64,000 nucleotides of DNA from Candidatus Bathyarchaeota archaeon (GTDB lineage: Archaea; Thermoproteota; Bathyarchaeia; 40CM-2-53-6; RBG-13-38-9). The notes below the pieces were generated by a model that was not told where the DNA came from, searched no databases, and worked only from the letters and a program-made list of their open reading frames with translations. Below are positions 1 to 64,000 of this stretch, piece by piece. Positions within the stretch are counted from its first letter, which is position 1. Each line of letters starts with the position of its first letter. The translations under genes were made by a program, and so were the position numbers. The stretch is taken from contig CAWECG010000003.1 of the NCBI GenBank assembly GCA_963807605.1, positions 32,001-96,000 on the forward strand, in the 5' to 3' direction.

Positions 1-868
1 TACCTCGACCGGGTCAGGCACGGCTAATGTATACCCACGTTGGTCTGCGGACGGTACAAAAATAGTATTCGCAAGCTTCAGGACTGGCGTATCCGCGATC
101 TGGGTGATGAATGCTGACGGATCAGGACAGAATCAAATAACCCATCCACCAGCTTCTACAAGTAACTATGAACCGGCCTTTTCTCCTGACGGATCAAAGA
201 TTGTATTCACAAACGAATCATCAACTACTACTAACATTTGGGTGACTAATGTTGACGGCTCAAACCAGAAGCAACTGACTATAGGATCTGAGCAAGACAA
301 TTTTCCTGTCTGGTCTCCTGACGGGTCGAAGATAGCATTTATGAGATATCCAGTATCCGGCAACGAACACATCTTTATAATGAATCCTGACGGCTCAAGC
401 CAGACCGACATAAGCAAGGATCCTAGCGCACAAGACTACTACCCTGAATGGTCCCCTGACGGACGGATGATTGCATTCAGTAGCTTCCCCAGTTTTGCGA
501 TCTGGGTTATGAATGCTGACGGTTCAGGCAGGAAGCAACTGAGCACTCCTGCTAATGGATTAACAGATGTCTTTCCCGCTTGGTCTCCTGACGGAACAAA
601 GATCGCATTCACCAGAGGCGGACTCGCTAGCATAATTGTGATGAATGCAGACGGCTCAAATCCAACTGACATAACCCAATCACAGCCAAACTCAATCACC
701 GACACTACTCCAAACTGGCAGCCTCTGTTCCTGCCTCCGCCCGCAAGACCTGTAGGCGGAGTCACCCTACCAACCAACAAGCTTGAGATTCTAACACCCT
801 CCCTAACCTTAGTAGGACTAGCCGCTGCAGTATCCGCAGTTGTAGTAGTTAAGAGAAGAAGAGACTAA
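1..868 (+). CDS. TolB-like/PD40 beta-propeller surface protein with C-terminal sorting/anchor tail (5' partial)
   Basis: Repeated P-x-W-S-P-D-G-x-K-I-A-F units. The frame is open from position 2. C-terminal PVGG..NKLE + TM + KRRRD. Confidence 0.85.
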   Translation, partial: TSTGSGTANVYPRWSADGTKIVFASFRTGVSAIWVMNADGSGQNQITHPPASTSNYEPAFSPDGSKIVFTNESSTTTNIWVTNVDGSNQKQLTIGSEQDNFPVWSPDGSKIAFMRYPVSGNEHIFIMNPDGSSQTDISKDPSAQDYYPEWSPDGRMIAFSSFPSFAIWVMNADGSGRKQLSTPANGLTDVFPAWSPDGTKIAFTRGGLASIIVMNADGSNPTDITQSQPNSITDTTPNWQPLFLPPPARPVGGVTLPTNKLEILTPSLTLVGLAAAVSAVVVVKRRRD

Positions 869-962
869 CCAAAACATCCTTCCTCTTTTTTCGTAACTTC
901 CTAGCATACTTTCTTTTTCACAATCTGCCGGGCGAAGCGAGGCATATCTTTTTTCGTCGTCG
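749..962 (+). repeat. Sorting-tail + 3' UTR module, copy 1 (copy 2 at 22009-22225, minus strand)
   Basis: 8 mismatches in 120 coding nt. Similarity continues through the 3' UTR to a (GTC)n tail. Confidence 0.9.
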
Positions 963-981
963 TATCCCTTGGTGAGCACAC
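955..981 (-). repeat. Array site 1: (CGT)n tail - core TATCCCTTGGTGAG (963-976) - CACAC
   Basis: Read directly. Exact reverse complement of the core at 17787-17800. Confidence 0.9.
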
Positions 982-982
982 C

Positions 983-1411
983 TATGAGAATGGAGAGTCT
1001 GTACCAGTTAAATGGTCTTCCCATGGACTGGGGCATCTGCTCCATGAAAACGAGCAAGAATGGGAGAAAGCTCTGTGGACTAACATTCTACGATACGCAT
1101 TAGGCAAAATTTCCAAAGAGGAATTGCTAGCACCGTATGCAACTGAGTATGCCGTGGCAAAACTAAGTTTGACTAAACCTCACCTTCTCAAGAGAGTCAA
1201 GGCCATAAACAAAGTAACATCAATGACCAAGCGGATCAGGCCCTACAATTTCGTTCTAGCTGGGTCTCCCGCCAGAGTAGACCAAAGAGGCAAACCCATC
1301 ATTCCGCTGACAAATTTCACCAGAGAATATGATCTAGCTCCACATCAAACGTTCGTTGATGCCAGGAGTGGCAAACACTAGACAGAATACACCGAATCAT
1401 ACTGGAGAAGA
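983..1411 (+). pseudogene. C-terminal fragment of casposon-type family B DNA polymerase
   Basis: Translates as YENGESVPVKWSSHGLGHLLH...WEKALW...AVAKLSLTKP...RIRPYNFVLAG. SxHGLGHLL and I(K/R)P(F/Y)NF are motifs I recall from casposon PolB. No start codon, internal TAG. Confidence 0.65.
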
Positions 1412-2250
1412 TGAATAAGGGGTAGGAGGGTGGACAATACGCCTATCCAGAGGTCTTCATCAGGCTCCTAGGCTACATGCGCATGTTCTTCCACCTGCCC
1501 TACCGGCAGACAGAAGGACTCCTGAAAGCACTGAGAAGATTCGACTCAAGGATCAAAGTGCCTGACTAAACTATCGACAGGCGTGTGAACAAGTTGGATG
1601 AAAAAATCTTTGGAGATGACATAGTCCTGGCGGTGGATGCTTCAGGCATCAAGGTAGCTAACCGCGGCGAATGGATGCGCGACAAATGGAAGATCAGACG
1701 CGGATACCTAAAGATCCACATCGCGGTGGATGTGAAGCAGAAGAAGATCCTGGCGCTAGAGGTGACCGATGAAAAAGTGGGAGATGGACAAATGCTCAAG
1801 CCGCTGGTTGAGGAAGCCTCCAAGAAGAGTAAGGTCGCTAAAACAATTGGCGACGGAGCATACGATATGGAAAGCAACTTTCACTACCTCGACGCAAAAG
1901 GGATTGAGTCACGCATCAAGGTGCGGAAGAACACATCCAGCAGAGCCGGAGGATGCACGCCCCGCAAACTCGCAGCCCAAAAATACCTGCAGGACCCGTA
2001 AGCCTGGAAACGCAAGCATGGCTACGGCCAGCGCTGGATGGCTGAAACCGCCTTCTCGTCCTTCAAGCGAACCTTTGGAGAATATGTCTCAGCCAAAACG
2101 ATGCAAAACATGGCGAAGGAAATGATGATCAAAGCCTCACTATACAACATGCTGATAGAAACGACCACAGCAACACAAGGCTAGACGAAACCTGAAGACA
2201 GCCAACAAAAGCGAAAAGCATCACCGAAACCTAGTCGCGCAACACAGCAC
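1402..2250 (+). mobile_element. IS5-family (IS903-like) transposase remnant
   Basis: LPYRQTEG, VDASGIK, RRGYLKIHIAVD, GDGAYD, RWMAETAFSSFKR. Broken by stops/frameshift. Right end GCAACACAGC near 2240-2249. Confidence 0.85.
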
Positions 2251-2306
2251 ACACGACCAAAGTTTTAAATCAATCAATCTGAAATTTCTAGATAGGTGCA
2301 TCTGGT

Positions 2307-2645
2307 TTGGTAAGTCGTTCCATAATAGCGATAGTGGTTGTCATAGTGATAATTGCTGTGGCTGGAGTCTACTATATCTCTAGATCTCCTGCCCCGACTC
2401 CGCAATACTCACCTCCTCAGTCTACGACGCCAACCGTCGCTGCAGACGGTGCAGCATTGTACAAAGACAACTGTGAAGCGTGCCATGGTGCAAAGGGTGT
2501 TGGAGGGAAAGGCCCCGTGCTCACTGCCAGCAATGTAAACAGAAATACAATAGAGAAAGGTAATATCGATAAAGGTATGCCAGCATTTGGGACTACACTC
2601 ACTCCGGATCAGATTACAGCGATACTACAGTACTTGACATCCTGA
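2307..2645 (+). CDS. Membrane-anchored monoheme class I cytochrome c
   Basis: N-terminal TM, CEACH heme motif, distal GMPAF Met ligand. Confidence 0.85.
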   Translation: MVSRSIIAIVVVIVIIAVAGVYYISRSPAPTPQYSPPQSTTPTVAADGAALYKDNCEACHGAKGVGGKGPVLTASNVNRNTIEKGNIDKGMPAFGTTLTPDQITAILQYLTS

Positions 2646-3143
2646 GTAGAAATGGTAAAATCTCAACTCCTGTAGTGTAGGCGTTTTTCCCGGCCTGCGT
2701 CATTATGGCTCGATGATAGGTGATGGTCCAAGGAGCATTCAGTAGAGCCTACGCTGGCTTATGCAGAGCTTGAAGACGTTTCAGAATGTTCCGGTGCCTT
2801 GAAAGTAACTCAAGAACTCCGTCAAGGGCCCTCATCCAGCGAGCGCATCCCTCCAAACTTATCGAATCAAAGTATGTTGCCATTGAGAGGTAAAGGTAGG
2901 CCGAATGAAACTAAATGTTCAACTGTTCATTCAAGGCATCTAAGATTTTCTTGCCAATCATTTTTCTCACACTTTTGTATGTAGACTTCAAGGGGCTGAT
3001 AGCTACTTAATGCTATAGCGTCGACGTTGTGAATAGGTATCCCCTTTTAACAAGAGTCAAAGAATACGGCTTGGAATGTTGTGAACGTCTTCGATCGAAC
3101 TTAATAGGTGCCAGTTCCTAATTGAAATTTAAGTAGGTTTTGT

Positions 3144-3458
3144 ATGCCAATAGATCCAGATTTTGCAAAGAAACTCAAGAAGCATGGCCAGCACAATGGA
3201 CATGATGTTTGGGGCGAAGTGCAACCTCCAGAAAAGCTGGGAATTCACGGCACCAGCGTAGCCGTGGATCATGAAGTTTGTGACGGGGACGCCATCTGCG
3301 TACAGGTCTGCCCGGTTAACGTATACGAAATGATCGATAGCCCAGGACACCCGAAGTCGGACAAGAAATCAGATCCCGTCAGAGAGTCCGACTGCATCTT
3401 TTGCATGGCCTGCGAGATCTCGTGTCCACCCAAGGCAATCAAAATAACCCAGAAATAG
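3144..3458 (+). CDS. zfx: Zinc-containing dicluster ferredoxin
   Basis: N-terminal IDP..H.GH.VWG....KLGIHG extension plus CDGDAICVQVCP and CIFCMACEISCP. Confidence 0.85.
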   Translation: MPIDPDFAKKLKKHGQHNGHDVWGEVQPPEKLGIHGTSVAVDHEVCDGDAICVQVCPVNVYEMIDSPGHPKSDKKSDPVRESDCIFCMACEISCPPKAIKITQK

Positions 3459-3508
3459 AAAACCAGAAATCAACTTCAATCCCCTCGAAAATCTGACAGA
3501 ACCCTCTT

Positions 3509-3700
3509 CTAACTCACCTTTTTCAACCATTTTTTTATTATTCTTCTTATCGTATACTCAGGGATATTTGTTATAATCTGTTGTATGCTCCGAAGGTTGG
3601 CAACCAATTCAGTTCTAAGATATTCTTTAATTTTGATCCCAATTTCTTCATTTGAGATAGGAGATGATGTTTGAGAATATTGAATATAGGTTCTCCTCAT
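3509..3700 (-). CDS. Hypothetical protein (AT-rich)
   Basis: Start overlaps the stop of the upstream ORF (ATGA). Confidence 0.4.
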   Translation of the reverse strand: MRRTYIQYSQTSSPISNEEIGIKIKEYLRTELVANLRSIQQIITNIPEYTIRRIIKKWLKKVS

Positions 3701-3969
3701 TGCCTTCCACCACCATAACTATTATAGAAAAATAAGGCGAATTGTGAGCCGAACTCTCCCACGGTATAGATTTTCACTCCTTCATGTTCACCTACGGCGT
3801 CTCTAATTCTATCTGCAACCTTTCTATCCGCTAAAATCACAAGATATTGTAACCCCTCTGCTGTTGCTTTTTGGACCTGTTCCTCTACCATATTCCTTAA
3901 TTCTTCTAAAGTTGCTTTTTCACTAATGCTGAGACTAATCCCTCCGTCTATTGCTCCCCACCCAGCCAA
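3697..3969 (-). CDS. Hypothetical protein
   Basis: 90-aa ORF with protein-like composition. Confidence 0.5.
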   Translation of the reverse strand: MAGWGAIDGGISLSISEKATLEELRNMVEEQVQKATAEGLQYLVILADRKVADRIRDAVGEHEGVKIYTVGEFGSQFALFFYNSYGGGRQ

Positions 3970-4019
3970 AACTACGTTGGACTTTGTATTGTGTTCAAAA
4001 TTGGTTGTAACCTCAACTC

Positions 4020-4161
4020 ATCCATATCGCCAGTGACAAACCCTTTATTCTGGAAACCACGAACTAGGCAAGAGAAACACCACAAGACTGCATAGAGTCG
4101 GGAATGAAAAGGGAAATGAAAATGTAGGCGGTCGCACCACTCCAGCAATGAATAGATACAA
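4020..4161 (+). repeat. ~142-bp dispersed repeat with a tRNA-Gly-like 3' end (att remnant); copy 2 at 21054-21195, partial copy at 27902-27940
   Basis: Near-identical sequence in both copies; GGCGG(T/C)CGCACCA followed by CTC(C/T)AGCAATGAATAGATAC. Confidence 0.85.
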
Positions 4162-4383
4162 CTGATGGAATCTTTGCGCCACACACAAGAACTAGACAGT
4201 TATTCAGAATCCGCAAAGAGTCGGGTCATATGATGAGGCTAGTTATTAGTACCGTAACCTTTTTCTATGCAGCATAGCGCGCGCGTTTTGGGATACTAGC
4301 ACAATTACATTGTGTAATGGTCGCGCCTAACTTCTGGGAGAAAATAAGGATAAAGAAGGTTGGAAAGCAGGCTAGTGTTGGCT

Positions 4384-5094
4384 TCACATCTCATTGTGGC
4401 TACGCGCGTGTACGAGATATGTCGCAACAGCTAGAATCGCAATCATTACTCCAATAAGCGTAACTAGGCTATTCGTATCCAGAAGCGGTTGAGCAACCAG
4501 TGCTGCTTGAGTAGATGCAGGTGATACAGTCGTTGATGGAACAGTCTGGGTAGTACTCGACGTAGGCGATGAAGAAGGGGCAGTTTGTGGTGGACTAGGT
4601 GAGGCTACGTTTGGAATCCGAGGGCATCCGGAACAGTCCGCGATGATTTTGAAACTATCAAAGCCTACGATGGTATTGCCGGAGAGAACAGGATTAACTA
4701 GGATCACGCAGGTATGAGGTGTGCGAATCACGGACTTAGCGTCATACCAGCTATACACCTTCTCTGTTGAACATTGGTGCAGATATTCAGGAAGACCGTC
4801 GTGATCATCGTCCTCGACGAATCCGCATATCACTGTTGGAGGCGATGATCCTAATGGTGGTTGACCATTTGCTATTCTAATGTGCGCAACAGGAATGATG
4901 CTAGCGATTATCAGGAGGACTATTGGTAGAATCGAACCTTTGCGAGGCATGACCAGTGTCCTTGCTCTTTGCATCGTTATTGAGCTCTTCATAAGCATTT
5001 CCGCCCGCTTGGCATAGGTGCAAATCTGAGGATCATGCGAAAATGCGCTCCTGCGGTAGCTAGAGCAAGCAGAATTCCTAGGGATGATGGCCAT
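4384..5094 (-). CDS. Secreted/membrane-anchored protein with Ser/Thr/Pro linker (true start probably downstream of the annotated one)
   Basis: Hydrophobic signal segment, Cys-containing domain, S/T/P-rich linker, C-terminal TM. Confidence 0.6.
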   Translation of the reverse strand: MAIIPRNSACSSYRRSAFSHDPQICTYAKRAEMLMKSSITMQRARTLVMPRKGSILPIVLLIIASIIPVAHIRIANGQPPLGSSPPTVICGFVEDDDHDGLPEYLHQCSTEKVYSWYDAKSVIRTPHTCVILVNPVLSGNTIVGFDSFKIIADCSGCPRIPNVASPSPPQTAPSSSPTSSTTQTVPSTTVSPASTQAALVAQPLLDTNSLVTLIGVMIAILAVATYLVHARSHNEM

Positions 5095-5124
5095 GCTCGA
5101 TGCTTTTGGCTAGCTTGCTAGCCA

Positions 5125-5586
5125 TCAGCACGCGCGGCTCGATTGAGGTGATGTTGGCGGGTTCTCGCGTCTCCATGAGATGTTTATCGGACCGGCTTGG
5201 CCAGCATGAGTTATTGCTGTGTCACCTGTTACGTTGTCCGCTACGCAGATGTAGAGGAAGAAGTCACCGACCGTGTCAGTGAGTATGGCACCGTCAGGGG
5301 AGTAGTAGTTTCTTTGATCACTTGGCGGAACGTAGAGGCTTCCAGGCAGCAGAAATGCTATGTGGCCCGGAGCATGTCCGCCAAAGTCTTTCGGAGTATG
5401 GAATCTTGGTTGGCCGTTGCCAGCTACATTAGTTGGACTGACTGGAAGGCCGCCTGCGGTCGTCTCTCCAATCTTTCCTGGCAGTTGGTCACCCAATGTG
5501 TAGTGGGCTGCGACCTGCTGTACAGTAGCTAAGGCAGCTAATACAAACATAGTTACGCAGAGCGTTGCGAGTATTTTTGTAATCAT
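5125..5586 (-). pseudogene. Secreted protein, apparently truncated at a CGCGCG junction
   Basis: Signal peptide present. The ORF ends ...SS-RAC* across CGCGCG at 5131-5136. Confidence 0.5.
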
Positions 5587-5821
5587 GTTCTACTTCTCTA
5601 GGCCACTTCAATTCAGTTGTTGAAGGGAATTGGATAGCTGACGTGAGCGCTAACATTAGATGCAAAACTGGTATTTTTAAGATTTAATTCAATCTAGTCG
5701 TATCCAGATTTTTTATGTCTGGCAACGGCCTTGTTTGACCTAGGCAAGGCCAGCGAATCTTTAGGGAGATAGGGAAAAACTAGTTTGACGGCGTCTATGG
5801 CCTGAGAGATCCGGTAGAATT

Positions 5822-7465
5822 CTATGTGGCTACTATCTTGTAAGGTCGCATCATTGAGTTGTCTTCGTGTTCGAGGATGTGGCAGTGCCAGACGTAGTTC
5901 CCACCTGTAGTAGTGGGATTGAAGGTATTATAGGGACCGAATTTTACGATGATGCGTGTTATCGTCTCTGTGTTCGCTCTGACGGTGTCCTTCCAGCCTG
6001 CCTCATTGGGGTCAGGTGGCCCGGCAGGGCCCTCAAAATCAATCTCCTTTTTTCCTTTGTATGTTTCAACATCGTATGGTTGTCTATCGAGAATCTGAAA
6101 TTGTACGGCGTGTAGGTGAATGGGATGTGTGTCTTCTGTGGTGGTTATCAGGCGCCAGATCTCGGTTGCGCCGAGTTTGGGGTTCTCAGTTATCGGATCA
6201 TCCCACATTGAGCCATTGAGTTTCAGTATTACGGAGTTGCCCTGCTTGGATTTATTCTCGTCTAGAGTCAAATCCCTGACTGGCGTTGTTGGGGTCTGAA
6301 CTAAGGGCACGAATGGCATGGTGGCTGGGATAGTGCTGTTGTCTGGTTGTGTAAGCGGTACCACTCTGAACTGCATGACCTCAGGAATCACAAGCTCGAC
6401 TCCATTTGGAAACGGCGCCTTAGCGTCATTTGTCAGGAGTATCTGAGTTCCTGGTGAAACACCTGTAAAGTCGACAATTACGTCAGCCCGTTCTGCTGGA
6501 GAAATCAAGAGCTTCTTCACTTGCACAGACGAGGGCAAGAAACCGCCGTCAGTCCCGATCTGATGGAAGATTTGGCCCGAGTCAAGACTTAACCTGTAGA
6601 AGCGAGAGTTCGAGCCGTTCAAAAAGTGGAATCGGTACTTTCGCGGCTCCACCTCAAGAAACGGCCAAACCTTGCCGTTCACTAGTATGGTATCACCGAA
6701 GAATTCAGGAACCCAGACAGGAGGGGTTTCAGGATCCCCCTGACCTTTAGTCGGGTAGAACAGCGAACCGTCGGTGTTGAAGGTCCGGTCTTGGATAACA
6801 AGCGGGATCTCATACTTCTCTTTTGGAAGGTTAAGCCCATCCTCAACCGCGTCACGGATCAAATAGAAGCCTGCCAGCCCCGAGATAACGTTGAGGCGCG
6901 TTATTCCAATAGCGTGGTCATGATACCAAAGGGTAGAAGCTGGGTTCTCGTTGGGATAGTAATAGGTGCTGGATCCTCCAGGAGGAAACCACGCCTCAGG
7001 ATACCCGTCGCTTGCCGGAGGCGTGAACCCACCGTGCAAGTGGACAACATTGCGGACCTCATGGCCAGTAGTTTCTGCGCCGTGAATCGTATGGTCTATT
7101 GAACTTGCGAGTAAATGTGTGGTGGGCAGGTGACTTATCCATTTCACCTGTATTGGGCTGCCTGTTCGAACTTCGAATGTGGGACCGGGATACGTACCGT
7201 TGTATCCCCACAGTGTTGTTGGTGGAAGCTGACTGTGAAGTTTCTGTGTGAACTGAGTCATTTCCACTTCGTAGTTGGTGCCTCCTGGCTCGGTAGGCTG
7301 CACGACCTTTGGAATAGGCAAGGGATCCACATACTTGGTGAGGGTGCTTGGTTCAAGCGGAGCCGGTGGGTGGAAAGCGTACTTTGATAAGGCCGCACCT
7401 ATGGCGACCGCACCTGCTAGGCCTCCTAGAGCCTTTAAGAATGTTCTTCTCTTCATTCGAAGCAT
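5822..7465 (-). CDS. Tat-exported multicopper oxidase (CotA/bilirubin oxidase-like)
   Basis: KRRTFLK Tat signal; HLHG, WYHDH, HPIHLH and WHCHILEHED copper motifs. Confidence 0.93.
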   Translation of the reverse strand: MLRMKRRTFLKALGGLAGAVAIGAALSKYAFHPPAPLEPSTLTKYVDPLPIPKVVQPTEPGGTNYEVEMTQFTQKLHSQLPPTTLWGYNGTYPGPTFEVRTGSPIQVKWISHLPTTHLLASSIDHTIHGAETTGHEVRNVVHLHGGFTPPASDGYPEAWFPPGGSSTYYYPNENPASTLWYHDHAIGITRLNVISGLAGFYLIRDAVEDGLNLPKEKYEIPLVIQDRTFNTDGSLFYPTKGQGDPETPPVWVPEFFGDTILVNGKVWPFLEVEPRKYRFHFLNGSNSRFYRLSLDSGQIFHQIGTDGGFLPSSVQVKKLLISPAERADVIVDFTGVSPGTQILLTNDAKAPFPNGVELVIPEVMQFRVVPLTQPDNSTIPATMPFVPLVQTPTTPVRDLTLDENKSKQGNSVILKLNGSMWDDPITENPKLGATEIWRLITTTEDTHPIHLHAVQFQILDRQPYDVETYKGKKEIDFEGPAGPPDPNEAGWKDTVRANTETITRIIVKFGPYNTFNPTTTGGNYVWHCHILEHEDNSMMRPYKIVAT

Positions 7466-7609
7466 CTTGACGACCTTCGGTTAAACATGCCAAATGCTGG
7501 AAAGTCAGGATTCATATTAAATACACGCGTTGTTAAGCAAATCGCTTCCTACAAGGGCTCGTACGAGCGTGCTTGACCGTGTTCCGTGAGATAAGCGCGC
7601 GCTGGCCTG

Positions 7610-7685
7610 ACTTACACGTGTAATTTACACGTCGATTTCCAGACTTACACGATCCAGCTATAACGCCGTTATTCCCTATATCCCC
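7610..7685 (+). mobile_element. Casposon-like terminus remnant A1 (CACGT iterons ... CCTATATCCCC)
   Basis: About 85-90% identical by eye to 9310-9383 and 17710-17786. Abuts the core at 7686-7699. Confidence 0.7.
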
Positions 7686-7824
<139 letters not shown>

Positions 7825-7865
7825 ACCTGCTTAGCGCCCTTGTGGTAAAGAAGGTGTGGCGCTCT

Positions 7866-8633
7866 TTAGGTCAGAACTTTCTCTTGTATGAAGGCGCCGT
7901 GCCAGGTGTGGTACCATACCTGACCGGTGTAGCCGTTGACGCTTAACATTCCGTATATCTTGCCATCCTTGAGGACGTGCAGGGTATAGTATCCGTAGAA
8001 GGTTTCTGGTTCTTCTAGTGAGGCGCCTGGAAGGTTCGAGTCTAGGTAGGTTTGGGCTAGCTGCTTTGCATCTGTCTTTGTAACCGACATATTAGCTGTA
8101 GGCACTCCACTGTATGGTTGGTAGCCCCATCCACGGCCCATCATTCCTCCGCCTTGACTCCAGCCACCACCCATAGGGCCCCAACCGGCCATCTGTCCGT
8201 ACTTGGTGTTCCACATCATGCTTGGCCCTTGCTCTAGATGGATTATTCCCATCATCCCGCCCATTCCGCTTAGGCCGACTGCTTTCTCGATGATTCCTTC
8301 GAAGGCGTCGATCCCTGTGCTCTTCTCGTAGGCAATGAAGTAGTAGTTATACTGGAACTCCATGATCTCTTTGACGGCTAAGTCAGGGTATCCTAAGGAT
8401 GCTACCCAGATCTTCGCCACCTGTGCTGCCTCATTGATATTCCTTGGAATTGCCGGGTAGGGTTGGTAGGATCCTGTAGTTGGAGTTGGAAATGTTGGGA
8501 AGGGAGTCGTTTGCGCTGGAAATGTAGTTATCTGGCCTGTGTATGTTGGTGCCCATTGTACTGTTGAGAATGCGGCTAACCCTACGATGCCTATTATGAT
8601 TAGGACTACTCCAAGCAGGATCCTTCTGTTCAT
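7866..8633 (-). CDS. Secreted PepSY-like protein with Met/Gly-rich segment
   Basis: N-terminal TM, PSMMWNTKYG, FYGYYT, GMLSVNGYTGQVWYHTWHG. Confidence 0.75.
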   Translation of the reverse strand: MNRRILLGVVLIIIGIVGLAAFSTVQWAPTYTGQITTFPAQTTPFPTFPTPTTGSYQPYPAIPRNINEAAQVAKIWVASLGYPDLAVKEIMEFQYNYYFIAYEKSTGIDAFEGIIEKAVGLSGMGGMMGIIHLEQGPSMMWNTKYGQMAGWGPMGGGWSQGGGMMGRGWGYQPYSGVPTANMSVTKTDAKQLAQTYLDSNLPGASLEEPETFYGYYTLHVLKDGKIYGMLSVNGYTGQVWYHTWHGAFIQEKVLT

Positions 8634-8646
8634 TCTGTTGCTCCTC

Positions 8647-9039
8647 TTAGGAGAGTTCCTGCTTCATTCGTTCGTAGTCTTCTTTTGTTATCTCGCCCTT
8701 GGCATATCGTTCCTTTAGGATCTCAAGTGGTCTGTTGCTTGGTGCTGGACTCGCGGGTGCTGGTCTGCCTCCGCCTACGAGGTAGTAGATTCCAAACGCT
8801 ATCAGACCGATGAAGATCAGGAATACGATTATTCGGACGATTGCGCCGAGCCAGTTGAAGCCGTAACCATAGCCATATCCTCCATAGCCCATCATGCCAC
8901 CGTACCCACCGTTCGGGCCGTAGCCACCCATCATGCCTGGGCCCATAAAACCTCCTCCCATGAACATCAAGGGCCCTGCGAAGACTATTATCAAGATAAT
9001 GACTAGGAGGATGATCCAACCGCTGCTTCTATCGCTCAT
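8647..9039 (-). CDS. SHOCT-domain membrane protein with GMMG repeats
   Basis: Two TMs; C-terminal LEILKERYAKGEITKEDY. Confidence 0.85.
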   Translation of the reverse strand: MSDRSSGWIILLVIILIIVFAGPLMFMGGGFMGPGMMGGYGPNGGYGGMMGYGGYGYGYGFNWLGAIVRIIVFLIFIGLIAFGIYYLVGGGRPAPASPAPSNRPLEILKERYAKGEITKEDYERMKQELS

Positions 9040-9309
9040 ATGTTCATCTCAGTTTATTTTGTGTTCAAAGCTCGATAAAACCATGTTGTTCCTCATCGAG
9101 AAGGTTATTCCAAAGAACCCTTTTCTTACACACTATTTAGCAACATCCTGTATTTGTTGGACGCAGGGTATCACAGACTATTTAGGGAGTTTTCAGAATT
9201 TAGCCCACTTCGCCACCAAATCTAACCCAAATAGTGGCCCCGGAAGTCAAGCTGAATCATATTTCTTTCCAAGAAAACAGACTAACATGCATTTGGGATA
9301 CTAGCACAA

Positions 9310-9400
9310 TTACACGTGATATTTACACGTCGAATTTCAGACTTCCACGATCCAGCCATAACCCCGTTATTACCTATATCCCCATCACCGAGGGGCACAC
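9310..9400 (+). mobile_element. Casposon-like terminus A2 + array site 3 (core ATCACCGAGGGGCA, 9384-9397)
   Basis: GTTATTACCTATATCCCC directly followed by a core 11/14 identical to consensus. Confidence 0.7.
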
Positions 9401-9437
9401 AACTGTAATGGCTAGCTAAGGTTAAGGACGTTCGTAA

Positions 9438-9959
9438 CTATGGCAGTCCTGGCTGACTCGGTGGTAAGGCGAATTTTATGAATGGAAAGCCTGTAGCCAC
9501 ATGACAGTTATTGCATCCTTCTATTCCATTGTTGTATGCTGTCTCGAACTGATTCCAATCCTTCGCGTCTATAGCCTTGTCCAGAGGGTCGAGGTAGGCA
9601 CTTTCGAAAGCCTTGAGTAAAGGCGCTCTCCCCGGCCTCGTAGTCTCCCCCACCTCCTGTATCTCCCTAGCTTCTGTCAACTGGTATTTTGCAAGATCCC
9701 AATTACCAGCCTTAGCTGCATAGTAGATTTCATAATATCTCTGGCCGTACTCGATCATTACAGTGCCCAACCCAGGCTGAAGTTCAGCAATCTGGCCCAA
9801 TGTCAGATTACCATGCGAAGTTTTCAACGTAACGTTTTCAGCTCCACTGTAGGGTAGCTGCGAAACTTGAGCAGCTCGAAAGTTCAAGACCAAAGATGTG
9901 GTTGCAACTCCGAGAGCCACAAACGCAATGATTATTGCAACGGCAATACTACGTTCCAT
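9438..9959 (-). CDS. Membrane-anchored helical-bundle c-type cytochrome-like protein
   Basis: N-terminal TM, C-terminal CNNCH. Confidence 0.7.
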   Translation of the reverse strand: MERSIAVAIIIAFVALGVATTSLVLNFRAAQVSQLPYSGAENVTLKTSHGNLTLGQIAELQPGLGTVMIEYGQRYYEIYYAAKAGNWDLAKYQLTEAREIQEVGETTRPGRAPLLKAFESAYLDPLDKAIDAKDWNQFETAYNNGIEGCNNCHVATGFPFIKFALPPSQPGLP

Positions 9960-10298
9960 ATTAAATGACTGTTTTCAATCACAAATTTAAGCTTGGTGTG
10001 CACTTAACACAGCGTGTGCGCTAGAAACCATACGCGCGCGCACTACAATAACGGCTCGCTACGCTCGCCGAGTCCGAAGAACGGATGAATTGCGATTCTA
10101 CTGTCTCTCGATTCAGTTGGAGCGTTCAAAGTACTTTCTAAAATCACTTTCAGGCGTGAGCGATCAAGCGACGCATCGCCTGGCGGAAACGTTCCTCGCT
10201 CTCACGCAGGACTTGCTCCGCGTTCTTTTGCCGGGTAATGTCTCGCGCAATTGTTGAAGCACCAACTATCTTGTCGGCAGAATTTGAACTCTAGTTTT

Positions 10299-10329
10299 GT
10301 GTGTGCTCACCAGCTATGGCGACGACGAC
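10299..10329 (+). repeat. Array site 4: GTGTGTG - CTCACCAGCTATGG - CGACGACGAC
   Basis: Read directly. Confidence 0.9.
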
Positions 10330-10417
10330 CAAAAGCGCGCTCTTCCGTTTTGGAGTATAGGTGGATAGCAAAGAGATTTAAAATATTCTAATAATAATTT
10401 CAGTCTGGGGATTAAGA

Positions 10418-11026
10418 ATGGCAAACCCAACAGACGGAAAATTGAACTTGCTGACTGATAAGAACAGCGTTTTGATATTAGTTGACTATCAACCTTCGAT
10501 GTTCAAGAGCGTTAGTTCGGGGGACAAAACAATAATTAAGAAGGCGACAATTTGTGCAGCAAAAGCCGCAAGCATCCTAGGAGTTCCTGTCGTTTTGTCG
10601 TCAATTAATCCTAAATCTCTAGGGGAGTTTATTCCAGAAATCACTAAATTGTTTCCAGAGCAGGAAGTATTTGCACGAAAGATACCGAGTTTTGATGCTT
10701 TTGAAGATGAGAGAACCTGGAGTGCTGTCAAGAAATCAGGGAGAAAGAAATTAGTTATTTCAGGATTGTGGACAAGTATGTGCTTTGCGTACACCGCTCT
10801 TCATGCTTTGAAAGAAGGGTACGAAGTTTATGGATTAATTGATGCTGCTGGTGATTCTACACTTGATGCGCATAGATACGGCGTCGAGAGAATGTTACAG
10901 GCTGGAGTAATTCCAATTACTGTAGAGTCATTGGTGTCGGAATGGATGCACGACTGGGGAAATCCAAAAGCAGGCGAGCTTGTTAAAGAAGTTTATTCGA
11001 AGTATGGCGCAATGATTGGACTGTAA
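10418..11026 (+). CDS. Isochorismatase-family hydrolase (YcaC-like)
   Basis: LVDYQP, GLWTSMC, EGYEVY..DA.G. Confidence 0.88.
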   Translation: MANPTDGKLNLLTDKNSVLILVDYQPSMFKSVSSGDKTIIKKATICAAKAASILGVPVVLSSINPKSLGEFIPEITKLFPEQEVFARKIPSFDAFEDERTWSAVKKSGRKKLVISGLWTSMCFAYTALHALKEGYEVYGLIDAAGDSTLDAHRYGVERMLQAGVIPITVESLVSEWMHDWGNPKAGELVKEVYSKYGAMIGL

Positions 11027-11106
11027 CTCCAGTTGAAATGAATTGTTGCTAAACCTACTCCCTATTTTTTTACCTAGTAATTGATCAAAAACATCTTCTC
11101 TAATGT

Positions 11107-11307
11107 TGTGTGTGCGCACGATCTCTTGGTGCGAGCATCCAAATTTGGACTAGTATGTGTGTGTGCCATAGTTGGTGAGGAGCATCTGAAATTGAACTGT
11201 TAGAGCAGGATTTTTGTGTGTGTGCTCACCAAGGGATGCACACACACACAAAATCAATACCAAGCGGTTCAATTCTAGATGCTCTCACCAGCTAAGGCAC
11301 ACACACA
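11107..11307. repeat. Compact mini-array: four cores (11120, 11166, 11225, 11284) with 32/45/45-bp inserts
   Basis: Read directly. Each insert has a (CA)n end and an AGCATC..AATT(T)G(A/G)AC end. Confidence 0.85.
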
Positions 11308-11747
11308 AATCATAATCTAATGGCTCGCTACCCTCGCCAAAGCATCAAGAGCTTGATAACCTCCGGCTTCAGCAGTTTTATTTCGATACGAGTTGGCGCG
11401 AATCAGTCGCAGAAAGTTCCTGGCTTCAGGAGCCGTATGTGCGGCAGCTTTCGGTTCAGGTTACACATGGAGGGACAAGCTGTCCTCGCTGACAGAGATG
11501 TTTCATGACCATACTGATAATGTGGATGAATCACCGTAATCTATTCAATTACATCAGGCGAATTGACAGGAGGTTCATACTCTTCAATGGCCTCTTGCTT
11601 TTGTTCGTCACTGTGATTCCATTTCCACATCCCTCGTGGCAGAGCATATACTGAGCAATGATGCCAATATTCTTCACCCTAACGATCAAAGAATCATAAG
11701 AACAGCGGTAACTTCTTGCGTATTCTTCAGTAATACATCAAAGGGTA

Positions 11748-12356
11748 CTAGTCATCATCCAGAGTATGCTTGTGTCTATGATGAGTATCTGACCAATGAA
11801 CATGACTGTGAGTCACTTCAAGGTGCGTATGGTCGTGAATGTTCGACTCAGAAACTGTTTCAGAATGTTTGTGTAGATGATGCATTTCACCATGATCGTG
11901 CAGATGAATATGGGTCATCGTGTCATGATAATGAAGATGTAAATGCTCTTCACTCACTATCAACCAAACTCCAATTATCATAAATCCTGTCGCTGGAAAC
12001 ATCACCCATCCTATCCATTCCCTGAGTATGAATAGAGAGGTCACAGCGGCGATGAATGGTGCGAGACTAAAGAATGCTCCAGTCCTGGATGAGCCTAATC
12101 CTTCAAGAGCTTTGATGAAGAATACCAAACTCGCACCATAACTAAAAGCGCCCACCAGAAGGGCAAACACAATCGTGGCATCCAGCGGTATCCTCGTTCC
12201 AAGCATTAAAGCAAATGAAAGAGACACGGCTCCAGCGATTCGGCCTTTGATTTCAGCGAGCTGTACCGGATCTTTGTCGGATAGGTTGCGAGTCAAATTA
12301 TTGTCTACACCCCAACATACCATTGCAAAGACAAGCAATAATGGACCTAGTGGCAT
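11748..12356 (-). pseudogene. EamA/DMT transporter with His-rich C-terminus, 5'-truncated
   Basis: CWGVDNNLTR, GAFFSLAPF and HxHxH tail; only the second EamA repeat is present. Confidence 0.75.
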
Positions 12357-12643
12357 GAACCTGCCTTGGCAAGGATCCCGCGTCTTCAGTTTGGAATTAG
12401 GTGCGTTATCCGTAATCTACCTGAAGTCTTACGTAATTTGGTTTTACGAATTCCAGTTTTCAAAACGAAGAGAGATGTACTTGAGTTTCCTTTGGTCGGA
12501 TTCTGCCTTGGGAAAGAATCCTAATTATCAATTTCACGCTTCAATAAACCAATATGAACCGATGAAACTTCAGAGATCTCTTGAAGAGGCCAGATACCCC
12601 CCTTCTGATAAGCTAATTAAGATCACTACAAAAATGATGATAT

Positions 12644-13540
12644 ATGAAGCTCACAGAGGATATTAATGCACTAAAGAAAAAGAAGAACGCAATTATCCTC
12701 GTGCACAATTATCAGGCACCTGAGATATATGAAATCGCAGATTTCATAGGTGATTCCTTAGAACTCAGTAGAAAAAGTACTGGTACAGATGCAGATTACA
12801 TCATATTCTGTGGAGTAGACTTCATGGCGGAGACCGCCTCCATACTAAACCCGACCAAGACTATTTTGCTCCCTGTTCTGCAAGCACAGTGCCCTATGGC
12901 GGCAATGGCTGATGCTGAAGGAGTCAGGATGCTGAAAAAACAGTATCCCGATGCAGCCGTAGTAAGCTATGTAAACACATCAGCAGAGGTTAAAGCTGAA
13001 TCCGACATCTGTTGCACCAGCGCAAACGCTGTTCAAGTCGTGAACTCACTGAGCCAAGAGAAAGTGATCTTCGTCCCTGATGAAAACCTTGCACTATACG
13101 TTGCAGAGCATACCAAGAAACGCATAATTTCTTGGAAAGGCTGGTGCTATGTTCACACAAAATTCTCGGTAGAAGGGTTAAAGGGAGCCCGAAGACTGCG
13201 TCCGAATGCTGAAGTTATTGTGCATCCTGAATGCAGAACTGAGATCATCGATCTCGCCGACTATGTCTGCAGCACAAGCCAGATGATGAGACGGGTAGGA
13301 GAAAGCAATAAGGATGAATTCATAATTGGAACAGAGGTGGGGATGATAGAACGGTTGAAAATGGAATACCCGACCAAAACCTTCTACGCCGTGCCGCCTG
13401 GAGCTACTTGCATTCAAATGAAGAAGAACAGACTTGAATCAGTTCTAGAAGCATTAGAAAAAGAACAATATGTGATAAATGTCCCTGAGGAAGTGAGATT
13501 GAAAGCTAAGAAAGCCTTGGATATGATGCTAGCACTTTGA
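12644..13540 (+). CDS. nadA: Quinolinate synthase
   Basis: HNYQ, GDSLEL, FCGVDFMAE, CPMA, YVNTSA, HPEC. Confidence 0.95.
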   Translation: MKLTEDINALKKKKNAIILVHNYQAPEIYEIADFIGDSLELSRKSTGTDADYIIFCGVDFMAETASILNPTKTILLPVLQAQCPMAAMADAEGVRMLKKQYPDAAVVSYVNTSAEVKAESDICCTSANAVQVVNSLSQEKVIFVPDENLALYVAEHTKKRIISWKGWCYVHTKFSVEGLKGARRLRPNAEVIVHPECRTEIIDLADYVCSTSQMMRRVGESNKDEFIIGTEVGMIERLKMEYPTKTFYAVPPGATCIQMKKNRLESVLEALEKEQYVINVPEEVRLKAKKALDMMLAL

Positions 13541-15021
13541 AGACGGACATCCTGATAATCGGCAGTGGAATAGCAGGCCTTTGCTTTGCATTCAAGGCAA
13601 TGGATTATGGCAAGATAATAGTCCTCACGAAGAAGAGCGCTGCAGAGTCTAATACCAACTATGCTCAAGGAGGAATCGCTGCAGCCATAGGCGAGGATGA
13701 CTCCCCCCAGCTTCACTTCCAAGACACAGTAAGAACTGGTTGTGGCCTGTGCGATGAGAATGCTGTGAAGACTCTGGTAGAGAACGGACCCGATGTTGTA
13801 AGAGAGCTCGTATCACTCGGAGTCAAAATTGACCAGGATGATAAAGGCGGACTTTCGCTAAGTAGGGAAGCAGGTCATAGCAGGAACAGGATTGTCCATG
13901 TTGGGGATAGAACAGGAAGAGCAATTGAAAGGGCATTAGTAGCTAAGGTCAGAAGAGGAAAATCGATAGAGATCTATGAAGACTGTCTCACCATTGACTT
14001 GATCGTTGACAACAGACGGTGCTATGGCGCTAAAGTGTTAGATGTTATGACTCGAAAGATTTTCAATATCTATTCTAAGGTTACAGTTCTGGCGACTGGT
14101 GGAATAGGACAGGTATACCAGAGGACATCGAATCCGAAGGTTGCGACGGGGGACGGGATCGCTATGGCCTATAGGGCAGGAGCAACTATCAAAGATATGG
14201 AGTTCATACAGTTTCACCCAACCACCTTCCACAAAGATTGTAAAGTGGCCTTTCTAATTTCCGAGACTCTCCGTGGCGAGGGAGCCATTTTAAGAAACGA
14301 GTCTGGACAGGCGTTTATGGCATCATATGATGAGAGGGGGGATTTGACACCCCGTGACATCGTTTCCAGAGCTGTATTCAACGAAATGAAGAAAGGCTCT
14401 GTATACGTTGACATCAGGCATAGGGGAGAGAAATTCATCAAAGAACGTTTCCCCTATCTCTATCGCAGATGCCTACATTACGGCGTGAATATCACCAAAG
14501 ACCTCATACCAGTGACTCCAGCAGCCCACTACCTTTGCGGAGGCATCAAGACAAACATCTATGGCGAAACAGATGTTGAAAGGTTACTCGCCTTCGGCGA
14601 GTGTGCTTGTACATGTGTGCATGGAGCGAATCGTTTAGCTAGCAACTCTTTACTGGAATCAATTGTCTTCAGCTTCATGGCCGCGAAGAGAATCAAGAAT
14701 TATCTTGACACTAGTGTGCATGAAGTTGAGGCTAAACCTTCTAGAATTAGGATCATCAGAGGATCTCGAAAGACTCAGAAGATTAAGAGAGAGTTGCAGA
14801 AGTTGATGTGGACCCATGTTGGCATAGTGAGAGAGGAGAGAGGGCTTGAATATGCCTTAAAGAACCTTGGTGAACTTGAGGCCGAGACTTACAAGATTGC
14901 CGAAGAGGGATTGAGCCCAGACCTGATAGAATTAAAGAACATGATAACAGTTTCCAGACTAATCACCCAAGCAGCATTGGATAGGCGGGAGAGTGTAGGC
15001 ACCCACTATATTCTCCGGTAA
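13537..15021 (+). CDS. nadB: L-aspartate oxidase
   Basis: GSGIAG, YAQGGIA, QFHPT, PAAHY.CGG, HGANRLASNSLLE. Confidence 0.95.
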   Translation: MKTDILIIGSGIAGLCFAFKAMDYGKIIVLTKKSAAESNTNYAQGGIAAAIGEDDSPQLHFQDTVRTGCGLCDENAVKTLVENGPDVVRELVSLGVKIDQDDKGGLSLSREAGHSRNRIVHVGDRTGRAIERALVAKVRRGKSIEIYEDCLTIDLIVDNRRCYGAKVLDVMTRKIFNIYSKVTVLATGGIGQVYQRTSNPKVATGDGIAMAYRAGATIKDMEFIQFHPTTFHKDCKVAFLISETLRGEGAILRNESGQAFMASYDERGDLTPRDIVSRAVFNEMKKGSVYVDIRHRGEKFIKERFPYLYRRCLHYGVNITKDLIPVTPAAHYLCGGIKTNIYGETDVERLLAFGECACTCVHGANRLASNSLLESIVFSFMAAKRIKNYLDTSVHEVEAKPSRIRIIRGSRKTQKIKRELQKLMWTHVGIVREERGLEYALKNLGELEAETYKIAEEGLSPDLIELKNMITVSRLITQAALDRRESVGTHYILR

Positions 15022-15101
15022 TCTTTTTTCGAGTATACCAAGACAATCACTACTGCAAGGGATTTCATAAGATATTGTAAACAACTCATTGGGAGTTATA
15101 G

Positions 15102-15938
15102 ATGAGAGCAAATGAAATAATTGAAATGGCTCTGAATGAAGATCGTTGCGATGAAGATATTACTACTAACGCTCTAATCCCTGAAGGTTCTAAGACGAAA
15201 GGAGCTATTTATGCAGAAGAAAGCGGTGTAATTGCAGGTTTAGAGGCAGCACGAGACGTCTTCCGCTATGATGACTCAGACGTGACCTTCACGCCTCTGG
15301 TAAGAGACGGTGACTATGTTCGCTCTGGTCAAAGACTTGCTGAAGTTGAAGGTGATGCTAGAGTAATTTTGTCACGCGAAAGAGTTGCGCTAAACTTTCT
15401 CCAGCATCTCTCTGGCATAGCTACTGCTACAAACAGATATGTGAAGAAAGCTGGGAAAACCATAATCTTAGACACTAGAAAAACAACCCCAGGGTTGCGT
15501 GAATTGGAGAAGTATGCGGTGAGAATAGGGGGCGGATATAACCATCGATTGAGTCTAGCTGAGATGGGTATGATCAAGGATAACCATATTGCATTTATTG
15601 GAAGTATCAAAAAAGCGGTGAAGCTTGTCAGAGGGTACTCACACAAGAAGATTGTGGTAGAAACTAAAACGATTAATGAAGTACTGGAGGCAGTAGAAGC
15701 CAAACCTGACAGGATAATGTTAGATAATATGTCCCTTAAAGAAATGAAAAAGGCCATAGAGATCATACGCTCAGCCAATACCAGGATAGAGATAGAGGTC
15801 TCCGGAGGCGTTACATTAGAGAATATTGCGGAGATCGCAAAGCTCGAACCCGACTATGCCTCCTGTGGAGCGTTGACCCATTCAGTTAAGGCATTAGAAA
15901 TGAGTTTAGAGCTAGACCAAACTATTGCCAACCGTTAA
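15102..15938 (+). CDS. nadC: Quinolinate phosphoribosyltransferase
   Basis: ERVALN, DTRKTTPG, KDNH, MLDN. Confidence 0.95.
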   Translation: MRANEIIEMALNEDRCDEDITTNALIPEGSKTKGAIYAEESGVIAGLEAARDVFRYDDSDVTFTPLVRDGDYVRSGQRLAEVEGDARVILSRERVALNFLQHLSGIATATNRYVKKAGKTIILDTRKTTPGLRELEKYAVRIGGGYNHRLSLAEMGMIKDNHIAFIGSIKKAVKLVRGYSHKKIVVETKTINEVLEAVEAKPDRIMLDNMSLKEMKKAIEIIRSANTRIEIEVSGGVTLENIAEIAKLEPDYASCGALTHSVKALEMSLELDQTIANR

Positions 15939-16446
15939 AACATTCTGACGAACCTAAATTCTGTCTTCAGAAGAATCACAATGATACGTAGGTTGTGACC
16001 CCTGAGCCGCCCACCAGAACTGATTGGACGGGAGTTACATCTCTCCATAGCGCGATGGTATGGGAAGTGTTTTTGCAGAGGAGGCGCTCATGCTATCCTA
16101 TTGGCGCCTGCGTTTATGGGTTGGATCTGAATGACTCAATTCATGCAACAATCTTGAGGTAGTTGATAGAAAGAAGATTATTGACGAATGGATAATTATG
16201 TTATTGTCAGGCCTAGACCAGCGATCCTTCTTATGCAAAAGCGTTCCGGCCATACTAAAGAGGTGACTAAATTGAAAAAACCGACTCCAATTCGAATGAG
16301 AAAAATCCTGACAATGACCTCTCTCAGGACCAACTTAGACTTCTTGATCAAGCAATCGATGATCAAAACGACAAATGCACTTCTCGATCGTCAATCATTC
16401 GGAGTCTAATTGATGAGTACCTTCCAAAGCCCAGGAGCAAATAAAA

Positions 16447-16678
16447 TTGAGTATCTCAACTCCGGAGCTATCTAAAACCCAGATAGGGATCATCGGCGAA
16501 TACTCTCTGGACCAAGCAATCAAAGAACTGTTCGAGCAATATCCAGGACTCGAATATCAAAGCCACTTAGACGGATCCCTGCAGGATAAAAGAATCGACG
16601 GACTAGTCCTTTTAGACAACAAATCCGTTGAACTTGAAATTGCAAATTGCTCTACTCACTACGCGATCTTTCTTCCAT
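16447..16678 (+). pseudogene. Truncated hypothetical (possibly PD-(D/E)xK-like) gene
   Basis: RIDGLV..ELEI; the frame runs into transposase sequence at GCGCG (16679). Confidence 0.35.
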
Positions 16679-17070
16679 GCGCGGCCCCCAGTACTCCAGC
16701 GAAGCCTTCAGGAACGAGGCAAGACGCCTAGGCGTAGAACCAGTTCATACCATACCCTAGAAACCAGATGAAGGGCAAACAGGTTCTACGAATCGACCGG
16801 AAGTTCCGCTCACACGGACCTGCCCGTCTGGAGCAAATGATCCGACACAGAACTGCAGTAGAGAGTCACATCTCGACTCAAAGAACACTATGGACTACGA
16901 CAGCTTCGAACACGCGGCCTAAGAAACGTCTACACACACGTAATCCTATGCTTGAATGCTATGCTGGCCACCGCTCTATCTGCGATCAAACATGGAAGCA
17001 TCCATAAGATGCGGTCACCAATCCAGTTCACAAAATTGACAGGTAAGACATAATATTGCAAGAGGCTAGC
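16679..17070 (+). mobile_element. DDE transposase C-terminal remnant (IS5/IS4-like)
   Basis: QYSSEAFR..LGVEPV-IPYP..RTAVE across frameshifts; bounded by short GCGCG runs. Confidence 0.55.
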
Positions 17071-17154
17071 GCGTTCTATCAGTAGACTTTTTCTACGACA
17101 GCTGATAAAATGCAGAGACCTGCACCCAGGATGATAATTCTGAACAGAAAATTC

Positions 17155-17598
17155 TCAACTGCCAACAGCAATCCGACCCAAGCAAGAAAGAAACCAGCCC
17201 ACCCAATTACATGAAATATCCACTTTCCCAACTGTATGATTACCCCACCACTTTTCTATCGGTGCAAGTTTGACTCCCAGGTCTTCCCTTAAGGCTCTGA
17301 TCAATCTCTCCCTCCGCGCCTTATCCTTTATGATCTGATCAATAACAGCATCCACATCCTTCGAGGATGCAGAGTTAAGAATCATCCCGCAGCTGCTGCA
17401 GTAGACCGCTACAGGCGCATTCTCAGTCTGGCAGCCTGGACACATCTGAATCATGACTATAGGCCTAAGAACCTCCTCCTCCTTCCTCTTGAGGCCGTGA
17501 AGAACCAAGTCCTTATCATCAACATTCTGCATCGTCAAGTGGGTGTAGACCCTGACGATATCCGGTCTACGCCAGCCGAATAACTTCATCAATTCTCG
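17155..17598 (-). pseudogene. Tyrosine integrase C-terminal fragment with zinc ribbon
   Basis: ELMKLFGW...VYTHL (catalytic W/Y region) and CPGC..YCSSCG. Confidence 0.75.
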
Positions 17599-17709
17599 AC
17601 ATATGTGATGCCACTGCGTACTCGAGATTGATTATAGACGAAGCGCCTGAGGCATTAGAAGCTTTGCATTTTACGAAAGCTGGGAGAGCGTTAGTGTGCG
17701 CTAGGGCAG

Positions 17710-17831
17710 ATTTCCACGTGGCAATTTACACGTCGATTTTCAGACTTCCACGATCCAGCCATAACACCGTTATTACCTATATCCCCCTCACCAAGGGATA
17801 CGACGACGATATCCCTTGGTGAGCACACACA
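17710..17831. mobile_element. Casposon-like terminus A3 + inverted core pair (17787-17800 / 17810-17823) around CGACGACGA, then (CA)4
   Basis: Read directly; the two cores form a perfect 14-bp inverted repeat. Confidence 0.8.
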
Positions 17832-18033
17832 ATATTTAATCCTTTTAGGGGAAGAATCCCCTAAAACCCTCTTGCTTGAAGTATTGGTGTATCACCAAGG
17901 ATGATTCACTTGGACTGGCGGCGCACACTAGATGGGATAAAGTCTTGGCGAGGTAACTTTAAGATTCTAGTCTCCGCTTCAATAAGTGTATTACTCTAGC
18001 GATTGCCTCAGCTTTTGTTGGAAGTGAGATTGA

Positions 18034-18363
18034 ATGGAGAAAGAAAACATGAATGGAATACTCAGGCTTAAAGAGGAAATTGATCAAACCTCAGATGAGC
18101 TTAGAAGAGAAGCAAGCCGCATAAAGGGAGACGTAATTGCTGTAAGAAATGATCCTAAGGTACAGAAGATTTGGAATAAGCTATGTCGGCTTCACATGAA
18201 AGCAATGGTAATTTGTGAATTTGATTCTAAGAATGTAAGTGGGCTGGAGAAAGTCTGTGAGGGAATTTTGCATCCCACTGCATGCATAGAAACGCTTCAT
18301 CTATCAGAAGAAGAAACTTGCTGCGGAAGATTCTTGAAAAGAATTGAAGCAGAAAAAGGGTAG
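18034..18363 (+). CDS. Hypothetical protein
   Basis: 109-aa ORF between array sites. Confidence 0.55.
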   Translation: MEKENMNGILRLKEEIDQTSDELRREASRIKGDVIAVRNDPKVQKIWNKLCRLHMKAMVICEFDSKNVSGLEKVCEGILHPTACIETLHLSEEETCCGRFLKRIEAEKG

Positions 18364-18490
18364 CTGAATGCCCTGAGCCAAGGGATTCCTAGCGAAAGGA
18401 CATTTTCAGTCAATTTTCTTGCGCTGGAGCGGTTGTTAGAGGGCTCCTCTCCTAATAAATAGGAGCAGGGGGGCGTAGGAGACTCTTCTT

Positions 18491-18526
18491 GTGTGTGTCC
18501 CTTGGTGAGAGCACTCTAATTTGAAC
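18491..18526 (-). repeat. Array site: GTGTG - TGTCCCTTGGTGAG - AGCACTCTAATTTGAAC
   Basis: Read directly. Confidence 0.85.
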
Positions 18527-18794
18527 CCATGAAGGTCTCCACCACAGGAAGTGAGTCCCATGCCAGAAATGATGTGTTAAACCTCAAGCTTCCCTCACTT
18601 ATTCAGTCACTGTCTCACATGGTTCTCGCTATTATAAGCAGTGGTGGCGAAATCTGAAGTCGACATGGACGGATGCTACGCTTGGATTTGTTAAATCCCG
18701 AAAATGTTACAAAGACAAGAATCCCTACTGTAACGTTACAGCACCCAAGCATGCAAAGAACTGATACAAAAGACACTAACCCACTAGAATTGAA

Positions 18795-18830
18795 GGCAAG
18801 ACCCCGCAGGCTTCAGCCTGCGGTAATTCA
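18795..18830 (+). mobile_element. IS200/IS605-type end hairpin remnant
   Basis: CCGCAGGC-TTCA-GCCTGCGG hairpin followed by TAATTCA. Confidence 0.5.
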
Positions 18831-19056
18831 GGTTGCGGCTTTGAGTCCATGATAATTCAACTAGAATTGCATTTCACTTGATCAGATTTTTCAGCAGCTC
18901 GAGGGTTGCTCGGACCTACTCAGTCTCCCCCGAAAAGAAACTGAAGGCTCTGAACTTAACTCTTTCCAGTTTCCAGGTCAGGTTTAACTTGGGCGTAATT
19001 GTGCTGGACAAACACAACTTGATTTCTTTGGCGGTCAACGGAATCTTTGAAGGACC

Positions 19057-19431
19057 CTATACTAGCCTGTTATATTGTTCTCTCCATCTAACAAATTCAG
19101 GATCATATAGCTCTTCATAACATTTTTTCATCTGCATGAGTTCATCGTTACTGGGTTCACCATTGAACAAAAGGAAAACCCACCGATTTCCAGAAAAATC
19201 CTCATAAACTACCTCCACCTTCGGACAATATTCTCTTGCTTTCAACTCCATCTCCTCCATCACCCTTTTCGCAGCCTCAAGTTCCTTGCTCTCACAATAG
19301 CCACTTCCCAAAGTAAACGAGGTAACATTTTCAGAGACAACCTCGCCTTTGCCATCTACATACAAATTCTTGTAATGATAGCCATCAATTACTATTTCTT
19401 TCTTAGGGTATTTACACCTGTATTCGCGCAT
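19057..19431 (-). CDS. Hypothetical protein (possibly 5'-disrupted)
   Basis: 124-aa ORF. Confidence 0.45.
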   Translation of the reverse strand: MREYRCKYPKKEIVIDGYHYKNLYVDGKGEVVSENVTSFTLGSGYCESKELEAAKRVMEEMELKAREYCPKVEVVYEDFSGNRWVFLLFNGEPSNDELMQMKKCYEELYDPEFVRWREQYNRLV

Positions 19432-19815
19432 CCAGCAGTATCTCCTAGCCTTTGATTGTTGAAGAGTTTAGGTAGATATGTCGCATAGGTTTTGAAACAA
19501 GCTTTCTACTAGCTCAAGAAGGTTGTACTTTGCACTTTCGCGCTTAGAAATCCTGATCATGAGTACTTCTTCCCGAAATAGGTTTCCCTGATCGTCAAAT
19601 TTTTCCAGTTTACTTTAGTCGGAGTGCGCTAGCGATGTTGATGGTTAAAGATGTGATACATGTCTTCTTATGGCCTAAAAAAATCAGCATTTAAACAATC
19701 CGGGACAACACGACTGCACTGGGTCCCAGCTCCTCGCGGGGGGCCGGTTTTGATAACGTATGTAACGCTGTTTTCGATCTCTGCGACGCGCCCTAGAATC
19801 ACTTCATTCTAGAAA

Positions 19816-19970
19816 TGTCCATGTGGATGTCCACGTCGGAAAACCAGCATCCACGTGACCACACCAAACAGCCAGTTATCTATATCCCCCTCACCAGCTA
19901 ATGCACACACACAAAAATTAACCTGCTCTAACGGTGCAAATTACGATGCTCACCAACTGGAGCACAGACA
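19816..19970 (+). mobile_element. Casposon-like terminus A4 + two direct cores (19890-19903, 19949-19962) with a 45-bp insert
   Basis: CCACGT iterons and TATATCCCC; the insert is homologous to 11180-11224 (reverse complement). Confidence 0.75.
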
Positions 19971-20069
19971 AGTTGTCTCGCTCCTGCGCCTCTAAAAACT
20001 CAATCTGGCTTGAAATGATCAGATGATTTTAAGCAACGTAGGAGGATCTTTTTGTATTCAACCTCATAG

Positions 20070-20507
20070 GTGGAGTTTATGGTAGGACTGATGGAGGAAA
20101 GGTTTGGAGTCTCTCATTTCTACTTTTCAGGTGTTCCTTTTCCCTTTGAAAGGTATGAGTTCGATTCCAAAATATGTCTCAGGAAAGGGGACAAGGAAAT
20201 GTGCATAGCATGCATCGCTGTCGAAGGAAAAGACCCCTCAGACTTTGAGAAAGCGCAACAAACGATACTAGAAATTGCAACTATATACGCCCTGATGACC
20301 AATTTCAGCTTTCATATCGAAAATCGTGGCGGTTCTTCCATAGCCTCTTTGGGAGAACTCGGAAGTCCTAAACACCCTCACATAAAGGCTAGTCTAAAGG
20401 TTTTGTATCCACAGGAAAAGTTTAGAGAATACTCTGCCAAACTCTCTGCAAATTGGGAAAGAACAAAAGACGTCTGGAAGATAGCACAAAACAGGTATTT
20501 CGGGTGA
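20070..20507 (+). pseudogene. Hypothetical protein, probably 3'-truncated
   Basis: The ORF runs into a patchwork of fragments. Confidence 0.4.
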
Positions 20508-20782
20508 AAATAATCCTGCATTCGGCTGTGCACCAAGAAAATAGAGTTCACCAAATTTCACGCTGTAGTCATGGGGCGTTCTAGAAACTGTTATTTTCTT
20601 AAAAGGTTCTATTGCTGTTTCCTTGATGTCAGTGTATGTACCCAGTAGGGCCTCAAGGAACTGATGCAGCTCTGAATCGCTCAGAACGGACAGGATAGAA
20701 CCTACGTGAGAGCATATTGCCTTTATGATACCTGTTTTCCTGCTCTGGGCAGGGAGCTTTGCTTGCTCTGTCAGTTGCTCCT

Positions 20783-20893
20783 CATGACGTGCAAGATGTC
20801 CTTCGTTCTAGGATATTCTATGGTGGCTTTGAAGTGTCTTAGACTCTTGAAGCTGATCTTTTGTATTCTAGGGTTTTGCATCTTCTCTGCTAT
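20783..20893 (-). pseudogene. Tyrosine integrase internal fragment
   Basis: IAEKMQNPRIQKISFKSLRHFKATIEY..TKDILHVM (LRH motif). Confidence 0.7.
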
Positions 20894-21050
20894 CTTCTCT
20901 GACCAAGTCCGGAACAGGTTTGTCAAAATCGATTTGTTTTGTTTTTCCGAGAATGAAAATCGCCAGTTCCTGAGTTTTCAACATTATCATGCTATCCCAC
21001 CGATAGTATTTGTTTCGGTGTAATACAGGAGAATTGAAGGAAAACCTCAG
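20883..21050 (-). pseudogene. cas1: Casposase (Cas1-solo) C-terminal fragment
   Basis: LRFSFNSPVLHRNKYYRWDSMIMLKTQELAIFILGKTKQIDFDKPVPDLVREDS resembles the casposase pattern W..(I/V)..K..ELA.(Y/F)(I/L).GK...(L/I)DF..P...R.D (from memory). Not in the ORF track. Confidence 0.7.
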
Positions 21051-21286
21051 CTAATCCATATCGCCAGTGACAAACCCTTTATTCTGGAAACCACGAACTA
21101 GGCTAGAGAAACACCACAAGACTGCATAGAGTCGGGAATGAAAAGGGAAATGGAAATGTAGGCGGCCGCACCACTCTAGCAATGAATAGATACAATTAAC
21201 GCGCGCGTACATGTATGAAGGGGAGCAGGGTCATGTATCCATTGCACAAAGCCGCGGGCGTCTCGATAGCTAAGGCGGATCTGCCA

Positions 21287-21309
21287 GCGCGCGCTGGTGA
21301 GCACACACA
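21287..21309 (-). repeat. Array site truncated by a (GC)4 run: GCGCGCG-CTGGTGAG-CACACACA
   Basis: Read directly. Confidence 0.75.
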
Positions 21310-21360
21310 TATCCATTATGCAGGATAAACCCTGAACAGTGCTCAGGTGCGTACAAACAA

Positions 21361-21708
21361 TCACTCTTTCGGATTTTGTGGTTTTTGAGCTTTCAGTAGG
21401 GGTCCCAATATGAACTTAGTAGCCATAATTGAAAATGCAGCGAATGCTAGACAGGTAACTCCAGCTAGGAGATACAAACGCCAAACAACGAAAATCAGAG
21501 GTACAACCAGACCAAACAACTCGAAAAGAGCGAACATTCCATATTCGAAGACTTTGTAGACGCCGTCAAATGGCGGACGCTTCTTGACGTAATAGGTATT
21601 CATAGCTAAGGAGTGTCCGAGTAAGTACAAAGACAAATAGAATAACATGCTTAGGAAAAAAAGAATAACTTGTATATTGAAAGCGCTAGCATCTAGCGAT
21701 CTCTGCAA
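21361..21708 (-). CDS. Membrane hypothetical protein
   Basis: Three hydrophobic segments. Confidence 0.5.
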   Translation of the reverse strand: MQRSLDASAFNIQVILFFLSMLFYLSLYLLGHSLAMNTYYVKKRPPFDGVYKVFEYGMFALFELFGLVVPLIFVVWRLYLLAGVTCLAFAAFSIMATKFILGPLLKAQKPQNPKE

Positions 21709-21986
21709 GTATCAGAGTGATCAACGTGAAAGTAAAAGCGCTAAAAAGGCCCAACACACCCATCGCATATCCTTGATGATGAATAAAATCAGAATAACCT
21801 TCATCGTCGGCGCCCAATCAAATCACCCTACCGATAGCGAGTTTGCTTGATTCTCCCCCACCTCCCGTTTCAAAGGATATAAGATTTGTCAATGTTTTAC
21901 AACACTTCTTCATTGCTAAACGCAGTCTCCCATAGCAAGTCTCGTGTGCATAGGGCGGCGTGATTTCAAGGCGCGCGCTATTGATT

Positions 21987-22020
21987 GTGTGTGTGCCTTG
22001 CTGGTGAGCGACGACGACGA
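21987..22020 (-). repeat. Array site: (GT)n - CCTTGCTGGTGAG - (CGA)4
   Basis: Read directly. Confidence 0.9.
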
Positions 22021-22105
22021 AAAAAGATGTGCCTCGCTTCGCTTGGCAGATAATGAAAAGGAAAGTATGCAAGGAAGTTATGAAGAAAGGGAAAGACTGT
22101 TTTGG

Positions 22106-22606
22106 TTAGTCTCTTCTTCTCTTAACCACTACAACCGCGGATAATGCAGCGACTAGTCCTGCTAAGGTTAGGTAGGGTGTTAGAATCTCAAGCTTGTTAG
22201 TTGGTAGGGTGACTCCGCCCACAGGAAAAGTGACTGCATGGAGAATAATGTAATAGTTTTCTCCATTCAGATTGATGCCAAATGGACCCGGAGGGCCGAC
22301 CTGGCCGTAAACTTCGACTAGGTCTCCAACCTGAACATCAGCATAGCCCTGTTGTGGAAATGGAGGACTTACAACAAAGCCAACCTGAACGGTGCTGCCG
22401 ACCGTGAGGCTTCCTGAGCTATCAGAGATTATCTCAAGAATCTGGACATCCCACCAATGTGAACCGATGAGAATCCCCTGATTGGTGACCAAACCTCTGA
22501 TCTTAGCCTCTGTACCGTTAGCGGTAACTACAGGAATTATCGTACTCATAGCGGAGAGAACTAGCAGCATCATTACCGGTGCAAGAACTGAATAATTCTT
22601 ATTCAA
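22106..22606 (-). CDS. Secreted beta-rich protein with PVGG..NKLE-TM-KRRRD tail
   Basis: Signal peptide; tail near-identical to the gene at 1-868. Confidence 0.8.
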   Translation of the reverse strand: MNKNYSVLAPVMMLLVLSAMSTIIPVVTANGTEAKIRGLVTNQGILIGSHWWDVQILEIISDSSGSLTVGSTVQVGFVVSPPFPQQGYADVQVGDLVEVYGQVGPPGPFGINLNGENYYIILHAVTFPVGGVTLPTNKLEILTPYLTLAGLVAALSAVVVVKRRRD

Positions 22607-22893
22607 ACGTGTGCCTCTCTTAATATCATTCTCCGGTCCGCTATTAGTATTAAAACTTTCTAGGGGTATAGTACAAGCGCGCTACCATAGGCAAGATAGA
22701 AGCCTTCCAAAGCCTACAAATACGAAGCCTGGATGTTCCCTAACCATCAACAATTCGTGAACTACTGGAACTATGAGAGACCACACCAAGGAATAAGCTA
22801 TCTATATCCAGCACACGTCTATTTCAGAGACCTAAAGAAAGGAACACATGAGAGTAGCTAGAACAGATGATGTAGATGTCTTCGAGGTGACCT

Positions 22894-23736
22894 TTGTTAA
22901 GCAGGGATTCGCACTCGACTTCGGCAAAGACTGGTAATCCAGCTGAATCCAATCCCTCTAGGCCGATTACCTGGATGCACCTTGTGTCGTTTGCTCTTGC
23001 GACCGCGTTATCGTATGTCTTGGGCGTAGTCTCTTCCCTGTTCTTCCCCGTCTTGGGAGCCCCAGGTGTCACAGCGCTCTACGTTGCAGCCGCGATATAT
23101 GTTCCATTGGCAATTTGGATGGGTATGTGGGGGGTCCTCGCAGGCTATGTCAGCTGCTTTTTCTTGGGCTTGTGGCCAAGTGGATACTCTCCACTTCTAT
23201 CCTCGGTCTGGTCAGTAGCAGATTTCTTGGAAGCCTTGGTGCCACTGCTGTTCTTCAGGTTGCTCAGAGTAGACCCCGACTTTACGGTCAGGCGTCCCAC
23301 TGCAGCAAAATTATTCAGACCACTGGTAAGCATCGGGGTGGCGCTACTCGTCATCGGGATAATTGTGCAGATCTGCTTTGGCTCAATTTATGGTGAACCC
23401 TTTGTCTCAGTATACACGTACACCTTGTACACCGGCTTAGCGCTCTCAATAATTGGAATCTTAGTAGGCGCCTTCAAAGGCGACAAGAAAACATGGGCTA
23501 CGTATATCTTTTCAGGAATAATATCGGCCTCGGTTGTAAGTGGTATATGGGGTGGCTGGGCTTTGACTCTGATACCTGGCCTATCACCACTTCCAGCGGG
23601 CCTATTCCCCGTAGTCCTCACAGGATGGGTTGTCGGCGACATAATAGTACTGGCAGTAATAGCGACAGCACTACTGACCGCACTGACACCTATGATCAAA
23701 CGTTCACCCATATTTGTCAGACGCTGGTGGACTTAG
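22894..23736 (+). CDS. Multi-pass membrane protein (ECF S-component-like)
   Basis: About 8 TMs; GWVVGD motif near the C-terminus. Confidence 0.65.
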   Translation: MLSRDSHSTSAKTGNPAESNPSRPITWMHLVSFALATALSYVLGVVSSLFFPVLGAPGVTALYVAAAIYVPLAIWMGMWGVLAGYVSCFFLGLWPSGYSPLLSSVWSVADFLEALVPLLFFRLLRVDPDFTVRRPTAAKLFRPLVSIGVALLVIGIIVQICFGSIYGEPFVSVYTYTLYTGLALSIIGILVGAFKGDKKTWATYIFSGIISASVVSGIWGGWALTLIPGLSPLPAGLFPVVLTGWVVGDIIVLAVIATALLTALTPMIKRSPIFVRRWWT

Positions 23737-23783
23737 TTTCAGGTAAACCCCTTTTTTTCTTAAGATAGGAAAATACGAGCATA

Positions 23784-24003
23784 GTGTGTGTGCTCACCAG
23801 CTAGGGCAAACACACTAAACGAATGTCTCGCTCTCGGCTCGCCCTGAAGATTCAGGGGATTCTTCCCCTGACATGAACAGGAGGGATTCATGAACAGGAT
23901 AGGGATGGATTGTGTGTGGGTCTTTTGGTGAGGGGGATATAACATAACGCAGAGTTTTTGGTGTCCACGTGGCTATGCCTGATTGGACGTGGAAGTCCAC
24001 GTG
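23784..24003. mobile_element. Two array sites (23793-23806, 23919-23932) with a 112-bp insert, then casposon-like terminus A5 (GGGGATATA at 23933, opposite orientation)
   Basis: Read directly; CCACGTG iterons at 23965-24003. Confidence 0.75.
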
Positions 24004-24197
24004 ATACTGGCTGATGTGTTGTTTCTGATGTTGTGTTTTTTTTGTTTCTGTTTATGTCTTCTTGTTTTGTTTATTGTTTTTTGTTTCACAAAACGTTTTT
24101 CATTATGAAAAAAAGAGTAGGCAGATAAAAACACAAAAAAGTTCTATAATCTGGCCTAGTAAAGACGGAGAAGTCTTGTCCTGCAAGACGATGCTCT

Positions 24198-24779
24198 TCA
24201 CGAATGCAAACGCTTCAACACCGTTGGAAATCTCTTCTGGAGGATTATGAGGGCGACGACGGAGACGAGGAGGTTTGCGGGAACGGACAGAGTGAGTATG
24301 GGATAGGTCCATGCGCTGAACGCTACCGCAAAGTAGCTAAGGAAACCAGCATTCCTACCCAGACTCTGCAGCGCCGCCAATTGGACTGTTGGCATTCCTA
24401 ACGTGAGCTGTGTCGCCACGAAAAGCGCGACCATAGCGGAGCTGAATATGAAGCGTGAAAGCTGGCCTCCAATCACAGCATACACGGCCTTCATCTGCTT
24501 GGAGAGGCGATATGCGAACACCGCCATTATCGCATCACCAAGGCCAGATGGAAACTCAACGTACCATGCACCCGTCCAGGCTGAGGCGGCGATCCCCTTG
24601 ATGATCCCCACTATCGGACCGACCGGCCATGGGCAGAGCACCGCAGCTAATACTACAGCTGTCGATCCAAGGTTTGGGTTTCCGAAAGGTGTCAGAAATA
24701 GCACGCGAGTCAAGCCTATGGCGATGAGACCGAAGATCACAGAACATGTTAACACATTGTAGGTTCGCAATCTGGTCAA
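24198..24779 (-). CDS. ECF transporter S-component-like membrane protein
   Basis: GNPNLGST..GPIVGIIKG; 5-6 TMs. Confidence 0.6.
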   Translation of the reverse strand: MTRLRTYNVLTCSVIFGLIAIGLTRVLFLTPFGNPNLGSTAVVLAAVLCPWPVGPIVGIIKGIAASAWTGAWYVEFPSGLGDAIMAVFAYRLSKQMKAVYAVIGGQLSRFIFSSAMVALFVATQLTLGMPTVQLAALQSLGRNAGFLSYFAVAFSAWTYPILTLSVPANLLVSVVALIILQKRFPTVLKRLHS

Positions 24780-24952
24780 CCTACGTGCATAACCGTTTCG
24801 ACCTTATTCTTTAGCTTTACGATTAGAGTGGGGAATCGATGCAATGATTATGTTGTAGCTTGGCGTTTCGAAGAGCGCCAAAAAAGGGGTAATTCAAAGA
24901 ACAATAGCTACATCAGATGGTTTTGCTTCAGGTTATTCGGGTAAGTAAGCCT

Positions 24953-25543
24953 TCAGATGGTGGGCTTTTGGGATTGTGCAAGGAAAAGGAAGATCACAAG
25001 TCCAATGGTGATTGCGGTGATCATTGGAACTGCAATTTGCTCAACAGCGTTCAGGGCCTGAGAGAATGGTTGTGCTAAGAGAAGAATCAAAGCCATGGCC
25101 CCAGATTCAAAGCAAAAAGCAAGAACGGCTCCTTTAAGCAAGTATGCTTTTCCCGCAATCTTGTTTGAAACTAATCCCGCTATGACACCTGCAAGAATGG
25201 TAGAAATTGAGCAGGGAAGAGCAGTGAAGCCGCCTACTGAGTATCTGTGAATACCCCCAATTAAGCCTGCCAATAATCCAGAAACCGGCCCCCCAATGAG
25301 TCCAGCCATAAGAGGCGCCAGCTCTCTAACGTTCAATATTGCGCCACCTACCACAGAACCCATCAACGTTGCATAGATAGCTAGTATTCCGAAAACAACG
25401 GAGATCAATATCTCTTCTTTCATCCAGTTCTCCCCTCTTATGGGCTTGATGATGCCCATCTTAAAGAGAAGAAGTGCAACAACAATCACAAAAGACGCAG
25501 TTCCCAAAAGAGATAAGATGCCCCAAATAATACTTTCAAACAC
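24953..25543 (-). CDS. Stand-alone LytS/YhcK-type 5TM receptor domain protein
   Basis: ILNVR...AGLIGGP..G..AGLIGGIHR..GGFTA.C. Confidence 0.8.
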   Translation of the reverse strand: MFESIIWGILSLLGTASFVIVVALLLFKMGIIKPIRGENWMKEEILISVVFGILAIYATLMGSVVGGAILNVRELAPLMAGLIGGPVSGLLAGLIGGIHRYSVGGFTALPCSISTILAGVIAGLVSNKIAGKAYLLKGAVLAFCFESGAMALILLLAQPFSQALNAVEQIAVPMITAITIGLVIFLFLAQSQKPTI

Positions 25544-25785
25544 TTAGAACCACTCCTCATAGCGTAATCTCAAGATCTTCGCCAGTCTAACTACTTAACA
25601 TTATATAAAGACAATACAATTAACTCGTGGCCCGAAAGATCCAATGTGCCTCCAAGGCTTGTTTCAATTCAGCGCGCACGCGACAGAGCCCTCGGGGTCC
25701 TAATAGCACTCATTATATCTTGGCTTGATCATCTACTTACCTGTCTACGTCCACGAATCTTCAGAGGCAACCGGGTAAGGAACCA

Positions 25786-26130
25786 GTGAGTACATCACAC
25801 CCGCTCCTATTGCCAGAAAAGAGCGAGATTCACTGTCCAAGCTGCGGGGCAGTCAACCAAGAAACATGGACCTTCTGCCACGTTTGCGGTAAGAACCTCA
25901 AATCTGCCCAGCTGACCAAAGAAGAACTCCTACGAAGCGCAGTGAAAGCACTAGACCAAGGAGAGAAGGAACTCGCAAAGAGATTCATGGACCAAGCAGA
26001 ATCCCTGCTGGAACCACCTAAGCCTAAGCCATCAGAAAAAGAAACCAAAACGCCGACCTGTATTTCTTGTGGAGCCCAAATGCCTGCCCTTGCGACATTC
26101 TGCCCTGTCTGTGGAACTAAACAGCCCTAG
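25786..26130 (+). CDS. Double zinc-ribbon protein
   Basis: CPSCG..FCHVCG and CISCG..FCPVCG. Confidence 0.7.
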   Translation: MSTSHPLLLPEKSEIHCPSCGAVNQETWTFCHVCGKNLKSAQLTKEELLRSAVKALDQGEKELAKRFMDQAESLLEPPKPKPSEKETKTPTCISCGAQMPALATFCPVCGTKQP

Positions 26131-26306
26131 CCAATCATAGACAGCTAGCTGGAGATATTTGCATGCAATCTCGATTGATGGGCGGTTATGATCGAAACCC
26201 AACAATAGCTCAACGATGCTTATCCGGAAGATCTATTCCCTTGGTAACAAACTCCATTTGGATCATGACAGTATCAATTCACTTCTAGCGCGCGCGTTCT
26301 AGCGCG

Positions 26307-26381
26307 CTAGTGAGGACACCCAAAATCCCATTATTAGATTCTGTATGTGTGCGTCGTCGTGTCCTTGGTGAGCACACACAC
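26307..26381 (-). repeat. Last array sites: degenerate core (26307-26314), 45-bp insert ending in GTGTG-CGTCGTCG, core TGTCCTTGGTGAG (26360-26372), (CA)4C
   Basis: Read directly. Confidence 0.75.
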
Positions 26382-26542
26382 CAGGCTTTGACCTATGCTG
26401 ATAAGCCCAGATTGACTCGATAGGATTTCGATAGTCAACTTTGCATTTTTCCCTACAACATCTTAACACTTGTCTCACTTTGCCTTATTGAACGCGCGTG
26501 CGTATACTATGGCCGACTTGTGCGATAGGTCTTCGTTAGATT

Positions 26543-27658
26543 CTAAAACAATGTTCTAGGAGTCTTGGTAAGATATTCGCCTCCTCCGGAGCTCAGTACT
26601 ACAGTGTCTTCGATCTTAATTCCTCCGACAGGTCTGACTGCCAAAAGTGAATGACCTACGGCCAAGGTCCAATTCTCCTTCATTCTTAATTCTGAGTGAT
26701 TCGGATAGTGGCTTGGATGAGGCCATTCTTCAAATTCCAATCCAACTCCGTGTATTGGCCCAGAGATCCAGTATGGCCCATATCCTTTTTCGACAAAGAT
26801 TTTTGAAAACATTTCTGCGACTTGGCCAACCCTCCATTCGGGTCGCATCGCCTTCAGCACGGTTTCTTGGACTTCCGTATAGAGCTGGATCAGCGCCTTC
26901 TGTTTGCTGCTGGGGGATCCGCAGGTAACAGTTCGCGCCGCATCACAAGCGTACATGTCCACCACCGGATGAACATCTACAACAACCAAGTCCCCAAGCT
27001 CTATCTTTCGGCGGAGGGTGCCGCCATGTAGGTGGAGTGAGTGAGGTCCGCTGTCAACAAATGTGCTGGACGAGTAGCGCATCGCTCCCGCCTTTCGCAT
27101 GGCGTATTCGGCCTCGGCGGCTATCTCGATTTCAGTCTTTTCAGGAGAGATTGCTGAAATACCTGCTTCAAGACCCTTGTCTGCCACCGCCGCGGCCTGA
27201 CGCATCGAATCAATTTCCATGGCGTCCTTCACGTAGCGGAGCGGCATCAGTATCTCTTCGTTCTCGACGACTGTCATTCTTAGGTTTGATTTCAGAAATT
27301 TGTACACAAGGAAACCTGGGGTGCTGTGCATGCAGAAACCAACCTTCTTATCGCGTATATCATGCTCATCTACAATCGAGAAGTAGGTTCGCATCAACTC
27401 CTGTGGGCTACGCCAGCCTCGAACATCCTCAATTCCAGTAGCTGTTCTAGCGCTTTCAACCTCTTCAGCGAAGACGATGATCGTCGGCTCCCCATTCTGG
27501 GGGAGGAAGATTCGAGCGACACTTCGCATATCGCCTGTCAGGTAGAAGTAATTCTCTCTGCTTGTGACCTGAAGAGCCGCAACATCATGTTGCGCCATGA
27601 GGTCTTGCGCGTTTTTTCTTCGTTTTTCGAAGACACTCATCCCAAACACCAGAATCAA
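26543..27658 (-). CDS. Xaa-Pro peptidase (M24B)
   Basis: Creatinase N-domain; D..D, HGVGLE..E.P, KIED. Confidence 0.88.
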   Translation of the reverse strand: MILVFGMSVFEKRRKNAQDLMAQHDVAALQVTSRENYFYLTGDMRSVARIFLPQNGEPTIIVFAEEVESARTATGIEDVRGWRSPQELMRTYFSIVDEHDIRDKKVGFCMHSTPGFLVYKFLKSNLRMTVVENEEILMPLRYVKDAMEIDSMRQAAAVADKGLEAGISAISPEKTEIEIAAEAEYAMRKAGAMRYSSSTFVDSGPHSLHLHGGTLRRKIELGDLVVVDVHPVVDMYACDAARTVTCGSPSSKQKALIQLYTEVQETVLKAMRPEWRVGQVAEMFSKIFVEKGYGPYWISGPIHGVGLEFEEWPHPSHYPNHSELRMKENWTLAVGHSLLAVRPVGGIKIEDTVVLSSGGGEYLTKTPRTLF

Positions 27659-28142
27659 TAATCGTCTTTGAAGAAAGAAATATTAGCGTTTCTGCAAACT
27701 GCATGCCTGGATCGAATCTGCACCAGAACCTATCACTGCGTCTATGGAATAGTTAATTCAGCATCGTCCCTGCCTCTGACAGCCGCATACCTCACAGACG
27801 CACAGCTTTAGCGAAGCCACGTGATAGTCCCCCGCAGGCTCAAACCCTCCGAGGCCCGAACCTGCGTGAATTTTGAGCCTTCTTTTGGACTCAATAACGC
27901 ATCGAGCCCCGGCGGCCACACCACTCTAAAATGAATAGATACGCATCCATTTACTCACCACCAGTGATGGCGTTCGCCTCATTCTAATACGTAATTCACC
28001 TCACGTGGTTGAGATTGGGAGGACATTCAAAGACAAGATAAGGATGATGTGGCTGCGGATGTATCAATCACTTCGAATGAATTTTGACCAACAGGAATTA
28101 ATGCACTTACCTATCAAGTTGACAAATTCATAATAAACACAT

Positions 28143-28729
28143 GTGTACTCCATTACGATGAGCATGTCAATTCTAGAAGTCCCAGAATTCTGTCTTATTC
28201 TGGCAAATTTACTGCTAGTTGCCGTGACCGCATATTATGCAATACAGACCAGATGGACTGTACTTGAGATGAGAAGGGCTACTGAGCCACAGTTCTTCCC
28301 CATCTCAGGGCATCTCTGCATCTTTTCACGCTTACACACATCCAACTGCTAGTCGAAAACGTCGGTAAGGGCCCTGCTTTAGACGTAAAAATCGACTTTG
28401 ATCTTCGTGAATTCAGCGATAGTCTACGATCCTACAAAACGTCTATGATAGCATCGAATGGCAAAGTTCGTCTGTGGATTCCAGTAGGAAAAGACAAAGA
28501 GAAATCCTCCATGGATTTCTTTGGTGGACATCAATCGACACTCGACTTTCAGGCTAAATCTCTTGATATTTTTGGCCGACCTTATGTTGTCTCTGAATCC
28601 ATAGACATCACTGCACTTGTTGAGCAGTTCAAAAAGATTGGAGTTGCATGGGAACCGAATTATCTAGTCGAAATCAAGAGGGTGCTCGAGAATATCGAGA
28701 AAGAAGTCAGAAACCTAAGAACTCATTGA
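28143..28729 (+). pseudogene. Membrane-anchored hypothetical protein with a frameshift in a C run near 28297
   Basis: Adding one C restores FFPHLRASL..VENVGKGPALDV, continuous with ORF 28445-28729. Confidence 0.55.
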
Positions 28730-28803
28730 GAATCTCTTATGTTCGTGAAGGGGCGTATATCACGTAGAGCGCGCGCCTACACTATGTCACTTCATTCGAT
28801 CGG

Positions 28804-29241
28804 ATGTCCATAGAAGACATCGAAGTGGCACTGGAAATTGAGAACGAGTGTTTTTCGCCGAAGGAGGCGTTCAGTAGGTATGAATACGAACGTCTTCTCA
28901 AATCGCCTGACGTAATCATGTTCAAGGCGATATCTGAAGGCACGATCGCTGGTTTCGTGGTCGGTCTAGTACACCATCGAGAAGCAGAAGTCCATACCAT
29001 AAATGTCCGTATGGAGTCTAGGCGGAGGGGAGTCGCGACAGGGGTGATCCAGATTCTTGAGACGCAGTTCCTGGAGCTCGGCTGCAAAACCGCTGTCGCC
29101 GAAATCTCTCCCGACAATGTAGCGTCGAAGCGACTTTTCGAGAAGCTCGGATATCGTAACGTGCGATATCTTCCGGGCTTCTACAGCAGGGGAAGAAGCG
29201 CCATATTGGTTGAGAAACTGCTTACACAAAATAGCAATTGA
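28804..29241 (+). CDS. GNAT acetyltransferase (RimI-like)
   Basis: RRRGVA motif A; N.AS.RLFEKLGY. Confidence 0.85.
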   Translation: MSIEDIEVALEIENECFSPKEAFSRYEYERLLKSPDVIMFKAISEGTIAGFVVGLVHHREAEVHTINVRMESRRRGVATGVIQILETQFLELGCKTAVAEISPDNVASKRLFEKLGYRNVRYLPGFYSRGRSAILVEKLLTQNSN

Positions 29242-29257
29242 CAACAGGACGATAACC

Positions 29258-30019
29258 CTATCTTCTTTCTAGCAGCGGCCATGGCTGATCTATGACTCTA
29301 GCGATCCAACCTGATGCAGCTAGGGCGATCGCGGCCACCTGCAGATAGATTTGGTGCAAATACAACACAGAACCAAGCGCGAGGAGCCCGAGGGACACCG
29401 ACCACTTCACCTGCACAATGAGCGGGGGTCTTTTTACCCATTTCAAGATATTCTCTATCGCATCCATTTGCTCATCAGGAACATGCTTCATGCTCTTGAG
29501 GAAATCAACGCAGCTTTCGCATATCCTACATTCTTTCAAGCCGAGAACATGGTTCGCCCTAGGTGAATAGCAGCTATCGAAGAGACACCCCACGTCCTCT
29601 TCGCCGTCCTCATGTTCCGCGTCGTACTGAAGCCACATGACTACTTCCATTATGTTGTATGCAAAGTATTTTTCTAGGTTCTTTCCAGATTCTTTCCGAA
29701 TGAGTTCAGTGTCTGCATTCGTGACCACTCCTAATCTACCTTCAGTTTTCGTGAAAAAACCGCCCTCGATCTTCTTCTTCGTCAGAACAATATCATAGGC
29801 GTACTCTCTAGATTGCGGGTAGAGACTGCAGAAGGTTTCGCCTAGGAGCTTGAGGCTGTATTGGTTAAACTGCATGTCTGGAGGCGGACAGGTCTCAGAG
29901 CTTCCGACATAGTCAAATCCGTAGAACTGCTGCAGCGAGTTCAATTTCGAACACAGCTTCTGTATACCGAGCTTCTGCGTAGGAGCAAGTCCTGCTATGC
30001 GGACTTTGGCAACAGTCAT
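29258..30019 (-). CDS. Hypothetical protein with Cys cluster and C-terminal TMs
   Basis: GCLFD.C...ICESC; two TMs. Confidence 0.6.
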   Translation of the reverse strand: MTVAKVRIAGLAPTQKLGIQKLCSKLNSLQQFYGFDYVGSSETCPPPDMQFNQYSLKLLGETFCSLYPQSREYAYDIVLTKKKIEGGFFTKTEGRLGVVTNADTELIRKESGKNLEKYFAYNIMEVVMWLQYDAEHEDGEEDVGCLFDSCYSPRANHVLGLKECRICESCVDFLKSMKHVPDEQMDAIENILKWVKRPPLIVQVKWSVSLGLLALGSVLYLHQIYLQVAAIALAASGWIARVIDQPWPLLERR

Positions 30020-30370
30020 AGCAATTCACATCATAATTTTTGGGTGAAACGTGCTTATCAGGTCTTCTACGAAATCACTGAGAGAAGTAACCGCATCCCG
30101 CGTCGCAACACCAGCTTACCCAAACACGGCCAAGTGTCTATAAGCAGCCGCGGATGACCCTATTAGCGCGCGCTCATCAAAAAAAAGAAGATCTGGACTG
30201 CGCAATTGCAGCATCTGAGAGAGTAGGAAGGAGCATAAGGATCATATAGTCCTTTCTCACGGTCTACCCCCGAGTGAATATTTTGATTCTTTCTAGCGCG
30301 CGCTAGCTGCCGCGTCCACAGTTCACATACTCGATGAACTCTTTTATTCTAGACTCCAAACTATAAAATT

Positions 30371-32716
30371 ATGCAGATAAGAAGCTACGATCTCTTCCTT
30401 GACGTAGACTTTCAAGGCCTCAACTTCGAAGGAAAAGTCCGTATAGAATTAGAATCTGAAGGAGACGTGGTCCTAGACTCCGTAGGCCTTAAGATCCTCA
30501 GCGTGGATGGCGTCGGAGGATCCCTCAATTTTGAGCAGCAGGGCGAGAATCTTGTTATCAAGACCGGCCAATTCAGCGGCACTCTCGAAGTGAAATATGC
30601 GGGGACTGTTCCCGACAATCTTGTTGGGATCTACAGGGCCCCGTACAACAATACACACATCATAACCACTCAGTTCGAAGCCGCACATGCGAGGAGAATG
30701 TTTCCGTGCGTCGACCGCCCAGACTGCAAAGCCACATTCAAACTGGCTGTTAGAGTCAACACGGACCTAGACGTAATATCCAATATGCCTATCGAATCCC
30801 ATAGGATGGTCGGTAATAAGAAGACAGTTACATTCCAGAAAACGCCAAGAATGTCGACTTACCTTCTCTACTTAGGCATAGGTAAATTCGAGGAGGCCTT
30901 CGAGAGGTTCGGAAACATCGATGTGATAGTAGCCACGACACCGGGGAAGACGGGCAAAGGAAGATTTGCCTCAGACGTGGCCAAACAATCAATGAAGTTC
31001 TATCAGGACTATTTCGGCATCCCCTACATGCTCCCGAAGATTCACTTGATAATGGTGCCAGAGTTTGCGGCGGTCGCTATGGAAAACTGGGGGGCCATCA
31101 CTTTCAGGGAGACAGCCCTCCTTGTCGACGAGAATAGCAGCGTGATGACAAGGAAGAGAGTCGCTGAGGTCGTAGCACATGAACTCGCACACCTATGGTT
31201 CGGCGACCTCGTCACGCTAAAATGGTGGAACGACCTCTGGCTGAACGAGAGTTTCGCTACCCTAATGGCGTACAAGGTGCTGGATGCGTTATATCCGCAA
31301 TGGAAGGCGTTTAGTGACTTCCTTCTGAATGAGAACTCAGGAGCTATGGCTAGGGACTCGCTGAAGAGTACCCACCCAATAGAGGTTGATGTCACCTCTC
31401 CAAATGAGATAGCTCAGATATTCGACGACATAAGCTACGGTAAAGGAGCATCCATACTAAATATGATCGAAACCTATGTGGGAGCTGATGACTTTAGAAA
31501 GGCCGTCTACAGGTACCTTACCATACATAAATTTTCGAATGCAACTGGAAAGGATTTTTGGAGCTCCCTGGACACGATCTCTGGAAAGCAATTGACATTG
31601 ATCATGAGTGGATGGATAAGAAAACCAGGATATCCGGTAATCACCGCCACAATAATAGGAGATAGACTGAGACTCAAACAGGAAAGATTCCTCCTCTCAG
31701 GCACTTATGAGAAAGACGTATGGCCGATACCAGTCACCATGAGCGTGAATGGCGAGTCGAGAAGACTGCTCTTCGACACGGAAGAGACCTGGATTGATGT
31801 CAAAGAATACAAGTCCCTTAACTTAAACGTCGATCACTCTGGTTTCTATAGAGTTTACTATGAAGGGCTTTATGACAAGATTTGGAATAGTGAATTATCG
31901 CCGTTAGATCGATGGCAGATAATATTCGACGCTCGTGCCTTTCTCGTTGCCGGCAAAATGAGATTCAACGAGTATCTAAGCCTCATCAGGAAGTACGACG
32001 GCGAGCAGGAATACTTACTGGCTCGTGAAATATCGGATCAACTTTCATTTCTATCCCTGATCATGCCGGAAAGAGTCAGAGAGGTATCACGAGAGTTCCA
32101 CACCTCTCAGCTTGGGATTCTTGAAGGAAAGACCGACGAGACTAGCTCAATGTTACGAGGCATTATTGCTGGGAGATTAGCGATGATCGACGACAGTTAC
32201 GCTAAAGATCTCGGATCAAAGTTTCACGACTACGAGAAGATTGAACCGGACATGAAGGCCGCTGTCGTAACAGCATACGCACGGGCGTACGGAGATCTTG
32301 AAGGTCTCGTGAAAAAATACAGAGTCTGCACGTCAGACGAGGAAAGAGATAGATTGCGCGCCGCGATGGTCAGCCTCAAGGAGCCGACGTCGGTCGCCAT
32401 TTCACTGGGATTAGCCTGGATTGAAGTAAAGACGCAAGACTCCGCTTCAATGATTCTGGCAGCTGCAACAAACCCAGATGCGAGAGACGTTACCTGGGAA
32501 TGGATAAAGGTCAACATTGAAAGGCTGAGGAAAATTCATGAGGGCACCCGCACACTCTCACGGATTTTGCTCTCCGCCATCCCCATTCTCGGAATTGGCA
32601 AAGTAGAGGAAGTTGAGAGATTCTTTAAGGAGAATGAAATGCCAGAAGCCACGAAGGGGATTGAGGCGGGACTCGAGAGACTCAGGATTTATGACAGATT
32701 TGTGAAGAATGTCTGA
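30371..32716 (+). CDS. M1 aminopeptidase (tricorn-interacting factor F2/F3-like)
   Basis: AMENWG, HELAH..W.....WLNE, SYGKG. Confidence 0.95.
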   Translation: MQIRSYDLFLDVDFQGLNFEGKVRIELESEGDVVLDSVGLKILSVDGVGGSLNFEQQGENLVIKTGQFSGTLEVKYAGTVPDNLVGIYRAPYNNTHIITTQFEAAHARRMFPCVDRPDCKATFKLAVRVNTDLDVISNMPIESHRMVGNKKTVTFQKTPRMSTYLLYLGIGKFEEAFERFGNIDVIVATTPGKTGKGRFASDVAKQSMKFYQDYFGIPYMLPKIHLIMVPEFAAVAMENWGAITFRETALLVDENSSVMTRKRVAEVVAHELAHLWFGDLVTLKWWNDLWLNESFATLMAYKVLDALYPQWKAFSDFLLNENSGAMARDSLKSTHPIEVDVTSPNEIAQIFDDISYGKGASILNMIETYVGADDFRKAVYRYLTIHKFSNATGKDFWSSLDTISGKQLTLIMSGWIRKPGYPVITATIIGDRLRLKQERFLLSGTYEKDVWPIPVTMSVNGESRRLLFDTEETWIDVKEYKSLNLNVDHSGFYRVYYEGLYDKIWNSELSPLDRWQIIFDARAFLVAGKMRFNEYLSLIRKYDGEQEYLLAREISDQLSFLSLIMPERVREVSREFHTSQLGILEGKTDETSSMLRGIIAGRLAMIDDSYAKDLGSKFHDYEKIEPDMKAAVVTAYARAYGDLEGLVKKYRVCTSDEERDRLRAAMVSLKEPTSVAISLGLAWIEVKTQDSASMILAAATNPDARDVTWEWIKVNIERLRKIHEGTRTLSRILLSAIPILGIGKVEEVERFFKENEMPEATKGIEAGLERLRIYDRFVKNV

Positions 32717-32800
32717 ACCATTATAGCCTACGGTATGTTCCAACGTGTTCCAGTACTAAGCACGTCGCTTAGCCGCATCAACTATACGTGCACGTGTCGA

Positions 32801-34033
32801 TCAGAAGAATTCGAAGCCTTTGTTTCGTTGTAACGTTTTCCTACCAAGGGAAAGGTTTCTAACACCAATGATCTTGGTATTGTAGAAGAAGTGATAGTTG
32901 AACCCCGTCCTCTCTCCTCCTTTCTTCTCGGGGATCGGAACCAGCCGGGATATCAAAGGCTTATCCAGTAACAAGGCCAGCGAAGACATGTCCAGCATTA
33001 TGGAGGCCATCTCCTTCTCAGAGATATTCCCGGGCAAGGGGATCATATCGGGTCCGCACCCGCATACCGCGGAGTATAGAAGCATACTCTCCATACTAAG
33101 CAGCCCCCTATCATTGCTCTCAGCCAAAAATCTATCCTCTAAGACAGGGTACATCACACCCGTAAAGCCTACCGTGCGGATGGCCAAGCTCTCCTCCAAC
33201 TGCCTCAACATATTGGTCAAGTAGGCTGTCAGGAAGAGCGTTCCATTCGCTCCGAACCTTTCGACACCGAGCTTCTGAATCGCCCTTCCGATAGACTGAG
33301 CATTATCAGGGTAGGGGGCTAATGATAAGTCAAGACCATAGTATCTCATGCCAGTCGCAGCTTCTATCTTCCTTGCACTCTCGTCAATGCTTTCGAATTC
33401 AGATGAAAGCGCGCTCATGATCTTCTTCCTAATTTCAGAAAGATCTCTCTCTCCACGGGCATATTCCAGTATCAGGTCGATAGTCTCCATACCCAGTGAG
33501 AATCCATCCTCGCCGCGGTGCCACGAGTAAGGAAAGAATGCTCCATTCGGCTTTGCATTAGCACTCACACAAAACCTAAAGTTGTCAAAACCGTTACTGC
33601 TAATCCTTGAAATCCTCTTGACCTGCTTGGCACACTCATTAATAGCATCGAAACTCAAACATTTGCCCTGAGTCACGATAACGTTCGAGAAAGATATCTC
33701 TGAGTTTCTCATAATATGAGGAACCGTTCTGATGAACTGGAGATCCCTCCGGCTCTGACATTCCCCCACCGGTAGGCAGAACCAGTCTATTCCCTCCCTC
33801 TTGCAGAGTCTATCGATCTCCTTGACGAGGGGACCAACGCCCTTAGGCTGTAAACCGTTAACCTCAATCAGGGGCTGAGAGCAGAAGCGAGTCGTTCTGA
33901 CGCGGGGGTACTTGCTCTTAAAAGTTCTCCGCACTTCCGAGATGAGTCTGGAAGCTTCGTTGACGATCTTCCCGTTTTTCTCAAGCTCGATGTTGAAACC
34001 CGCATTTATAGATCTTATATTCATGGTGAGCAA
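32801..34033 (-). CDS. DUF711 family protein
   Basis: GAFFP, DLSLAP, GF.G.M.PVLED, CG.G.D.IP. Confidence 0.85.
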   Translation of the reverse strand: MLTMNIRSINAGFNIELEKNGKIVNEASRLISEVRRTFKSKYPRVRTTRFCSQPLIEVNGLQPKGVGPLVKEIDRLCKREGIDWFCLPVGECQSRRDLQFIRTVPHIMRNSEISFSNVIVTQGKCLSFDAINECAKQVKRISRISSNGFDNFRFCVSANAKPNGAFFPYSWHRGEDGFSLGMETIDLILEYARGERDLSEIRKKIMSALSSEFESIDESARKIEAATGMRYYGLDLSLAPYPDNAQSIGRAIQKLGVERFGANGTLFLTAYLTNMLRQLEESLAIRTVGFTGVMYPVLEDRFLAESNDRGLLSMESMLLYSAVCGCGPDMIPLPGNISEKEMASIMLDMSSLALLLDKPLISRLVPIPEKKGGERTGFNYHFFYNTKIIGVRNLSLGRKTLQRNKGFEFF

Positions 34034-34167
34034 GGTCTCCCAAGAATGCTAAAAAAGTTAGGGCCAAGCGCACGCGCCAAGCAGCGCGTGCAACCAACCT
34101 AACAGGTAATCCGATCGGGAATTCAACATTATATCCCCAAACGACTTCGAAGGGCTGAAGACCTGCG

Positions 34168-34578
34168 TCAGGCTTCTTTCAATTTCTCAGATATGGTCTT
34201 GAATTTGCCATGTTCCAGAATCTTGATCTTAACGTCAAATCTCAGTTTGAGCCCTATCATTCTCATGATCTGAAGGAGTTGGCCTTCATCGACATGCTCG
34301 GTTACCTCCCCGCTCAGCACTAAACGCGCGAGATTCGGCTCAAGTCTCTCCATGACTTGCGGATACTGTTTCCATGCTGCATCCCAGACCTCGAAGGCCC
34401 GACCGACAAATATCTTCTTAAGGACGTCTCTGGGCTGGGTCTTCTCTTTCGGTGGGGTCTCTTCCCCGGCTTTCCTCTTCTCTTCCTCGGCCTTCTTGAC
34501 CAAGAGACGCTTCTGCATCTCAAGCAATTTACGTCGCTTCCAGAGGTCAAGATCAGCGTCGTCAGACAAGGGATTCAC
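34168..34578 (-). CDS. PDCD5-like dsDNA-binding protein paralog
   Basis: D.DL...KRRKLLEMQ; fold resembles 56838-57182. Confidence 0.65.
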   Translation of the reverse strand: MNPLSDDADLDLWKRRKLLEMQKRLLVKKAEEEKRKAGEETPPKEKTQPRDVLKKIFVGRAFEVWDAAWKQYPQVMERLEPNLARLVLSGEVTEHVDEGQLLQIMRMIGLKLRFDVKIKILEHGKFKTISEKLKEA

Positions 34579-34898
34579 CGGCTGAGCGCGAATTCGCGTG
34601 AATGTCTTCTCTACTCACATATAGCGATAATGTGGTGCAAGAGTCTCTCAAAATCGGCAGTGTTACATCTGGAACGAGTGCTAGGTTTCTGGTATCAGGC
34701 AGTAGCAGTTCTTGTAGGATACTAGACGTAGAGGTTGCAGGCAGTGCACTCTCGACCCGTACCAATGGAAATTGAAGGCTTTCAGCGATCATGGAGTAAA
34801 CCTTGTCAAATGTAATGATAGAGACCTCTTTAGAGTTATTGATTATTTCAACGGTTAAGTGCTCCCTATGAGGCCGAAACGCGCGCGCGTTGATTCTC

Positions 34899-35597
34899 TC
34901 ACCTCAAAGATTCGGCAGATGCGTCGAGACCTGTCACCTGTTGATAAGCGAAAATGAACCAGGAGGTTACAGTCCATGCCTCCAGCCCTGTGGAGTAGAT
35001 CTTGGCAGCTTCATCAATAAGCCTCATCGTCTCTTCAGAGAAGTGTCCTCTCGGAAATCCTCCTATGATGACGGTCGGCCTCTCCTGCTTTGCTAGGAAC
35101 GTGGCTAGGCTTTGTATTCTTCTATCCTTTCCTTGGAGAGTCAATCCAGCGGTGTATGTTGGTGCAATCGTCTTCAACAGTTGGATTAGGTTCATCGATC
35201 GAATCTCAAGAAGCGGTTGGCCACTTGGGGGTACTCGACCGGACTCATAGAGCTGTTCAATTAATCCCTTGAATCGCTCACTGTTTCGGGGTATTCTCAC
35301 CTCAGGTGATACTGTGATGACGCGATTTTCGAGGGTGTGTACGTAGACTCTCAATCGTCCTGCTAGGTTTAGGGGGGAGCCTAGAGAAGTTAACAAGGCG
35401 ATGTGCACTATGTCCGGTCTGCCTCTTCTCTGGGCGTTCGGGATCCTCGCCATGGCTCTATGATGGTAAGATCTGTCCAAGAGAAGCTGTTCCGGTCTCT
35501 TACCTCTTCTCCTCGCGTCCCAAATTATTTGGGGATGGTGGACCAATTCTATTGGAACCAGTTCAAGCGCAGATTCCGCAAGTACAATCGTAAGCAA
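34899..35597 (-). CDS. nep1: rRNA pseudouridine methyltransferase Nep1
   Basis: LAESALELVP, RGRPDIVH, RIPR..RF.GL, GGFP.G.F. Confidence 0.93.
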   Translation of the reverse strand: MLTIVLAESALELVPIELVHHPQIIWDARRRGKRPEQLLLDRSYHHRAMARIPNAQRRGRPDIVHIALLTSLGSPLNLAGRLRVYVHTLENRVITVSPEVRIPRNSERFKGLIEQLYESGRVPPSGQPLLEIRSMNLIQLLKTIAPTYTAGLTLQGKDRRIQSLATFLAKQERPTVIIGGFPRGHFSEETMRLIDEAAKIYSTGLEAWTVTSWFIFAYQQVTGLDASAESLR

Positions 35598-36235
35598 CAG
35601 TAGCCCCTCGAAAGTCTAGCCCCGAGTAATATGGAGTAGCATTTTGGTCAAGTATTAGGCTTGTCAATTGTTGTTTCCCAGAGAACTAACTTGGATGTCG
35701 AAAAGGATTCTCACGTTTGCGCGCGTGTAACCGCTATTTTCAAGGTTCTCGATCGAGGGCGTGAATATGCGCTCGGAGGAGAGTGCGTATGAGCGCTTCT
35801 TCACTAAGGCCTTTGCTCTTGATGATTTACTAGTGGAAGCCAAGCACCTTAAGGGCGCGCTTTGTCATCGACGCTCTCATTATCTTGCGATTACTCTTCT
35901 TCACCCTGTATGCGGCACTCACATGGACGTGGAAGGCAACTATGAACGTAGAAAATACGTGGGTGCCTGCTTTTTATCGCGGAAGAAGCAGTAGCCGTCT
36001 TTGATGTTTGCTCTTCGCCTGACACATAATTCGTCTTCGAATTGACAGTTAGCGCAGGCTATTTTTTCTGACTTTATCAGAGTCTCTTCGCATCCTGAAC
36101 AATAAGATACTCAGCGTGCGGTATAGGTGTATGGGTGTCTTACAGATCGGCTGAAAGGCGCGCGGCGCATATCAGATTAACTGTATACGGTCAGCATGAG
36201 AATTAGCGAAAAATGAATAGCTTGCCAGTAAAGAT

Positions 36236-36610
36236 ATGAAGAAGAACCCCATGAGACAGAACAGTATCTATAGGGAGCTTGCCAGAGAAAGGATCGAGAA
36301 GCTCTTTGCCTTAGCTAGTGAATGCTTTGGAAGAAAGCCTCAGCTCGCCAACCGCTATGTCGACCTTGCAAGGAGTGTTGGGATGAAGTGTCGAGTCAGG
36401 ATACCGCCTCATCTGAAGATGCGTTTCTGCAAGCAATGTGGATCGTTCCTGGTCTCAGGGGTAAATTCAAGGGTCAGGATTAGACCTGATGGAAAAGGAA
36501 GAGTTGTGATTACATGTCTGAAGTGCGGGATGATAAAGCGCTATCCGATGAAGAGGGAGAAGCTAAAGAGAAGAAGAGACGTCATAGGCTCAGCCGAAGG
36601 TCCGCGGTAA
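36236..36610 (+). CDS. rnp4: RNase P protein Rpp21
   Basis: ARERI..L, CKQC, CLKC..KRYP. Confidence 0.92.
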   Translation: MKKNPMRQNSIYRELARERIEKLFALASECFGRKPQLANRYVDLARSVGMKCRVRIPPHLKMRFCKQCGSFLVSGVNSRVRIRPDGKGRVVITCLKCGMIKRYPMKREKLKRRRDVIGSAEGPR

Positions 36611-36906
36611 TCAAGCCCAAGGTCTGGATCGGTAAGACGGGGGTATCAACAGCTCTCGTTGGTCAGTTGAATAGACAACTCAAATTTGATAAGCTGGTAA
36701 AGGTGAAGGTCCAGAAGAGTATCTCAGGAACTCAAGAGATGGAAAGGATCTCGAGGGAAGTCGCCTTCGCCACCGATTCATCATTAGTTGATGTTAGGGG
36801 CAGGACCTTTACATTATGGTTAAATGATAGAAGGTCGAGGAAGGTCGATAGGCAGCCTGTGCCGGGGAAGAAAAGACGAAGAAGAATGGATCATGTGTTG
36901 AGATAA
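36514..36906 (+). CDS. YhbY/CRM RNA-binding protein (start uncertain)
   Basis: KP.VWIGK.G, LVKVK, VRGRTF; follows rnp4. Confidence 0.8.
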   Translation: MSEVRDDKALSDEEGEAKEKKRRHRLSRRSAVIKPKVWIGKTGVSTALVGQLNRQLKFDKLVKVKVQKSISGTQEMERISREVAFATDSSLVDVRGRTFTLWLNDRRSRKVDRQPVPGKKRRRRMDHVLR

Positions 36907-36936
36907 TCTCATTGAACTAGGCTTAGCTGCCACTGC

Positions 36937-37458
36937 TTAATGGGAATCATTCAATGCATTTTTTGTATTGCTGAGGAAGCGCGCGAGCGCGCTTGGTGTT
37001 TCTTTAGGGCTTGCCCTAAAGTAGTAGTTGGTTCTCTTCTTTATCTTGCCACACTTTGTCATGCGGCCCAAAACTGCTTCCAGCCATGTTTTTGAGTAGT
37101 TGGTGGCTTTCAGGAGATTAGCCATGTTTGCTCTACCGTCTGGTTGAGCGTCTATTGCATCGAAGACTATCTTACATTGTTGTTCGATGACTTTTTGACA
37201 TTCGTCGGGCGTCGGGATCACGTAGTACTCACCTTTCTTCGCGATCTTGCCAATCGTTATTCCGAATTGCAGGACGGCTTTTGGATACTGACTGGGCTTG
37301 AATCCTGCAGCTTTCATTAGTTCTTCAAATCTCAAGTGTCCCTTTGGTGTTTTGGATATAGCTTCAGTCATATCGGTGAGGATGCTTTCGAATAACTGAG
37401 CAAGAGACGTTCTCTTGATGTTTCTTGCTTTCTGTAGAGTATCCTCGAATTTTTTCAT
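36937..37458 (-). CDS. Hypothetical tandem wHTH-like protein; C-terminus crosses a CG junction
   Basis: Two helix-wing-like units; GCGCGCGAGCGCGC at 36979-36992. Confidence 0.45.
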   Translation of the reverse strand: MKKFEDTLQKARNIKRTSLAQLFESILTDMTEAISKTPKGHLRFEELMKAAGFKPSQYPKAVLQFGITIGKIAKKGEYYVIPTPDECQKVIEQQCKIVFDAIDAQPDGRANMANLLKATNYSKTWLEAVLGRMTKCGKIKKRTNYYFRASPKETPSALARFLSNTKNALNDSH

Positions 37459-37491
37459 TCTGTCAGGGTTGATTGCTTACGCGCGCGCGCG

Positions 37492-39336
37492 ATCCGACGA
37501 ACTCGTGACTACATCAAGCGCAACTACCCAGACGCTACTGTGAACGGGAAGAAGGTAATCTTCCCCGAACGACGCTTGGAAAACACGAGCTACAAGCTCG
37601 GTTCAACATACAAAGGCATGTACAAGACAATATCCCACGCTTTGACTGAAGAGCTGACCATGGCGTACTACCGCCTCCTCGAATACAAGAAGGCCGAGAA
37701 GCTCAGCATGGAGGAGCAACTGGCGCTCGGACGGATGATTGCCCTTGAAGGCATATTCAGGACTATCATGCTCAAGAGGCTTGAAAGCAGCGTCGAAGCA
37801 TTCAGGAAGAGCGTTTCGAAGCACATCGATTTTCTGCACGCATTGGAGGAACATTTGAAGCAAGGCAAGCTCCTCACAAAAGAAGCATTCAATCGGTACC
37901 TGATGAGCGTCGACGAAGAACTGGAGGAGTATATCGAGACACTCTCCGATTTCAATCCTGACGAATACAACCTTGACAAACTGTTCAACGACATCAACAA
38001 GGATCTCGCCGTTTTCACAGGAATCTTGTCCAAGGTCAAAGTCATCAGGCCGGAAGATGACGCCAAGCTGTTGGAGTTCAAAAGGAGGCTACACGAACTG
38101 GCCGCCAAGGGACAAGTAATCGTTTTCACATATTACGCTGATACGCTGGATTACATTCATGAACAAGTTTCAAAATCAGTTGATTTTGCTAATCTCAAAA
38201 TAGAGAAAATCTCCGGCGCAACCCCGCCGTCCAAACGGGAAGCTCTCGTTAATGATTTCCTCGCTAAGAAAATTGACGTTCTCATGAGCACTGATGTCCT
38301 CTCGGAAGGAATGAATCTGCAGTCTGCGCAGTTCGTCATTAATTACGACCTCCATTGGAATCCAACTCGTATGATTCAGAGAGCGGGAAGGATAGACAGA
38401 ATCGGATCGCCTTACAAGCAGATTTTCGTATACAACTTCTTTCCGGAAGACGAGCTCGAAGAACTTCTAAGGTTGGTGCAGATACTCCAAAACAAGATTA
38501 TCGATATCGATGAGTCCGTGGGCCTTGACCAGACCATCTTAGGAGAGACAATCCACCCCAAAGTCTTCGGCGTAATCAGGCGCATTTTGAAAAAAGATGC
38601 TACCATCCTCGAAGAACTGGAGACCAGCGCCTTCGGAGGCGGAGAAAAATTCTACCAGCCGCTGAAGGATTTCCAAAAACAACGGGTGATAGAGGAGCTG
38701 GATCAGATACCTTTCGGCATACACAGCGGACTTCAGAGCCAGAAATTACGTGCGATATTCTTCTATTACAAGTACGGACAAGATTCCCATTTCTGGTGCC
38801 TTGTCGACCCAGGGTCTGGAACCATCATCAGTCGGAACAAGAGCGAAATCGTTGATTATCTGGCTTGTCCGACCAATGAGCCTAGGGTCATACCCGACTT
38901 CTTCGAGGCCGTGTATGAAGCGAACAAGAAAGCTCTGGAAGACATACAGACTACTTACAAGAAAATGGAGCAGGTGCAGGGAGTAGATACGACTCTCGTG
39001 GATTACAGCAAGGAACAGAGCACGAAGTTCGTCAAGGACCTATTGAGAGAAATCGAACTTCAGCTTGAGGAATATCTTGATGAGTTTCCAGCAGAGAAGA
39101 ATCTTGAATCGAGATGGGAAGTAATAAGAACGAAGATGCTCGGCATCCCTCTTACCAAAAGGCGATTGCGTGACATCAGACGCATCTGGAGACATTATAA
39201 GAACGCGAAAGATTGGAAGAAGCTGATAGACGAACTCGATCAATTCTTGGCACAGAAGGGTCTACAACAAAGAGAGCCGATTGAGCCGTTCGACGCCGAA
39301 AGATTGAAGCTGGTAGCGATCGACTTCATATCCTGA
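37492..39336 (+). pseudogene. SNF2-type helicase, C-terminal half only
   Basis: Starts in frame IRRTRDYIKRNYP directly after (CG)6. Has STDVLSEGMNLQ and NPTRMIQRAGRIDR. No Walker A/DEAH half. Confidence 0.85.
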
Positions 39337-39349
39337 TACACATCTGGCG

Positions 39350-39838
39350 ATGAGAGTCCTCTTGAGCGAAAAAGTTGCGTCCGAAACAGTGGGAATCATT
39401 TTCCCACTTTTGCCAAAACACGCAGAACGATTCCTCAATGAGGGCAAAACTGTATTCGTGAAATTCTTCGGAAAAGAAAGGATTACTCTGAGGCTTCGGC
39501 CAGGAAGTAAACTCTTCCTATACGAGTCCCAACGCAACAAGGAAATTGTCGGTGAGGCAAGGATCATTCGACTCGAATCGGTACGAGCTTCTGATGCGGT
39601 TTCGATGTACGGTGCGAGACTCTTTCTCACGCAATTAGAATTTGAGGAATATGTGGGAAACAGAAGAGACAAGACGATGCTTGCACTTGTCCTAGGGGAT
39701 GTAAGGAGATATGCAGTTCCCCTCAGCCTCGACAAGTCTGTGACAATGGCTGGGCGCTACATGACACGAGAAATGCACCAACAGATTCTGCGTCAACCGA
39801 GAAATTCATTCACGATAAAGGCCAAATCACGAGTCTAA
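39350..39838 (+). CDS. DUF365 (PUA/ASCH-like) protein
   Basis: RF..GKTVFVK, KL..YES, GEA.I, LFLT..E..EY. Confidence 0.7.
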   Translation: MRVLLSEKVASETVGIIFPLLPKHAERFLNEGKTVFVKFFGKERITLRLRPGSKLFLYESQRNKEIVGEARIIRLESVRASDAVSMYGARLFLTQLEFEEYVGNRRDKTMLALVLGDVRRYAVPLSLDKSVTMAGRYMTREMHQQILRQPRNSFTIKAKSRV

Positions 39839-40233
39839 CTCTTCTTTCCTTTGGGTATTGTGTTTCTGTTCCGTCTCGTCGAACGTACAAGCCGAATCGT
39901 CTTTGACATGTATACGCGCGCGCGTTCTCTAGCGCTTCTGCTCGCTGGGGCGTCTACTCTTGATTGACCTTTTCCGCTAGCGTTCCTTCAGTTTGCGCTC
40001 AAGATTCTCAAGCCTTTTGGTGGCCTGCTCAAACTGTAGCAAAGTCAAGTCTACTGTCAGGATCATGATGCAGGTTTCTGCAGTGATTGTTGGCCTAAAC
40101 ACATTCATCCAAACCAGTGCTATAACTTCGAGGTTAAGGGAGGAAGTCATGCCAAAAAGACGAAGGTGGAAACCAAAGCGACTGTGGATCCTGCCGAGGT
40201 AGAAGACCCGCACATTGAGACAGAATAGATCTG

Positions 40234-41127
40234 CTAATGTGAGCGCACCCATTCCTCATATTTCCAGCGAGACTCGGCGAGGCTGGTCATCGGGGCCACG
40301 CTCCCACTGTTCAGCCCGCCTTTTTTTACGCGCTCGAAGAGTTTCATCGCCTTTTCAGGCTCAGCGTGACCGTGAATAAGCAAGGCCGGATTAGCTCTAT
40401 CAATTATGCCGCTGACAGTTTGAGCTTCAAGGTCCTTCCTGTTGCCGATATAGCTGCAGATCAATCCGGATGTAGCATTCAGACTATTAGGAACCGACAG
40501 GACCCGCATTGGATCCACACTCAGAATAAAATGGCTCCTGTCATAGACGAAGGTTTCCAAGGCTAGGATCTTGCTAAACCTGAATCGGGCAACCTCATGT
40601 GACTTTATTGGATTCCTAGCATCATAATGAGTAAAGTCTCTAATGTCAAAGTCTAAAGCATAGACGTGAAAACCACGCCGACCACTGAAGACAATCGCGA
40701 TCTTGGAATAGTAGTTTTCAATCTTCTCGCAGAGCTGAACCGTCATCTTCCGGCTGAGCTCAACACACTTACGGCAGACACCTTTGACGATTAGACAGTT
40801 ATGGAAATTCTGCCATCTCTGAATGACGTATGCGTCAATATCCACGGCATAGCTTCCACCAATTGGAACTGCATGTCGTGCCTTGTTTTTTCTGCCAACT
40901 CTCTCGGGGAAGAGCCAGTCAAGCACGGAAAAGTAGACATGGGAGGGAGCATATTTGACACAGTATTCTTTGAGTTCTCGCTGATTGATTCGGTTTTGAA
41001 ACTTGTTCAGCTTCACAAACTTGTGGTTTAAGATTTCAAGCCGGAAATGCTTCCTTGAATAGTTCCAGGGGAGTTTGCCCTCCAGAGGTGCAGCTTGATA
41101 GTAGGATTGGATCTCGTGGGGTCGCAT
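40234..41127 (-). CDS. Archaeo-eukaryotic primase (PriS-like, mobile-element type)
   Basis: P.HVYFS, VDID, FSGRRGFHV, D..R....PNSLN..SG. Confidence 0.82.
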   Translation of the reverse strand: MRPHEIQSYYQAAPLEGKLPWNYSRKHFRLEILNHKFVKLNKFQNRINQRELKEYCVKYAPSHVYFSVLDWLFPERVGRKNKARHAVPIGGSYAVDIDAYVIQRWQNFHNCLIVKGVCRKCVELSRKMTVQLCEKIENYYSKIAIVFSGRRGFHVYALDFDIRDFTHYDARNPIKSHEVARFRFSKILALETFVYDRSHFILSVDPMRVLSVPNSLNATSGLICSYIGNRKDLEAQTVSGIIDRANPALLIHGHAEPEKAMKLFERVKKGGLNSGSVAPMTSLAESRWKYEEWVRSH

Positions 41128-41400
41128 TCCAGCTCAGACCATCAGGATCCTTCATAGGATGTGAAGCTGAGAGGAGCCTGAATGTTAAGAGAGAGTGTAA
41201 TAAAATTACAGAACTGCAGATTAGGCTTTAGGCTACAGATTCTCTCTAATCCATTTCTTCATACCCTCACTACGCGCGCCAAGGTAGAAGACGACTAACT
41301 AAGAGGTTCTGTTACTTCTGTGGGACATAGTTCTGACTGTTAACTGTCTGGACATGATATTTCCAACAGTGTTAAGAGTGCAAGGAGGTGACGGTACTGG

Positions 41401-41703
41401 ATGAGAAGAAGAGATTTGGTCGAGGAACAAATAGAAGCTGAAGTTCTTGAGGCGAAAAATGTCGGTTCAAATGTGGTCATGTTCACCTTAAGTGATGAAA
41501 CACGAATCAAAGCTACTGTTACAATTGCAACCGTACTCCGCTCGAAAGAACTTAATCCTGATGGAAGTCACAAGTATCATGCTAATGTGAATGTGAATTT
41601 GGAGTTTGTACAACCTGCTGGCAAGATTGTCAAAGTACCTCGCTCTATCTTTGGCCCACCTCAGCCTTCAGTGAAACCAAGTGATACTAGACTAGTGACA
41701 TGA
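41401..41703 (+). CDS. Hypothetical protein
   Basis: GGAGGTGA ribosome-binding site upstream; 100 aa. Confidence 0.6.
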   Translation: MRRRDLVEEQIEAEVLEAKNVGSNVVMFTLSDETRIKATVTIATVLRSKELNPDGSHKYHANVNVNLEFVQPAGKIVKVPRSIFGPPQPSVKPSDTRLVT

Positions 41704-41904
41704 CGAATCAGAGTTTTTGAGTGCTAAACAACTACAGCTTTCTTCTTAGACTTTTCTGCTTTATACTCCCTCGCCCACTACGCGCGCGTAAAAGAGCCAC
41801 TAGGCTTGATAGTACTAAGAATAATGGTACTTGGGAGAGCTTTGATGGCTAATGCTGTAGATCAGATTGTTGTTTCGAATACTGCAGATGTATACTCTGG
41901 ATAG

Positions 41905-42150
41905 TATGAGTACTATGAGTATGATGAAGCCTATACTATGAATGCTTAAGCCTATACTATGAGTATGCTTGAAGCCTATGCTGAAGCCTCAAAGTATATG
42001 ATACTAGCCTTATCATCAAGCTTGCCGAAGCCTTCTGAAGCTTGCTGGCTATAGTGGTACATTTGTATACAGTTCTAGGGGATGCTAGAGAAGCATACTG
42101 GTAAGCTTAGTTAAGCTTAAGCAAGCCTATGATGACCTATGATGAGCCTA
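41905..42150. repeat. Low-complexity imperfect repeats (AAGCCTATACTATGA units, many AAGCTT)
   Basis: Read directly; no convincing ORF. Confidence 0.6.
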
Positions 42151-42243
42151 TGCCAACGCGCGCGCGTAGCTATGCTTGATTCGTGAAAAGTTGGCTGACG
42201 AGCGCGGTTTCTTCCGTTCTAGCGACAAAGGTTAACAGGTTAC

Positions 42244-42411
42244 TCAAGGATATATTATGCGCAGAATCATCAGTTCCTCTAGAAGCAATGCCAGCCCTAT
42301 CACGAAGACTGCTACCGCAGCTATCGTAGTTCCCCTACTCTGGGTTCGTACCCCTATTATGACAGCCAAAACCAGGAGAGCTATTTCCATTATGAGGTTT
42401 GGAATTGACAT
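42244..42411 (-). CDS. Small 2-TM protein (55 aa)
   Basis: MSIPNLIMEIALLVLAVIIG...LRIIYP; below the ORF-track cutoff. Confidence 0.45.
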   Translation of the reverse strand: MSIPNLIMEIALLVLAVIIGVRTQSRGTTIAAVAVFVIGLALLLEELMILRIIYP

Positions 42412-42555
42412 GTGTTCTATGTGTGTTTGTCGGGCATGATAAGACTTGCTAAATTCTTATGCGCCAGAGAATTACGCGCGCTCGACTCTGCTTTGCGTCG
42501 TGCGAACGATGAAGGCGCGCGCGTCAGTGTATCTGTCTTTTGATCGCAGGGCATG

Positions 42556-42963
42556 TTACTTCTTATAGAGTGTTGAGAGCACGTATCCATATGAGATGCT
42601 TATGAAGAATCCTACGTAGATGAGCCCAACCGCTATACTGGTAGCCATGTCAACGAGGCCGACGAATGAACCGGCTGCGATGTTCATGACGAGCCAGATC
42701 ATCAGGCCGAAGTAGACGCCTTTCATGACGCCTTTCCCAGGAATCCCATCATAGAACCTTTGGTAGAACATGCTGAATATTGCGCCCCAGATTATTGTGA
42801 GGACGATCGCGCGCGCTAGAACAAAAGTTGAGGTTGAACCTGGAGCAGCTGTCATGAGCCCTGACGAAACGCCTATGATCGCAAAAATGACTCCTACTAT
42901 GCCACCGACAAGTCCTGCAATAGCACCCGCCGCAATAACGCTTTTCAAATACCCACCTCCCAT
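42556..42963 (-). CDS. 4-TM membrane protein
   Basis: GAIAGLVGG, IPGKG..KG..FGL..W. Confidence 0.7.
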   Translation of the reverse strand: MGGGYLKSVIAAGAIAGLVGGIVGVIFAIIGVSSGLMTAAPGSTSTFVLARAIVLTIIWGAIFSMFYQRFYDGIPGKGVMKGVYFGLMIWLVMNIAAGSFVGLVDMATSIAVGLIYVGFFISISYGYVLSTLYKK

Positions 42964-43071
42964 CTCGTGGATCGGTAAAAAAACCGTCAGAGCAAGAACG
43001 CGTCAAATAGATTTAACACTTGTCGCGCGCGCGTAGGATCCTGACGGCATAGCCCCAGCGGGAGACTCTTC

Positions 43072-43266
43072 ATGTTTGAGGTGTCAACTGCGCGGCGGGG
43101 AGACCGGCTGACTTTTCGCGAGGAGAAGAGGAAGGTTGAGCTTCTAGTCAAGATCTCCGCGAGGAAAGGAATAGATCTGTCAGACTATCTCAGAATGGCC
43201 CTGCGGGAAGCCTTGAGATCGGATCCCCTGGTGACGGAGGAGGAGAAGAAGGCACCCGGCCTCTAG
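43072..43266 (+). CDS. Ribbon-helix-helix (CopG-like) protein
   Basis: RKGIDLSDYLRMALRE. Confidence 0.55.
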   Translation: MFEVSTARRGDRLTFREEKRKVELLVKISARKGIDLSDYLRMALREALRSDPLVTEEEKKAPGL

Positions 43267-43345
43267 GCCATATCACAAGAGCGTAAGATTAGAAGAGAGC
43301 ACTGGCCGGTAAATTCGCGCGGGGGAGCGTTAAGGGATCAAAGCC

Positions 43346-43618
43346 TTAAGAGAAGACCTGGGAGCCAAACTTGCGCCGATGGAAGGGTGAGGTGCTTTTG
43401 TTCATCCACTCTGCATCCGATCCCGTATTTACTTCCATTAGACTCTCAATCTTGTAGAGGTAGTCCTTCTTGCTGCATGTAGATGTCTTGCCGCATCGAG
43501 GACACCTCTCTGGGATATTGACTAGTGGTGCAACTCTGAAGGTGTCGTAGTCCATCTCTATTGTTGCGAGGTGTGTACTACCGCATCCTGGAACCTTGCA
43601 TCTGACCATTAAAGGCAT
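43346..43618 (-). CDS. Small zinc-ribbon protein
   Basis: C....C and CPRCG. Confidence 0.55.
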   Translation of the reverse strand: MPLMVRCKVPGCGSTHLATIEMDYDTFRVAPLVNIPERCPRCGKTSTCSKKDYLYKIESLMEVNTGSDAEWMNKSTSPFHRRKFGSQVFS

Positions 43619-43784
43619 AACTAGGATCTAATACTGCATGGTGTTGCTTCTGGCAGTGTTGCAATATCTGGTGTGTGCTCAATCTCAAAGTTTATGTCAC
43701 TTTAGTCTTCAATGTCCTGTTACGCCAGCCTACGCGGGGGCTAGACCATACAGGGGCCACTTTCAAGGATAGAGGAAAAGCAGT

Positions 43785-44336
43785 ATGAAGACTGGGCCTG
43801 CGGTAGAAACATCCGAACCGGCCAAACTCAACATTCAGGTCTCAACTGAGTCAAAGGCGAAGATGTTCTTTGGGCTGATACCTACGAAGGAAATCGTCAG
43901 AGGTCAGAAATTCAAGATTAAGCTCACAATTCGAAATATGTCAAGGACGAAGCCCTTCAAGGGGAGATATCATATTGATATCGTATATCCAACAAGAGAG
44001 AGAAATCGCATTAAACATGAGGCATTGCAACCATGGGAACCGGGGAGCGAATTGACTGAAGAGATTGAATTTGAGGCGCTCTCTGAAGGATATGCTCTAA
44101 TTGAGTTCTATCCAGAGAGAGGTGAATCCATCGAGATTGTAGATGATGCTGGCAATACTATCGAGCATGGGCCCGCGTCTGCGCATGAACCGCCTGCGCT
44201 TGGGATCTTTCATGTAACAACTAATCGAGACATCTACGCCTTCTATGCAGTTGTGATTAGCCTTTTTGCACTCTTGATAATTGCGGCTGAGAAGGTCGTC
44301 TCTTTACTGAATTTCTTCCTTCGTCGGCAGCCCTAG
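43785..44336 (+). CDS. Hypothetical protein with C-terminal TM
   Basis: Beta-rich domain plus TM. Confidence 0.6.
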   Translation: MKTGPAVETSEPAKLNIQVSTESKAKMFFGLIPTKEIVRGQKFKIKLTIRNMSRTKPFKGRYHIDIVYPTRERNRIKHEALQPWEPGSELTEEIEFEALSEGYALIEFYPERGESIEIVDDAGNTIEHGPASAHEPPALGIFHVTTNRDIYAFYAVVISLFALLIIAAEKVVSLLNFFLRRQP

Positions 44337-44889
44337 TTCAAGCCCATCTTTGAGCGCGCGCGCGTAAGCGTAAGATCAAAAGAAAAGCAGCGAACGTACC
44401 GTTCGCTGGGTATGGGAAAACAGGGCTACTGTTCCTCATGGAATCTGCGTCTACGGGCCCAGCCTTACAGCAATGGTATGCTTGCAGGATCCGGTTCTGT
44501 CAAGGCTTCGGGTGATATTTCTCCCTATCAAGTTGGGGAGATTCCTTGTGGGGATTCTGGTGGCTTGTTTCGAATTAGTTGCAGAACCTCGTCTTCAGTG
44601 ATAGGCTCATTTTTTTTGAAGCCAACTTTTACCATCTCGAATCTGATTGCATCAAATTTCTGACTTGTACCTTGAGCCAGTATTTTCTACGCGCGCGCGT
44701 CGCTTAGGCTTCTTCTTCGCCAACTTGGGCTTGCAACTGCCTGACTGTGAGAGCCCAATGCTAAACGAAAAGTTCTGAAGATCAAGGCGGCCTGGCAAAA
44801 GAAGACACCGGATCGAGTCGGGCGGCACCCTAGAAAGTGCTTTATCGTCAGATCAAAGATTACAAACATGATGCCTAGGGTGTTGCCCA

Positions 44890-46683
44890 ATGAAGAAGCG
44901 CCCCAAAAGCAATGATAAACCCTACAAACTAAAAGTAGGGGATGACCCGGTAGAGAGTTTCGAGTCTGACCTCCTTGATTTCAAAAACCCAGCCATAGAA
45001 CTTGCAAAGGACCTTTACGAGATCTCCAAGACCTCTGGAGTTTGCTGCGGCGTGGTCGGTTCGTGGGGAAGCGGTAAATCAAGCTTCATGAAATTGATGG
45101 ACGAACATGTGCGAAAGGAGTATACTGGAAAGAAAGGATACACGGCATGGTTCACAGCATGGGATCCCGGCGGAGCACATGATCTAGGAGACGCGATGCT
45201 ACACAGCCTTTTCCGCGAACTTGCCGAAGGAAACAAAGAGCTATCGAACCCTTTCAAAGAACTTGAAAACGCTCTCGGAATGCGCCGAAGTGCCAAGCAG
45301 ACAGTCGGTCGAATCTTACAGAATGTCTCGGGAGCATTACCTGAGGGAGGACGCGTTGCAGCAAAAGCCACTGGTAGCTTGCTTTGCGAATTAGATACAT
45401 CAAGGACGATCAGAGAATCTTTTGTCAGCCTTATGGAGTGGCTTAGGAAAGAAGACTGCACGGTCTTCTACTTTATTGACGACATAGATCGTGCTTCAGG
45501 AGACCAAATCAGAGATCTCTTGTCTGAGCTTAAGTTGTATGTAAGCCATTCCGGGATCATTGCTATCTTGGGATATGACACAGACTACGTAGTTAATGCA
45601 TTAAGAGTTCCAGGAATACTGCCCCAGGGCACAGACCCGGAGAAGTATCTAGAGAAGATAGTGACCATCAGAAGAAACGTTCCAACGGCAAGCTTCGTGA
45701 AAATGAGGGAGTACGCAGCCCTTCTTACACAAACGATGACCAATCTCATCAAAGATTCCGGAGTGATTGCTTATCTAGCAGCCCTTCTATCTTCTGGTAA
45801 CCCTCGGCAATTGAAGCGCCTTATTCTCAGGTTCACCAACCTTATTGACTCTGAGTTCGTGAAACAGACTAATCTGTCCTCACGGGACCTTCGATACGTA
45901 ATACTGAGTGCGCTTCTAATCACAGCAGCTGCCGAGATGGGCCTCCTAGCGGATGACGGCATTAGAGATTCCCTACAAACCTCTCAAGGACTCGAAGCCA
46001 TGCTTCAAGAATACATTAAAAACCACCCATCGAAGACAAAGGAAGTAGAACTTTTCAAAGAAGCAATGATGAAGATCCCGGGACTCGCAAGTGGGCTTAT
46101 AGGAGAGCTAAGGTTGCATCAATATCCGGGATCTGCACAATTATGGGTTCCTGAAGGGTTGGAAAAACGCGGACCACCATTTGACTGGAGACATGTGATA
46201 ATCCCAATTATTTCTAGTGCTGCTGAACATGGATTCAAGATACCGCCAAGTATCGCAGACTCCTCGGAAGATATTACTGTTCCACCCTCCGCAACTAACA
46301 TCGTCGAAGGAAGCCGATTGGCAAACTATCTTACTGCTGCCTACGCATATTTACAAGGAGAGACGGGTAATGTTTGTCTACTAACTTGGAATCAATTCAA
46401 TATGTTCGTTCAGGTTTTCGATTCGAGCCGTGGCAGTCCCTTTAGTATCTTCGGCGATTATGCCAATCGATCTGCGCTCCGTACCTCAGAGAAAGGCTTT
46501 GCAGCTTGGATAATCGATGAAGGGGGTCAAATAGATAGTTCTGAATGGACACGCATCGCCCAAGTCGCTCAAGAATCCTCAAAAGGTCTGAAGAATCCGC
46601 TGGTATTCTTGTACACACCCGCCTCCAAGATCGAGGCATTGGTGTCATTTCTTTTGAAAGTCTCGCAAGGGCAGCCTGACTAA
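44890..46683 (+). CDS. KAP-family P-loop NTPase
   Basis: GSWGSGKSS, FIDDIDR, YLEKIV, NPRQLKR. Confidence 0.9.
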   Translation: MKKRPKSNDKPYKLKVGDDPVESFESDLLDFKNPAIELAKDLYEISKTSGVCCGVVGSWGSGKSSFMKLMDEHVRKEYTGKKGYTAWFTAWDPGGAHDLGDAMLHSLFRELAEGNKELSNPFKELENALGMRRSAKQTVGRILQNVSGALPEGGRVAAKATGSLLCELDTSRTIRESFVSLMEWLRKEDCTVFYFIDDIDRASGDQIRDLLSELKLYVSHSGIIAILGYDTDYVVNALRVPGILPQGTDPEKYLEKIVTIRRNVPTASFVKMREYAALLTQTMTNLIKDSGVIAYLAALLSSGNPRQLKRLILRFTNLIDSEFVKQTNLSSRDLRYVILSALLITAAAEMGLLADDGIRDSLQTSQGLEAMLQEYIKNHPSKTKEVELFKEAMMKIPGLASGLIGELRLHQYPGSAQLWVPEGLEKRGPPFDWRHVIIPIISSAAEHGFKIPPSIADSSEDITVPPSATNIVEGSRLANYLTAAYAYLQGETGNVCLLTWNQFNMFVQVFDSSRGSPFSIFGDYANRSALRTSEKGFAAWIIDEGGQIDSSEWTRIAQVAQESSKGLKNPLVFLYTPASKIEALVSFLLKVSQGQPD

Positions 46684-46727
46684 CAATGCGGCACCCCTCT
46701 GATCATCCTCATCTGAGGACAAGGAGA

Positions 46728-47036
46728 TTACCCCGACAAGGCATCTAAGCACCAAGAAGCTGTCGCAACACTTGGATTAGTCATTTGATACTCGTCACAT
46801 GATAAGACGGACCTGTAGACGCTAGAAGCTTCTGTTAAGGCTTCCAGTCGTTTCAGTTTGGCAAGCAGGTCGGGTCTGCACTTGCACGGCTGCTCAATTT
46901 CACGATGAGTTGCGAAGAGGCTACAGTAGTCACAATACATAATCTCAATATCCACACCCTTCAATCTTGTAATCTTGTGTGACGGATGAGGATTCATCAA
47001 GACAACCCCCGACGCAACTATCAACTGAGAAATCAT
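46728..47036 (-). CDS. Hypothetical Cys-containing protein
   Basis: ORF only. Confidence 0.3.
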   Translation of the reverse strand: MISQLIVASGVVLMNPHPSHKITRLKGVDIEIMYCDYCSLFATHREIEQPCKCRPDLLAKLKRLEALTEASSVYRSVLSCDEYQMTNPSVATASWCLDALSG

Positions 47037-47123
47037 GGGGAATAAAAGATAGAGAGAACAGCGAGAAAGCGGCCCTTGATGACCTCCAAACTCTCAGATA
47101 TCTTTTGGGCAAAGCCTAATTGA

Positions 47124-47660
47124 TTGAGCGTCTATCGTGAGCGTATGGATGAGTGGCTGAGTGTTCTTACCAATTTTCTAGCGACTTTTGTCGGTGTAGG
47201 CTTGGCCTTCGGACTCACATTCTGGTATGATCGACGTAACAAAACAGTTCAAACGTGGGAAACGAAGATTCGCATTCTTGAGGCCATTATTCTCGAGTAT
47301 CAAATGACCCTTGATTTACTGGGTCAATTAGTTGAAGGAGAAGTGAAGCCAGACAAGCCTATCCGTTTTTCTACCTTGGCTGTCGATTCCGCAGTGGGAT
47401 CCGGTGATTTATCGCTTCTAGACCCGAACATCCAACAGGCCATTGGCGAATTGAGAACATATTTCAAGGAAGCGGAGATGTATTCAGATAAGATACTCTC
47501 GATGATTGGATCTGCTGATATGGCAATGTCTAATGCACCAATTGAACTGATTAGGTTTAGAGCATCCTCGACAACAACACAAAACACTCTGCGTGTGAGA
47601 ATACCTCAAGTACTCAAAGTTCTCAAAGATGAAGTAGAGAGACTTAAAAAACAGAGGTGA
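47124..47660 (+). CDS. Membrane-anchored hypothetical protein
   Basis: FLATFVGVGLAF TM followed by a helical domain. Confidence 0.65.
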   Translation: MSVYRERMDEWLSVLTNFLATFVGVGLAFGLTFWYDRRNKTVQTWETKIRILEAIILEYQMTLDLLGQLVEGEVKPDKPIRFSTLAVDSAVGSGDLSLLDPNIQQAIGELRTYFKEAEMYSDKILSMIGSADMAMSNAPIELIRFRASSTTTQNTLRVRIPQVLKVLKDEVERLKKQR

Positions 47661-47667
47661 CCGTCGT

Positions 47668-48054
47668 TTGGAATACTGTCCTTATTGTCAAAGATGGGTT
47701 GAACCGAAGAAAGACTATAACGATCTTATTGCAGGAGGTGTCATATTCGGAGCTGCAGGTGCACTAGTCGGAGGTGCCCACCACCTGCTCAAAGGCTCCC
47801 GATGCCCAATCTGCAATAACATAATACAAGGCAGAGGAGCTGCAACCGTACCTCCACAAGCCCTGTCACAACCACCACATCAACAATACCCACCTCCACC
47901 TTTGCCGTATCAAATGGCTAATGCTCAACGTTCGTACCCCCCAGCCCCACAACCCCTAACTCCTGGAACCAGCCACAACTGCCCGAGATGTGGCCAGCCA
48001 CTAGTCTGGACACCTCAACTCCAACGATGGTACTGCTACTACTGCAAGACATAG
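47668..48054 (+). CDS. Zinc-ribbon/Pro-rich protein
   Basis: CPYC..CPIC, Pro-rich linker, CPRCG..WYC..C. Confidence 0.65.
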   Translation: MEYCPYCQRWVEPKKDYNDLIAGGVIFGAAGALVGGAHHLLKGSRCPICNNIIQGRGAATVPPQALSQPPHQQYPPPPLPYQMANAQRSYPPAPQPLTPGTSHNCPRCGQPLVWTPQLQRWYCYYCKT

Positions 48055-48256
48055 CGTCTTCATGAGTTGTTTTTGACTCTTAACACGACAGTGGAGAAGC
48101 CAACATAGTGGGCCTGCGACTGACTGAGAGCGAGACCCTAATTTGAAAACTTGACAGAACCGCATGGGTTAGACTTTGAAACTTGCCGGAACTGATACTG
48201 AAAACAAACCAGGCTGGCGAGGGTTTCAGCTTAAATAATGTGAAAATTCTCACATA

Positions 48257-48664
48257 ATGAGGAAAAAATCTATGATTGATACGAGTCGCTACGAACGTGG
48301 CTGGAAAAAGCTAAGAGAGATTCATGGCAAAGTTGGTGAGCGTGTCATCGAAGATCTTCAGTCAATAGCGCCTGATTTTGCGCGTTACCTAATAGAATTC
48401 ACATTTGGCGACATTTACTCTCGTCCAGGTCTGGATTTAAAGTCGAGAGAGGCAGCTGCAGTTGCAGTTTTGACGGCTCTTGGAAACGCTCAAACCCAAC
48501 TCAAGGCACACATTCATGGAGCGCTGAATGTTGGTTGCACTCGTGAGGAGATCGTTGAGGTGATCATGCAGACTGCTGTTTATGCGGGGTTTCCTTCGGC
48601 TCTGAACGCCATGAGCGTGGCTAACGAGGTTTTTCAGGAACGTGCCGCTCAAAGACAGCCCTGA
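48257..48664 (+). CDS. Carboxymuconolactone decarboxylase family protein
   Basis: FGDIYSRPGLD, H..GALNVG, YAGFP. Confidence 0.9.
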   Translation: MRKKSMIDTSRYERGWKKLREIHGKVGERVIEDLQSIAPDFARYLIEFTFGDIYSRPGLDLKSREAAAVAVLTALGNAQTQLKAHIHGALNVGCTREEIVEVIMQTAVYAGFPSALNAMSVANEVFQERAAQRQP

Positions 48665-49000
48665 CACTAAAGAAATAGAAGACCCCCCCCCAAGGCAGCC
48701 CCTATCCGTGAAGCCATCAAGAAGATCAAAACTCTCCTCGAGAACGACCCATACAGTCAACCAATCCACTAGGGGATCCCTTGAAAACACCATGCATCAT
48801 CCAGAAAGAACCTTAACGTTTTCTTCATGGATTCGTAATGATGACTTACAACTACTCTTGATCGTCTTGTTAGTGCACACCATTTCCAGCACACATTTCG
48901 CAGTAGGGGCAGTAAGAATACCATTCATCGCAAAGAACACCAGTAGAAAGACAGTTTGGTCTGGGTCGAGACGCAGCGGAAGATACCTCTCGCGCGCGCG

Positions 49001-49175
49001 TCCCAACAATCCTCTCTTCATCGGCTGCAAGACGGAAGACTACTCCAAACGGATGAAGAATATACGGCTGACCTACCTTGTCAACCTGTCCGCGATGAGC
49101 CTTCACCGCCAGAAGAATAGCATCGTCCAATGTTGTTTTCCGCTTTGCCTTCTTCTTCGAAGATGACCTAGTCAT
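49001..49175 (-). pseudogene. HD-domain hydrolase N-terminal fragment cut at (CG)5
   Basis: A..AH.GQ.DK.G.PYILHP...ERIVG ends just before the expected LHD motif. Confidence 0.8.
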
Positions 49176-49428
49176 ACCAGACAACGCCACCTGTGGCGAG
49201 CGCCCCGTACCGTTTGCTAGATTGACAAGTACCGGGTTAACCCTTTCCCTTTGTCTATCCTCCACAAGCAGATGTGCGAAGGAGAAGAAATCTTTTTGAC
49301 TACCCGCCAAGGCATGAAAAACCATAGCGCGTTAGGATGCCGCGATTCCCAAGCCCCGTTATGATATCGCTCATGACGCGAGGAAGCGGATATAAGCTCA
49401 CACAAGAGAATACTTTGATGACTGTGAC

Positions 49429-51618
49429 TTGTCTAAGACAGATACTTCTGTCGGAAACCTTGTCGAATGGATGAGGAGTGGGGAACTACGCCTCCTAGAG
49501 ATACAGCGCCGGTATGTATGGCCCGCAACACGTGTGAGAGACCTCCTCGATTCGTTGTACCGCCAATACCCGACTGGCACCATCCTCGTCTGGGAGACTG
49601 ACCAACCGAAGCCAAGTAAGAATCTGGCCGTTTCACAAGAAGAGAGTCCCTTCAAGGGACGAAGGCTGCTCTTAGATGGCCAACAGCGACTCACCTCCCT
49701 CTACGCGGTCATACTCGGCCAACCCGTGACAGTCCGAGGACGCAAAAAACCAATTGAGATTCTGTTTAACCTCGAGCATCCGGAGAAGTTTGAAGGAGAA
49801 GTGGAAGAGATTGAATACGACACAAGGACTGACGACTCAGATTCTGACGACTCAACTGAGGAAGAAAACACCCCCAACGTCTAGCAGCGACTGAAGCAGA
49901 GGACATTCGTTGTAGAAAGCAAGGCTCTACTCGCGGATCCGCACTGGGTCAAGGTAACAGACATCTTCACGAAATCTGATGCACAAATCCTCAAACCATT
50001 AGTGAAAAGCCTCGACGATCCAAACTATGAAAAATACTCTGAGCGATTACAAAAAGTCCGCAAGATCAAGGATTATCCATATGTAGTGCAAGTTCTAGAC
50101 AAAAGTCTTGACTATCCAGAAGTCACTGAGATTTTTGTCCGCGTTAACTCCCTTGGCATGAAGCTGCGCGGATCAGATCTAGCACTTGCCCAGATAACGT
50201 CACGTTGGCAAGACTCGTTGCGACTTTTCGAAGATTTCCAAGAGGAATGTGAGGAACGAGGCCTCACGATCGATCTCGGAGTTCTCGTCAGAGCAATGGT
50301 CGTCTTTGCCACAGATCATAGCAGATTTCTAACAGTCAATACGATTCTCATTAATAAGTTGAAGTCAGCATGGGAAACCACCAAAGATGGCGTTCAGTTC
50401 GCCGCAAACTTCCTTCTAGCCAACGCTGCGATAGAAGACATCAGCCTACTTTCGTCTCCCATCTTCATCATAACACTAGCTTACGCTTTGACCAAGAGAG
50501 GCAAGCAACTGACCGGTGAGGAAGAGCGCGCACTGAAGCAATGGCTCTACATCGCAAGTGCTCGTGGCCACTATTCAGGCTCTTCTGAGTCGACTCTGGA
50601 CAGCGATCTAGCGGCAATTCTTAAGGGCGGTGCATTAGAGCTGCTTAACATTCGCAATCAACTCGGCGGAATGCCTATCTTGCCAAGTGATCTAGCCGGC
50701 CGTGGAAGAAATAGTCTCCTCTTCCCCATGACGTACCTCGCGTTGAAGGCACTTGGTGCGAAAGACTGGAGCACCCAACTTGGACTTAGCCTCGCAAACC
50801 AAGGACATCAACATGCAATCCAACATCATCATATTTTTCCAAAAGCCCAACTCAGGAAGGCGGGTTACGAAAGAAGCGAGATCAATGAAATCGCCAACAT
50901 GGCCTTTATCTCGGCTGGAACGAACCGAGAACTGTCAACCACCTCTGCAGAGGAATATCTCGCAGATATCCTGAAACGCCTTGGCAAGCAGTCCTTGGAG
51001 AGTCACTGTATTCCAACAGAGCCGAGCCTTTGGAAAATAGAATCATTCCGTGAGTTTCTCAAATACAGACGCGCCGCTCTTGCAAAGGCAGTCAACGATT
51101 TCATCCTACAACAAGGACCTGAATCAGAAGCAGTTGACATAGAGAAGCTAGTAGATCTAGGCGAAAACGAGAACGTCGAGTTCAAGACTTCGGCACGCTG
51201 GGACTACCGTGCAAACATGGTCAACAAGGCTTTGGAGAGGGTTATTGTGAAATCTCTGGCTGGGTTTCTGAACGGCAAGGGCGGAGTACTCATTCTTGGT
51301 GTGGACGACAGTGGTGCATTGGTTGGGTTGGAGAAGGATTATTCCACATTGTCCAGCAGACCTAACCGAGATGGATACTATCAGTTTCTGGTAAACCTGT
51401 ATTCGTCTCTGGGACGAGACATAAGCAGCAATATCTCCGTGGTATTTCACAACTTGAAGAATCGCGAAATATGTGCGCTGAAGATAGGCCACAGCTCGAG
51501 GCCTGTCTGGGTTGAGGATGGGATACTGAGGAGATTTTACCTTAGAAGCGAAAACACCACACAGGAACTCAATGCTCAGGAAGCAACAGAGTACATCAGA
51601 ATTAAGTGGCCCAAGTGA
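49429..51618 (+). pseudogene. GmrSD-like (DUF262 + HNH) protein fused to Schlafen/AlbA_2, with an in-frame TAG at 49882
   Basis: QRRYVW, LDGQQR, HHIFP, EFK, FLN..GG.LILGV.D. The frame continues through the TAG into ORF 50002. Confidence 0.85.
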
Positions 51619-51977
51619 GGGATGGGAACATGCAAATCAATCCCCAGATTCGCGAACTTGCCTACGATACTTTGCCTTCAGACACGCTGAAGAAGGCTTA
51701 CCGGCTAGCGCGCGCTATTCCTTAAGGAAGAACTTAGAGGTAAAGACATTTTTCGAATCTGGTCCCATCCAGGAAAAACCATCTAAGAATAACTTCCTAG
51801 TCTTCGACTTATGACTCTTGGGACTCGGATCCAACGGTGTATGGTGGGCGATTGTGGTTGTTTTAAGCATGCTTTCAAGTTGTTCTTTCCTGCCGCCCAA
51901 ATTGAGGTTATGTTTGCGCAGTAACCTATATCCTTATATTTCATATGACGTAATCCCCTTTAGAGGGGGAAAACAGA

Positions 51978-52784
51978 ATAAAAAACATAAGATTAGGGCC
52001 AAACGAACTCAAGCTAATCTTTACACTAGAAAGAGACCAAAAGACAGTATTTACACCGTTGACGGCCAAGGAAATACTTGGTACATCTGACAAAGCAGTC
52101 TACGGGGTATTAGAGGGACTCAAAAAGAAGAAAAGGATTAAACAAATACGTGGCGGCCTCTATCTGCTTGCCCCAGCTAAATCAGGGATCGAAGCTGAAT
52201 GGACTGAGCACATATTTACAATCCTTCCCAGCCTCTTGAAGACATCTTATTATGTCGGGTTCTGGTCCGCGCTCTCTTACTGGGGAATGACAGAACAGAT
52301 CCCAGAAGTAACCTATGTCGTGGTAACAAGACAGAGAAGAAAACTGCAGTTTGACGGCAGAGTTGTCCAGTTTATTACCTACCCTGAGACTCGCTTCTTC
52401 GGTTACGAGAAGGGAACATTGGGGAATACGGAGTTTAACATATCCGATCGTGAAAAAACGATAGTTGATTCCCTAGCACATCCAGAATATGTTGGTGGCA
52501 TATCCGAAGCAGCTAAGGCCATCTGGATGAATAGAGATGAAATCAAGATCGCCCAACTGATTGACTATTCACAAAGAATGAATATCAAAGCCGTGCGTAT
52601 GCGATTGGGTTACTTGTTGAAAATACTCGGCTTTGGTGAAGAATCATACAATTCACTGCTGCCTAATGGTCCTACAGGTGCACCGTGGCTGGATCCCTCG
52701 AGCGAAAAAAGGCAGATAAAATATTCGTCTAGGTGGGGCCTTCGCTTGAATGTACCAGAAAAAGTAATCCTTCATTGGAAGTGA
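51978..52784 (+). CDS. abiEi: Type IV TA antitoxin AbiEi (frame open from ATA 51978; TTG at 52059)
   Basis: RGGLY, YVGFWSAL..WG.TEQ, SD.EKTIVD, RLGYLL. Confidence 0.85.
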   Translation: MKNIRLGPNELKLIFTLERDQKTVFTPLTAKEILGTSDKAVYGVLEGLKKKKRIKQIRGGLYLLAPAKSGIEAEWTEHIFTILPSLLKTSYYVGFWSALSYWGMTEQIPEVTYVVVTRQRRKLQFDGRVVQFITYPETRFFGYEKGTLGNTEFNISDREKTIVDSLAHPEYVGGISEAAKAIWMNRDEIKIAQLIDYSQRMNIKAVRMRLGYLLKILGFGEESYNSLLPNGPTGAPWLDPSSEKRQIKYSSRWGLRLNVPEKVILHWK

Positions 52785-52788
52785 TTAG

Positions 52789-53739
52789 ATGGAGTTAGAT
52801 GGACTGAAAAGATATGCAGCGTCAAAACAGATAGCTTTGGGCACAGTCGAAAAGGACTGCGTGCTGTCTGTAGTGCTTTCACAGCTTTCTAAGAGCCAGT
52901 TTGCAAACCAGCTAATCTTCAAAGGCGGCACAGCCATAAAGAAGGCCTATTTTCCAGACGCAAGATTCTCAGTAGATCTTGACTTCAACTTCTTCGACAT
53001 TTCAGGTGATGCGCTTGTTAAGGAAATCTCGGAGCTTTTCAGCGGAAAAACCATCCTAGAGACAGTATTTGAAGATATCAAGAATGTGGAGATGGGGAAT
53101 GATAAAGTGCTGTTACGCTTGAGGTACAAAGCACAACTTGACCATCTTGACAGTGTAAGACTCGACCTCACCTTCAGGGAACCAGTAATGCTCGAACCAA
53201 GATGGTGGACGCCAAAAGATGATTATGATGTGACAAGAAGAATGACTTGTGAACATCTGACCTTAGGAGACATCAGGCCTATAACGAACGTTGAAGAACG
53301 ACTTTACGGGTGTAAACTCGGCAGAATGAGCGGAACAGCAAGAAACCGCAGAGCATGTCTCGACTGCAAAATGCAGAGCCCGAGAAGGAAGGACCCACTC
53401 CCCTCAGCCTTCAAGGCAATGTCTCTAGAAGAAATGCTATCAGAGAAAGTCAGAGCATGCCTAATGAGAGGTAGGCCGAGGGACCTCTACGACATTTGGT
53501 TCCTTCAGTCAAAAGGCATCATCTTAGACCGTCAGATGACCATCGATAAGCTTCACCTCTACCAAGAATTTCATCAGAGAATACCCAATATCAGGGAAAT
53601 AAGAGAAAACTTGGTAGTTATTGAACCAGAATGGGACAGGAATCTTGCGGCCCTAGCTCCTTCAAAGACATATCCGAAGTTTCAGGAGGCTCTCGAGAGC
53701 CTGATTCTCTTTTTAGAAAAAACAGGTTGGGAAACATGA
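52789..53739 (+). CDS. abiEii: Type IV TA toxin AbiEii nucleotidyltransferase with Cys-rich insertion
   Basis: EKD, FKGGTA, RFS.DLDF, EKVRA, RDLYD. Confidence 0.9.
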   Translation: MELDGLKRYAASKQIALGTVEKDCVLSVVLSQLSKSQFANQLIFKGGTAIKKAYFPDARFSVDLDFNFFDISGDALVKEISELFSGKTILETVFEDIKNVEMGNDKVLLRLRYKAQLDHLDSVRLDLTFREPVMLEPRWWTPKDDYDVTRRMTCEHLTLGDIRPITNVEERLYGCKLGRMSGTARNRRACLDCKMQSPRRKDPLPSAFKAMSLEEMLSEKVRACLMRGRPRDLYDIWFLQSKGIILDRQMTIDKLHLYQEFHQRIPNIREIRENLVVIEPEWDRNLAALAPSKTYPKFQEALESLILFLEKTGWET

Positions 53740-53826
53740 CCCAGCACACATCTTAGCACACTTAACAAATTACGCTTGATCCACATGGAAGTTGATGCTG
53801 CCCATTCGTGTCTGAACGTGATACTG

Positions 53827-54672
53827 CTATGTTTTCTCTGTTAATTTTCGCTCGAGATCCTCCAGTCTTCTTGTTGCTTCCTCAAACTTTAGTGTGAGCT
53901 TCTTTACAGCCTCGTCGCGTCTCTGCATCTCTTCCTGGAGCTGGGAGACCTCAGCTGATCCCGAGATTATGTTAAGATACTTCTCAGCTATCCTGTACTG
54001 AGTCAGCGTATAGTTCTTGTCTTTGAAGAAATTGTCATACTGATTCGGATCTGTAACATGACCCATGAAGAATTCAACAGCCTCCAGATCTAACCCCTCC
54101 TTCTTGCCTTGAAGATGAAGTAGGGTTCTCGCTGTATCCCTGAACTCGTGCAGGTTGAAGCCGTGTCGGTTACCAGTTGAGCCGCCACGCTTAATGTATT
54201 TCAGCCTTTCAAGAAGCCGCAGATGCCTCATGCGTATACCATGTTTGCGTACAGCCTTCCCATCAGCATCCAGGTAGATGGGTTCACCGTCTCGAGGCCA
54301 GCCCCTCTTCCTCTCAAAATACTCCTTCCAGGCAGCTAGAGCATCGTAGCCGATGAAGGTGTGACATTCCCGCTTGCCCTTGTTCTCCTTTCGGCCAGCA
54401 TAACTAAACATGAAGGGCTCCTCAACTCCCTTCTCCTTCAAGTGTTTGACGAGAACTCCAGCGCAAGTCGTGTTGAAGATCATGAATCTCTCAAGATCCA
54501 TGATTCCCATCCATAAAGTCAGGTAGAAGGCTTTCCGACCAACATCCACATTATCAATTAAACTCTTAACAACCTCAACACTCAACCTGCCAGAACTCGG
54601 CGACTTATCAGGATTAATCCGAAAATCATCAGCAGGCAGGGAAACACGGTTCTTCTTGAAGAAACCCCTAAT
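53827..54672 (-). pseudogene. Tyrosine integrase, 5'-truncated at (CG)5
   Basis: LHEFRD, FFMGH, NQY. The frame IRGFFKKNR starts directly at the CG run. Confidence 0.8.
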
Positions 54673-54789
54673 CGCGCGCGCGTACGGGCTATTGATTCGC
54701 GATCGTGTATTCGAGTATTGGCTCAGATTGAGAAGCGCTTCTAGGTAGCCAGATCTGTGATCGAGTAGAAGCTGCTGAACCCTGACGAC

Positions 54790-56225
54790 CTAAGCTGGCT
54801 TCGTATATTCTAACCAGAGTCTGTCTCTCAACTTCTTGATCCCAGGGCTTATCCCGACAGGATACTGCTCAGTTGCGTCGATACTCCTTATCACATCAGG
54901 GAGCATCCCCAACTGTTCATTAGCATACTCCCTGACATCCTTAACATGTGGAAAGTTGTAGACTACCTTCCCCTTGACCATGATGGGGATCAATAAGGGG
55001 CGCCAGCCATCCTCTGGCTCTGGTTTCTCATCCCAGAGGGTTACCACATCCTCCGCGAACTTATCAGAGCTTGTGCGCCTGTAGACCTGCTTTCTTCCCG
55101 GCAAGGTCGCCTTTGACATATCGTCTGTGATCTTCATCTTGGGTATTACCTTACCATCCTCAATTCTCTCCGATATCTTGTATATGCCGTTGAGCGCCGA
55201 GACCTCCCCCCTGTCAGTCAACGGATTGTAGTTCGCACCCGTAATCAACCGTGTGCCCACTCCGAAACCGCCTATAGGTGCACCGGCTCTGAGGAGTCTA
55301 TCTATAACGAACTCGTCCAAGTCGCTACTGGCGAAGATCTTTGTTTCCCTCAGGCCTTCCTCATCTAGGATGGCTCTGACTTTCTTGCTCAATTCGAGCG
55401 TATCGCCACTGTCGAGTCTGACCCCTCTTAGTTCGCAGCCTTTCTTCCTGAGCTCTTTGCCAACTATGCATGCGTTCCTAGCTCCTGCCAGGGTGTCGTA
55501 AGTGTCTATAAGCAGTATTGAGTTGTGAGGAAATGATTCCGCATAGTCGCGGAAGGCATCAAGTTCGTTCTCCCTGTCCTGAATGAATTTGTGGGCCATG
55601 GTCCCGATGTAGGGTATGTCCCACATCTTGCCTGCCATAACAAGGGAGGTTCCTGTGGCGCCTCCGATGAAAGCCGCCCTAGCTCCCATGATGGCTGCAT
55701 CCCTACCATGAGCTCTCCTTGCACCAAAGTCTACAACATCCCTGCCTCGAGCGGCCTTGACTATCCTGGAGGTCTTTGTGGCTATGAGGGTCTGGAAGTT
55801 CATTATGTTGAGAACATATGTCTCGAAGAGTTGGACATCGGGGGAAGGCCCTGTGACATTTATTATCGGCTCATTCGGAAAGGCCACGGTGCCCTCGGGG
55901 ATAGCATATACATCTCCTGTAAATCTGAAGTTAAGGAGGTACTTGTAGAATTTCTCCTCGAAATCTTTTCCAGCAGTATCACTCAGCCATTCAATATCCT
56001 CCTGGGTGACTTGGCAGTTCTGGATGAAGTGGATGACCTGTTCTAAGCCGGCCGAGACAAGGTAGGAGCCTTGAGGTATCTTTCTGACATAGTAATTCTC
56101 TGTGATAATATCACGATTGAAGTGGTCAAGATTCGGCCTTTGCCATGGTTAATTCGTAATAGTCCAGAAAGAGACCCAAGGATTCTCTCATCAATCAAAC
56201 CTGACCTAGCTTGATTGTTACTCAA
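54790..56225 (-). pseudogene. pncB: Nicotinate phosphoribosyltransferase with two apparent +1 frameshifts near the 5' end (or sequencing errors)
   Basis: DYYELTM, AGLEQ, DFGARRAH, GTMAH, LIDTYD, RLDSGD, GVGT. Frameshifts near 56175 and 56131. Confidence 0.85.
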
Positions 56226-56392
56226 CTATTGCGACTCCCTAATGAGATCCTTGACTGATGTTCTTTGTGAAGGAATTTGTGAGCATCAGTGCCTCAGCAG
56301 TTCAGGTGGTAATGAAAACTTATATTGCGCATTTGAATCTAGTGGTTAGAAATGTAAGCTCAGAGTGAGATTCCCAAAGGAGCGCCAATCTA

Positions 56393-56827
56393 TTGCCAAC
56401 ACCATATGAGGTTCCAGTTGACTTATTCATCAAGAGGTTAGCCGCTTACCTGAAGGAGAATGTTGGAGAGGTCTCACCTCCAGCATGGTCTCTTACCGCC
56501 AAGACCAGTTCACACAAGGAATACCCTCCCCAGGACCCTGACTGGTGGTATACGAGATGCGCCTCAATCCTGCGCAAGCTGTACATTCATGGTACGGTCG
56601 GAGTCTCCAGAATGCGGGCTGAGTATGGTGGAAGGACGAGGCGCGGAACGAGCAGAGAACATGCGAGGGCCGGCGGGGGCTCATCTGTCAGAGAGCCGCT
56701 TGCACAATTGGAGAAGGCAAAGTTCGTCTCGAAGGTTGAGAAGGAGGGACGCAAGCTCACAAGCGAGGGGGTAAGATTACTCAACAAGCTCTCGACTGAG
56801 ATCCTTAAGAGCTCAAGAGTGGGGTAG
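56393..56827 (+). CDS. rps19e: 30S ribosomal protein S19e
   Basis: PP.W...KT...KE.PP..DWWY.R.ASILRK.Y. Confidence 0.97.
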   Translation: MPTPYEVPVDLFIKRLAAYLKENVGEVSPPAWSLTAKTSSHKEYPPQDPDWWYTRCASILRKLYIHGTVGVSRMRAEYGGRTRRGTSREHARAGGGSSVREPLAQLEKAKFVSKVEKEGRKLTSEGVRLLNKLSTEILKSSRVG

Positions 56828-56837
56828 AAGTTGGAAG

Positions 56838-57182
56838 ATGAGTTCTGAGGGCCTAGGCGAGGAGGAGCTCGAACAGATTCGTAAGAGGAAGATCTCAGAG
56901 CTCCAACGCGCGATGGCCGATGAACAGAGAGCAGAGAGAGCCCAAAAACAGCTAGAGTCTCAGAAAGAGGCCCTTTTGAGAGAGATACTTACGCCCGAGG
57001 CGAGACAGAGGCTGACAAACATAAGGATGGTCCGCCCGGACTTTGCTGACCAGCTTGAACTCCAGCTTATCCAGCTTGCTCAAGGCGGAAGACTCAGAAT
57101 TCCACTAAGTGACGTTCAATTGAAGGAAACCTTAAGACGCCTCCAAAGTCAGAAGAGAGAAATCAAGATAAGAAGGATGTAG
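56838..57182 (+). CDS. PDCD5-like DNA-binding protein
   Basis: ILTPEARQRL.N...RP; conserved operon position. Confidence 0.92.
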   Translation: MSSEGLGEEELEQIRKRKISELQRAMADEQRAERAQKQLESQKEALLREILTPEARQRLTNIRMVRPDFADQLELQLIQLAQGGRLRIPLSDVQLKETLRRLQSQKREIKIRRM

Positions 57183-57184
57183 AT

Positions 57185-57340
57185 TTGGCAAGAAACAAAC
57201 CAGCCGCCAGAAAGCGAAGACTGGGCAGTGCCGGCAAGAAGAGCAAGCCCGTCCCCACGTGGGTAGTTGGAAAAACAAAAGGGACGGTAAGGTCAACTCA
57301 CAAGAGCAGGCACTGGAGAAGAACCAAACTAAAAATTTAG
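57185..57340 (+). CDS. rpl39e: 50S ribosomal protein L39e
   Basis: MARNKPAARKRRL...VPTWV..KT....RHWRRTKL; 51 aa, not in the ORF track. Confidence 0.95.
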   Translation: MARNKPAARKRRLGSAGKKSKPVPTWVVGKTKGTVRSTHKSRHWRRTKLKI

Positions 57341-57352
57341 GTTGGAAAGGAG

Positions 57353-57736
57353 ATGCCGACGGAGGAAACTCAATCCGAACCGAAACCTGTAGATGAGGTT
57401 GAAGAGGAAGTGGAACAACCGGCACCCACCGTGAAGGCTGAAGAGCCTGTGCCACCTCCTGAGGAAGAAGGAATAGAGATTGTTGAGGAGAAGTTCTACA
57501 CAGTCAACCTTAGAGATGCTTGGACTGTGCCCAGAAAGCAGAGGGCGCCCAAAGCTGTCAGGATACTCAAAGATTTTGTAAAACGAAACATGAAGGCGGA
57601 AGATATCAAGGTCAGCAATGGAATCAACCAGGAGATCTGGTTAAGGAGCATACAAAAGCCTCCGAGAAAATTGAAGATACGTGTTGTAAAAGATAAAGAA
57701 GGACAAGTAATAATATTCCCCGTGAAAGCCGCATAG
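57353..57736 (+). CDS. rpl31e: 50S ribosomal protein L31e with acidic N-terminal extension
   Basis: YTVNL...RAPKA..IN..IW.R....PP.K. Confidence 0.95.
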   Translation: MPTEETQSEPKPVDEVEEEVEQPAPTVKAEEPVPPPEEEGIEIVEEKFYTVNLRDAWTVPRKQRAPKAVRILKDFVKRNMKAEDIKVSNGINQEIWLRSIQKPPRKLKIRVVKDKEGQVIIFPVKAA

Positions 57737-58101
57737 CGTATTGCGCGATTCTTTCCTAACAAAGAAGTAGCGTCCGCAAGTGAACAGTAGAGTAATCTTT
57801 CTCTAGAGAATCTTGTAGCGGGGATCCCTGAGGCCGCCATTCAGTGCCAATACGAAACTATCGTCAAGGTCACACAGGGATTGATGCCGTTAAGGCAAAA
57901 GACGCATGTCAGCAATGCACTGAGAATTCGAAACGACCGTTCACGGAAAACGCTATAAGATATCGGCAGCCACCCGCTACTCCTCTAGCTCTAGAAAAGG
58001 CAATAGCGAACGAGCCTGGAGATAACGAACAAAAACTATTAATCTCTAGGGGCTACGGGCTTGAGGTCGTACATTAGCTTGAAAGTCCGGGATGCTGTCT
58101 G

Positions 58102-59910
58102 ATGGAAATGAAAATCCTTGAAAAAGGCACCAAGTTTCAGGAACCCAAGATAACCCCTAATGATTTTCGAGAGTGGAATCGTAAGAATAAGCCTAGAGCT
58201 ATGAAAGACAAGACTATGGACGCGAAGACGGCGGTCAAGAAGTTCGTCAAGAGTGGAGATATTGTCTCAATAAGCGGCTGTAGCTTCGTAAGGATTCCAG
58301 TAGCCATCCTGCATGAAGTACTCAGACAAGGAACAAGAGACCTGTATGTTGCAGGAGGCACAAGATCTTACGACTTGAACATGCTCACAGATAACGGCAG
58401 AGTAAGCCACATCGACCCCGGATACATAATCGGTCTAGAGGTTCTTGGAATCCCCAAGATGAGTCGCAAAATAGTCGAGCAAGCCGTAACCAAAGGCCAA
58501 ATTACTCTCACTGAGTGGGACAACGCATCTATGGCTTGGAGACACAAAGCCGCGGGAATGGGGATACCATTCATCCCTGTCAGACATATGATGGGTGGAG
58601 ACGGATTCAAGTATAGTGGGGCAGTCAAAGTTCAATGCCCATTCACAAAAGAAGAAGTTGTTCTGGTTCCAGCTCTCTACACAGACGTAGCCTTGATCCA
58701 CGTACACGAATCAGACATCTATGGAAACGCGAGAATAACGTCAGGCGCGATTGTTGAGGATTGGGGCAAAGTAAGGGGCGCAAAGAGGGTCATCCTAAGC
58801 ACAGAGAAAATCATCAGCACCGAAGAGATCAGGAAGCAGCCTGACAGAACATTCGTTCCCTACTTCTATGTTGATGCCGTTGTAGAGGCAAAGTACGGGT
58901 CACATCCAGGCAACATGCCAGGGATGTACTATGTGGACATGGACCATTTTTCAGAGTACAGGACTGCTTGCGAAGATATGACGGGGGAGGCGTTGAAGCA
59001 GTATTACGACAAATACATCTTCAGCGTCGACTCGTTTGAAGAATATCTGTCTAAGATTGGCGGAGAGAAGAAGTTAAAGTATCTTGAAGATCTTGAGTTT
59101 TTGAGAGTGAAGCCGAGGAAGGGCCCCTCAATGACTGGAGAATACAACCCTATGGAATTGATGACAATAGTTGCCAGCAGAGACATAGAAGATGAGAAAA
59201 TAATCTACGTCGGAACAGGCATACCCATGCTCGTCACATCTCTTGCGCAGAAGACGAGAAATCTGAAGATCACCCCGATCTTCGAGGTTGGGGGGATAGG
59301 CCCTGAGATGCCGACACTACCCCTGTCTGTAGCCTGCTCAAGAACAACCTGGAGAGCCCTCAGAACAGCAGACAGCTCCGAAGCGTTTGAGATAGCGCAG
59401 GCAGGATTCGCAGACTACGCATTTCTGGGTGGAGCCCAGATCGACAAGTACGGCAATCTTAACTCGACGAACCTGGGCGATCATGACGCCCCTAAAGTTC
59501 GATTCCCAGGAAGCGGCGGCGCGAACGCCTTCGCCTCTTTCGCATGGAAGACCATGATAATCATGAATCACGAGAAGCGAAGGTTCATCGAGAAAGTTGA
59601 CTACATCACTTCGCCCGGATACCTTGATGGCCCCGGCGCAAGGGAGAAGATAGGACTACCCCCGGGAACGGGTCCGCACAGAGTATACACTACGAAAGGC
59701 ACCTTCGACTTTGATGAGAAGACCAAGAGGATGCGATTGTTTGCACTAAATCCTGGAGTGACTGTGGATGACGTCATCGCCAACACAGGGTTCGAACTTA
59801 TGATCCCGGCCAAGATTCAGCAGACGGAGCCGCCTACACGTGTAGAGTTGAAGATACTAAGGGAAGAAGTTGATCCCTACAGGGTTATACTTGGAAGGGG
59901 AGAGGCATAA
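58102..59910 (+). CDS. Family I CoA-transferase, fused GctA/GctB-like subunits
   Basis: DVALIH...D.YGN, HP, GTGIP, GGAQID.YGNLN, GSGG. Confidence 0.88.
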   Translation: MEMKILEKGTKFQEPKITPNDFREWNRKNKPRAMKDKTMDAKTAVKKFVKSGDIVSISGCSFVRIPVAILHEVLRQGTRDLYVAGGTRSYDLNMLTDNGRVSHIDPGYIIGLEVLGIPKMSRKIVEQAVTKGQITLTEWDNASMAWRHKAAGMGIPFIPVRHMMGGDGFKYSGAVKVQCPFTKEEVVLVPALYTDVALIHVHESDIYGNARITSGAIVEDWGKVRGAKRVILSTEKIISTEEIRKQPDRTFVPYFYVDAVVEAKYGSHPGNMPGMYYVDMDHFSEYRTACEDMTGEALKQYYDKYIFSVDSFEEYLSKIGGEKKLKYLEDLEFLRVKPRKGPSMTGEYNPMELMTIVASRDIEDEKIIYVGTGIPMLVTSLAQKTRNLKITPIFEVGGIGPEMPTLPLSVACSRTTWRALRTADSSEAFEIAQAGFADYAFLGGAQIDKYGNLNSTNLGDHDAPKVRFPGSGGANAFASFAWKTMIIMNHEKRRFIEKVDYITSPGYLDGPGAREKIGLPPGTGPHRVYTTKGTFDFDEKTKRMRLFALNPGVTVDDVIANTGFELMIPAKIQQTEPPTRVELKILREEVDPYRVILGRGEA

Positions 59911-59914
59911 GCCT

Positions 59915-61339
59915 CTATTTCGAAGAAGCTCTTATTCGCGAATATCTGTACATGGTGGCAAGTGCTTCGGCGGCCATCTCTGGTGAGATGTAGACCGGTA
60001 CCCCTTGCCCTTGCTTCTCAAGATCCGCCTGCATCTTGTCAACCATTTCCCACTCGCTAGTAGCATAGACTATGATGGGCTTCTCTGGGTGTCTTCTTGA
60101 AGCTGCAGCGATGAAGCTGTTATCCTTCAACTCTGTAAATCCCTTCGTGAGCATGAAACCGGCGATGATAGCGTCCACGTTTTTATCTTCAAACATGGAG
60201 TCGATAGCAACCTTGTAGGCTTCATCCATGCCTACAAACGAGACTGATGGCCAGATGTCATAGGGGTTCCCTACATCAATGAACGGCGGGCTTGCCTTCT
60301 TGAATTTGTTCAAGGTTTCATCTGTGAGTCTTGTGACCTCCAAGCCTGAGCTTTGACAGGCATCCGCCGTTATCACCCCTAGGGCTCCCGATGGTGTGAT
60401 TATTCCGACGCGATTGCCTCGTGGCGGTTGTTGGTAGACGAACGCTTTTGTGAGGTTTATGAGATCCATGTAGTTCTTTACGCGTATTACGCCAGCCTGT
60501 TTCAATGCAGCATCAACTATCACGTCATTGGCAGCTAGGGAAGCGGTATGTGAGTGGGCTGCTTTTGAGCCGGCAGAGGTTCTTCCGGACTTTAAAGCAA
60601 GTACGGGCTTCTTCTTGACAACCCTTTTTGCAACTTCCAAGAATCTTCTGCCGTCCTTCAGCCCTTCAATGTACATGGCTATGACTTTAGTTTCCGGATC
60701 ACTCTCCAAGTATTCTAGCGCGTCTGCATCGTCGACATCACACTTGTTGCCTAGACCTATCACTCTGCTGATTCCGAAATGTTCCTTTGAGAGTATCCAC
60801 TTGAATGTGACAGATGCAAAGTTACCTGTCTGAGCAATATAGGCTGCAGGCCCTGGCCTCAGGTCAACGCCTGCTTGGAAGGTTGTGGAAAAGCGGCTTG
60901 GAGTGCTGATGAGTCCGGTTGTGTTTGGCCCGATGATTCTCATTCCGGACTTTCCGGCGACATCTAGAATTTCCCGCTGCATCTTAGCGCCTTTTTCATC
61001 AACCTCGCCAAATCCTCCAGCGACGATGACGGCGTGTTTGATTCCTTTCTCAGCAAAATCCTTTATTACGCTAACAGCTGCTTCAGCTGGGACAAGGACC
61101 AGTCCAACATCAACGGGTCCGGGAATATCTTTCACATTAGGATAGGCCTTCAGGCCTAAGATTTCATCGACCTTTGGATTTACAGGGTAGATCTTTCCTT
61201 GGTAGCCAATCTTGAGAAGATTCTCAATAGCTATGTAACCTAGCTTTCCGGGGGTTTTTGAGGCCCCGACGACGGCGACGCTCTTTGGACTGAAGAATGT
61301 ATCCAGACTTGTCTTCATTATAGCCACTCTTTTCTGCAA
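59915..61339 (-). CDS. ADP-forming acyl-CoA synthetase alpha-type subunit (CoA-binding)
   Basis: VAVVGAS, GPN, GN..D, SHTASLA, NP.D. Confidence 0.88.
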   Translation of the reverse strand: MQKRVAIMKTSLDTFFSPKSVAVVGASKTPGKLGYIAIENLLKIGYQGKIYPVNPKVDEILGLKAYPNVKDIPGPVDVGLVLVPAEAAVSVIKDFAEKGIKHAVIVAGGFGEVDEKGAKMQREILDVAGKSGMRIIGPNTTGLISTPSRFSTTFQAGVDLRPGPAAYIAQTGNFASVTFKWILSKEHFGISRVIGLGNKCDVDDADALEYLESDPETKVIAMYIEGLKDGRRFLEVAKRVVKKKPVLALKSGRTSAGSKAAHSHTASLAANDVIVDAALKQAGVIRVKNYMDLINLTKAFVYQQPPRGNRVGIITPSGALGVITADACQSSGLEVTRLTDETLNKFKKASPPFIDVGNPYDIWPSVSFVGMDEAYKVAIDSMFEDKNVDAIIAGFMLTKGFTELKDNSFIAAASRRHPEKPIIVYATSEWEMVDKMQADLEKQGQGVPVYISPEMAAEALATMYRYSRIRASSK

Positions 61340-61394
61340 TGCTACATATCAAGGCGATAAAAACATTTTCTGGACATCTTCCACATCAAAGTGC

Positions 61395-62237
61395 ATGCAA
61401 AATCCATTAAGCACATTTAGCCCTGCGAATTGCCATGGCCCAAAAGACGCCGACGCTAAATGGAACCGTGATTCTGCGAAGACAGCAAGTCTTAATAATT
61501 ATTATTTTAGAATGACGGCTCAGGTGTTTGACTTGATTCGATTAATCGACCTCTCACAAGAGATCTACCAAGGAATGCCAGTCTATCCCGGTCATCTGAA
61601 GACTATTCTTTGGTACCACAATACGCATGAAGAGACGCGATCAACATTTCCGGACGAATACCCGTTCCACTCGTATGCTAGCATGGGCATGCTGATGAGT
61701 GATCACGGTCCAACTCACGTGGACTCTATTTTTCACATAAGACCGGATGGGGAAACAATAGATAAACTGCCTTTGGAAATGTTCTACACGGAGGCTGTGT
61801 GCCTTGATGTCTCTCACGTTCCCCCAGACAAATTCATCACGCTAAAGGACATAAAGGACGCCCTTGCCAAGCATAAACTGACAATCAAGAAAGGCGACAC
61901 AGTGCTGCTTTACACTGGACACTACAACAGGAGGTACGGAACGGAGGACTGGCTTTTCAAGTACACTGGCCTGGATATGGAGGCTGCAAAATGGCTTGGC
62001 GACCAGGGGGTAGTCAATATCGGCGAAGACGCGCCGAGCATAGATAGCAGCCAAGCTATGAAGTCAAGATACTATCCAGGCCACATAGTATGCAGAGAGA
62101 AACGCATCCTAAATACTGAGAACCTAGCAAACCTCGACAAGGTCGCAGGGAAACGTTTCATCTACGCAGGTCTACCTCTGAAGATAAGAGGAGGAACAGG
62201 CTCACCCATCAGAGCAATCGCCATCCTAAATGAATAA
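61395..62237 (+). CDS. Cyclase-family metal hydrolase (kynurenine formamidase-like); true start likely near 61512-61533
   Basis: DLS, H.PTHVD..H, ENL, GGTGSPIRA. Confidence 0.88.
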   Translation: MQNPLSTFSPANCHGPKDADAKWNRDSAKTASLNNYYFRMTAQVFDLIRLIDLSQEIYQGMPVYPGHLKTILWYHNTHEETRSTFPDEYPFHSYASMGMLMSDHGPTHVDSIFHIRPDGETIDKLPLEMFYTEAVCLDVSHVPPDKFITLKDIKDALAKHKLTIKKGDTVLLYTGHYNRRYGTEDWLFKYTGLDMEAAKWLGDQGVVNIGEDAPSIDSSQAMKSRYYPGHIVCREKRILNTENLANLDKVAGKRFIYAGLPLKIRGGTGSPIRAIAILNE

Positions 62238-62381
62238 ACTCCTGAAAAATTCAAGTCCCTGATGCGGGTAGATGCTGAACCAAAGCTCAAGCTAACAAGA
62301 AGACAATTAGCATATCCGAGCAGAGTATTAGTTCTGCCGTCTAGGCCGACAAGGCGGCCTCTTGAACTGGCGTCCTAGGTG

Positions 62382-62747
62382 TTAGAGCGAACCAATAAGG
62401 TAGGTGAGGTGCACATGCTGTAGCGGCGACTTTCCACCGACCGCCTTAGCCTTTATGATGGCGACTTCAGCCAGCTTGTCGGATATCACTTCGGTTGTTG
62501 CTTCGCCATTAACTAATTTGAGCGTAATGTTTTTTGAAGAGTCTTTAAACCGCAACCTACATTCATGATTTATCGAGACCTCAACAACGTCGTCTCTGGA
62601 GGTGTCGATCTTACCTTCGTTGGTTACGGCTCCGACTTTGATAGACTTCTGTTCTTCCTTTCCTATATGCGGAAGAAAGATTACCAGTTTAGTGGCTTGA
62701 GGCTTCTTCTCCTCTTTCTTGGTCTCGATTGAGGTTTCAACCATCAT
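62382..62747 (-). CDS. Hypothetical protein
   Basis: ORF with upstream TATA-like element. Confidence 0.55.
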   Translation of the reverse strand: MMVETSIETKKEEKKPQATKLVIFLPHIGKEEQKSIKVGAVTNEGKIDTSRDDVVEVSINHECRLRFKDSSKNITLKLVNGEATTEVISDKLAEVAIIKAKAVGGKSPLQHVHLTYLIGSL

Positions 62748-62896
62748 GCAAACCTTCGTGTGGAATTTCAGCTCTATGAGTTTCCATGATTTAAATTTTT
62801 TGACTATTCCGTGCGGATGACGGATGAATTAATTAAGCCCTGGCTAAGGGCAAAGCCTTTGATAAATATAAAAAAAGAAAAAAGGGAAAGAGTCGC

Positions 62897-63775
62897 TCAA
62901 GCGGTTGCCCGCGTGAGCAAGCTGCCTATGATGGATACTTTGTACTTGTTGTCGCTTAGTGGTGTTGCTGCGCCGATGGCCGTTGTCATGTCAGAGGCTG
63001 CTCCGTTTGGAATTACTGGGGCGACGCCGCCTAGCGCGACGGTGGTTCCTTTGCTGGTTGTTGCTACTGCGACGCTGGCAGTTGCGAAGTCTATTGCTCC
63101 TCTGGTTCTGCTTTTGAGGAAGACTCCTTTGCTGGGGGCTTCAGGAACAACTATGTCGGTGATCATTTCGTCAGGCTTTAGGACGTTTCCCAAGACGATG
63201 TAGAATTGGTTCATCGGGACTGTCCTTGTGCCTGAGCTGCCTTGTATTGTCAGGTTGGCGCCGAGCGCTGTTAAGGCCGTTGATAGGTCTCCTGGTACGA
63301 CTGCGTTGCAGACCTGTTGCTGCATTACTGCGTGGAACGCGTTGCGCCCTGCTGCAGCAAAGCAAGTTGGGCCTCCTTTTCTGTAGCAGTTAAAGTCAGC
63401 GTATCTGTAGTACCAACACCAGACGTTTTGGCATAGGTTGCCTCCGACGGTTGCTCGAGTTCTAATGTTTGGCGCGGGTCCATTCTTGGCTGCGTCGGCA
63501 AGCATCTGTATGGGATTTTGATCTATAAGATCTGCCAGTGTGACTGTTGGTCCGATGTGTATTCCGTCTGATAGTTTCTGGATAGTGTTTAGGCCTGAGA
63601 TCTTTTTGATGTTTATTAGGACACTTGGTGTTGGCATGTATCGTTTCTTCAACCAGTCGATTATGTCGATGCCGCCAGCGTAGACCTTGGCTTTTCCTGC
63701 GTATTGATTCAGCATTGATGTTGCGTCTTGAACTGAGGTTGCTTCATAGTAGTTGAACGGTGCTAATGCTCTCAT
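62897..63775 (-). CDS. Xanthine dehydrogenase-family FAD-binding subunit with Fe-S Cys cluster
   Basis: AGG.D, ATVGGNLCQ..WC.YYR..C..KGG..C. Confidence 0.88.
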   Translation of the reverse strand: MRALAPFNYYEATSVQDATSMLNQYAGKAKVYAGGIDIIDWLKKRYMPTPSVLINIKKISGLNTIQKLSDGIHIGPTVTLADLIDQNPIQMLADAAKNGPAPNIRTRATVGGNLCQNVWCWYYRYADFNCYRKGGPTCFAAAGRNAFHAVMQQQVCNAVVPGDLSTALTALGANLTIQGSSGTRTVPMNQFYIVLGNVLKPDEMITDIVVPEAPSKGVFLKSRTRGAIDFATASVAVATTSKGTTVALGGVAPVIPNGAASDMTTAIGAATPLSDNKYKVSIIGSLLTRATA

Positions 63776-63790
63776 TTGTTTTCTCCTCCT

Positions 63791-64000
63791 TTACGCCTTC
63801 CCCAAGGCACTCAGTATTTTTGCCTGCGTTGCTATCGGAGTATCTGTGATCCAGACGCCTATAGCATCGTGGATTGCGTCCTGTAGGGCTGGCATAGCCG
63901 AGTTGAGAACTCCTTCTCCGATTCCTTTTGCTCCGAATGGACAGTCGATTATTGGGTTTGTTCCGAAGTATTGGGCCCATACTGGGACTATGGCTGTGCT
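63791..64000 (-). CDS. Xanthine dehydrogenase-family molybdenum-binding subunit, C-terminus (5' partial)
   Basis: PFGAKGIGE...AI.DAIG....P. Confidence 0.85.
   Translation of the reverse strand, partial: STAIVPVWAQYFGTNPIIDCPFGAKGIGEGVLNSAMPALQDAIHDAIGVWITDTPIATQAKILSALGKA

Follow-up and report, generated by a model that had tools for sequence, protein, structure and literature searches.

Short repeats of a bathyarchaeal genomic island as probable target-site duplications of a repeatedly used casposon landing pad

A 14-bp core, CTCACCA followed by seven variable bases, occurs 18 times between positions 963 and 26372 of the window, the 64,000-nucleotide stretch of Candidatus Bathyarchaeota DNA that we analysed. 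A nineteenth landing site (C3:31560-31589) lies 440 bp upstream, left of the window edge. The cores are probably target-site duplications (TSDs) of a family-2-type casposase, and the region C3:31560-58372 (window 1-26372 plus the 440 bp upstream) a landing pad into which elements of three kinds inserted time after time. As far as can be judged from sequence, the casposon origin of the cores is well supported, and the stack is best explained by repeated integration. The earlier note had read this region as a casposase-built array. That view is largely supported by the leader spacing, the TIR homology, four TSD-flanked Cas1 elements, relics and units with simple-repeat tips; the casposase TSD, the tRNA-like target, the relics and repeated integration stand, but two tRNA loci as the source of the cores and a simple array do not. 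The literature that we searched contained no published description of such a casposon stack. The features of the window are as follows.

963-976, minus: core 1 (CTCACCAAGGGATA), with a (TCG)n tip on the left and a CACAC tip on the right.
983-1414, plus: C-terminal relic of a family B DNA polymerase (PolB), beginning about 6 bp past the CACAC tip at core 1.
1402-2273, plus: degraded IS (DDE_Tnp_1), within the segment 977-7685.
977-7685, minus: truncated 6.7-kb casposon with a TCCCC TIR (7599-7685) and a CACAC pseudo-end, flanked by direct cores alike at 13 of 14 positions; cargo of cytochrome c, ferredoxin and multicopper oxidase.
7686-7699, minus: core 2 (CTCACCAAGGGACA), a strict-pattern match.
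7700-7822, plus: (CA)~61 tip, the expanded simple-repeat end of the next segment.
9304-9383, plus: orphan casposon TIR terminating in TATATCCCC.
9384-9397, plus: core 3, degenerate (ATCACCGAGGGGCA).
10306-10319, plus: core 4 (CTCACCAGCTATGG), with a (CGA)3 tip next to it and then an isochorismatase cassette (10418-11026).
11120-11297, mixed: micro-array of cores 5-8 (11120 minus, 11166 minus, 11225 plus, 11284 plus), spaced by mini-units of 32, 45 and 45 bp, each with a (CA)n tip and a 23-nt leader that are separated by about 12 nt.
11225-17800, plus: composite unit, bounding cores alike at 13 of 14 positions (AGGGATG and AGGGATA); mini-unit, internal core 8, 6.5-kb body (EamA fragment, nadA-nadB-nadC, repeats) and TCCCC TIR (17698-17786), in this order.
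17787-17823: cores 9 (plus) and 10 (minus), inverted and identical, with the 9 bp CGACGACGA in between.
17824-18495, minus: clean Cas1-less mini-casposon of 672 bp with (CA)n tips on both sides and one 109-aa ORF (18034-18363); its cores 10 and 11 are alike at 13 of 14 positions.
18496-18532, minus: core 11 and leader (GGGTTCAAAT..GTGCT), an occupied landing site.
19799-19889, plus: orphan casposon TIR terminating in TATATCCCC, of a subtype with about 14 copies across the genome.
19890-19962, plus: cores 12 and 13, with a 45-bp mini-unit between them.
20868-21050, minus: C-terminal relic of a casposase (Cas1), 56 aa.
21288-21301, minus: core 14, with a (GC)n run as its variable half.
21995-22008, minus: core 15, between a left (TG)n tip and a right (CGA)n tip; 22011-22225 is an inverted copy (90%) of 749-963.
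23793-23932: core 16 (plus) and core 17 (minus), on either side of a 112-bp solo end module that has CA/TG tips.
23933-24010, plus: orphan casposon TIR (GGGGATATAAC..) with its body on the right side; a 5TMR-LYT membrane protein and a zinc-ribbon protein are among the cargo.
26359-26372, minus: core 18, the final core of the window, where the island has its right border.

The repeated core with its two subtypes, as originally described, is real. Allowing at most one mismatch, the strict patterns matched six times for subtype 1 (963, 7686, 11225, 17787, 17810 and 18496) and five times for subtype 2 (10306, 11166, 11284, 19890 and 23793), against 0.04 expected by chance from shuffled sequences. 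The remaining copies (9384, 11120, 19949, 21288, 21995, 23919 and 26359) are true variants that keep the flanking end types and retain C[T/G]CACCA, with the exception of the degenerate ATCACCG at 9384. The inserts range, as previously noted, from 9 bp (17801-17809) to about 6.7 kb (977-7685, 6709 bp), and the window downstream of 26372 contains no tailed core, solely bare CTCACCA heptamers. A scan of the whole genome yielded about 120 cores validated by their flanks. An even spread would have spoken against the array; the cores are clustered (variance/mean of 4.4 per 20-kb bin, with 10 of 134 bins holding 52%) and only 2 of the 120 lie within open frames of at least 200 codons, though such frames make up 68% of the genome. 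The island, with about 19 cores per 27 kb, has many similar counterparts in the genome. Identical pairs of rare core variants were found at most 20 kb apart in 9 of 50 cases, as compared with 2.7 expected (p ~0.005), which favours local duplication. On the other side, only 16 of 41 direct adjacent cores have at most one mismatch in the variable half (chance level, 25%). Inversion of 47 of the 88 adjacent core pairs argues against a simple one-leader array. Inverted pairs like that at 17787-17823 exist at five or more further loci, and several segments have both ends on the same side of two inverted cores, an arrangement that a single canonical integration cannot produce.

The end types at the cores are those reported earlier, TATATCCCC, AGCATC..AATTGAAC, (CA)n and (CGA)n, with (CCA)n additionally present elsewhere in the genome. 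The AGCATC..AATTGAAC end is the reversed GGTTCAAAT leader, whose consensus is CTAACGGTTCAAAT followed by 9 nt with GATGCT at the end. The arrangement TCAA[AT]T, 9 nt, CTCACCA occurs 39 times, and its spacing is exactly that published for the target of the Aciduliprofundum boonei casposase, an enzyme that depends on three features: a TCAAATC placed 8 bp before the TSD, the initial bases of the TSD itself and an element that ends in TCCCC-3' (PMC6614799). The TSD of Methanosarcina mazei is 14 bp long and fixed at the first 4 nt only (PMC6614799; PMC4779613), and the TCCCC-3' ends and 14-15-bp TSDs, likened to casposons from the outset, agree with the published family-2 elements (PMC6614799, PMC4779613). 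CTCACCA had been suggested to be a tRNA-type 3' end; together with the upstream leader it indeed mimics the T-loop, acceptor strand and CCA end of a tRNA. The two subtypes do not trace to two tRNA loci: both are dispersed in dozens of copies, and none of the tRNA 3' ends found terminates in CTCACCA. An element tip follows 41 of the 45 leader-bearing cores, the other four being empty, and 22 cores have an upstream tip but no recognised downstream end type; this end grammar supports stacking. Of 15 family relatives, 9 have many copies of the leader-core pattern, whereas genomes of other families have few or none. Its distribution largely follows that of casposase matches, and the reversed control gave at most one match per genome.

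The protein relics tie the island to casposons, as the earlier note had supposed for its Cas1 and PolB fragments. The protein P0001 (C3:803495-804700) matches the M. mazei casposase 6OPM from end to end (5.7e-72), C-terminal HTH included, and its top CRISPR Cas1 match is at 4e-25. The Cas1 relic at 20868-21050 is 46% identical to residues 300-355 of P0001 (E 1e-16) and 53-55% identical to casposases of the TCCCC/PolB clade. The PolB relic at 983-1414 gave no hit in Pfam and PDB searches; it has 77% amino acid identity to an ORF of G001:C202, full-length relatives of which (about 860 aa, PF03175/PF00136) stand beside Cas1 within TSD-flanked casposons. Identical direct 14-mers bound four Cas1-bearing elements: one in G000 with (CGA)n tips (C3:796434-805413), one in G038 with (CA)n tips (L025:5154-14559), and two from metagenomes with GGGGATATAG TIRs (L116:803-17598 and L117:2088-15547), which encode Cas1, a HEAT-repeat protein and a PolB of about 850 aa. 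The five window TIRs with TCCCC-3' ends align with these two complete casposons, the first 9 nt being invariant and the mean column identity 71%. The tips (CA)n, (CGA)n and (CCA)n bound polymerase-less Cas1 elements, as well as many Cas1-less cargo units; the casposases of the polymerase-less clade share 67% identity with one another and 44-48% with the TCCCC clade.

We propose that the casposase, a Cas1 integrase, docks at a leader shaped like a tRNA 3' end and would cut at the leader/CTCACCA border and then 14 bp downstream irrespective of sequence; the first half of the core would be fixed and the second free because the second cut ignores sequence. Three kinds of element probably used this site: (a) canonical Cas1+PolB casposons with GGGGATATAG.. 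TIRs and TCCCC-3' ends, of which the window retains five orphan TIRs, one PolB relic, one Cas1 relic and nothing more; (b) units with (CA)n, (CGA)n or (CCA)n tips; and (c) putative Cas1-less derivatives of (a) or (b), with one or few ordinary genes, along with mini-units of about 45 bp consisting of tip and leader. Certain elements have their own leader and core near one tip, which would create new landing sites in either orientation and could account for the mixed core orientation and the more than 100 copies per genome. The layout of the unit at 11225-17800 (TSD, mini-unit, core, body, TSD) is also present in G038. Simple-repeat ends (GTGTG-3', TCGTCG-3') would then be casposase substrates, and truncated copies that pair a true TIR with a pseudo-end would have integrated in that form; we likewise infer the order of the integration events in the stack. 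The stack is probably frozen in the present genome, because the sole full-length casposase reads GFLPD where every compared relative has GFLH, with Pro in place of the catalytic His.

It is unlikely, in our estimate, that the island is, as the earlier note proposed, a dedicated capture platform, integron-like or proto-CRISPR and of benefit to the host, in which a casposase or its domesticated descendant captures arbitrary gene-sized DNA, capped or selected through short simple-repeat tails, at self-propagating landing sites, rather than the debris of selfish elements. The genes that it carries are indeed ordinary ones, for metabolism and membrane proteins (10 family relatives yielded no nadA), nearly all landing sites are occupied, and 5 terminal nt suffice for casposase integration in vitro (PMC6614799). 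Moreover, the same PolB gene family is broken directly by (CA)n tips at different points, about residue 80 in the relic at window 977 and near residue 215 at C3:796419 and C2:55932, and therefore tips can cap arbitrary break points. The array nevertheless bears no signs of selection, and it has neither a common promoter nor leader-side polarity; its cores point both ways, the region is crowded with relics, a dead IS and truncated genes, and the resident casposase lacks its catalytic His. Many ends are also multi-copy inherited families resembling transposon lineages, with the conserved subterminal motif GCTCGCTACGCTCGC at most 120 bp from a core in 20 of 31 copies.

We regard as very improbable that casposons seeded only a few sites and that recombination between dispersed short repeats (cores, (CA)n, (GC)n runs), whether homologous or illegitimate, produced most of the mosaic, the majority of cassette borders being recombination rather than integration joints. 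Inverted cores and mixed end pairs are frequent, as this would predict, and identical copies of the three common core variants lie close together no more often than expected (26 pairs in both cases). Within 200 bp of cores there are 23 (GC)n runs of at least 8 nt where 4.9 would be expected, and the segment 9385-10032, 98% identical to C1:518464-519110, whose start is an intact core, has its far end at a (GC)n run rather than a core. Metagenome contigs also join modules differently, exactly at core edges, but these contigs are short, of low depth and possibly from other loci. Against such recombination stand the exact 14-bp direct duplications around matching-ended elements, four of them with Cas1 inside, the exact leader spacing at 39 sites and the tip/core/tip joints precise to the base; a 14-bp core with 7 conserved nt is short for efficient homologous recombination. 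We give almost no credence to att sites of tyrosine-recombinase integrative elements or to assembly chimeras at repeats. The sites do resemble tRNA 3' ends, and a 68-aa frame (20771-20977) contains a SLRHFKAT-type peptide, but this peptide lacks Pfam support, no integrase domain was found in any window ORF or the 9-kb Cas1 element, and TIRs with a fixed 14-bp duplication are unlike att repeats of variable length. Chimeric junctions, which would have undermined the array, are countered by the recurrence of like junctions in independent assemblies (G001, G002, G003, G013 and G038, and JGI and ENA contigs).

The landing pad favoured here resembles family 2 casposons (AciBoo-C1 of A. boonei; M. 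mazei, 6OPM) in its Cas1 integrase with C-terminal HTH, a 14-15-bp TSD fixed at leader-proximal bases only, a TCAAAT(C/T) leader motif 8 bp upstream of the cut, TIRs with TCCCC-3' ends, a tRNA-3'-end-like target, and metagenomic relatives complete with Cas1, HEAT-repeat protein and PolB. It differs in that the landing site is a tRNA-like pseudo-site instead of a tRNA gene, with over 40 leader-bearing copies, and about 120 cores, in a genome, that a sister casposase clade resides in polymerase-less elements with simple-repeat tips, and that the majority of units lack Cas1. Tandem casposons of Methanosarcina (Krupovic et al. 2016; PMC4779613) likewise re-use the target, share a TSD between elements, leave orphan TIRs upon decay and occur in either orientation, but the published genomes have three sites with two elements each; here, about 19 cores are packed into 27 kb, in many islands, with units of 9 bp to 6.7 kb, and some elements bring their own landing sites. 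Short enzyme-less units with the ends of an autonomous element, mobilised in trans, recall MITEs, and accumulation at a preferred site into an island recalls Tn7-type systems, but the integrase here is Cas1 and not a DDE enzyme, and many units hold intact cargo genes; our literature search found no description of non-autonomous casposons. With integron and CRISPR arrays the stack shares a short repeat that bounds variable units beside a leader-like recognition site, and a TSD serving as repeat is the logic of a proposed CRISPR origin (PMC6452270). It has, however, no IntI, attI, attC or common promoter, and it shows mixed repeat orientation and gene-sized 'spacers', with no Cas2, effector genes or crRNA-type repeat.

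In relatives, window 1-27 kb has only scattered matching pieces, some at 89-94% identity as compared with about 70% for syntenic genes, which favours the landing-pad reading. The nadABC homologue of another Bathyarchaeia MAG, which has no adjacent cores, speaks against it. Conserved synteny with relatives restarts at about 30 kb.

The two 14-bp sequences that the earlier note had read as target-like cores matched the window six and five times, respectively, with no more than one mismatch, against 0.04 matches expected from shuffled sequences. By listing every CTCACCA with its flanks and adding a flank-aware scan, we counted 18 cores (CTCACCA followed by seven variable bases) between 963 and 26372, and one more core, preceded by the tRNA-3′-end-like motif that we call the leader, at C3:31560-31589, 440 bp left of the window. 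The flanks were of the types described from the sequence alone, namely (GT)n/(CA)n, (TCG)n/(CGA)n and ..TATATCCCC/GGGGATATA.., and the flank ..GGTTCAAAT-N4-GATGCT was restricted to the CTCACCA side of the core. The inserts between cores ranged from 9 bp (17801-17809) to 6709 bp (977-7685), as had been read (9 bp to about 6.7 kb), and 3′ of 26372 the window had bare CTCACCA heptamers only, in agreement with the lack of full tailed copies after 26.4 kb.

The genome under study (G000; 2.65 Mb in five contigs, 47% G+C), in which the window corresponds to C3:32001-96000, contains about 120 flank-validated cores, and CTCACCAGCTA is its fourth commonest 11-mer. An even spread of cores, which the earlier note had named as evidence against an array, was not what the whole-genome scan returned. 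The cores were clustered (variance/mean of 4.4 per 20-kb bin, with half of them in 10 of the 134 bins) and lay mostly outside genes, only 2 of the 120 falling inside open frames of at least 200 codons although such frames span 68% of the genome; because of this uneven spread, that objection to the array does not arise. A core, 8–10 bp of (CGA)n or (CA)n, and an inverted core follow one another at 17787-17823, a structure that recurs at five or more further loci.

A. boonei has a family-2 casposase that requires the motif TCAAATC, placed 8 bp upstream of the segment to be duplicated, together with the first bases of that segment; its far-side cut is set by distance alone and the element needs only a 3′-terminal TCCCC (PMC6614799). 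The target-site duplications (TSDs) of M. mazei casposons are 14 bp long and fixed in the first four bases only (PMC4779613). In G000, TCAA[AT]T followed after 9 nt by CTCACCA occurred 39 times at exactly that spacing, and other spacings were almost absent; the consensus of 45 leader-bearing sites was CTAACGGTTCAAAT-N-GATGCT, then CTCACCA and seven variable bases. The leader motif and its spacing thus match the target of family-2 casposons. Such casposons typically target tRNA genes at the 3′ end; the site here is tRNA-like and lies outside tRNA genes. Read in tRNA numbering, the leader and core comprise a T-loop, the acceptor strand on the 3′ side, the discriminator base and CCA; the bases of the T-stem do not pair. 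Neither ARAGORN nor Rfam gave a tRNA gene in the window, where no Rfam family was matched at all. A tRNA ending in CTCACCA, suggested earlier as the unoccupied target, was not among the 25 tRNA 3′ ends located with a hand pattern, in a genome for which ARAGORN gives just nine tRNAs.

The sole full-length Cas1 of the genome, P0001 (402 aa, C3:803495-804700), found its best solved relative in the M. mazei casposase structure 6OPM (5.7e-72), with which it aligned over its full length and up to residue 407 of 431, HTH domain included, as compared with 4e-25 for the best CRISPR Cas1. By these alignments, P0001 is nearer to casposases than to CRISPR Cas1. The genome has three Cas1 matches, all casposase-like, the other two being fragments (C3:1057683-1058336 and C1:340629-340964). 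At the catalytic His, P0001 reads GFLPD, Pro236 being encoded by CCT; the motif is GFLH in 6OPM and in each of the six relatives with which it was compared, and the His codon, read for two of them, is CAT or CAC. The full-length copy in G000 accordingly does not have the intact set of catalytic residues (Glu, His, Asp/Glu). Because P0001 reads GFLPD and not GFLH, the array is probably inactive in G000, unless Pro236 represents a single-base assembly error, as it could, or the enzyme is supplied in trans.

P0001 is encoded in an 8980-bp element that lies between two identical copies of the rare core variant ..GCTAAAG and has (CGA)n tips on both sides and a leader on its upstream side. A 4-kb (CA)n-tipped element adjoins it, the middle core being common to both. 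In the related genome G038, the gene for a casposase 67% identical to P0001 lies in an element of 9.4 kb that has (CA)n tips and identical 14-mers on its two sides. No family B DNA polymerase (PolB) was found in these two Cas1 elements, the genome-wide PF00136 matches falling elsewhere; a search of the whole G000 genome with PF03175 gave no match, but its control was also silent. Through the full-length relatives of a PolB relic in the window we reached two complete casposons on metagenomic contigs (L116:803-17598 and L117:2088-15547), which do contain the polymerase. Their gene set comprises Cas1, a protein of ~275–280 aa (with faint HEAT matches in the L116 copy only) and a PolB of ~850 aa, and they have GGGGATATAG.. 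terminal inverted repeats (TIRs), are flanked by identical TSDs of 14 bp and share the leader seen in G000. Identical 14-mers are therefore found around four Cas1-bearing elements, and three window units lie between pairs matching at 13 of 14 positions, in keeping with the 14–15-bp duplication of family 2.

There are five TCCCC-type ends in the window and about 14 in the whole genome, and they can be aligned with the TIRs on either side of L116 and L117; when the five were compared with these TIRs, the first 9 nt were invariant and the mean column identity was 71%. TIRs ending in TCCCC-3′ are thus present, and the other units end in (CA)n, (CGA)n or (CCA)n. The DNA behind the 14 ends is mostly unrelated between copies, and no intact TIR pair was found in G000. 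In its enzyme, its target logic, its TSD and its TCCCC TIRs, the system agrees with family-2 casposons. We then compared the five casposases with known element ends. Identities were 67% within the simple-repeat-tipped, PolB-less group (G000 and G038), 53–78% within the TCCCC group (L116, L117 and the related genome G013, PolB being seen in L116 and L117), and 44–48% between the groups. With five enzymes, we regard a division into two clades by end type and PolB presence as a lead. The subterminal GCTCGCTACGCTCGC motif, frequent in simple-repeat-tipped elements (20 of 31 copies within 120 bp of a core), was not in L116 or L117. The ORFs flanking cas1 in three genomes showed just 16–25% identity, and we claim no conserved module.

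The units and relics in the window are as follows.
977-7685: truncated canonical casposon, with a TCCCC TIR on one side and, on the other, a relic of the PolB C-terminus that is truncated by a CACAC tip of 5 nt
11134-11283 and 19904-19948: four mini-units of ~32–45 bp, in each of which about 12 nt separate a tip from a leader
11225-17800: composite unit in which a mini-unit and an internal core are followed by a 6.5-kb body that carries nadABC and terminates in a TCCCC TIR; flanking cores match at 13/14
17824-18495: clean Cas1-less unit of 672 bp that is tipped by (CA)n, encodes a single 109-aa ORF, has a leader and lies between cores identical at 13/14
20868-21050: casposase C-terminal relic of 56 aa, 46% identical to P0001 and 53–55% to the TCCCC-clade enzymes

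The direct cores around segment 977-7685 match at 13 of 14 positions, and its cargo includes a dead IS, cytochrome c, ferredoxin and multicopper oxidase; other segments carry isochorismatase, SHOCT, zinc-ribbon and membrane proteins. The Cas1 element of G038 has the same layout as unit 11225-17800 (TSD, mini, core, body, TSD). The Cas1 and PolB fragments of which the earlier note spoke are present as relics. The 56-aa relic, the sole Cas1 remnant in the window, is 46–55% identical to casposases, and the full-length relatives of the PolB relic reside in casposons. These relatives are the sole means by which the PolB relic was identified; Pfam and PDB searches with it and with a longer homologue from the related genome G001 gave no match. 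Two more relics of the same PolB C-terminus (C3:796313-796420 and C2:55837-55932) each begin at a core-adjoining (CA)n tip, at about the same residue. The truncated gene end has thereby come to serve as the subterminal sequence of an element family. A degraded IS (DDE_Tnp_1) occupies 1402-2273; eight further copies are present elsewhere in the genome, and each shows about 85% identity to the one in the window. Positions 749-963 and 22011-22225 are inverted 90% copies of one end family, in which a (CGA)n tip is joined to the 3′ end of surface-protein genes with a C-terminal anchor-like signal; more copies are present on C1 and C4. A tyrosine integrase, considered for an SLRHFKAT-like peptide in a 68-aa frame overlapping the Cas1 relic (20771-20977, minus strand), was dropped for want of Pfam support.

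The window does not have the constitution of an integron (IntI, attI, attC cassettes and a common promoter). None of the ORFs scanned gave an integrase domain, and whereas integron cassettes are bordered by attC hairpins, the borders here are 14-bp cores with tips, in mixed orientation. Nor does it have the regular direct repeats, similar-sized spacers, single leader and cas genes of a CRISPR array; its spacings vary from 9 bp to 6.7 kb, its orientation is mixed and its leaders are many. An abundant ~31-nt repeat at C4:662678-663428, considered as a CRISPR array, turned out to be a 60-bp tandem (13 copies, 60 bp apart), which is probably coding.

How far the array reading holds was assessed from the genome-wide cores. 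Among the 45 leader-bearing cores, 41 had a tip downstream and 4 were empty; 22 cores had an upstream tip with no recognised end type downstream, and 43 had tips on both sides. This grammar of ends fits stacking. Rare core variants were also paired locally, 9 of 50 identical pairs lying within 20 kb of each other against 2.7 expected (p about 0.005). The three common variants showed no local pairing, 47 of 88 neighbouring pairs were inverted, and direct neighbours matched within one mismatch in 16 of 41 cases, as compared with 25% expected; these inverted pairs, the weak matching of neighbours and the unpaired common variants count against a simple array. M. mazei casposons are inserted in either orientation (PMC4779613), and elements that carry their own landing site and insert either way round would seed reversed sub-arrays, which later rearrangement could also have produced. 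The most far-reaching reading, which we consider unlikely, is that a casposase lineage in Bathyarchaeia, having lost its polymerase, deposits gene-sized DNA, with simple-repeat tips or pseudo-ends as caps, at landing sites propagated by the inserts themselves. If this were true, a Cas1 integrase would build integron-like gene-cassette arrays, and the system would offer a present-day parallel to the passage from casposon to CRISPR array, the TSD serving as repeat and a tRNA-like docking site as leader.

Casposons have been described as rare, with one to three target sites per genome; in G000, one casposase target has been multiplied to more than 100 copies. According to reviews, the polymerase is invariably present (PMC6452270), and tandem casposon pairs and solo-TIRs are already published (PMC4779613). 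In the literature searched, we found no published description of polymerase-less Cas1 elements with simple-repeat tips, of Cas1-less cargo units, or of a casposase target present in more than 100 copies. The polymerase-less clade would combine different element ends with the same target, and Cas1-less units of ordinary genes are stacked between duplicated targets. Leader-adjoining, Cas1-made repeats that part foreign DNA are the arrangement from which CRISPR arrays have been proposed to originate; this proposal now becomes testable with natural sequences, in particular as to the 3′ ends accepted by the enzyme and the formation of new sites from leader-bearing inserts. The finding would also explain much of the mosaic structure of the accessory genome in an archaeal class that is widespread and uncultured.

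In genomes of the same genus or family, window 1–27 kb was represented by scattered pieces only, on different contigs; some of these were 89–94% identical, as against about 70% for the syntenic genes beyond 30 kb, and paralogous segments within the genome showed 98% identity. The leader and core pattern was frequent in 9 of 15 family relatives, which are not independent of one another, and rare or absent in other families; it mostly co-occurred with casposase matches across the relatives, and a reversed leader and core control gave at most one match per genome. The read data came from metagenomes of peat and sediment in which no more than 18% of the sampled words were present, with contigs of 150–470 bp at 2–10x depth. 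Joints at core edges were seen in them, but in repeated modules, and hence cannot be assigned to the window locus; these low-depth metagenomes yielded no direct evidence of transposition or of strain-level gain or loss. The nadA-nadB-nadC operon (12644-15938) lies within the island, and nadA was not found in 10 family relatives. The closest nadABC is that of another Bathyarchaeia MAG (81% amino acid identity for NadA), and the next closest outside Bathyarchaeia are those of methanogens; the 7-kb contig of that MAG has no cores beside nadABC, and so lends no support to the operon having travelled with these ends.

The tip of one segment is a CA run of ~61 dinucleotides (7700-7822), and a second long run is present at C1:520645-520712; the tips evidently vary in length, probably as a result of slippage. 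Alternating GC runs of at least 8 nt number 320 in the genome, where TAGCGCGCGCT is the third commonest 11-mer. In the window they occur at 4277, 7595, 10033, 21200, 21287, 21971 and 26288 and at 16 more positions up to 54673. They are enriched near cores, with 23 within 200 bp against 4.9 expected, and the run at 10033 lies where a paralogous segment of 98% identity ends. The GC run looks like a second, separate junction motif.

Follow-up and report, generated by a model that had tools for sequence, protein, structure and literature searches.

Simple-repeat tails as probable termini of a PolB-less casposon family in Bathyarchaeia

The casposon families described in the papers cited here encode a family B DNA polymerase (PolB) and end in terminal inverted repeats (TIRs) (PMC6614799, PMC6977970, PMC4779613). 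A 5-nt end is enough for the casposase of Aciduliprofundum boonei, whose target geometry matches the geometry found here (PMC6614799). One puzzle of CRISPR origin is how an integrase that recognises its own fixed ends gave rise to an enzyme that inserts foreign DNA at a fixed site (PMC6977970). We analysed a 64,000-nt stretch (the window) of a Candidatus Bathyarchaeota archaeon (GCA_963807605.1, contig CAWECG010000003.1, positions 32,001–96,000 of the forward strand; GTDB lineage Archaea; Thermoproteota; Bathyarchaeia; 40CM-2-53-6; RBG-13-38-9), whose genome is 94% complete. An earlier note on this DNA had described segments ending in simple-repeat tails joined directly to a core. The features that it named, (TCG)3 at 954–962, CACAC at 977–981, (CGA)4 at 22009–22020 and a compound tail at 26347–26359, were all located, and its 58-unit tail was borne out as (CA)58 at 7707–7822. 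The core is likewise real, with its length corrected to 14 bp, and the tail pattern proved wider than noted, being genome-wide and including additional motifs.

At the left of the window, an element end (749–962, minus strand) with the (TCG)3 tail meets a 14-bp core, the casposase target-site duplication (963–976, minus strand). As had been noted, the same end recurs on the opposite side of a core at 22009–22225 (215 nt, 90% identity). On the other flank of the first core, a short CACAC tip of ambiguous origin (977–982, plus strand) is fused to the interior of a casposon PolB gene, represented by a PF03175-type fragment (983–1411, plus strand) with 79–84% DNA identity to intact copies; a DDE transposase remnant comes after this fragment. 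Further along lie a PolB-type casposon's TIR end of the GGGGATAT type (7608–7685, minus strand), a 14-bp core (7686–7699, minus strand) and the expanded tail that includes (CA)58 (7700–7822, plus strand). A TIR end, a degenerate core (about 9384–9395) and a (CA)3 tail occupy 9321–9401 (plus strand), and a (TG)4 tail, a core (10306–10319) and a (CGA)3 tail occupy 10298–10328 (plus strand). In a four-core cluster with (TG)/(CA) tails (11107–11307; cores at 11120, 11166, 11225 and 11284), units of 46–59 bp bear a tRNA T-loop-like landing motif (TTCAAAT, 9 nt, core). At 17709–17831, a TIR end and a core (17787–17800) are followed by (CGA)3 (17801–17809), which abuts the exact boundary of another, identical inverted core (17810–17823), and by (CA)4. 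The next features are a (TG) tail, a core (18496–18509) and a landing motif at 18490–18525 (minus strand); a TIR end, a core (19890–19903), a (CA)5 tail, a landing unit and a degenerate core (at 19949) at 19811–19962 (plus strand); a casposase gene fragment at 20883–21035 (minus strand); and a degenerate core with a (CA)4 tail at 21288–21309 (minus strand). A (TG)5 tail, a core at about 21995–22008, the (CGA)4 tail and the 215-bp end make up 21986–22225, and 23785–23941 holds (TG)4, a core (23793–23806), a short hairpin-family insert, (TG)4, a core (23919–23932) and a TIR end. The compound tail (outer CGA type, inner CA type), a 13-bp core (26360–26372) and a (CA)4C tail lie at 26346–26381 (minus strand); a related compound end occurs on contig C4 (at 74497), and in one case a compound tail is inherited. 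Compound tails displayed no consistent polarity of outer versus inner motif. The cargo includes a multicopper oxidase gene (5822–7465, minus strand) and nadA-nadB-nadC (12644–15938, plus strand).

Across the whole genome, 139 tailed ends at about 31 loci begin at the edge of the 14-bp duplication, and the 124 cores fall into about 31 clusters. Tail-core junctions are far above chance: TGTGTG-CTCACCA was observed 38 times (0.12 expected), and its TCG and TGG versions 11 times (0.12 expected) and 7 times (0.02 expected), respectively. Right-hand tails start exactly at core position 15 in 130 cases, with 0–12 cases at offsets of 1–3 nt. Beyond (CA)n and (CGA)n, tails of (CCA)n, CA(C)n, (CT)n and (CCG)n occur, giving at least 6 motifs of variable length, and homologous ends on contigs of related samples differ in tail length by single-unit indels only. 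Segments range from < 30 bp to > 5 kb. The flanks are unique at 67 of the 139 tailed ends, and recurrent families account for roughly half of the ends. Class-wide, tail-core junctions were detected in 45 of 301 Bathyarchaeia genomes and the archaeo-eukaryotic primase (AEP) gene described below in only 10; the pattern is also present in many independent metagenomes.

Ten complete elements of 8–12 kb run from tail to tail, each between perfect 14-bp duplications, which upholds the earlier proposal that tails act as integration ends. Both ends bear the identical motif in all ten intact AEP elements (5 CA, 2 CGA and 3 CA(C)n; P = 6e-5, or 0.007 with kin collapsed). Tail types of all neighbouring ends taken together were not significantly matched (P = 0.06 overall; 0.25 in the genome of the window); the intact elements alone match. 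In 9 of the 10 there is no inverted repeat beyond the tail. One element (L119) has a 73-bp TIR. The transferred strand of a repeat-ended element finishes in 3'-G. The only genes common to all 11 tail-bounded elements encode the casposase, a small AEP-like protein and a basic partner; an ATPase is encoded in 9 of the 11, PolB in none, and a PolB fragment was present in 1 of 41 long AEP loci. Divergent HTH-like genes lie on either side of the casposase gene, and the shared genes of the tail-bounded elements include no conserved HNH. The target is a tRNA 3' end (L103, L119, L132, L140, L149, L181 and L193) or, at other loci, a T-loop-like mimic, and many ends have such a mimic just inside. At 63 of 66 loci, the casposase (PF01867, E = 2.7e-49) retains its catalytic E, H, D and E residues; the remaining three are the window genome's own copy with H236P. 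Judged from this sequence, present casposon activity in the window's genome is doubtful, because its only full casposase has proline at the catalytic histidine (residue 236). The tails are probably the termini of this PolB-less casposon family and of its non-autonomous debris.

An origin of the tails as fixed MITE TIRs, recombinase-site arms, DRT3- or telomerase-like reverse transcriptase products, or assembly artefacts is exceedingly improbable. Some cores do resemble inverted arms flanking a spacer, L119 has its 73-bp TIR, and DRT3 makes poly(GT/AC), namely poly(TG)/poly(CA) DNA with one strand synthesized without a nucleic-acid template (PMC13174585). Against this stand the six or more motifs of variable length, the casposase signatures of a 14-bp duplication and a T-loop motif, and the recurrence in 45 genomes and many independent metagenomes. 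The tails are not fixed MITE TIRs, since one and the same sub-terminal DNA can carry tails that differ in motif and length, and the flanks of some half of the tailed ends are unique. Reverse transcriptase had been listed as a candidate tail enzyme; the 94%-complete genome yielded no PF00078 match and the complete elements no RT-like ORF. No conserved internal repeat template was found in the complete elements.

PolB elements at the same target show a different end type. Tails form 51 of the 54 ends adjoining AEP modules, and GGGGATAT inverted repeats form 8 of the 8 ends adjoining PolB modules. GGGGATAT TIRs bound five complete PolB casposons, and wherever both flanks are present these casposons lie between 14-bp duplications. 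End type thus follows the replication module. PolB, also a candidate in the earlier note, is rejected as the tail maker because PolB elements carry TIRs. The AEP and PolB clades separate at 100/100 in the casposase tree, and the split between AEP with tails and PolB with TIRs is one evolutionary event, confounded with casposase clade. The two CGA/CGA elements pair as sisters for the AEP (97/83) and for the partner (98/95), yet fall in different casposase subclades; by these phylogenies, tail motif appears to agree more closely with the trees of the AEP and its partner than with that of the casposase. Only one pair shows this discordance, which could also be due to linkage between each end and its nearer gene. 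In a literature search that mostly lay outside subscription journals, we found no paper that treats casposons of Bathyarchaeia or casposons with microsatellite ends, and none on the end-type split or its link to AEP.

The AEP-like protein, which resembles a minimal primase-polymerase, and its basic partner are each of about 125 aa. We call the small ORF an AEP because its DxD, H and D residues (D17, D19, H59 and D82) are invariant, its nearest named Atlas family is PF24387, and LigD polymerase domains are its best fold matches (Foldseek E = 0.019, with no match at E ≤ 0.001; Atlas TM about 0.5). Pfam gave no match, and PrimPols scored Z 4.6–5.6 by VIA, tied with unrelated folds. An AEP primase, another enzyme that had been suggested, does have such a candidate gene in the elements, with a weak fold match. 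The partner gave no clear fold match. The predicted AEP-partner complex reached an ipSAE of 0.85 (0.00 for the best control), a mark attained by 58 of 80 solved pairs and 2 of 110 mismatched pairs; the runs share at least 98% of contacts, and partner pLDDT is at least 88. No close AEP relative was found on viral contigs, and the Atlas look-alikes are mostly viral. We know of no AEP that writes transposon ends.

We then consider whether tails are freshly added to broken DNA, as had been proposed, or inherited. Part of the evidence favours addition: in about 8 cases a tail sits at or within 1 nt of another core's cut boundary, which suggests fresh attachment. CGA tails, the motif of the resident element, are enriched on unique ends (18/67 versus 3–4/72, P about 0.001). 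Both ends of the resident element adjoin gene ends; a DUF5677 gene, possibly truncated, runs into its tail, and no relative was found for this gene. One (CCA)n tail prolongs a CACCA that an untailed copy already has. Donor comparison, which the earlier note had advised, gave few informative donors (blastn and tblastx, genome and loci). On the other side, tail type is largely conserved between homologous ends (6 of 6 pairs above 85% identity and 12 of 17 pairs at lower identity). Capture of arbitrary DNA was not supported as the rule, as the ends avoid coding sequence: only 8 of 108 tail junctions cross an ORF of at least 90 aa, compared with 49% of random positions nearby. As evidence of a break, the PolB junction at 977–983 is weak: PolB-homologous DNA begins at 983–986, part of the tip may be PolB-coded, and an identical 15-nt tip starts a non-PolB end in another genome (L168).

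Such data also bear on the possibility, less likely in our view, that tails are purely inherited short termini with no writing enzyme. Replication slippage would then alter length and rare mutation the motif, new tail-cargo joints would come from deletion or recombination at short homology beside an old end, and the AEP may merely read the repeat as a priming site, as the pRN1 primase reads its required GTG (PMC2034472). The conserved tail type of homologous ends, the recurrent families, the shared 15-nt tip and the linkers swapped among element bodies at their ends are consistent with this, and CGA tails could arise by truncation of the ACG-rich stutters that occur near ends. Pure inheritance has difficulty with intact elements that carry one rare motif at their two ends and have no sub-terminal sequence in common, and it leaves unexplained the tails on exact core boundaries and the resident-motif enrichment on unique ends. 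The earlier interpretation is partly supported: tails do act as integration ends and at times are joined to new breakpoints, with most of them inherited.

Alternatively, the casposase could integrate free repeat oligonucleotides on both sides of a target, break the chromosome and leave cargo to enter by microhomology end joining, possibly aided by a LigD-like AEP. We regard this as very unlikely. Casposases do integrate single-stranded ends of 5–6 nt (PMC6614799, PMC6977970), 53 of 140 neighbouring core pairs are inverted and tail-only spacers lie between inverted cores; however, the same end with the same tail occurs on either core side (962 and 22009) and complete elements lie between perfect duplications, both of which show tails moving together with the insert.

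We favour a tail-ended family whose autonomous element always has genes for casposase, AEP-like protein and basic partner, and usually one for an ATPase, with a short simple repeat at each end instead of a TIR. Very probably the casposase reads the repeat as its end signal, as known casposases need only about 5 terminal bases. The element inserts at a tRNA 3' end or T-loop-like mimic and duplicates 14 bp; because many ends carry a mimic just inside, later insertions pile up into arrays such as that in the window. We think it likely that the AEP/partner dimer sets the tail motif, and the chances seem about even that this putative enzyme writes the repeat by reiterative, slippage-type synthesis. 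During replication it would extend DNA ends with the repeat, in the manner of a small telomere; old ends would mostly be inherited, new breaks would occasionally be re-tailed and become integrable, and the rare very long tails would be later slippage expansions. More speculatively, and on balance rather improbably, the dimer might be an RT-free telomerase-like enzyme that tails broken ends with lineage-specific simple repeats and so licenses any fragment for casposase integration at a tRNA-like site.

On a cautious reading, these elements represent a new casposon family whose ends are of a new kind and which delivers genes of metabolism (nadABC, multicopper oxidase) in Bathyarchaeia: a casposase clade that has lost PolB and TIRs alike employs a short repeat as the element end, a shift that accompanies gain of a small AEP module, and PolB/TIR elements at the same target form a built-in control. 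Short repeat ends may let a CRISPR-type integrase acquire new DNA. If the AEP writes tails, it is a new repeat-making polymerase, and the telomerase-like reading, if true, would provide a natural path by which fixed-end transposition could turn into the CRISPR-like uptake of foreign DNA as large as genes.

Telomeres and de novo telomere healing involve strand-biased, variable-length simple repeats at ends with a TG-rich 3' strand, in some cases irregular and initiated at short homology. The tails resemble telomeres in these features, but comprise several motifs, are integrated rather than free, and occur without an RT or RNA template found. DRT3 is an RT-based phage-defence system with free products, whereas no RT was found in the complete tail elements. 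With AEP primase-polymerases (LigD polymerase domain, pRN1 primase, PF24387 AEP-like), the candidate would share an RRM-like catalytic core, by a weak fold match, and it has DxD and H motifs; it differs in its size of just about 125 aa and its predicted partner. In contrast to MITEs, tail ends have neither fixed TIR sequence nor uniform short size. Family 2 casposons (A. boonei AciBoo-C1; Methanosarcina mazei MetMaz) share the Cas1-type integrase, the 14-bp duplication at a tRNA 3' end, the upstream T-loop motif and tandem insertion at one site, and their TCCCC-3' end is that of the window's PolB-type neighbours (PMC6614799, PMC6977970, PMC4779613). What sets the tail elements apart is the lack of PolB and of a long TIR, simple repeats at the ends with 3'-G as the last base, a module of AEP, partner and ATPase, a casposase clade of their own, target mimics that are mobile, and gene cassettes that number in the dozens. 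CRISPR adaptation by Cas1-Cas2 is alike in repeated leader-directed insertion, duplication of a short repeat and a foreign-DNA array; here, by comparison, no Cas2 lies beside the casposase, a repeat end is needed, and inserts of about 10 bp to 12 kb enter in both orientations.

Every feature cited in the earlier note was recovered at its stated position by a sequence check of the window (C3:32001-96000 of a 2.65-Mb genome with relatives among the Bathyarchaeia). Genome-wide, 124 copies of the 14-bp core, which starts with CTCACCA and varies in its second half, fell into about 31 clusters. The 139 tailed ends comprised 100 of CA type, 22 CGA, 13 CCA and 4 mixed; the tails were mostly 6-13 nt long and expansions above 50 nt were rare. 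TGTGTG joined to a core occurred 38 times in the genome against 0.12 expected, and right-hand tails started exactly after core base 14 in 130 cases, compared with at most 12 at neighbouring offsets. Nearly all tails give the transferred strand a final 3' G. Tail-core junctions were found in 45 of 301 genomes of the class, against one match for a reversed control pattern; other lineages have CGCACCA as core and the additional tails CA(C)n, (CT)n and (CCG)n. TTCAAAT plus nine bases precedes 46 cores, reproducing the geometry of a tRNA T-loop ahead of the final seven bases, and the insertion site in other genomes is a genuine tRNA 3' end. The casposase of A. boonei recognises TCAAATC ahead of its 14-bp duplication, the distal part of which may vary (PMC6614799). 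Because of the T-loop geometry, the tRNA 3' end sites and the match to this target, the core is a casposase target duplication. Target mimics lie just inside the tail at many element ends, and this accounts for the 50-70 bp landing units and for the way insertions stack into arrays.

The sole complete casposase gene of this genome (G000), at C3:803495-804703 (L004:13496-14704 in the fetched locus), sits within a segment of 8,980 bp that has (CGA)n at each end, a perfect duplication and no TIR. The adjoining operon encodes a P-loop ATPase, a basic protein of 123 aa and a small protein that shows DxD and SxxKGxH motifs. Of 96 fetched loci encoding the small protein, 41 were at least 8 kb long; among these, a casposase was present in 38, tail junctions in 36 and a PolB fragment in one. 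Loci were also fetched for relatives of the PolB fragment in the window that are intact, and these were ordinary casposons whose long inverted repeats are of the GGGGATAT type, with 14-bp duplications and the same kind of target. Among the ends nearest the modules, 51 of 54 of the small-protein type were tails and 8 of 8 of the PolB type were TIRs, and the casposase tree split into two clades (support 100/100). The window contains debris of both types: TIR ends of the PolB type lie at 7608, 9321, 17709, 19811 and 23933, and the other ends are tailed. Casposase, small AEP-like protein and basic partner were the only genes common to all 11 tail-bounded elements, nine of which had the ATPase. These comparisons show the tails to be the ends at which AEP-type elements integrate, with duplication of 14 bp, and the proposal that they act as surrogate ends for integration holds. 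We give little credence to oligo-first capture or to tails as RT products; against the latter, an RT profile search of the genome (PF00078) had no match and none of the 11 elements carries an RT-like gene.

Residue 236 of the G000 casposase is Pro (codon CCT) where the catalytic His is expected, suggesting an inactive enzyme or a sequencing error; the arrays in G000 may therefore be inert at present. At locus L119 (99-9134) lies the one AEP-type element that has a perfect TIR (73 bp, tail included) together with a GGGGA hairpin. This hairpin end family recurs across many genomes and could serve as a replication origin. At L212:3130-5659, genes for JAB, E2-like and ThiF proteins (ubiquitin-like) lie in a PolB casposon, and type I restriction-modification genes adjoin the casposase at loci L207 and L208. 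The window also contains a frameshifted DDE (IS5-like) transposase remnant directly behind the PolB fragment (1420-2190), a full nadA-nadB-nadC operon as cargo between cores (12644-15938), a 153-bp direct repeat of 96% identity with no link to any core (4009-4161 and 21043-21195) and, as a separate feature, palindromes of alternating CG where modules adjoin (26283-26306 and numerous intergenic positions).

The small protein has invariant D17, D19, H59 and D82, and PF24387 AEP-like is its nearest named Atlas cluster. Its structure model (pLDDT 84.5) matched LigD polymerase domains best, if weakly (E=0.019; TM about 0.5), and gave VIA Z 4.6-5.6 against PrimPols; it is probably a minimal archaeo-eukaryotic primase (AEP) core. 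It is also predicted to bind the basic protein: the modelled complex reached ipSAE 0.85 versus 0.00 for the best control, with contact agreement of at least 98% and partner pLDDT of at least 88, on a score whose mark was reached by 58 of 80 solved pairs and by 2 of 110 that were mismatched, and which neighbouring or split genes tend to pass. Since a fold search with the partner gave no clear match, a score from a memorised solved complex is not evident. Two distant relatives of the small protein, P0259 and P0268, are fused to LAGLIDADG domains, and its Atlas look-alikes are mostly phage proteins.

In ten intact AEP elements with perfect duplications the motif was identical at both ends (five CA, two CGA, three CA(C)n; pairing p = 6e-5, or 0.007 with relatives collapsed), and nine of the ten lacked any inverted repeat other than the tail. 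Both the AEP tree (97/83) and the partner tree (98/95) join the two CGA/CGA elements as sisters, but the casposase tree places them in different subclades; the three C-type elements form one clade in both the AEP and partner trees. On the strength of one discordant pair, this pattern points to the AEP module as setting the motif, though linkage could give the same picture.

The earlier note had further proposed that tails are added to broken DNA, so that arbitrary DNA could be captured. Several observations count in favour of new addition. In about eight cases, one at 17787-17823, a run of (TCG)n, (TGG)n or (TG)n type lies at or within 1 nt of another core's boundary; the resident CGA motif is enriched on unique ends (18/67 vs 3-4/72, p about 0.001); one end family can bear different motifs; the CACCA of an untailed copy is extended by (CCA)n in the tailed copy; and (CA)5 at a second PolB breakpoint, C3:796409, is absent from intact genes. 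Against wholesale addition, tail type is mostly conserved between homologous ends, contig C4 holds a relative of the compound tail seen at 26347, recurrent families account for about half of ends, and junctions cross a long open frame in only 8 of 108 cases versus 49% of nearby positions, to which selection against broken genes could contribute. The proposal thus survives in part, with capture of arbitrary DNA probably occasional at most, and we consider pure inheritance of the tails with deletion rather unlikely. At the PolB breakpoint (977-983), most intact PolBs read Y-L-D-E-x-G-E without CAC, which shows the gene to be broken and at least part of the tip to be foreign. New addition is ambiguous there: a homologue with R-Y-E-N-G-E aligns from 983, the 15-nt tip also begins a non-PolB end in another genome, and an old end fused through short homology would explain the junction no worse than new synthesis. 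The DNA just inside the tails is A-rich, and in CGCACCA lineages it is often an irregular, strand-specific ACG stutter (L140:4515-4565, L161:143-190 and L158:6021; 32 of 93 ends vs 3 on the other strand). A recurrent GCTCGCTACGCTCGC motif, a possible priming or binding site, occurs 8-15 nt inside the tail at 11308-11340 and at about 20 other G000 ends, and the linker ahead of it varies between copies otherwise 98% identical.

Known casposases can use single strands and require no more than five terminal bases (PMC6614799, PMC6977970), and from this we infer by analogy that a short repeat would suffice as end signal. The dimer of AEP and partner would use the repeat as a priming site and renew it via slippage synthesis, through which new breaks would sometimes turn into ends. 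We regard this reading, with repeat termini of AEP-type elements serving as end signal and as substrate of AEP-dimer priming and renewal, as reasonably likely.

Within the library that we could search, no paper on this AEP-type, repeat-ended casposon system came up. The tails resemble telomeres and DRT3 products in sequence only. The AEP-type system works like a family 2 casposon; PolB and TIRs, two defining features of casposon families 1-4, are missing from it, and it is therefore placed outside these families, as what appears to be a new variant.

What the first reader, a model, noticed from the sequence alone, without database searches (positions are those of the whole stretch)
4277..54682. 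(CG)n runs as a recurring junction scar at gene truncations
Seen: about 23 alternating CG runs of at least 8 nt (4277, 7595, 10033, 21200, 21287, 21971, 26288, 28769, 30166, 30296, 34880, 37480, 39915, 41781, 42157, 42515, 42808, 43024, 44354, 44690, 48991, 51708, 54673). Nine are at least 10 nt, and many are flanked by TA. Assuming about 45% GC, chance predicts roughly 1 run of 8+ nt and under 0.1 of 10+ nt per 64 kb. None lies inside the intact housekeeping genes; several fall exactly where genes break. Inference: self-complementary (CG)n is added to or used at DNA ends, then annealed and ligated. That would be an end-joining or deletion pathway with a fixed signature, possibly sharing chemistry with the (CA)n/(CGA)n tails.
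Basis: partly seen in the sequence, partly recalled or inferred. Interest (0 to 1): 0.85.

Follow-up and report, generated by a model that had tools for sequence, protein, structure and literature searches.

The report
GC palindrome patches at DNA joints
In this hot-spring archaeon (Bathyarchaeia) a tiny all-G/C palindrome, usually A-GCGCGCGC-T, lies where DNA was cut short, duplicated or joined to unrelated DNA, so it looks like a fixed patch left by an unknown DNA-joining process rather than a control signal.

Summary
All 23 (CG)n runs are real and at the stated coordinates; chance predicts about 0.7. The motif is discrete, not a random tail. Genome-wide run lengths fall about five-fold per base up to 7 nt, then peak at 8 nt. 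AGCGCGCGCT occurs 106 times against 1.2 expected.

About 90% of the 320 runs lie between genes, clustered in gene-poor variable regions. Repeated DNA blocks stop at runs: 70 of 286 sit at a block boundary and 5 are spanned, against 65 and 182 of 1049 control positions. The other copy usually lacks the run.

In the window, two genes lose their 5' part exactly at a run: an SNF2 helicase at 37480 and an integrase-like gene at 54673. Four runs lie at or within 5 nt of the ends of duplicated blocks. One is an in-frame scar inside an ORF.

The same 10-mer is enriched in six genera of this family and in unrelated Brockarchaeota-like hot-spring genomes. Ku, PolX and IS5-type transposases do not track it. 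Two IS families merely land in it.

Best reading (about 0.5): a palindromic filler added at illegitimate DNA joints, enzyme unknown. Reads could not be checked. This scan had already noted the motif elsewhere in this genome and in another archaeon.

The parts
4277..4285 (.). run GCGCGCGCG, flanks TA/TT, about 100 nt past the stop of ORF 4384..5094(-)
   Evidence: no paralogue to judge it by
7595..7602 (.). run A-GCGCGCGC-T, 130 nt upstream of the multicopper oxidase start (7465, minus strand). A repeat-family match starts inside the run. A long (CA)n tract follows at about 7700-7830.
10033..10041 (.). run CGCGCGCGC at the right end of duplicated block 9385-10032
   Evidence: The block is 98.5% identical to C1:518464-519110. 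The paralogue continues ...ACCATA|AACTATC with no run.
9385..10032 (+). 648-nt recent duplicate, with a run at its right joint but none at its left joint
21200..21207 (.). run TAA-CGCGCGCG-TA, 5 nt after the end of block 21043-21195 (96% identical to window 4009-4161)
21287..21294 (.). run A-GCGCGCGC-T in an unannotated spacer
21971..21978 (.). run G-GCGCGCGC-T, followed by a (TG)n ... GGTGAGC(GAC)n repeat element
26288..26296 (.). run TA-GCGCGCGCG-T in the convergent spacer between a zinc-ribbon ORF and pepQ. A second TTCTAGCGCGCTAG follows directly (local tandem copy).
28769..28776 (.). run A-GCGCGCGC-C, 27 nt upstream of the ATG of an intact GNAT gene (28804)
30166..30173 (.). run TA-GCGCGCGC-T in the divergent spacer upstream of pepN
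30296..30303 (.). run CTA-GCGCGCGC-TAG in the same spacer, 67 nt upstream of the pepN start
34880..34889 (.). run A-CGCGCGCGCG-T, 10 nt past the stop of intact EMG1/NEP1 (34899..35597, minus strand)
   Evidence: The orthologous spacer in sister species G001 also holds a run (GCGCGCGCGC). About 260 nt present in G000 are absent in G001, and this indel abuts the run.
37480..37491 (.). 12-nt run at the 5' break of an SNF2-type helicase gene
   Evidence: The run reads RARA in frame. SNF2 homology (IRRTRDY...) starts directly after it.
37438..39336 (+). 5'-truncated SNF2/DrmD-like helicase ORF that keeps only the C-terminal helicase half
   Evidence: Residues 8-356 align to DrmD profile positions 337-679 of 1021. 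Pfam finds only Helicase_C. No SNF2_N domain was found anywhere in the genome.
39915..39924 (.). run TA-CGCGCGCGCG-T in the convergent spacer between a DUF365 ORF and a primase-like ORF
41781..41788 (.). run TA-CGCGCGCG-TA; first of five runs within 1.3 kb
42157..42166 (.). run A-CGCGCGCGCG-TA
42515..42523 (.). run at the left boundary of duplicated block 42524-43023
   Evidence: Homology to C1:409096-409605 begins 3 nt after the run.
42524..43023 (-). 500-nt block bounded by runs on both sides, 90% identical to C1:409096-409605. It carries ORF 42556..42963 (weak DUF5518 match).
42808..42816 (.). run inside the ORF: a local, in-frame scar
   Evidence: The paralogue has CATCAC where the window has CGCGCGCGC (+3 nt). 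Both flanks are collinear.
43024..43033 (.). run at the right boundary of the same block
44354..44364 (.). 11-nt run A-GCGCGCGCGCG-TA, 18 nt past the end of ORF 43785..44336
44690..44699 (.). run TA-CGCGCGCGCG-T, 190 nt upstream of the KAP-family NTPase (QatA-like) gene
48991..49000 (.). run T-CGCGCGCGCG-T inside overlapping ORFs that match no family
51708..51715 (.). run TA-GCGCGCGC-TA, 90 nt past the stop of a Schlafen/GmrSD-like ORF
54673..54682 (.). run at the 5' break of an integrase-like (tyrosine-recombinase-like) gene
   Evidence: The run reads ARA in frame. Homology to the G001 orthologue starts directly after it.
53830..54789 (-). 5'-truncated integrase-like ORF
   Evidence: It is 68% identical over 260 aa to G001 L187:1197-2285. 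The G001 protein has about 99 more N-terminal residues and no run at that point. 'Integrase-like' is my reading of the sequence motifs; Pfam gave no hit.
16689..17073 (-). fragment of the IS5-like element IS-A, ending in ...GGCTAGCGCG
   Evidence: About 81% identical to the full copies.

Best explanation
The runs are copies of one short palindromic unit. Its core is GCGCGCGC, usually read as (T)A-GCGCGCGC-T(A), with 9- and 10-nt variants. The unit is put in when broken or non-contiguous DNA ends are joined.

What is shown: the unit appears de novo at arbitrary breakpoints, and the parental copy lacks it. It appears at joints with unrelated DNA, giving gene truncations and duplicated or captured fragments. 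It also appears at re-joined local breaks, giving small in-frame replacements inside ORFs.

What is inferred: the unit is a self-complementary all-G/C bridge. Either it is copied from an existing copy, primed by 0-2 nt of (T)A overlap with the broken end, or an unknown symmetric enzyme supplies it. The two extended ends then anneal through it and are sealed.

Once in place a copy persists, decays slowly by point mutation, and acts as a hot spot. Two IS5-like insertion sequences insert into its centre, and further insertions or deletions occur beside it. The responsible enzyme is not identified.
For: 1. A real, discrete motif. AGCGCGCGCT occurs 106 times against 1.2 expected, and in spacers 99 times against 0.34. 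Run lengths peak at 8 nt after a steady decline.

2. Junction association, with a control. Of 286 intergenic runs, 70 sit at the boundary of an intragenomic homology block and 5 are spanned by one. Of 1049 random positions in the same spacers, 65 sit at a boundary and 182 are spanned.

3. De novo origin. In 117 of 141 boundary alignments the other copy has no CG run at that point. Recent examples are 98.5-100% identical up to the run.

4. Two genes in the window are cut at a run: the SNF2 helicase and the integrase-like gene, judged against its G001 orthologue.

5. Local scars with collinear flanks and in-frame net change occur inside ORFs.

6. Overlap at the joint. Where a run is preceded by A, the parent has A at that position in 25 of 39 cases and T in 9 of 39.

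7. Even-length, perfectly palindromic forms are over-represented (my calculation from the counts).

8. Runs cluster in gene-poor variable regions and are nearly absent from long core stretches.

9. One-mismatch variants are common, about 125 seen against 38 expected. My estimate from this is roughly 10% per-site divergence, as expected for neutral scars of mixed age.

10. The same motif with the same flanks is enriched in six genera of the family and in a distant Brockarchaeota-like genus.
Against: - No enzyme was found. Ku, PolX and DDE_Tnp_1 transposases do not co-occur with the motif. G000 has no RVT_1 or Prim-Pol domain.
- No known end-joining pathway adds a constant sequence.
- Only about a quarter of runs can be tested against a paralogue. 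The rest are unproven.
- The patch is not obligatory. A 99.8%-identical 1-kb duplicate has a run at one joint and none at the other, as does block 9385-10032.
- One orthologous spacer holds a run in two species whose genes are only about 68% identical. That fits a maintained site or a recurrent hot spot better than a neutral scar.
- Read-level support and population variation could not be examined.
- Gene calls are my own crude ORF caller.
Confidence: 0.5

Rival explanations
1. By-product of IS5-like transposons. The elements insert at GCGC with a 4-bp duplication. Excision that keeps both copies would turn A-GCGC-T into A-GCGCGCGC-T. Recombination between IS copies followed by excision would leave the 8-mer at rearrangement joints.
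For: - Two IS families (DDE_Tnp_1 plus DUF772; seven copies each, including two older IS-A copies about 85-86% identical) sit in the middle of the motif as TA-GCGCGC[IS]GCGCGC-TA.
- IS-A ends are CG-rich in other genomes too.
- A +4 step fits the 8-nt mode and the 9- and 10-nt classes.
Against: - The distributions disagree. IS-A and IS-B were found only in G000, G001, G002, G008 and G012.
- Motif-rich genera g3, g4 and g7 showed none, as did G077, G108, G124, G177 and G128. IS-rich G012 has 2 motifs.
- Genomes with many DDE_Tnp_1 matches (G059, G138, G214, G285, G246) have 0-3 copies.
- CG length at the IS ends differs among four of the five young IS-A copies, whose DNA is at least 99.6% identical and whose transposases are identical. 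So the CG comes from the target.
- Parental sequences at the breakpoints contain no GCGC.
- No AGCGCT to AGCGCGCGCT pair was seen.
- Caveat: short-read metagenome assemblies often lose IS copies.
Confidence: 0.17
2. A recombination or cleavage site. The 10-mer would be recognised by an unidentified recombinase or nuclease. Rearrangements happen at pre-existing sites, which are kept or re-formed by each event.
For: - The exact palindrome is conserved across genera and in a distant lineage.
- It is conserved in one orthologous spacer, with an indel beside it.
- Some blocks are bounded by runs on both sides.
- The distribution is patchy, like that of an accessory element, even within one genus.
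Against: - No conserved arms exist beyond TA. Known recombinases need binding arms of about 11-13 bp (general knowledge).
- Parental copies usually lack any site at the breakpoint.
- AGCGCT is not avoided, so there is no sign of a matching restriction system.
- The integrase-like family tested does not track the motif.
Confidence: 0.15
3. A functional non-coding signal: a protein-binding site, a transcript-end element or a Z-DNA-prone structural element kept by selection.
For: - About 90% of runs lie between genes.
- There is a mild excess 0-20 nt after stop codons, 35 against about 18 expected.
- The exact sequence is conserved across genera.
- (CG)n and (CA)n are the classic Z-DNA formers (general knowledge). 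Both are the top enriched words in spacers.
Against: - There is no fixed distance to starts or stops, and density is similar in divergent, convergent and tandem spacers.
- Runs are strongly clustered in variable regions and nearly absent from long core stretches.
- They sit at homology boundaries.
- Many decayed copies exist.
- Some lie inside ORFs as in-frame indels.
Confidence: 0.08
4. Ordinary microsatellite slippage, or an assembly or sequencing artefact.
For: Lengths vary between 8 and 15 nt, and one locus has a tandem copy.
Against: - Run length has a discrete 8-nt mode, not a monotonic decline.
- The A/T flanks are conserved.
- The same motif occurs in more than 15 other assembled genomes; the record titles seen carry differing isolate and sample codes.
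Confidence: 0.03

Closest known systems
Filler DNA and templated insertions at end-joining junctions (NHEJ, alternative end joining, synthesis-dependent MMEJ; Yu and McVey 2010, PMC2943611)
   Same: Extra nucleotides lie exactly at joints between DNA segments that were not contiguous. The parent lacks them. There is 0-2 nt of overlap with the broken end. Both local scars and joints to unrelated DNA occur.
   Different: Known fillers vary in sequence, being copied from nearby DNA or untemplated. Here the filler is one constant palindrome. It is not derived from the local flanks, and neither Ku nor PolX tracks it.
GC clusters of yeast mitochondrial DNA (from my own knowledge, not checked here)
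   Same: Short G+C-rich palindromic elements scattered in spacers, flanked by TA/TAG-type bases, linked to deletions and recombination, and spreading by an unknown mechanism.
   Different: Yeast clusters are several times longer and form families with internal structure. Here the unit is 8-12 bp, in archaeal chromosomes.
REP/BIME extragenic palindromes as insertion-sequence targets, and IS1272-type elements that land in inverted repeats (PMC5678879)
   Same: Hundreds of intergenic palindromes per genome, with specific IS families inserting in their centre.
   Different: From general knowledge, REPs are 20-40-nt imperfect stem-loops spread over core spacers and mobilised by a RAYT transposase. 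Here the unit is a 10-nt perfect palindrome without a loop. It is concentrated in variable regions and sits at homology breakpoints.
Telomere-resolvase sites and hairpin-telomere fusion scars (phage N15 telRL centre TACGCGCGTA, Borrelia ResT; from my own knowledge)
   Same: A TA-(CG)n-TA core; fusion of two hairpin ends would give a perfect palindrome at a joint between unrelated DNA.
   Different: Resolvase sites are long palindromes of about 50 bp. Here palindromy stops after TA. I did not search for a resolvase gene.

Membership tests
Filler DNA at end-joining junctions | Inserted bases lie exactly at a joint between sequences that are not contiguous in the parental copy | tested here: met
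   70 of 286 runs sit at homology-block boundaries, against 65 of 1049 controls. Window cases: 10033, 37480, 42515, 43024 and 54673.
Filler DNA at end-joining junctions | The parental or orthologous copy lacks the inserted bases | tested here: met
   117 of 141 boundary alignments. The G001 orthologue lacks the run.
Filler DNA at end-joining junctions | The insert is untemplated and variable, or copied from sequence near the break (the SD-MMEJ hallmark) | tested here: not met
   The insert is the same palindrome everywhere and unrelated to the local flanks.
Filler DNA at end-joining junctions | Depends on known end-joining factors (Ku/LigD, family X polymerase) | tested here: not met
   G000 has both. 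However, Ku was found in 7 of 301 genomes and PolX in 8 of 301, and neither in motif-rich genus g52 or in G001. Functional dependence cannot be tested here.
Transposon target site or excision footprint (IS5-like) | Elements are flanked by the two halves of the motif | tested here: met
   The IS-A and IS-B copies sit as (T)A-(CG)n[IS](CG)n-T(A): all seven IS-B copies with GCGCGC on both sides, IS-A copies with CG arms of varying length.
Transposon target site or excision footprint (IS5-like) | Motif abundance follows the presence of the element across genomes | tested here: not met
   Caveat: IS copies are often lost from short-read assemblies.
REP-like extragenic palindromes | Imperfect stem-loop of 20-40 nt with a conserved head, spread over core spacers | tested here: not met
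   Palindromy ends 1-2 nt beyond the 8-nt core. Runs are clustered in variable regions.
REP-like extragenic palindromes | An associated RAYT (Y1/HUH) transposase | not tested
   I did not search for PF01797.
Site-specific recombination site (att, attC, dif) | Conserved recombinase-binding arms around a short core, with the site present in both partners | tested here: not met
   There is no conservation beyond TA. Partners usually lack the site.
Microsatellite | Smooth length spectrum and arbitrary flanks | tested here: not met
   There is a peak at 8 nt (147 G-first runs, against 69 at 7 nt) and A/T flanks in 72%.

The most novel reading that the evidence does not exclude
Several thermophilic archaeal lineages (hot-spring Bathyarchaeia, Brockarchaeota-like archaea and, per an earlier unchecked note, Thermofilum) share an undescribed DNA-joining or break-patching process. 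It bridges arbitrary ends with a fixed, self-complementary all-G/C octamer. This would be a sequence-constant repair signature made by an enzyme or small template that is still unknown and is carried as an accessory trait.
Probability: 0.35. Interest if true: 0.9.

Novelty: new variant of a known kind. Interest (0 to 1): 0.75.

Why it matters
Double-strand-break repair without homology is poorly understood in archaea. A constant, readable scar would give a natural record of where and how often such events happened. It would allow gene truncations and fragment captures in uncultured lineages to be dated and counted.

It also points to a missing enzyme or template. The motif splits species of one Brockarchaeota-like genus about evenly, 7 of 14 with it and 7 without. 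That makes a gene-association search directly feasible.

For annotation, the motif flags pseudogene boundaries and IS landing sites in these genomes.

Tried and rejected
- **Promoter or terminator element:** rejected. There is no fixed distance to gene ends, and density is about equal in all spacer types.
- **Extended conserved element (a MITE) around the run:** none found.
- **Simple insertion of a run-bounded segment into a repeat:** the parental continuation was almost never found within 30 kb. Nearly all of the 21 'found' cases were the subject matching itself.
- **Restriction cut at AGCGCT or RGCGCY followed by fill-in:** this would give exactly AGCGCGCGCT. It is rejected because parental breakpoints carry no GCGC and AGCGCT is not depleted.
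- **Candidate determinants that failed to track the motif:**
  - Ku.
  - PolX.
  - IS-A and IS-B transposases.
  - DDE_Tnp_1 in general.
  - The primase-like ORF 40234..41127.
  - The integrase-like family.
- **Domains not found in G000:** RVT_1 and Prim-Pol.
- **Shared mobile genes between G077 and G000:** only housekeeping genes matched. The 70% identity hit is argininosuccinate synthase.
- **Rfam and tRNA scans of the window:** nothing.
- **Literature searches for the motif in archaea or for a constant filler:** nothing relevant.
- **Nucleotide-level synteny with G001:** mostly unusable, because genes are only about 68% identical and the assembly has 380 contigs.


Full report
**Setting.** The window is G000:C3:32001-96000 of a 2.65-Mb, five-contig genome. 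The nearest relatives of its acetate-CoA ligase are Bathyarchaeia metagenome-assembled genomes, several with isolate codes such as JZ, QZM and DRTY that I take to be hot springs. Gene content is archaeal, for example ADP-forming acetate-CoA ligase and archaeal PepQ.

**Observation.**
Nine are 10 nt or longer.
- An order-1 model of the window expects 0.71 and 0.034 respectively.
- The whole genome has 320 such runs.
- About 90% lie outside my ORF calls, although only 23% of the bases do.
- In spacers the (CG)n words, with flanking A and T, are the most enriched k-mers together with (CA)n. AGCGCGCGCT occurs 99 times against 0.34 expected.

**The motif is a discrete unit, not a tail.**
- Before the run the base is A in 83% of 8-nt runs, and after it T in 82%. 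T at -2 and A at +2 are weaker, and beyond that there is almost no information.
- Run counts fall about five-fold per added base from 2 to 7 nt. They then jump to 147 for G-first 8-mers, 72% of them A...T-flanked.
- Among A...T-flanked runs of 8-11 nt, 160 are even-length and therefore perfectly palindromic. Only 37 are odd. If two ends were extended independently, my calculation from these counts gives about 95 odd runs.
- One-mismatch variants are common, about 125 against 38 expected. By my estimate that corresponds to roughly 10% per-site divergence, as for neutral copies of mixed age.

**Where the runs lie.**
- There is no fixed distance to starts. There is only a mild excess just after stop codons. 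Density is similar in divergent, convergent and tandem spacers.
- Runs are strongly clustered in gene-poor variable regions and nearly absent over long core stretches. This window is one such hot region, with 23 runs against a genome mean of about 8 per 64 kb.
- This pattern argues against a general regulatory or structural signal.

**Junction association.**
- I compared 600 nt on each side of every run with the rest of the genome. Homology blocks almost never cross a run and often stop at it.
- Of 286 intergenic runs, 70 sit at a block boundary and 5 are spanned. Of 1049 random positions in the same spacers, 65 sit at a boundary and 182 are spanned.
- In 117 of 141 boundary alignments the other copy has no CG run at the matching point and simply continues.
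- In 22 of 75 cases further copies extend past the boundary, so the run-bearing copy is the truncated one.
- The parental continuation is almost never found nearby, so these are not simple insertions into a repeat.
- Very recent events show clean joints, for example ...CCTTGA|GCGCGCGC| against ...CCTTGA|TGTGAA at 99.8% identity over 1 kb. That block's other end has no patch.

**In the window.**
- **37480-37491.** The open frame reads ...LRARAIRRTRDY.... The run encodes RARA, and SNF2 homology begins directly after it. Only the C-terminal helicase half is present, and no SNF2_N domain exists anywhere in the genome.
- **54673-54682.** An integrase-like ORF is 68% identical over 260 aa to its G001 orthologue. 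Homology starts right after the run-encoded ARA. G001 has about 99 more N-terminal residues and no run there.
- **10033.** The run ends a 648-nt block that is 98.5% identical to C1:518464-519110.
- **21200.** The run follows a 153-nt duplicate by 5 nt.
- **42515 and 43024.** These two runs bound a 500-nt block that is 90% identical to C1:409096-409605.
- **42808.** This run lies inside that block and its ORF, where it replaces CATCAC by nine bases, in frame.
- Other genic runs in the genome are also in-frame indels relative to paralogues.
- Many neighbouring genes are intact: EMG1, GNAT, isochorismatase, pepN, pepQ and nadB.

**Joint anatomy.** Where the run is preceded by A, the parent has A at that position in 25 of 39 cases and T in 9 of 39. 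In the T cases, for example...CTT becomes ...CTA-GCGC. This fits a patch with consensus TA-GCGCGCGC-TA that overlaps the broken end by 0-2 nt.

**Persistence and hot-spot behaviour.**
- The spacer next to EMG1 carries a run in both G000 and G001, although their genes are only about 68% identical. About 260 nt present in G000 are missing in G001, right beside the run.
- Old paralogues show decayed runs such as CGTGCACG.
- So copies can be old and can be re-used.

**Insertion sequences.**
- Two IS5-like families (DDE_Tnp_1 plus DUF772) sit in the centre of the motif as TA-GCGCGC[IS]GCGCGC-TA.
- CG length at the ends differs among four of the five young IS-A copies (DNA at least 99.6% identical, transposases identical). 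The CG is therefore target-derived.
- IS-A and IS-B were found only in G000, G001, G002, G008 and G012, while motif-rich g3, g4 and g7 have none and IS-rich G012 has two motifs.
- Across 301 Thermoproteota, DDE_Tnp_1 load and motif count are unrelated.
- I conclude that the IS exploit the motif and do not make it. The caveat is that short-read assemblies lose IS copies.

**Distribution.**
- AGCGCGCGCT occurs 119 times in G001, 63 in G003, 44 in G010, 40 in G013 and about 30 in each of G002, G004, G007 and G009. The reversed control word occurs 0-1 times in these genomes. Genera g5 and g8 have 0-4 copies.
- In the phylum sample the motif is also enriched in another Bathyarchaeia family (G168, 30 against 0) and in G128 (22 against 0).
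- It is enriched in seven of 14 species of genus g52, with 16-118 copies. The other seven have 0-3.
- g52 is Brockarchaeota-like by record titles, whose isolate codes again suggest hot springs.
- A 20-kb stretch of G077 holds 24 runs of 6 nt or more with the same flanks.
- In g52, the five motif-rich genomes checked (2.0-2.3 Mb) are larger than the five motif-poor ones checked (1.2-1.8 Mb).

**Enzyme hunt.**
- G000 encodes a Ku, LigD primase-polymerase and ligase cluster, and a PolX-PHP polymerase whose stop codon is followed at once by a canonical motif.
- Ku was found in 7 of 301 genomes and PolX in 8 of 301. Neither was found in g52 or in G001.
- G000 has no RVT_1 or Prim-Pol domain.
- The primase-like ORF of the window and the integrase-like family do not track the motif either.
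- A restriction-and-fill-in origin at AGCGCT is excluded by the parental breakpoints and by the lack of site avoidance.

**Verdict.** The wording needs correction. The signature is one palindromic octamer with A/T shoulders, not free (CG)n tailing. Copies persist and act as hot spots and IS targets. No known end-joining factor explains them.

The closest known things are filler DNA and templated insertions (PMC2943611), yeast mitochondrial GC clusters (from my own knowledge) and palindrome-targeting IS (PMC5678879). None of these has a constant filler.

Earlier notes of this scan reached similar readings on other windows of this genome and on another archaeon. I re-tested the junction, IS and distribution claims independently. 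I did not test the Thermofilum claim.

Noticed in passing
window 7700-7830; genome-wide (152 tracts): Most (TG)n/(CA)n tracts inspected are parts of a small multi-copy element of the form (TG)n-CTCACCAGCTAnGG-(CA)n, with the middle piece in either orientation. Many lie next to GATTTGAACC, which looks like a reversed tRNA T-arm, and to a GGCGAGCGTAGCGAGCC motif. One tract in the window runs for about 130 nt.
   Followed up: partly
window 22011-22225 and 749-963: A roughly 215-nt repeat occurs in several copies in G000 and in at least 15 places in sister species G001, at 73-87% identity. It starts with (GAC)n. Its nature is unknown.
   Followed up: no
G000:C1:589600-592250 (L206): A bacterial-type end-joining cluster in an archaeon: an ATP-dependent ligase (apparently lacking its N-terminal part), Ku and a LigD primase-polymerase. 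Ku was found in only 7 of 301 Thermoproteota sampled.
   Followed up: partly
G000:C1:345080-346909 (L205): A PolX-PHP DNA polymerase (609 aa) lies in a run-rich variable region, beside an IS-A copy. A canonical AGCGCGCGCT follows directly after its stop codon. PolX was found in only 8 of 301 Thermoproteota sampled.
   Followed up: partly
G000, e.g. C1:531379-532368 and six more: All seven copies of the second IS5-like family (IS-B) carry one in-frame TGA in the transposase frame. This could be a programmed recoding or frameshift site, or a shared defect.
   Followed up: no
window 1402-2249: Another repeated block of about 860 nt has at least eight copies in the genome at about 85% identity. 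It is probably a further insertion sequence and is not bounded by CG runs in the window.
   Followed up: no
window 37438-39336, 44890-46683, 49429-51618: A cluster of defence-type genes, partly broken. It includes the SNF2/DrmD-like fragment, a KAP-family NTPase (QatA-like), and a Schlafen/GmrSD-like ORF. That ORF keeps only the tail of its GmrSD_N domain, so it may be frameshifted against ORF 49429..49884.
   Followed up: partly
L100:4941-6149 (G077) and G000:C3:1072029-1073192: Argininosuccinate synthase is 70% identical between the Brockarchaeota-like genome and this Bathyarchaeia genome. That is high for two classes and may reflect gene transfer between co-resident lineages.
   Followed up: no

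Follow-up and report, generated by a model that had tools for sequence, protein, structure and literature searches.

A cluster of short repeats with regularly spaced inserts raises the question of whether it is an early form of a CRISPR array or the product of another process. Such a cluster lies at positions 11107-11307 of the window, that is, of the whole 64,000-nucleotide stretch of DNA analysed in this paper, which comes from the genome of a Candidatus Bathyarchaeota archaeon. Casposons are jumping genes that use a Cas1 integrase, and they are the proposed ancestors of the CRISPR adaptation machinery. A preliminary description, made from the sequence alone, regarded this cluster as the part of the locus closest to a nascent CRISPR array. 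Its recurrent 45-bp inserts were attributed either to minimal non-autonomous units or to a length ruler resembling Cas1 spacer sizing. According to the present analysis, the cluster is probably a back-to-back stack of casposon landing pads and casposon-end stubs, rather than a nascent CRISPR array.

Layout of the cluster

As seen in Table 1, the sequence contains four 14-nt cores separated by gaps of 32, 45 and 45 bp, a layout exactly as first described and far beyond chance. The minus strand carries cores 1 and 2, the plus strand cores 3 and 4; the four are thus not direct repeats, and they share only 7-12 of their 14 bases. To the left of core 3 lie core 2, a shortened unit with core 1, and then an isochorismatase cassette. 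Core 2 has its tail-side tip in the (TG)5 run within 11134-11165. To the right of core 3 follow a (CA)6 tip, about 16 nt, a leader, core 4, and then a (CA)n-type element end. The whole of 11107-11307 is non-coding and consists of sites and end stubs, so that it does not represent a casposon itself.

Because the cores lie in two orientations and are mirrored, 11156-11307 forms an imperfect palindrome of 152 nt, with a single-stranded DNA fold of -60 kcal/mol (z = -10.5). Its inverted arms of 42 nt are 77% identical and are without the flanking duplication of a MITE. No second case of this palindromic arrangement was found among the core/tip module strings of the genome. In an Rfam search of the cluster, no family reached the threshold; sub-threshold hairpin-like matches to miRNA precursor models reflect the palindrome.

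Cores abutting TG or CA runs number 18 in the window (about 12 distinct junctions), compared to 0.02 in 200 dinucleotide-preserving shuffles. The plain motif GCTCTCACCA, with one mismatch allowed, is not enriched in the window (5 observed, 5.07 expected). The enrichment sits in the cores that abut TG/CA runs, and not in the plain motif count.

Table 1. Features of the cluster and related features in the window and genome (positions in the window unless a contig is given)
Feature	Position	Strand	Remark
(TG)4 run	11107-11114	.	Tail side of core 1, 5 nt between
Core 1, degenerate, head CGCACCA on minus strand	11120-11133	-	7-11/14 identical to other cores
32-bp insert: pad 1 shortened leader + (TG)5	11134-11165	-	About 13 nt missing; 60% identical to 45-bp inserts
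Core 2	11166-11179	-	Sequence reading
45-bp insert: pad 2 tRNA-T-loop-like leader, about 17 nt, (TG)5	11180-11224	-	Nearest relative on contig C1 (78%), outside array
Core 3, leaderless, between (TG)5 and (CA)6; palindrome centre	11225-11238	+	Sequence reading and fold
45-bp insert: (CA)6 tip, about 16 nt, pad 4 leader	11239-11283	+	93-96% identical to C1:396962-397031
Core 4, putatively occupied pad	11284-11297	+	13/14 identical to core 23793-23806, which follows a (TG)4 run
(CA)n-type casposon-like left end: (CA)5, 15 nt, subterminal GCTCGCTACCCTCGCC	11298-11338	+	Build shared with >12 core-abutting ends in genome
Core, then (CGA)3 tip of the type that the Cas1-encoding casposon has	10306-10328	+	Sequence reading
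Two perfectly inverted cores around 9-nt (CGA)3 tip	17787-17823	.	Perfect in window copy
Core / 45-bp leader-type insert / core	19890-19962	+	Preceded by ..TATATCCCC-type element end; cores 19890-19903, 19949-19962
Casposase (Cas1) remnant, 58 aa	20877-21050	-	46% identical to intact casposase residues 300-355, E = 1e-16
112-bp miniature element: degenerate (CA) start, subterminal motif, (TG)4 end, between two cores	23807-23918	+	Compare 60-bp element in L030
CGCACCA-type palindromic repeats (outside window)	C1:487161, C1:487837, C2:71693, C2:75084, C3:18193, C3:765418

A dispersed family of putative landing pads

When 11107-11340 was used as a BLAST query, several dozen short matches were found on four contigs, some of them 93-98% identical. 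They belong to a unit of about 59 bp, composed of a (CA)n tip, about 15 nt, a block resembling a tRNA T-loop, and a core starting with CTCACCA. The junction of leader and core is complete in about 70 copies genome-wide, and these are clustered. Likewise, a search of the 2.65-Mb genome for the core head combined with a TG run gave 57 hits, which are concentrated in a few islands, one of them covering the first 26.4 kb of the window. Since the inserts are a conserved part of this dispersed unit, they are not unique sequences.

Several details of the pieces cited in the preliminary description were reproduced. An AGCATC..GAAC end plus a CA/TG run is present in 4 of the 6 pieces, and 11180-11224, once reverse-complemented, is 77% identical to 19904-19948 (37 of 48 aligned positions). 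Among the further inserts that it listed, 19904-19948 is a genuine 45-bp piece; 26315-26359 and 10272-10305 do not fit. The former is a leaderless combination of a (CGA)-type tip and a (CA)-type tip whose left 'core' is spurious, and the latter is a leader that has been cut short, its left core being doubtful.

Tips of three types occur at the site, namely (CA)n, (CGA)n, and ..TATATCCCC. A (CA)n run with subterminal GCTCGCTACGCTCGC abuts cores more than 12 times in the genome, including 11298-11338, and for this reason the (CA)n run is read as the tip of one casposon-end class. Alternatively, it could be a part of the pad and not an element tip. Beside the Cas1-encoding casposon described below, the (CA)n run leads into unrelated DNA. 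In two copies on contig C1, homology begins exactly at the outer (CA)n tip and continues through the pad into the next element, which fits element ends that carry a pad. These two copies share both flanks of the inner core but differ in the 7-nt tail of that core, and this difference is predicted by neither nested insertion nor simple decay.

Insert lengths and flanking cores

Leader-type inserts across the genome (n = 29) range from 32 to 60 bp, with a mean of 44.4 and a standard deviation of 6.7. Only 4 of the 29 are exactly 45 bp, and three of these are in the window. The distribution has a single, broad peak near 44-45 bp. Differences in length include simple-repeat runs at the tip, such as (CA)n, (CCA)n, and A-runs. 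The correlation of tip length with the rest of the insert (r = -0.40) is of a kind that the definition of the tip yields by construction. Lengths collected from related genomes, a check suggested in the preliminary description, gave 14 inserts of 37-57 bp and no narrow distribution.

The inserts of the cluster are mutually 57-77% identical and up to 96% identical to copies elsewhere in the genome, and all inserts align as a single family. The 45-bp inserts owe their similar length to homology and not to any measurement. The CRISPR-like spacing is the period of a repeat unit through common descent and not a ruler, and in this sense the useful result for 11107-11307 is a negative one. Two outcomes had been named in advance as speaking against a ruler, a flat length distribution and descent of the 45-bp units from one ancestor. 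The inserts do form one homologous family; the lengths are not flat but single-peaked, although broadly so.

A further explanation derives the cluster from a single 59-bp unit, multiplied on the spot by tandem duplication or replication slippage. A 59-bp start-to-start spacing does recur, and microsatellite-like CA runs, such as (CA)58 at 7707-7822, favour slippage. The units of the window are 60-77% identical to one another, however, and up to 93-96% identical to copies on other contigs, and two of them are inverted relative to the third. Because the nearest relative of an insert is at another locus in 26 of 29 cases, local duplication is excluded as the source. This explanation is largely refuted, and what probability it keeps is slight.

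If the inserts had been integrated as pieces of DNA at cores, matching cores would be expected on both sides. In the 18 direct cases, the flanking cores are on average identical at 9.3 of 14 positions, whereas random pairs reach 9.6 (P = 0.72). Among all 29 inserts, 11 have an inverted distal core. Around longer elements, at least 13/14 matches occur in 20% of properly configured pairs against 16% of other pairs, a comparison without power, since the cores have only two tail classes. The values for the inserts bear on the idea that the 45-bp pieces are short substrates that a casposase inserted at cores, spacer-like and of preferred length, in a proto-CRISPR array. Such an origin is suggested by the in vitro ability of casposases to integrate oligonucleotides down to 6 nt (PMC6977970) and by inserts lying between 14-nt cores with lengths peaking near 44-45 bp. 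It is further suggested by a 96%-identical insert at another locus between different cores, and by true mini-elements between near-identical cores in L030. Apart from the absent match of flanking cores and the inverted distal cores, it is opposed by the young insert 11239-11283, which sits between cores of different tail classes (9/14) and whose copy at C1:396962-397031 is also flanked by cores other than those of the window. Further points against it are the lengths of 32-60 bp, which differ in simple-repeat tracts, and the descent of all inserts from one family, in contrast to sampled sequences. The spacer-like origin is therefore quite unlikely.

In a variant of it, the 45-bp pieces with their leaders would act as mobile mini-substrates for insertion by the casposase at cores. 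Each would bring a new leader, so that the site copies itself and spreads, and the inverted and mismatched cores would be later rearrangements. This variant is given a similarly low probability. If it were true, casposon transposition and CRISPR spacer acquisition would have a natural intermediate in these self-copying mini-substrates with leaders. As to minimal non-autonomous units, mini-elements with (CA)n..(TG)n ends between cores do exist (23807-23918 and in L030), but the cores flanking the inserts carry no duplication signature.

Only the sizes suggest a small true CRISPR array, the repeats being about 14 nt plus flanks and the inserts 32-45 bp, and this reading is refuted. Near-identical direct repeats of at least 23 nt, which define such an array, are replaced here by 14-nt cores with 7-12/14 identity, two per strand, and unique spacers of narrow length by the mutually homologous inserts. 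In a Pfam search of 30 of the larger open reading frames in 104-32716, neither adjacent Cas1-Cas2 or effector genes nor any other cas gene turned up; the nearby Cas1 sequence is a 58-aa fragment at 20877-21050. The Rfam search, as noted, gave no family at threshold. The claim of a nascent CRISPR array is likewise contradicted by dissimilar cores in two orientations, by inserts that are not unique, and by the missing duplication signature.

The Cas1-encoding casposon of the genome

No intact Cas1 or casposase gene was found in the window. At a distance of 760 kb from the cluster, a 9-kb element at C3:796434-805413 (L004 6434-15413) encodes a Cas1 of 402 aa (C3:803495-804700; PF01867, 168 bits). 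This element is flanked by a direct repeat of the core that matches at 14 of 14 positions and is a rare core variant. Its tips are inverted (CGA)n runs; outside them, one side has a leader and the other a TG run. The genome thus contains, outside the window, what marks a casposon target site: a direct repeat of 14-15 bp on both sides of an element that encodes Cas1 and has inverted ends. The link to a casposase drawn in the preliminary description was borne out by this element, since the core is its target-site duplication, and by a casposase remnant in the window (Table 1), 9.6 kb from the cluster.

The element also carries genes for a DUF5677 protein, a SIR2-like protein, and an HTH-containing ATPase. 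Genes of the latter two kinds are often met with in defence systems. No PolB was found in the element by Pfam. The 402-aa Cas1 matches the structure of the M. mazei casposase (6OPM) over its full length with E = 6e-72, compared to 4e-25 for the best CRISPR Cas1. Judged by this sequence similarity, the casposase of the genome is family-2-like.

Published biochemistry on two casposases is in close agreement. The casposase of A. boonei reads TCAAATC 9-15 bp upstream of the site together with the first bases of the duplication, and its distal cut is fixed by a 14-bp yardstick (PMC6614799). The M. mazei casposase requires the duplicated segment and 30 bp of tRNA-Leu, and the ends of its casposon read TATATCCC (PMC6977970). 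A third class of ends in the window (7610-7685, 9310-9383, 17710-17786, and 19816-19889) shares this M. mazei ending.

The leader resembles the end of a tRNA

For the examination of the leader, 94 cores were selected solely by the tip on their tail side. TTCAAAT, with at most one mismatch, occurs exactly at -16..-10 in 35 of the 94 cores, with a chance expectation of about 0.1. Among these anchored cores, the most conserved positions are the head CTCACCA and the preceding GCT, which are nearly invariant. The distance from the T-loop block to CCA is 16 nt, the same as in the real tRNA genes of the genome, which encode CCA. A T-loop motif at a fixed distance upstream, as at family-2-type casposon target sites, is thus present, and its position agrees with the A. 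boonei data (PMC6614799).

Pairing of the T-stem in the leaders is 0.43, against a random level of 0.375. No tRNA gene with a matching acceptor stem, or 5' acceptor partner, was found in the genome, and no Rfam tRNA match to the leader units was obtained. Because of these three results, the leader is regarded as a mimic of a tRNA end and not as a tRNA gene. They also weigh on the explanation that the units are leftover attachment sites of integrase-type elements that targeted one tRNA gene and copied its 3' part each time. The T-loop-to-CCA geometry of the leader would suit it, as would the recurrence of unrelated tRNA 3'-end fragments (4124-4160 and 21158-21195). With a T-stem at random level, no tRNA gene of matching acceptor stem, no integrase gene nearby, and a Cas1 casposon with a 14-bp duplication as the only intact element seen at such a site, this explanation is very unlikely.

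The fragments just mentioned are a separate observation. At 4124-4160, 21158-21195, and C4:461880-461925, the same piece is repeated, consisting of a real tRNA 3' end (gene C4:37943-38050) and about 25 nt. These copies may be attachment-site remnants of another integrating element.

Distribution in related genomes

Of 15 genomes of the same family, 12 contained the unit, compared to only 1 of 15 from other families of the order; the genomes being kin, this comparison is supportive and not a statistic. The lone positive genome from the other families holds a casposase fragment 70% identical to the present casposase. A family-2-like casposase is present in the lineage, as related MAGs carrying the unit encode relatives of the casposase that are 48-89% identical.

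The same arrangement recurs in several relatives. An intact casposase in G013 has next to it a leader, a core, and an end of the ..TATATCCCC type. In L029, a pad and then a (CA)n-type end lie on the casposase side. L030 has a leader and a core, then a 60-bp mini-element whose ends are (CA)n..(TG)n, then another core and a casposon. In G014, a core comes after the end of a real tRNA gene that bears an intron, and (CA)5 and a pseudo-leader unit come next. At the DNA level, the isochorismatase and EamA genes that flank the cluster were not found in 30 relatives; only the repeat units matched.

Proposed origin of the cluster

The proposal that the cluster is a stack of landing pads and end stubs builds on the observed repeat family and its geometry, on the identity of the core with the casposon duplication, and on the co-occurrence of unit and casposase in relatives. 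The cluster would be a junction where casposon-type elements meet back to back, built from copies of the dispersed unit of about 59 bp. The 14-bp core from CTCACCA would be the segment that a casposase cuts at both edges and duplicates on entry of an element. On its head side, the leader of about 19 nt, with TTCAAAT 9 nt before the core, would imitate the stretch of a tRNA gene from T-loop to CCA. Family-2 casposases are known to read this region, and by analogy with the two studied enzymes, the casposase of this genome presumably reads it as well. On the tail side, the (CA)n run and about 15 nt would form the tip of one casposon-end class.

Under this proposal, pads 2 and 1 would point to the left and pad 4 to the right, with core 3 alone between (TG)5 and (CA)6. 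Pad 4 appears occupied, because a casposon-type end starts at 11298. The simplest reading would be that two casposon-type ends abut one shared core, and that each carries or has acquired a landing pad that was itself reused. Clusters may grow by tandem or nested insertion of elements with pads in their ends, although we hold this particular route to be less likely than not. Pile-ups of a comparable kind are known from Methanosarcina, in which tandem casposons separated by one shared duplication and solo ends were reported (PMC4779613). Against simple integration it must be noted that direct duplications are expected, yet distal cores are often inverted, as given above, and modules of perfectly inverted cores occur (17787-17823). 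Modules of this type are unlike any known integration product.

Rearrangement at the cores

A pair of inverted 22-bp repeats at 11215-11238 and 17810-17831, each a (TG)n run and a core, bounds a 6.6-kb segment (11239-17809) with EamA and nadA/nadB/nadC. In one peat metagenome contig, a single contig of low depth, 11121-11237 is joined to the reverse complement of about 17781-17810, which is the expected product of inversion between these repeats. As regards an inversion, this junction is a lead only, but it does reveal the cores as breakpoints. To the right of core 3, the contig carries different DNA. Among the contigs of four wetland/peat runs, only short pieces of 88-99% identity were found, and no gain or loss of units at the strain level was seen. 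Among the public runs listed for 10300-12400, none was an RNA run.

Another explanation takes the cores as the places where a site-specific recombinase crosses over, shuffling and inverting gene cassettes in the manner of integrons or lox sites, with the casposon merely sharing the sites. Both core orientations exist, with inverted TG/CA arms around an asymmetric 14-nt centre, and the homology of a 98%-identical cassette copy begins at a core; the junction in the peat contig also fits. Ordinary recombination between 22-bp inverted repeats, however, could equally give the inversion. No recombinase was found by Pfam in 30 of the larger open reading frames of 104-32716, and the five tyrosine recombinase genes of the genome are all outside the window, the nearest about 300 kb away. 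Moreover, the Cas1 element is bounded by a 14/14 direct duplication, which is not a crossover product, and the unit tracks the casposase across genomes. A recombinase origin is accordingly unlikely.

Comparison with known systems

The nearest counterparts of the cluster are the family-2 casposon targets at tRNA-Pro of A. boonei and tRNA-Leu of M. mazei. Shared with them are a 14-bp duplication starting in the last bases of a tRNA end, a T-loop motif TCAAAT at -15..-10, and a casposase that matches the M. mazei enzyme over its full length. One tip type ends in TATATCCCC, as the M. mazei and A. boonei ends do, and elements likewise pile up at one site, as in tandem casposons with one shared duplication. 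The differences are that the 'tRNA end' is here a mimic without tRNA body or T-stem, that about 70 dispersed copies exist, clustered and in both orientations, that three tip types share the site, and that the Cas1 element is without PolB by Pfam. The solo-TIRs of M. mazei are also short casposon-end remnants at target sites that outnumber full elements. The stub here, (CA)n plus about 15 nt, differs in being joined to the leader at a fixed point, and the joint unit of stub and leader is a multi-copy family with subfamilies.

With the leader-repeat-spacer arrays of CRISPR, the cluster shares a Cas1-family integrase, a site adjacent to a leader, a duplication of fixed length, and comparable sizes. 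It differs from them in its dissimilar 14-nt cores in two orientations, its mutually homologous inserts, several leaders per cluster, the absence of Cas2 or an effector, and the absence of a narrow length distribution. Integron attC arrays are similar in that short sites punctuate single accessory genes and in that cassettes recur at other loci (98-99% identical). Unlike in integrons, there is no integrase beside the array, the sites are without attC structure, and the one mobile element seen intact has a duplication on its flanks, a product that attC recombination does not give.

To our knowledge, casposon target sites have so far been described as single genomic places: a tRNA gene end, aEF-2, and an intergenic site. 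The literature searched contained no account of casposons in Bathyarchaeia or of tRNA-end mimics that serve in many copies as casposon sites. Here the probable casposon site is itself multi-copy, clustered, and mimics a tRNA end, among small accessory-gene cassettes in a Bathyarchaeia lineage. It offers a natural setting for asking how a Cas1-family integrase chooses its site, how repeated Cas1-driven insertion builds genomic islands, and how a leader and duplicated repeat could become multi-copy before any spacer function.

Related modules and neighbouring features

Inverted-core modules around a (CGA)n tip of 8-10 nt, comparable to 17787-17823, are also located at C3:386181, C4:721491, and L029 10292-10329. 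The (CA)58 microsatellite at 7707-7822 directly adjoins a core, and it has matches among CA/TG runs of 30-70 bases at other places in the genome, such as C1:520645-520712. These long runs indicate that (CA)n tips can expand greatly.

Cassettes of the island recur elsewhere. The segment 9385-10032 has a near-duplicate at C1:518464-519110 (98.3%), in which homology starts exactly at a core and the flanks differ, and 11703-12379 has one at C4:73271-73948 (98.5%). These near-identical copies point to recent movement of cassettes between islands. Other copies of the gene pair at 7838-9277 were found to have no bounding cores. The 215-bp subterminal region at 22011-22225, which follows a (CGA)n tip, has at least 6 genomic repeats at 80-92% identity and is probably the end of a non-autonomous family of casposon derivatives. 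At 1585-2001, where the island has its edge, there is a DDE transposase fragment (PF01609). Finally, a separate palindromic family of at least 7 copies, unrelated to the leader units, has inverted CGCACCA-type arms around a constant 14-nt centre (Table 1).
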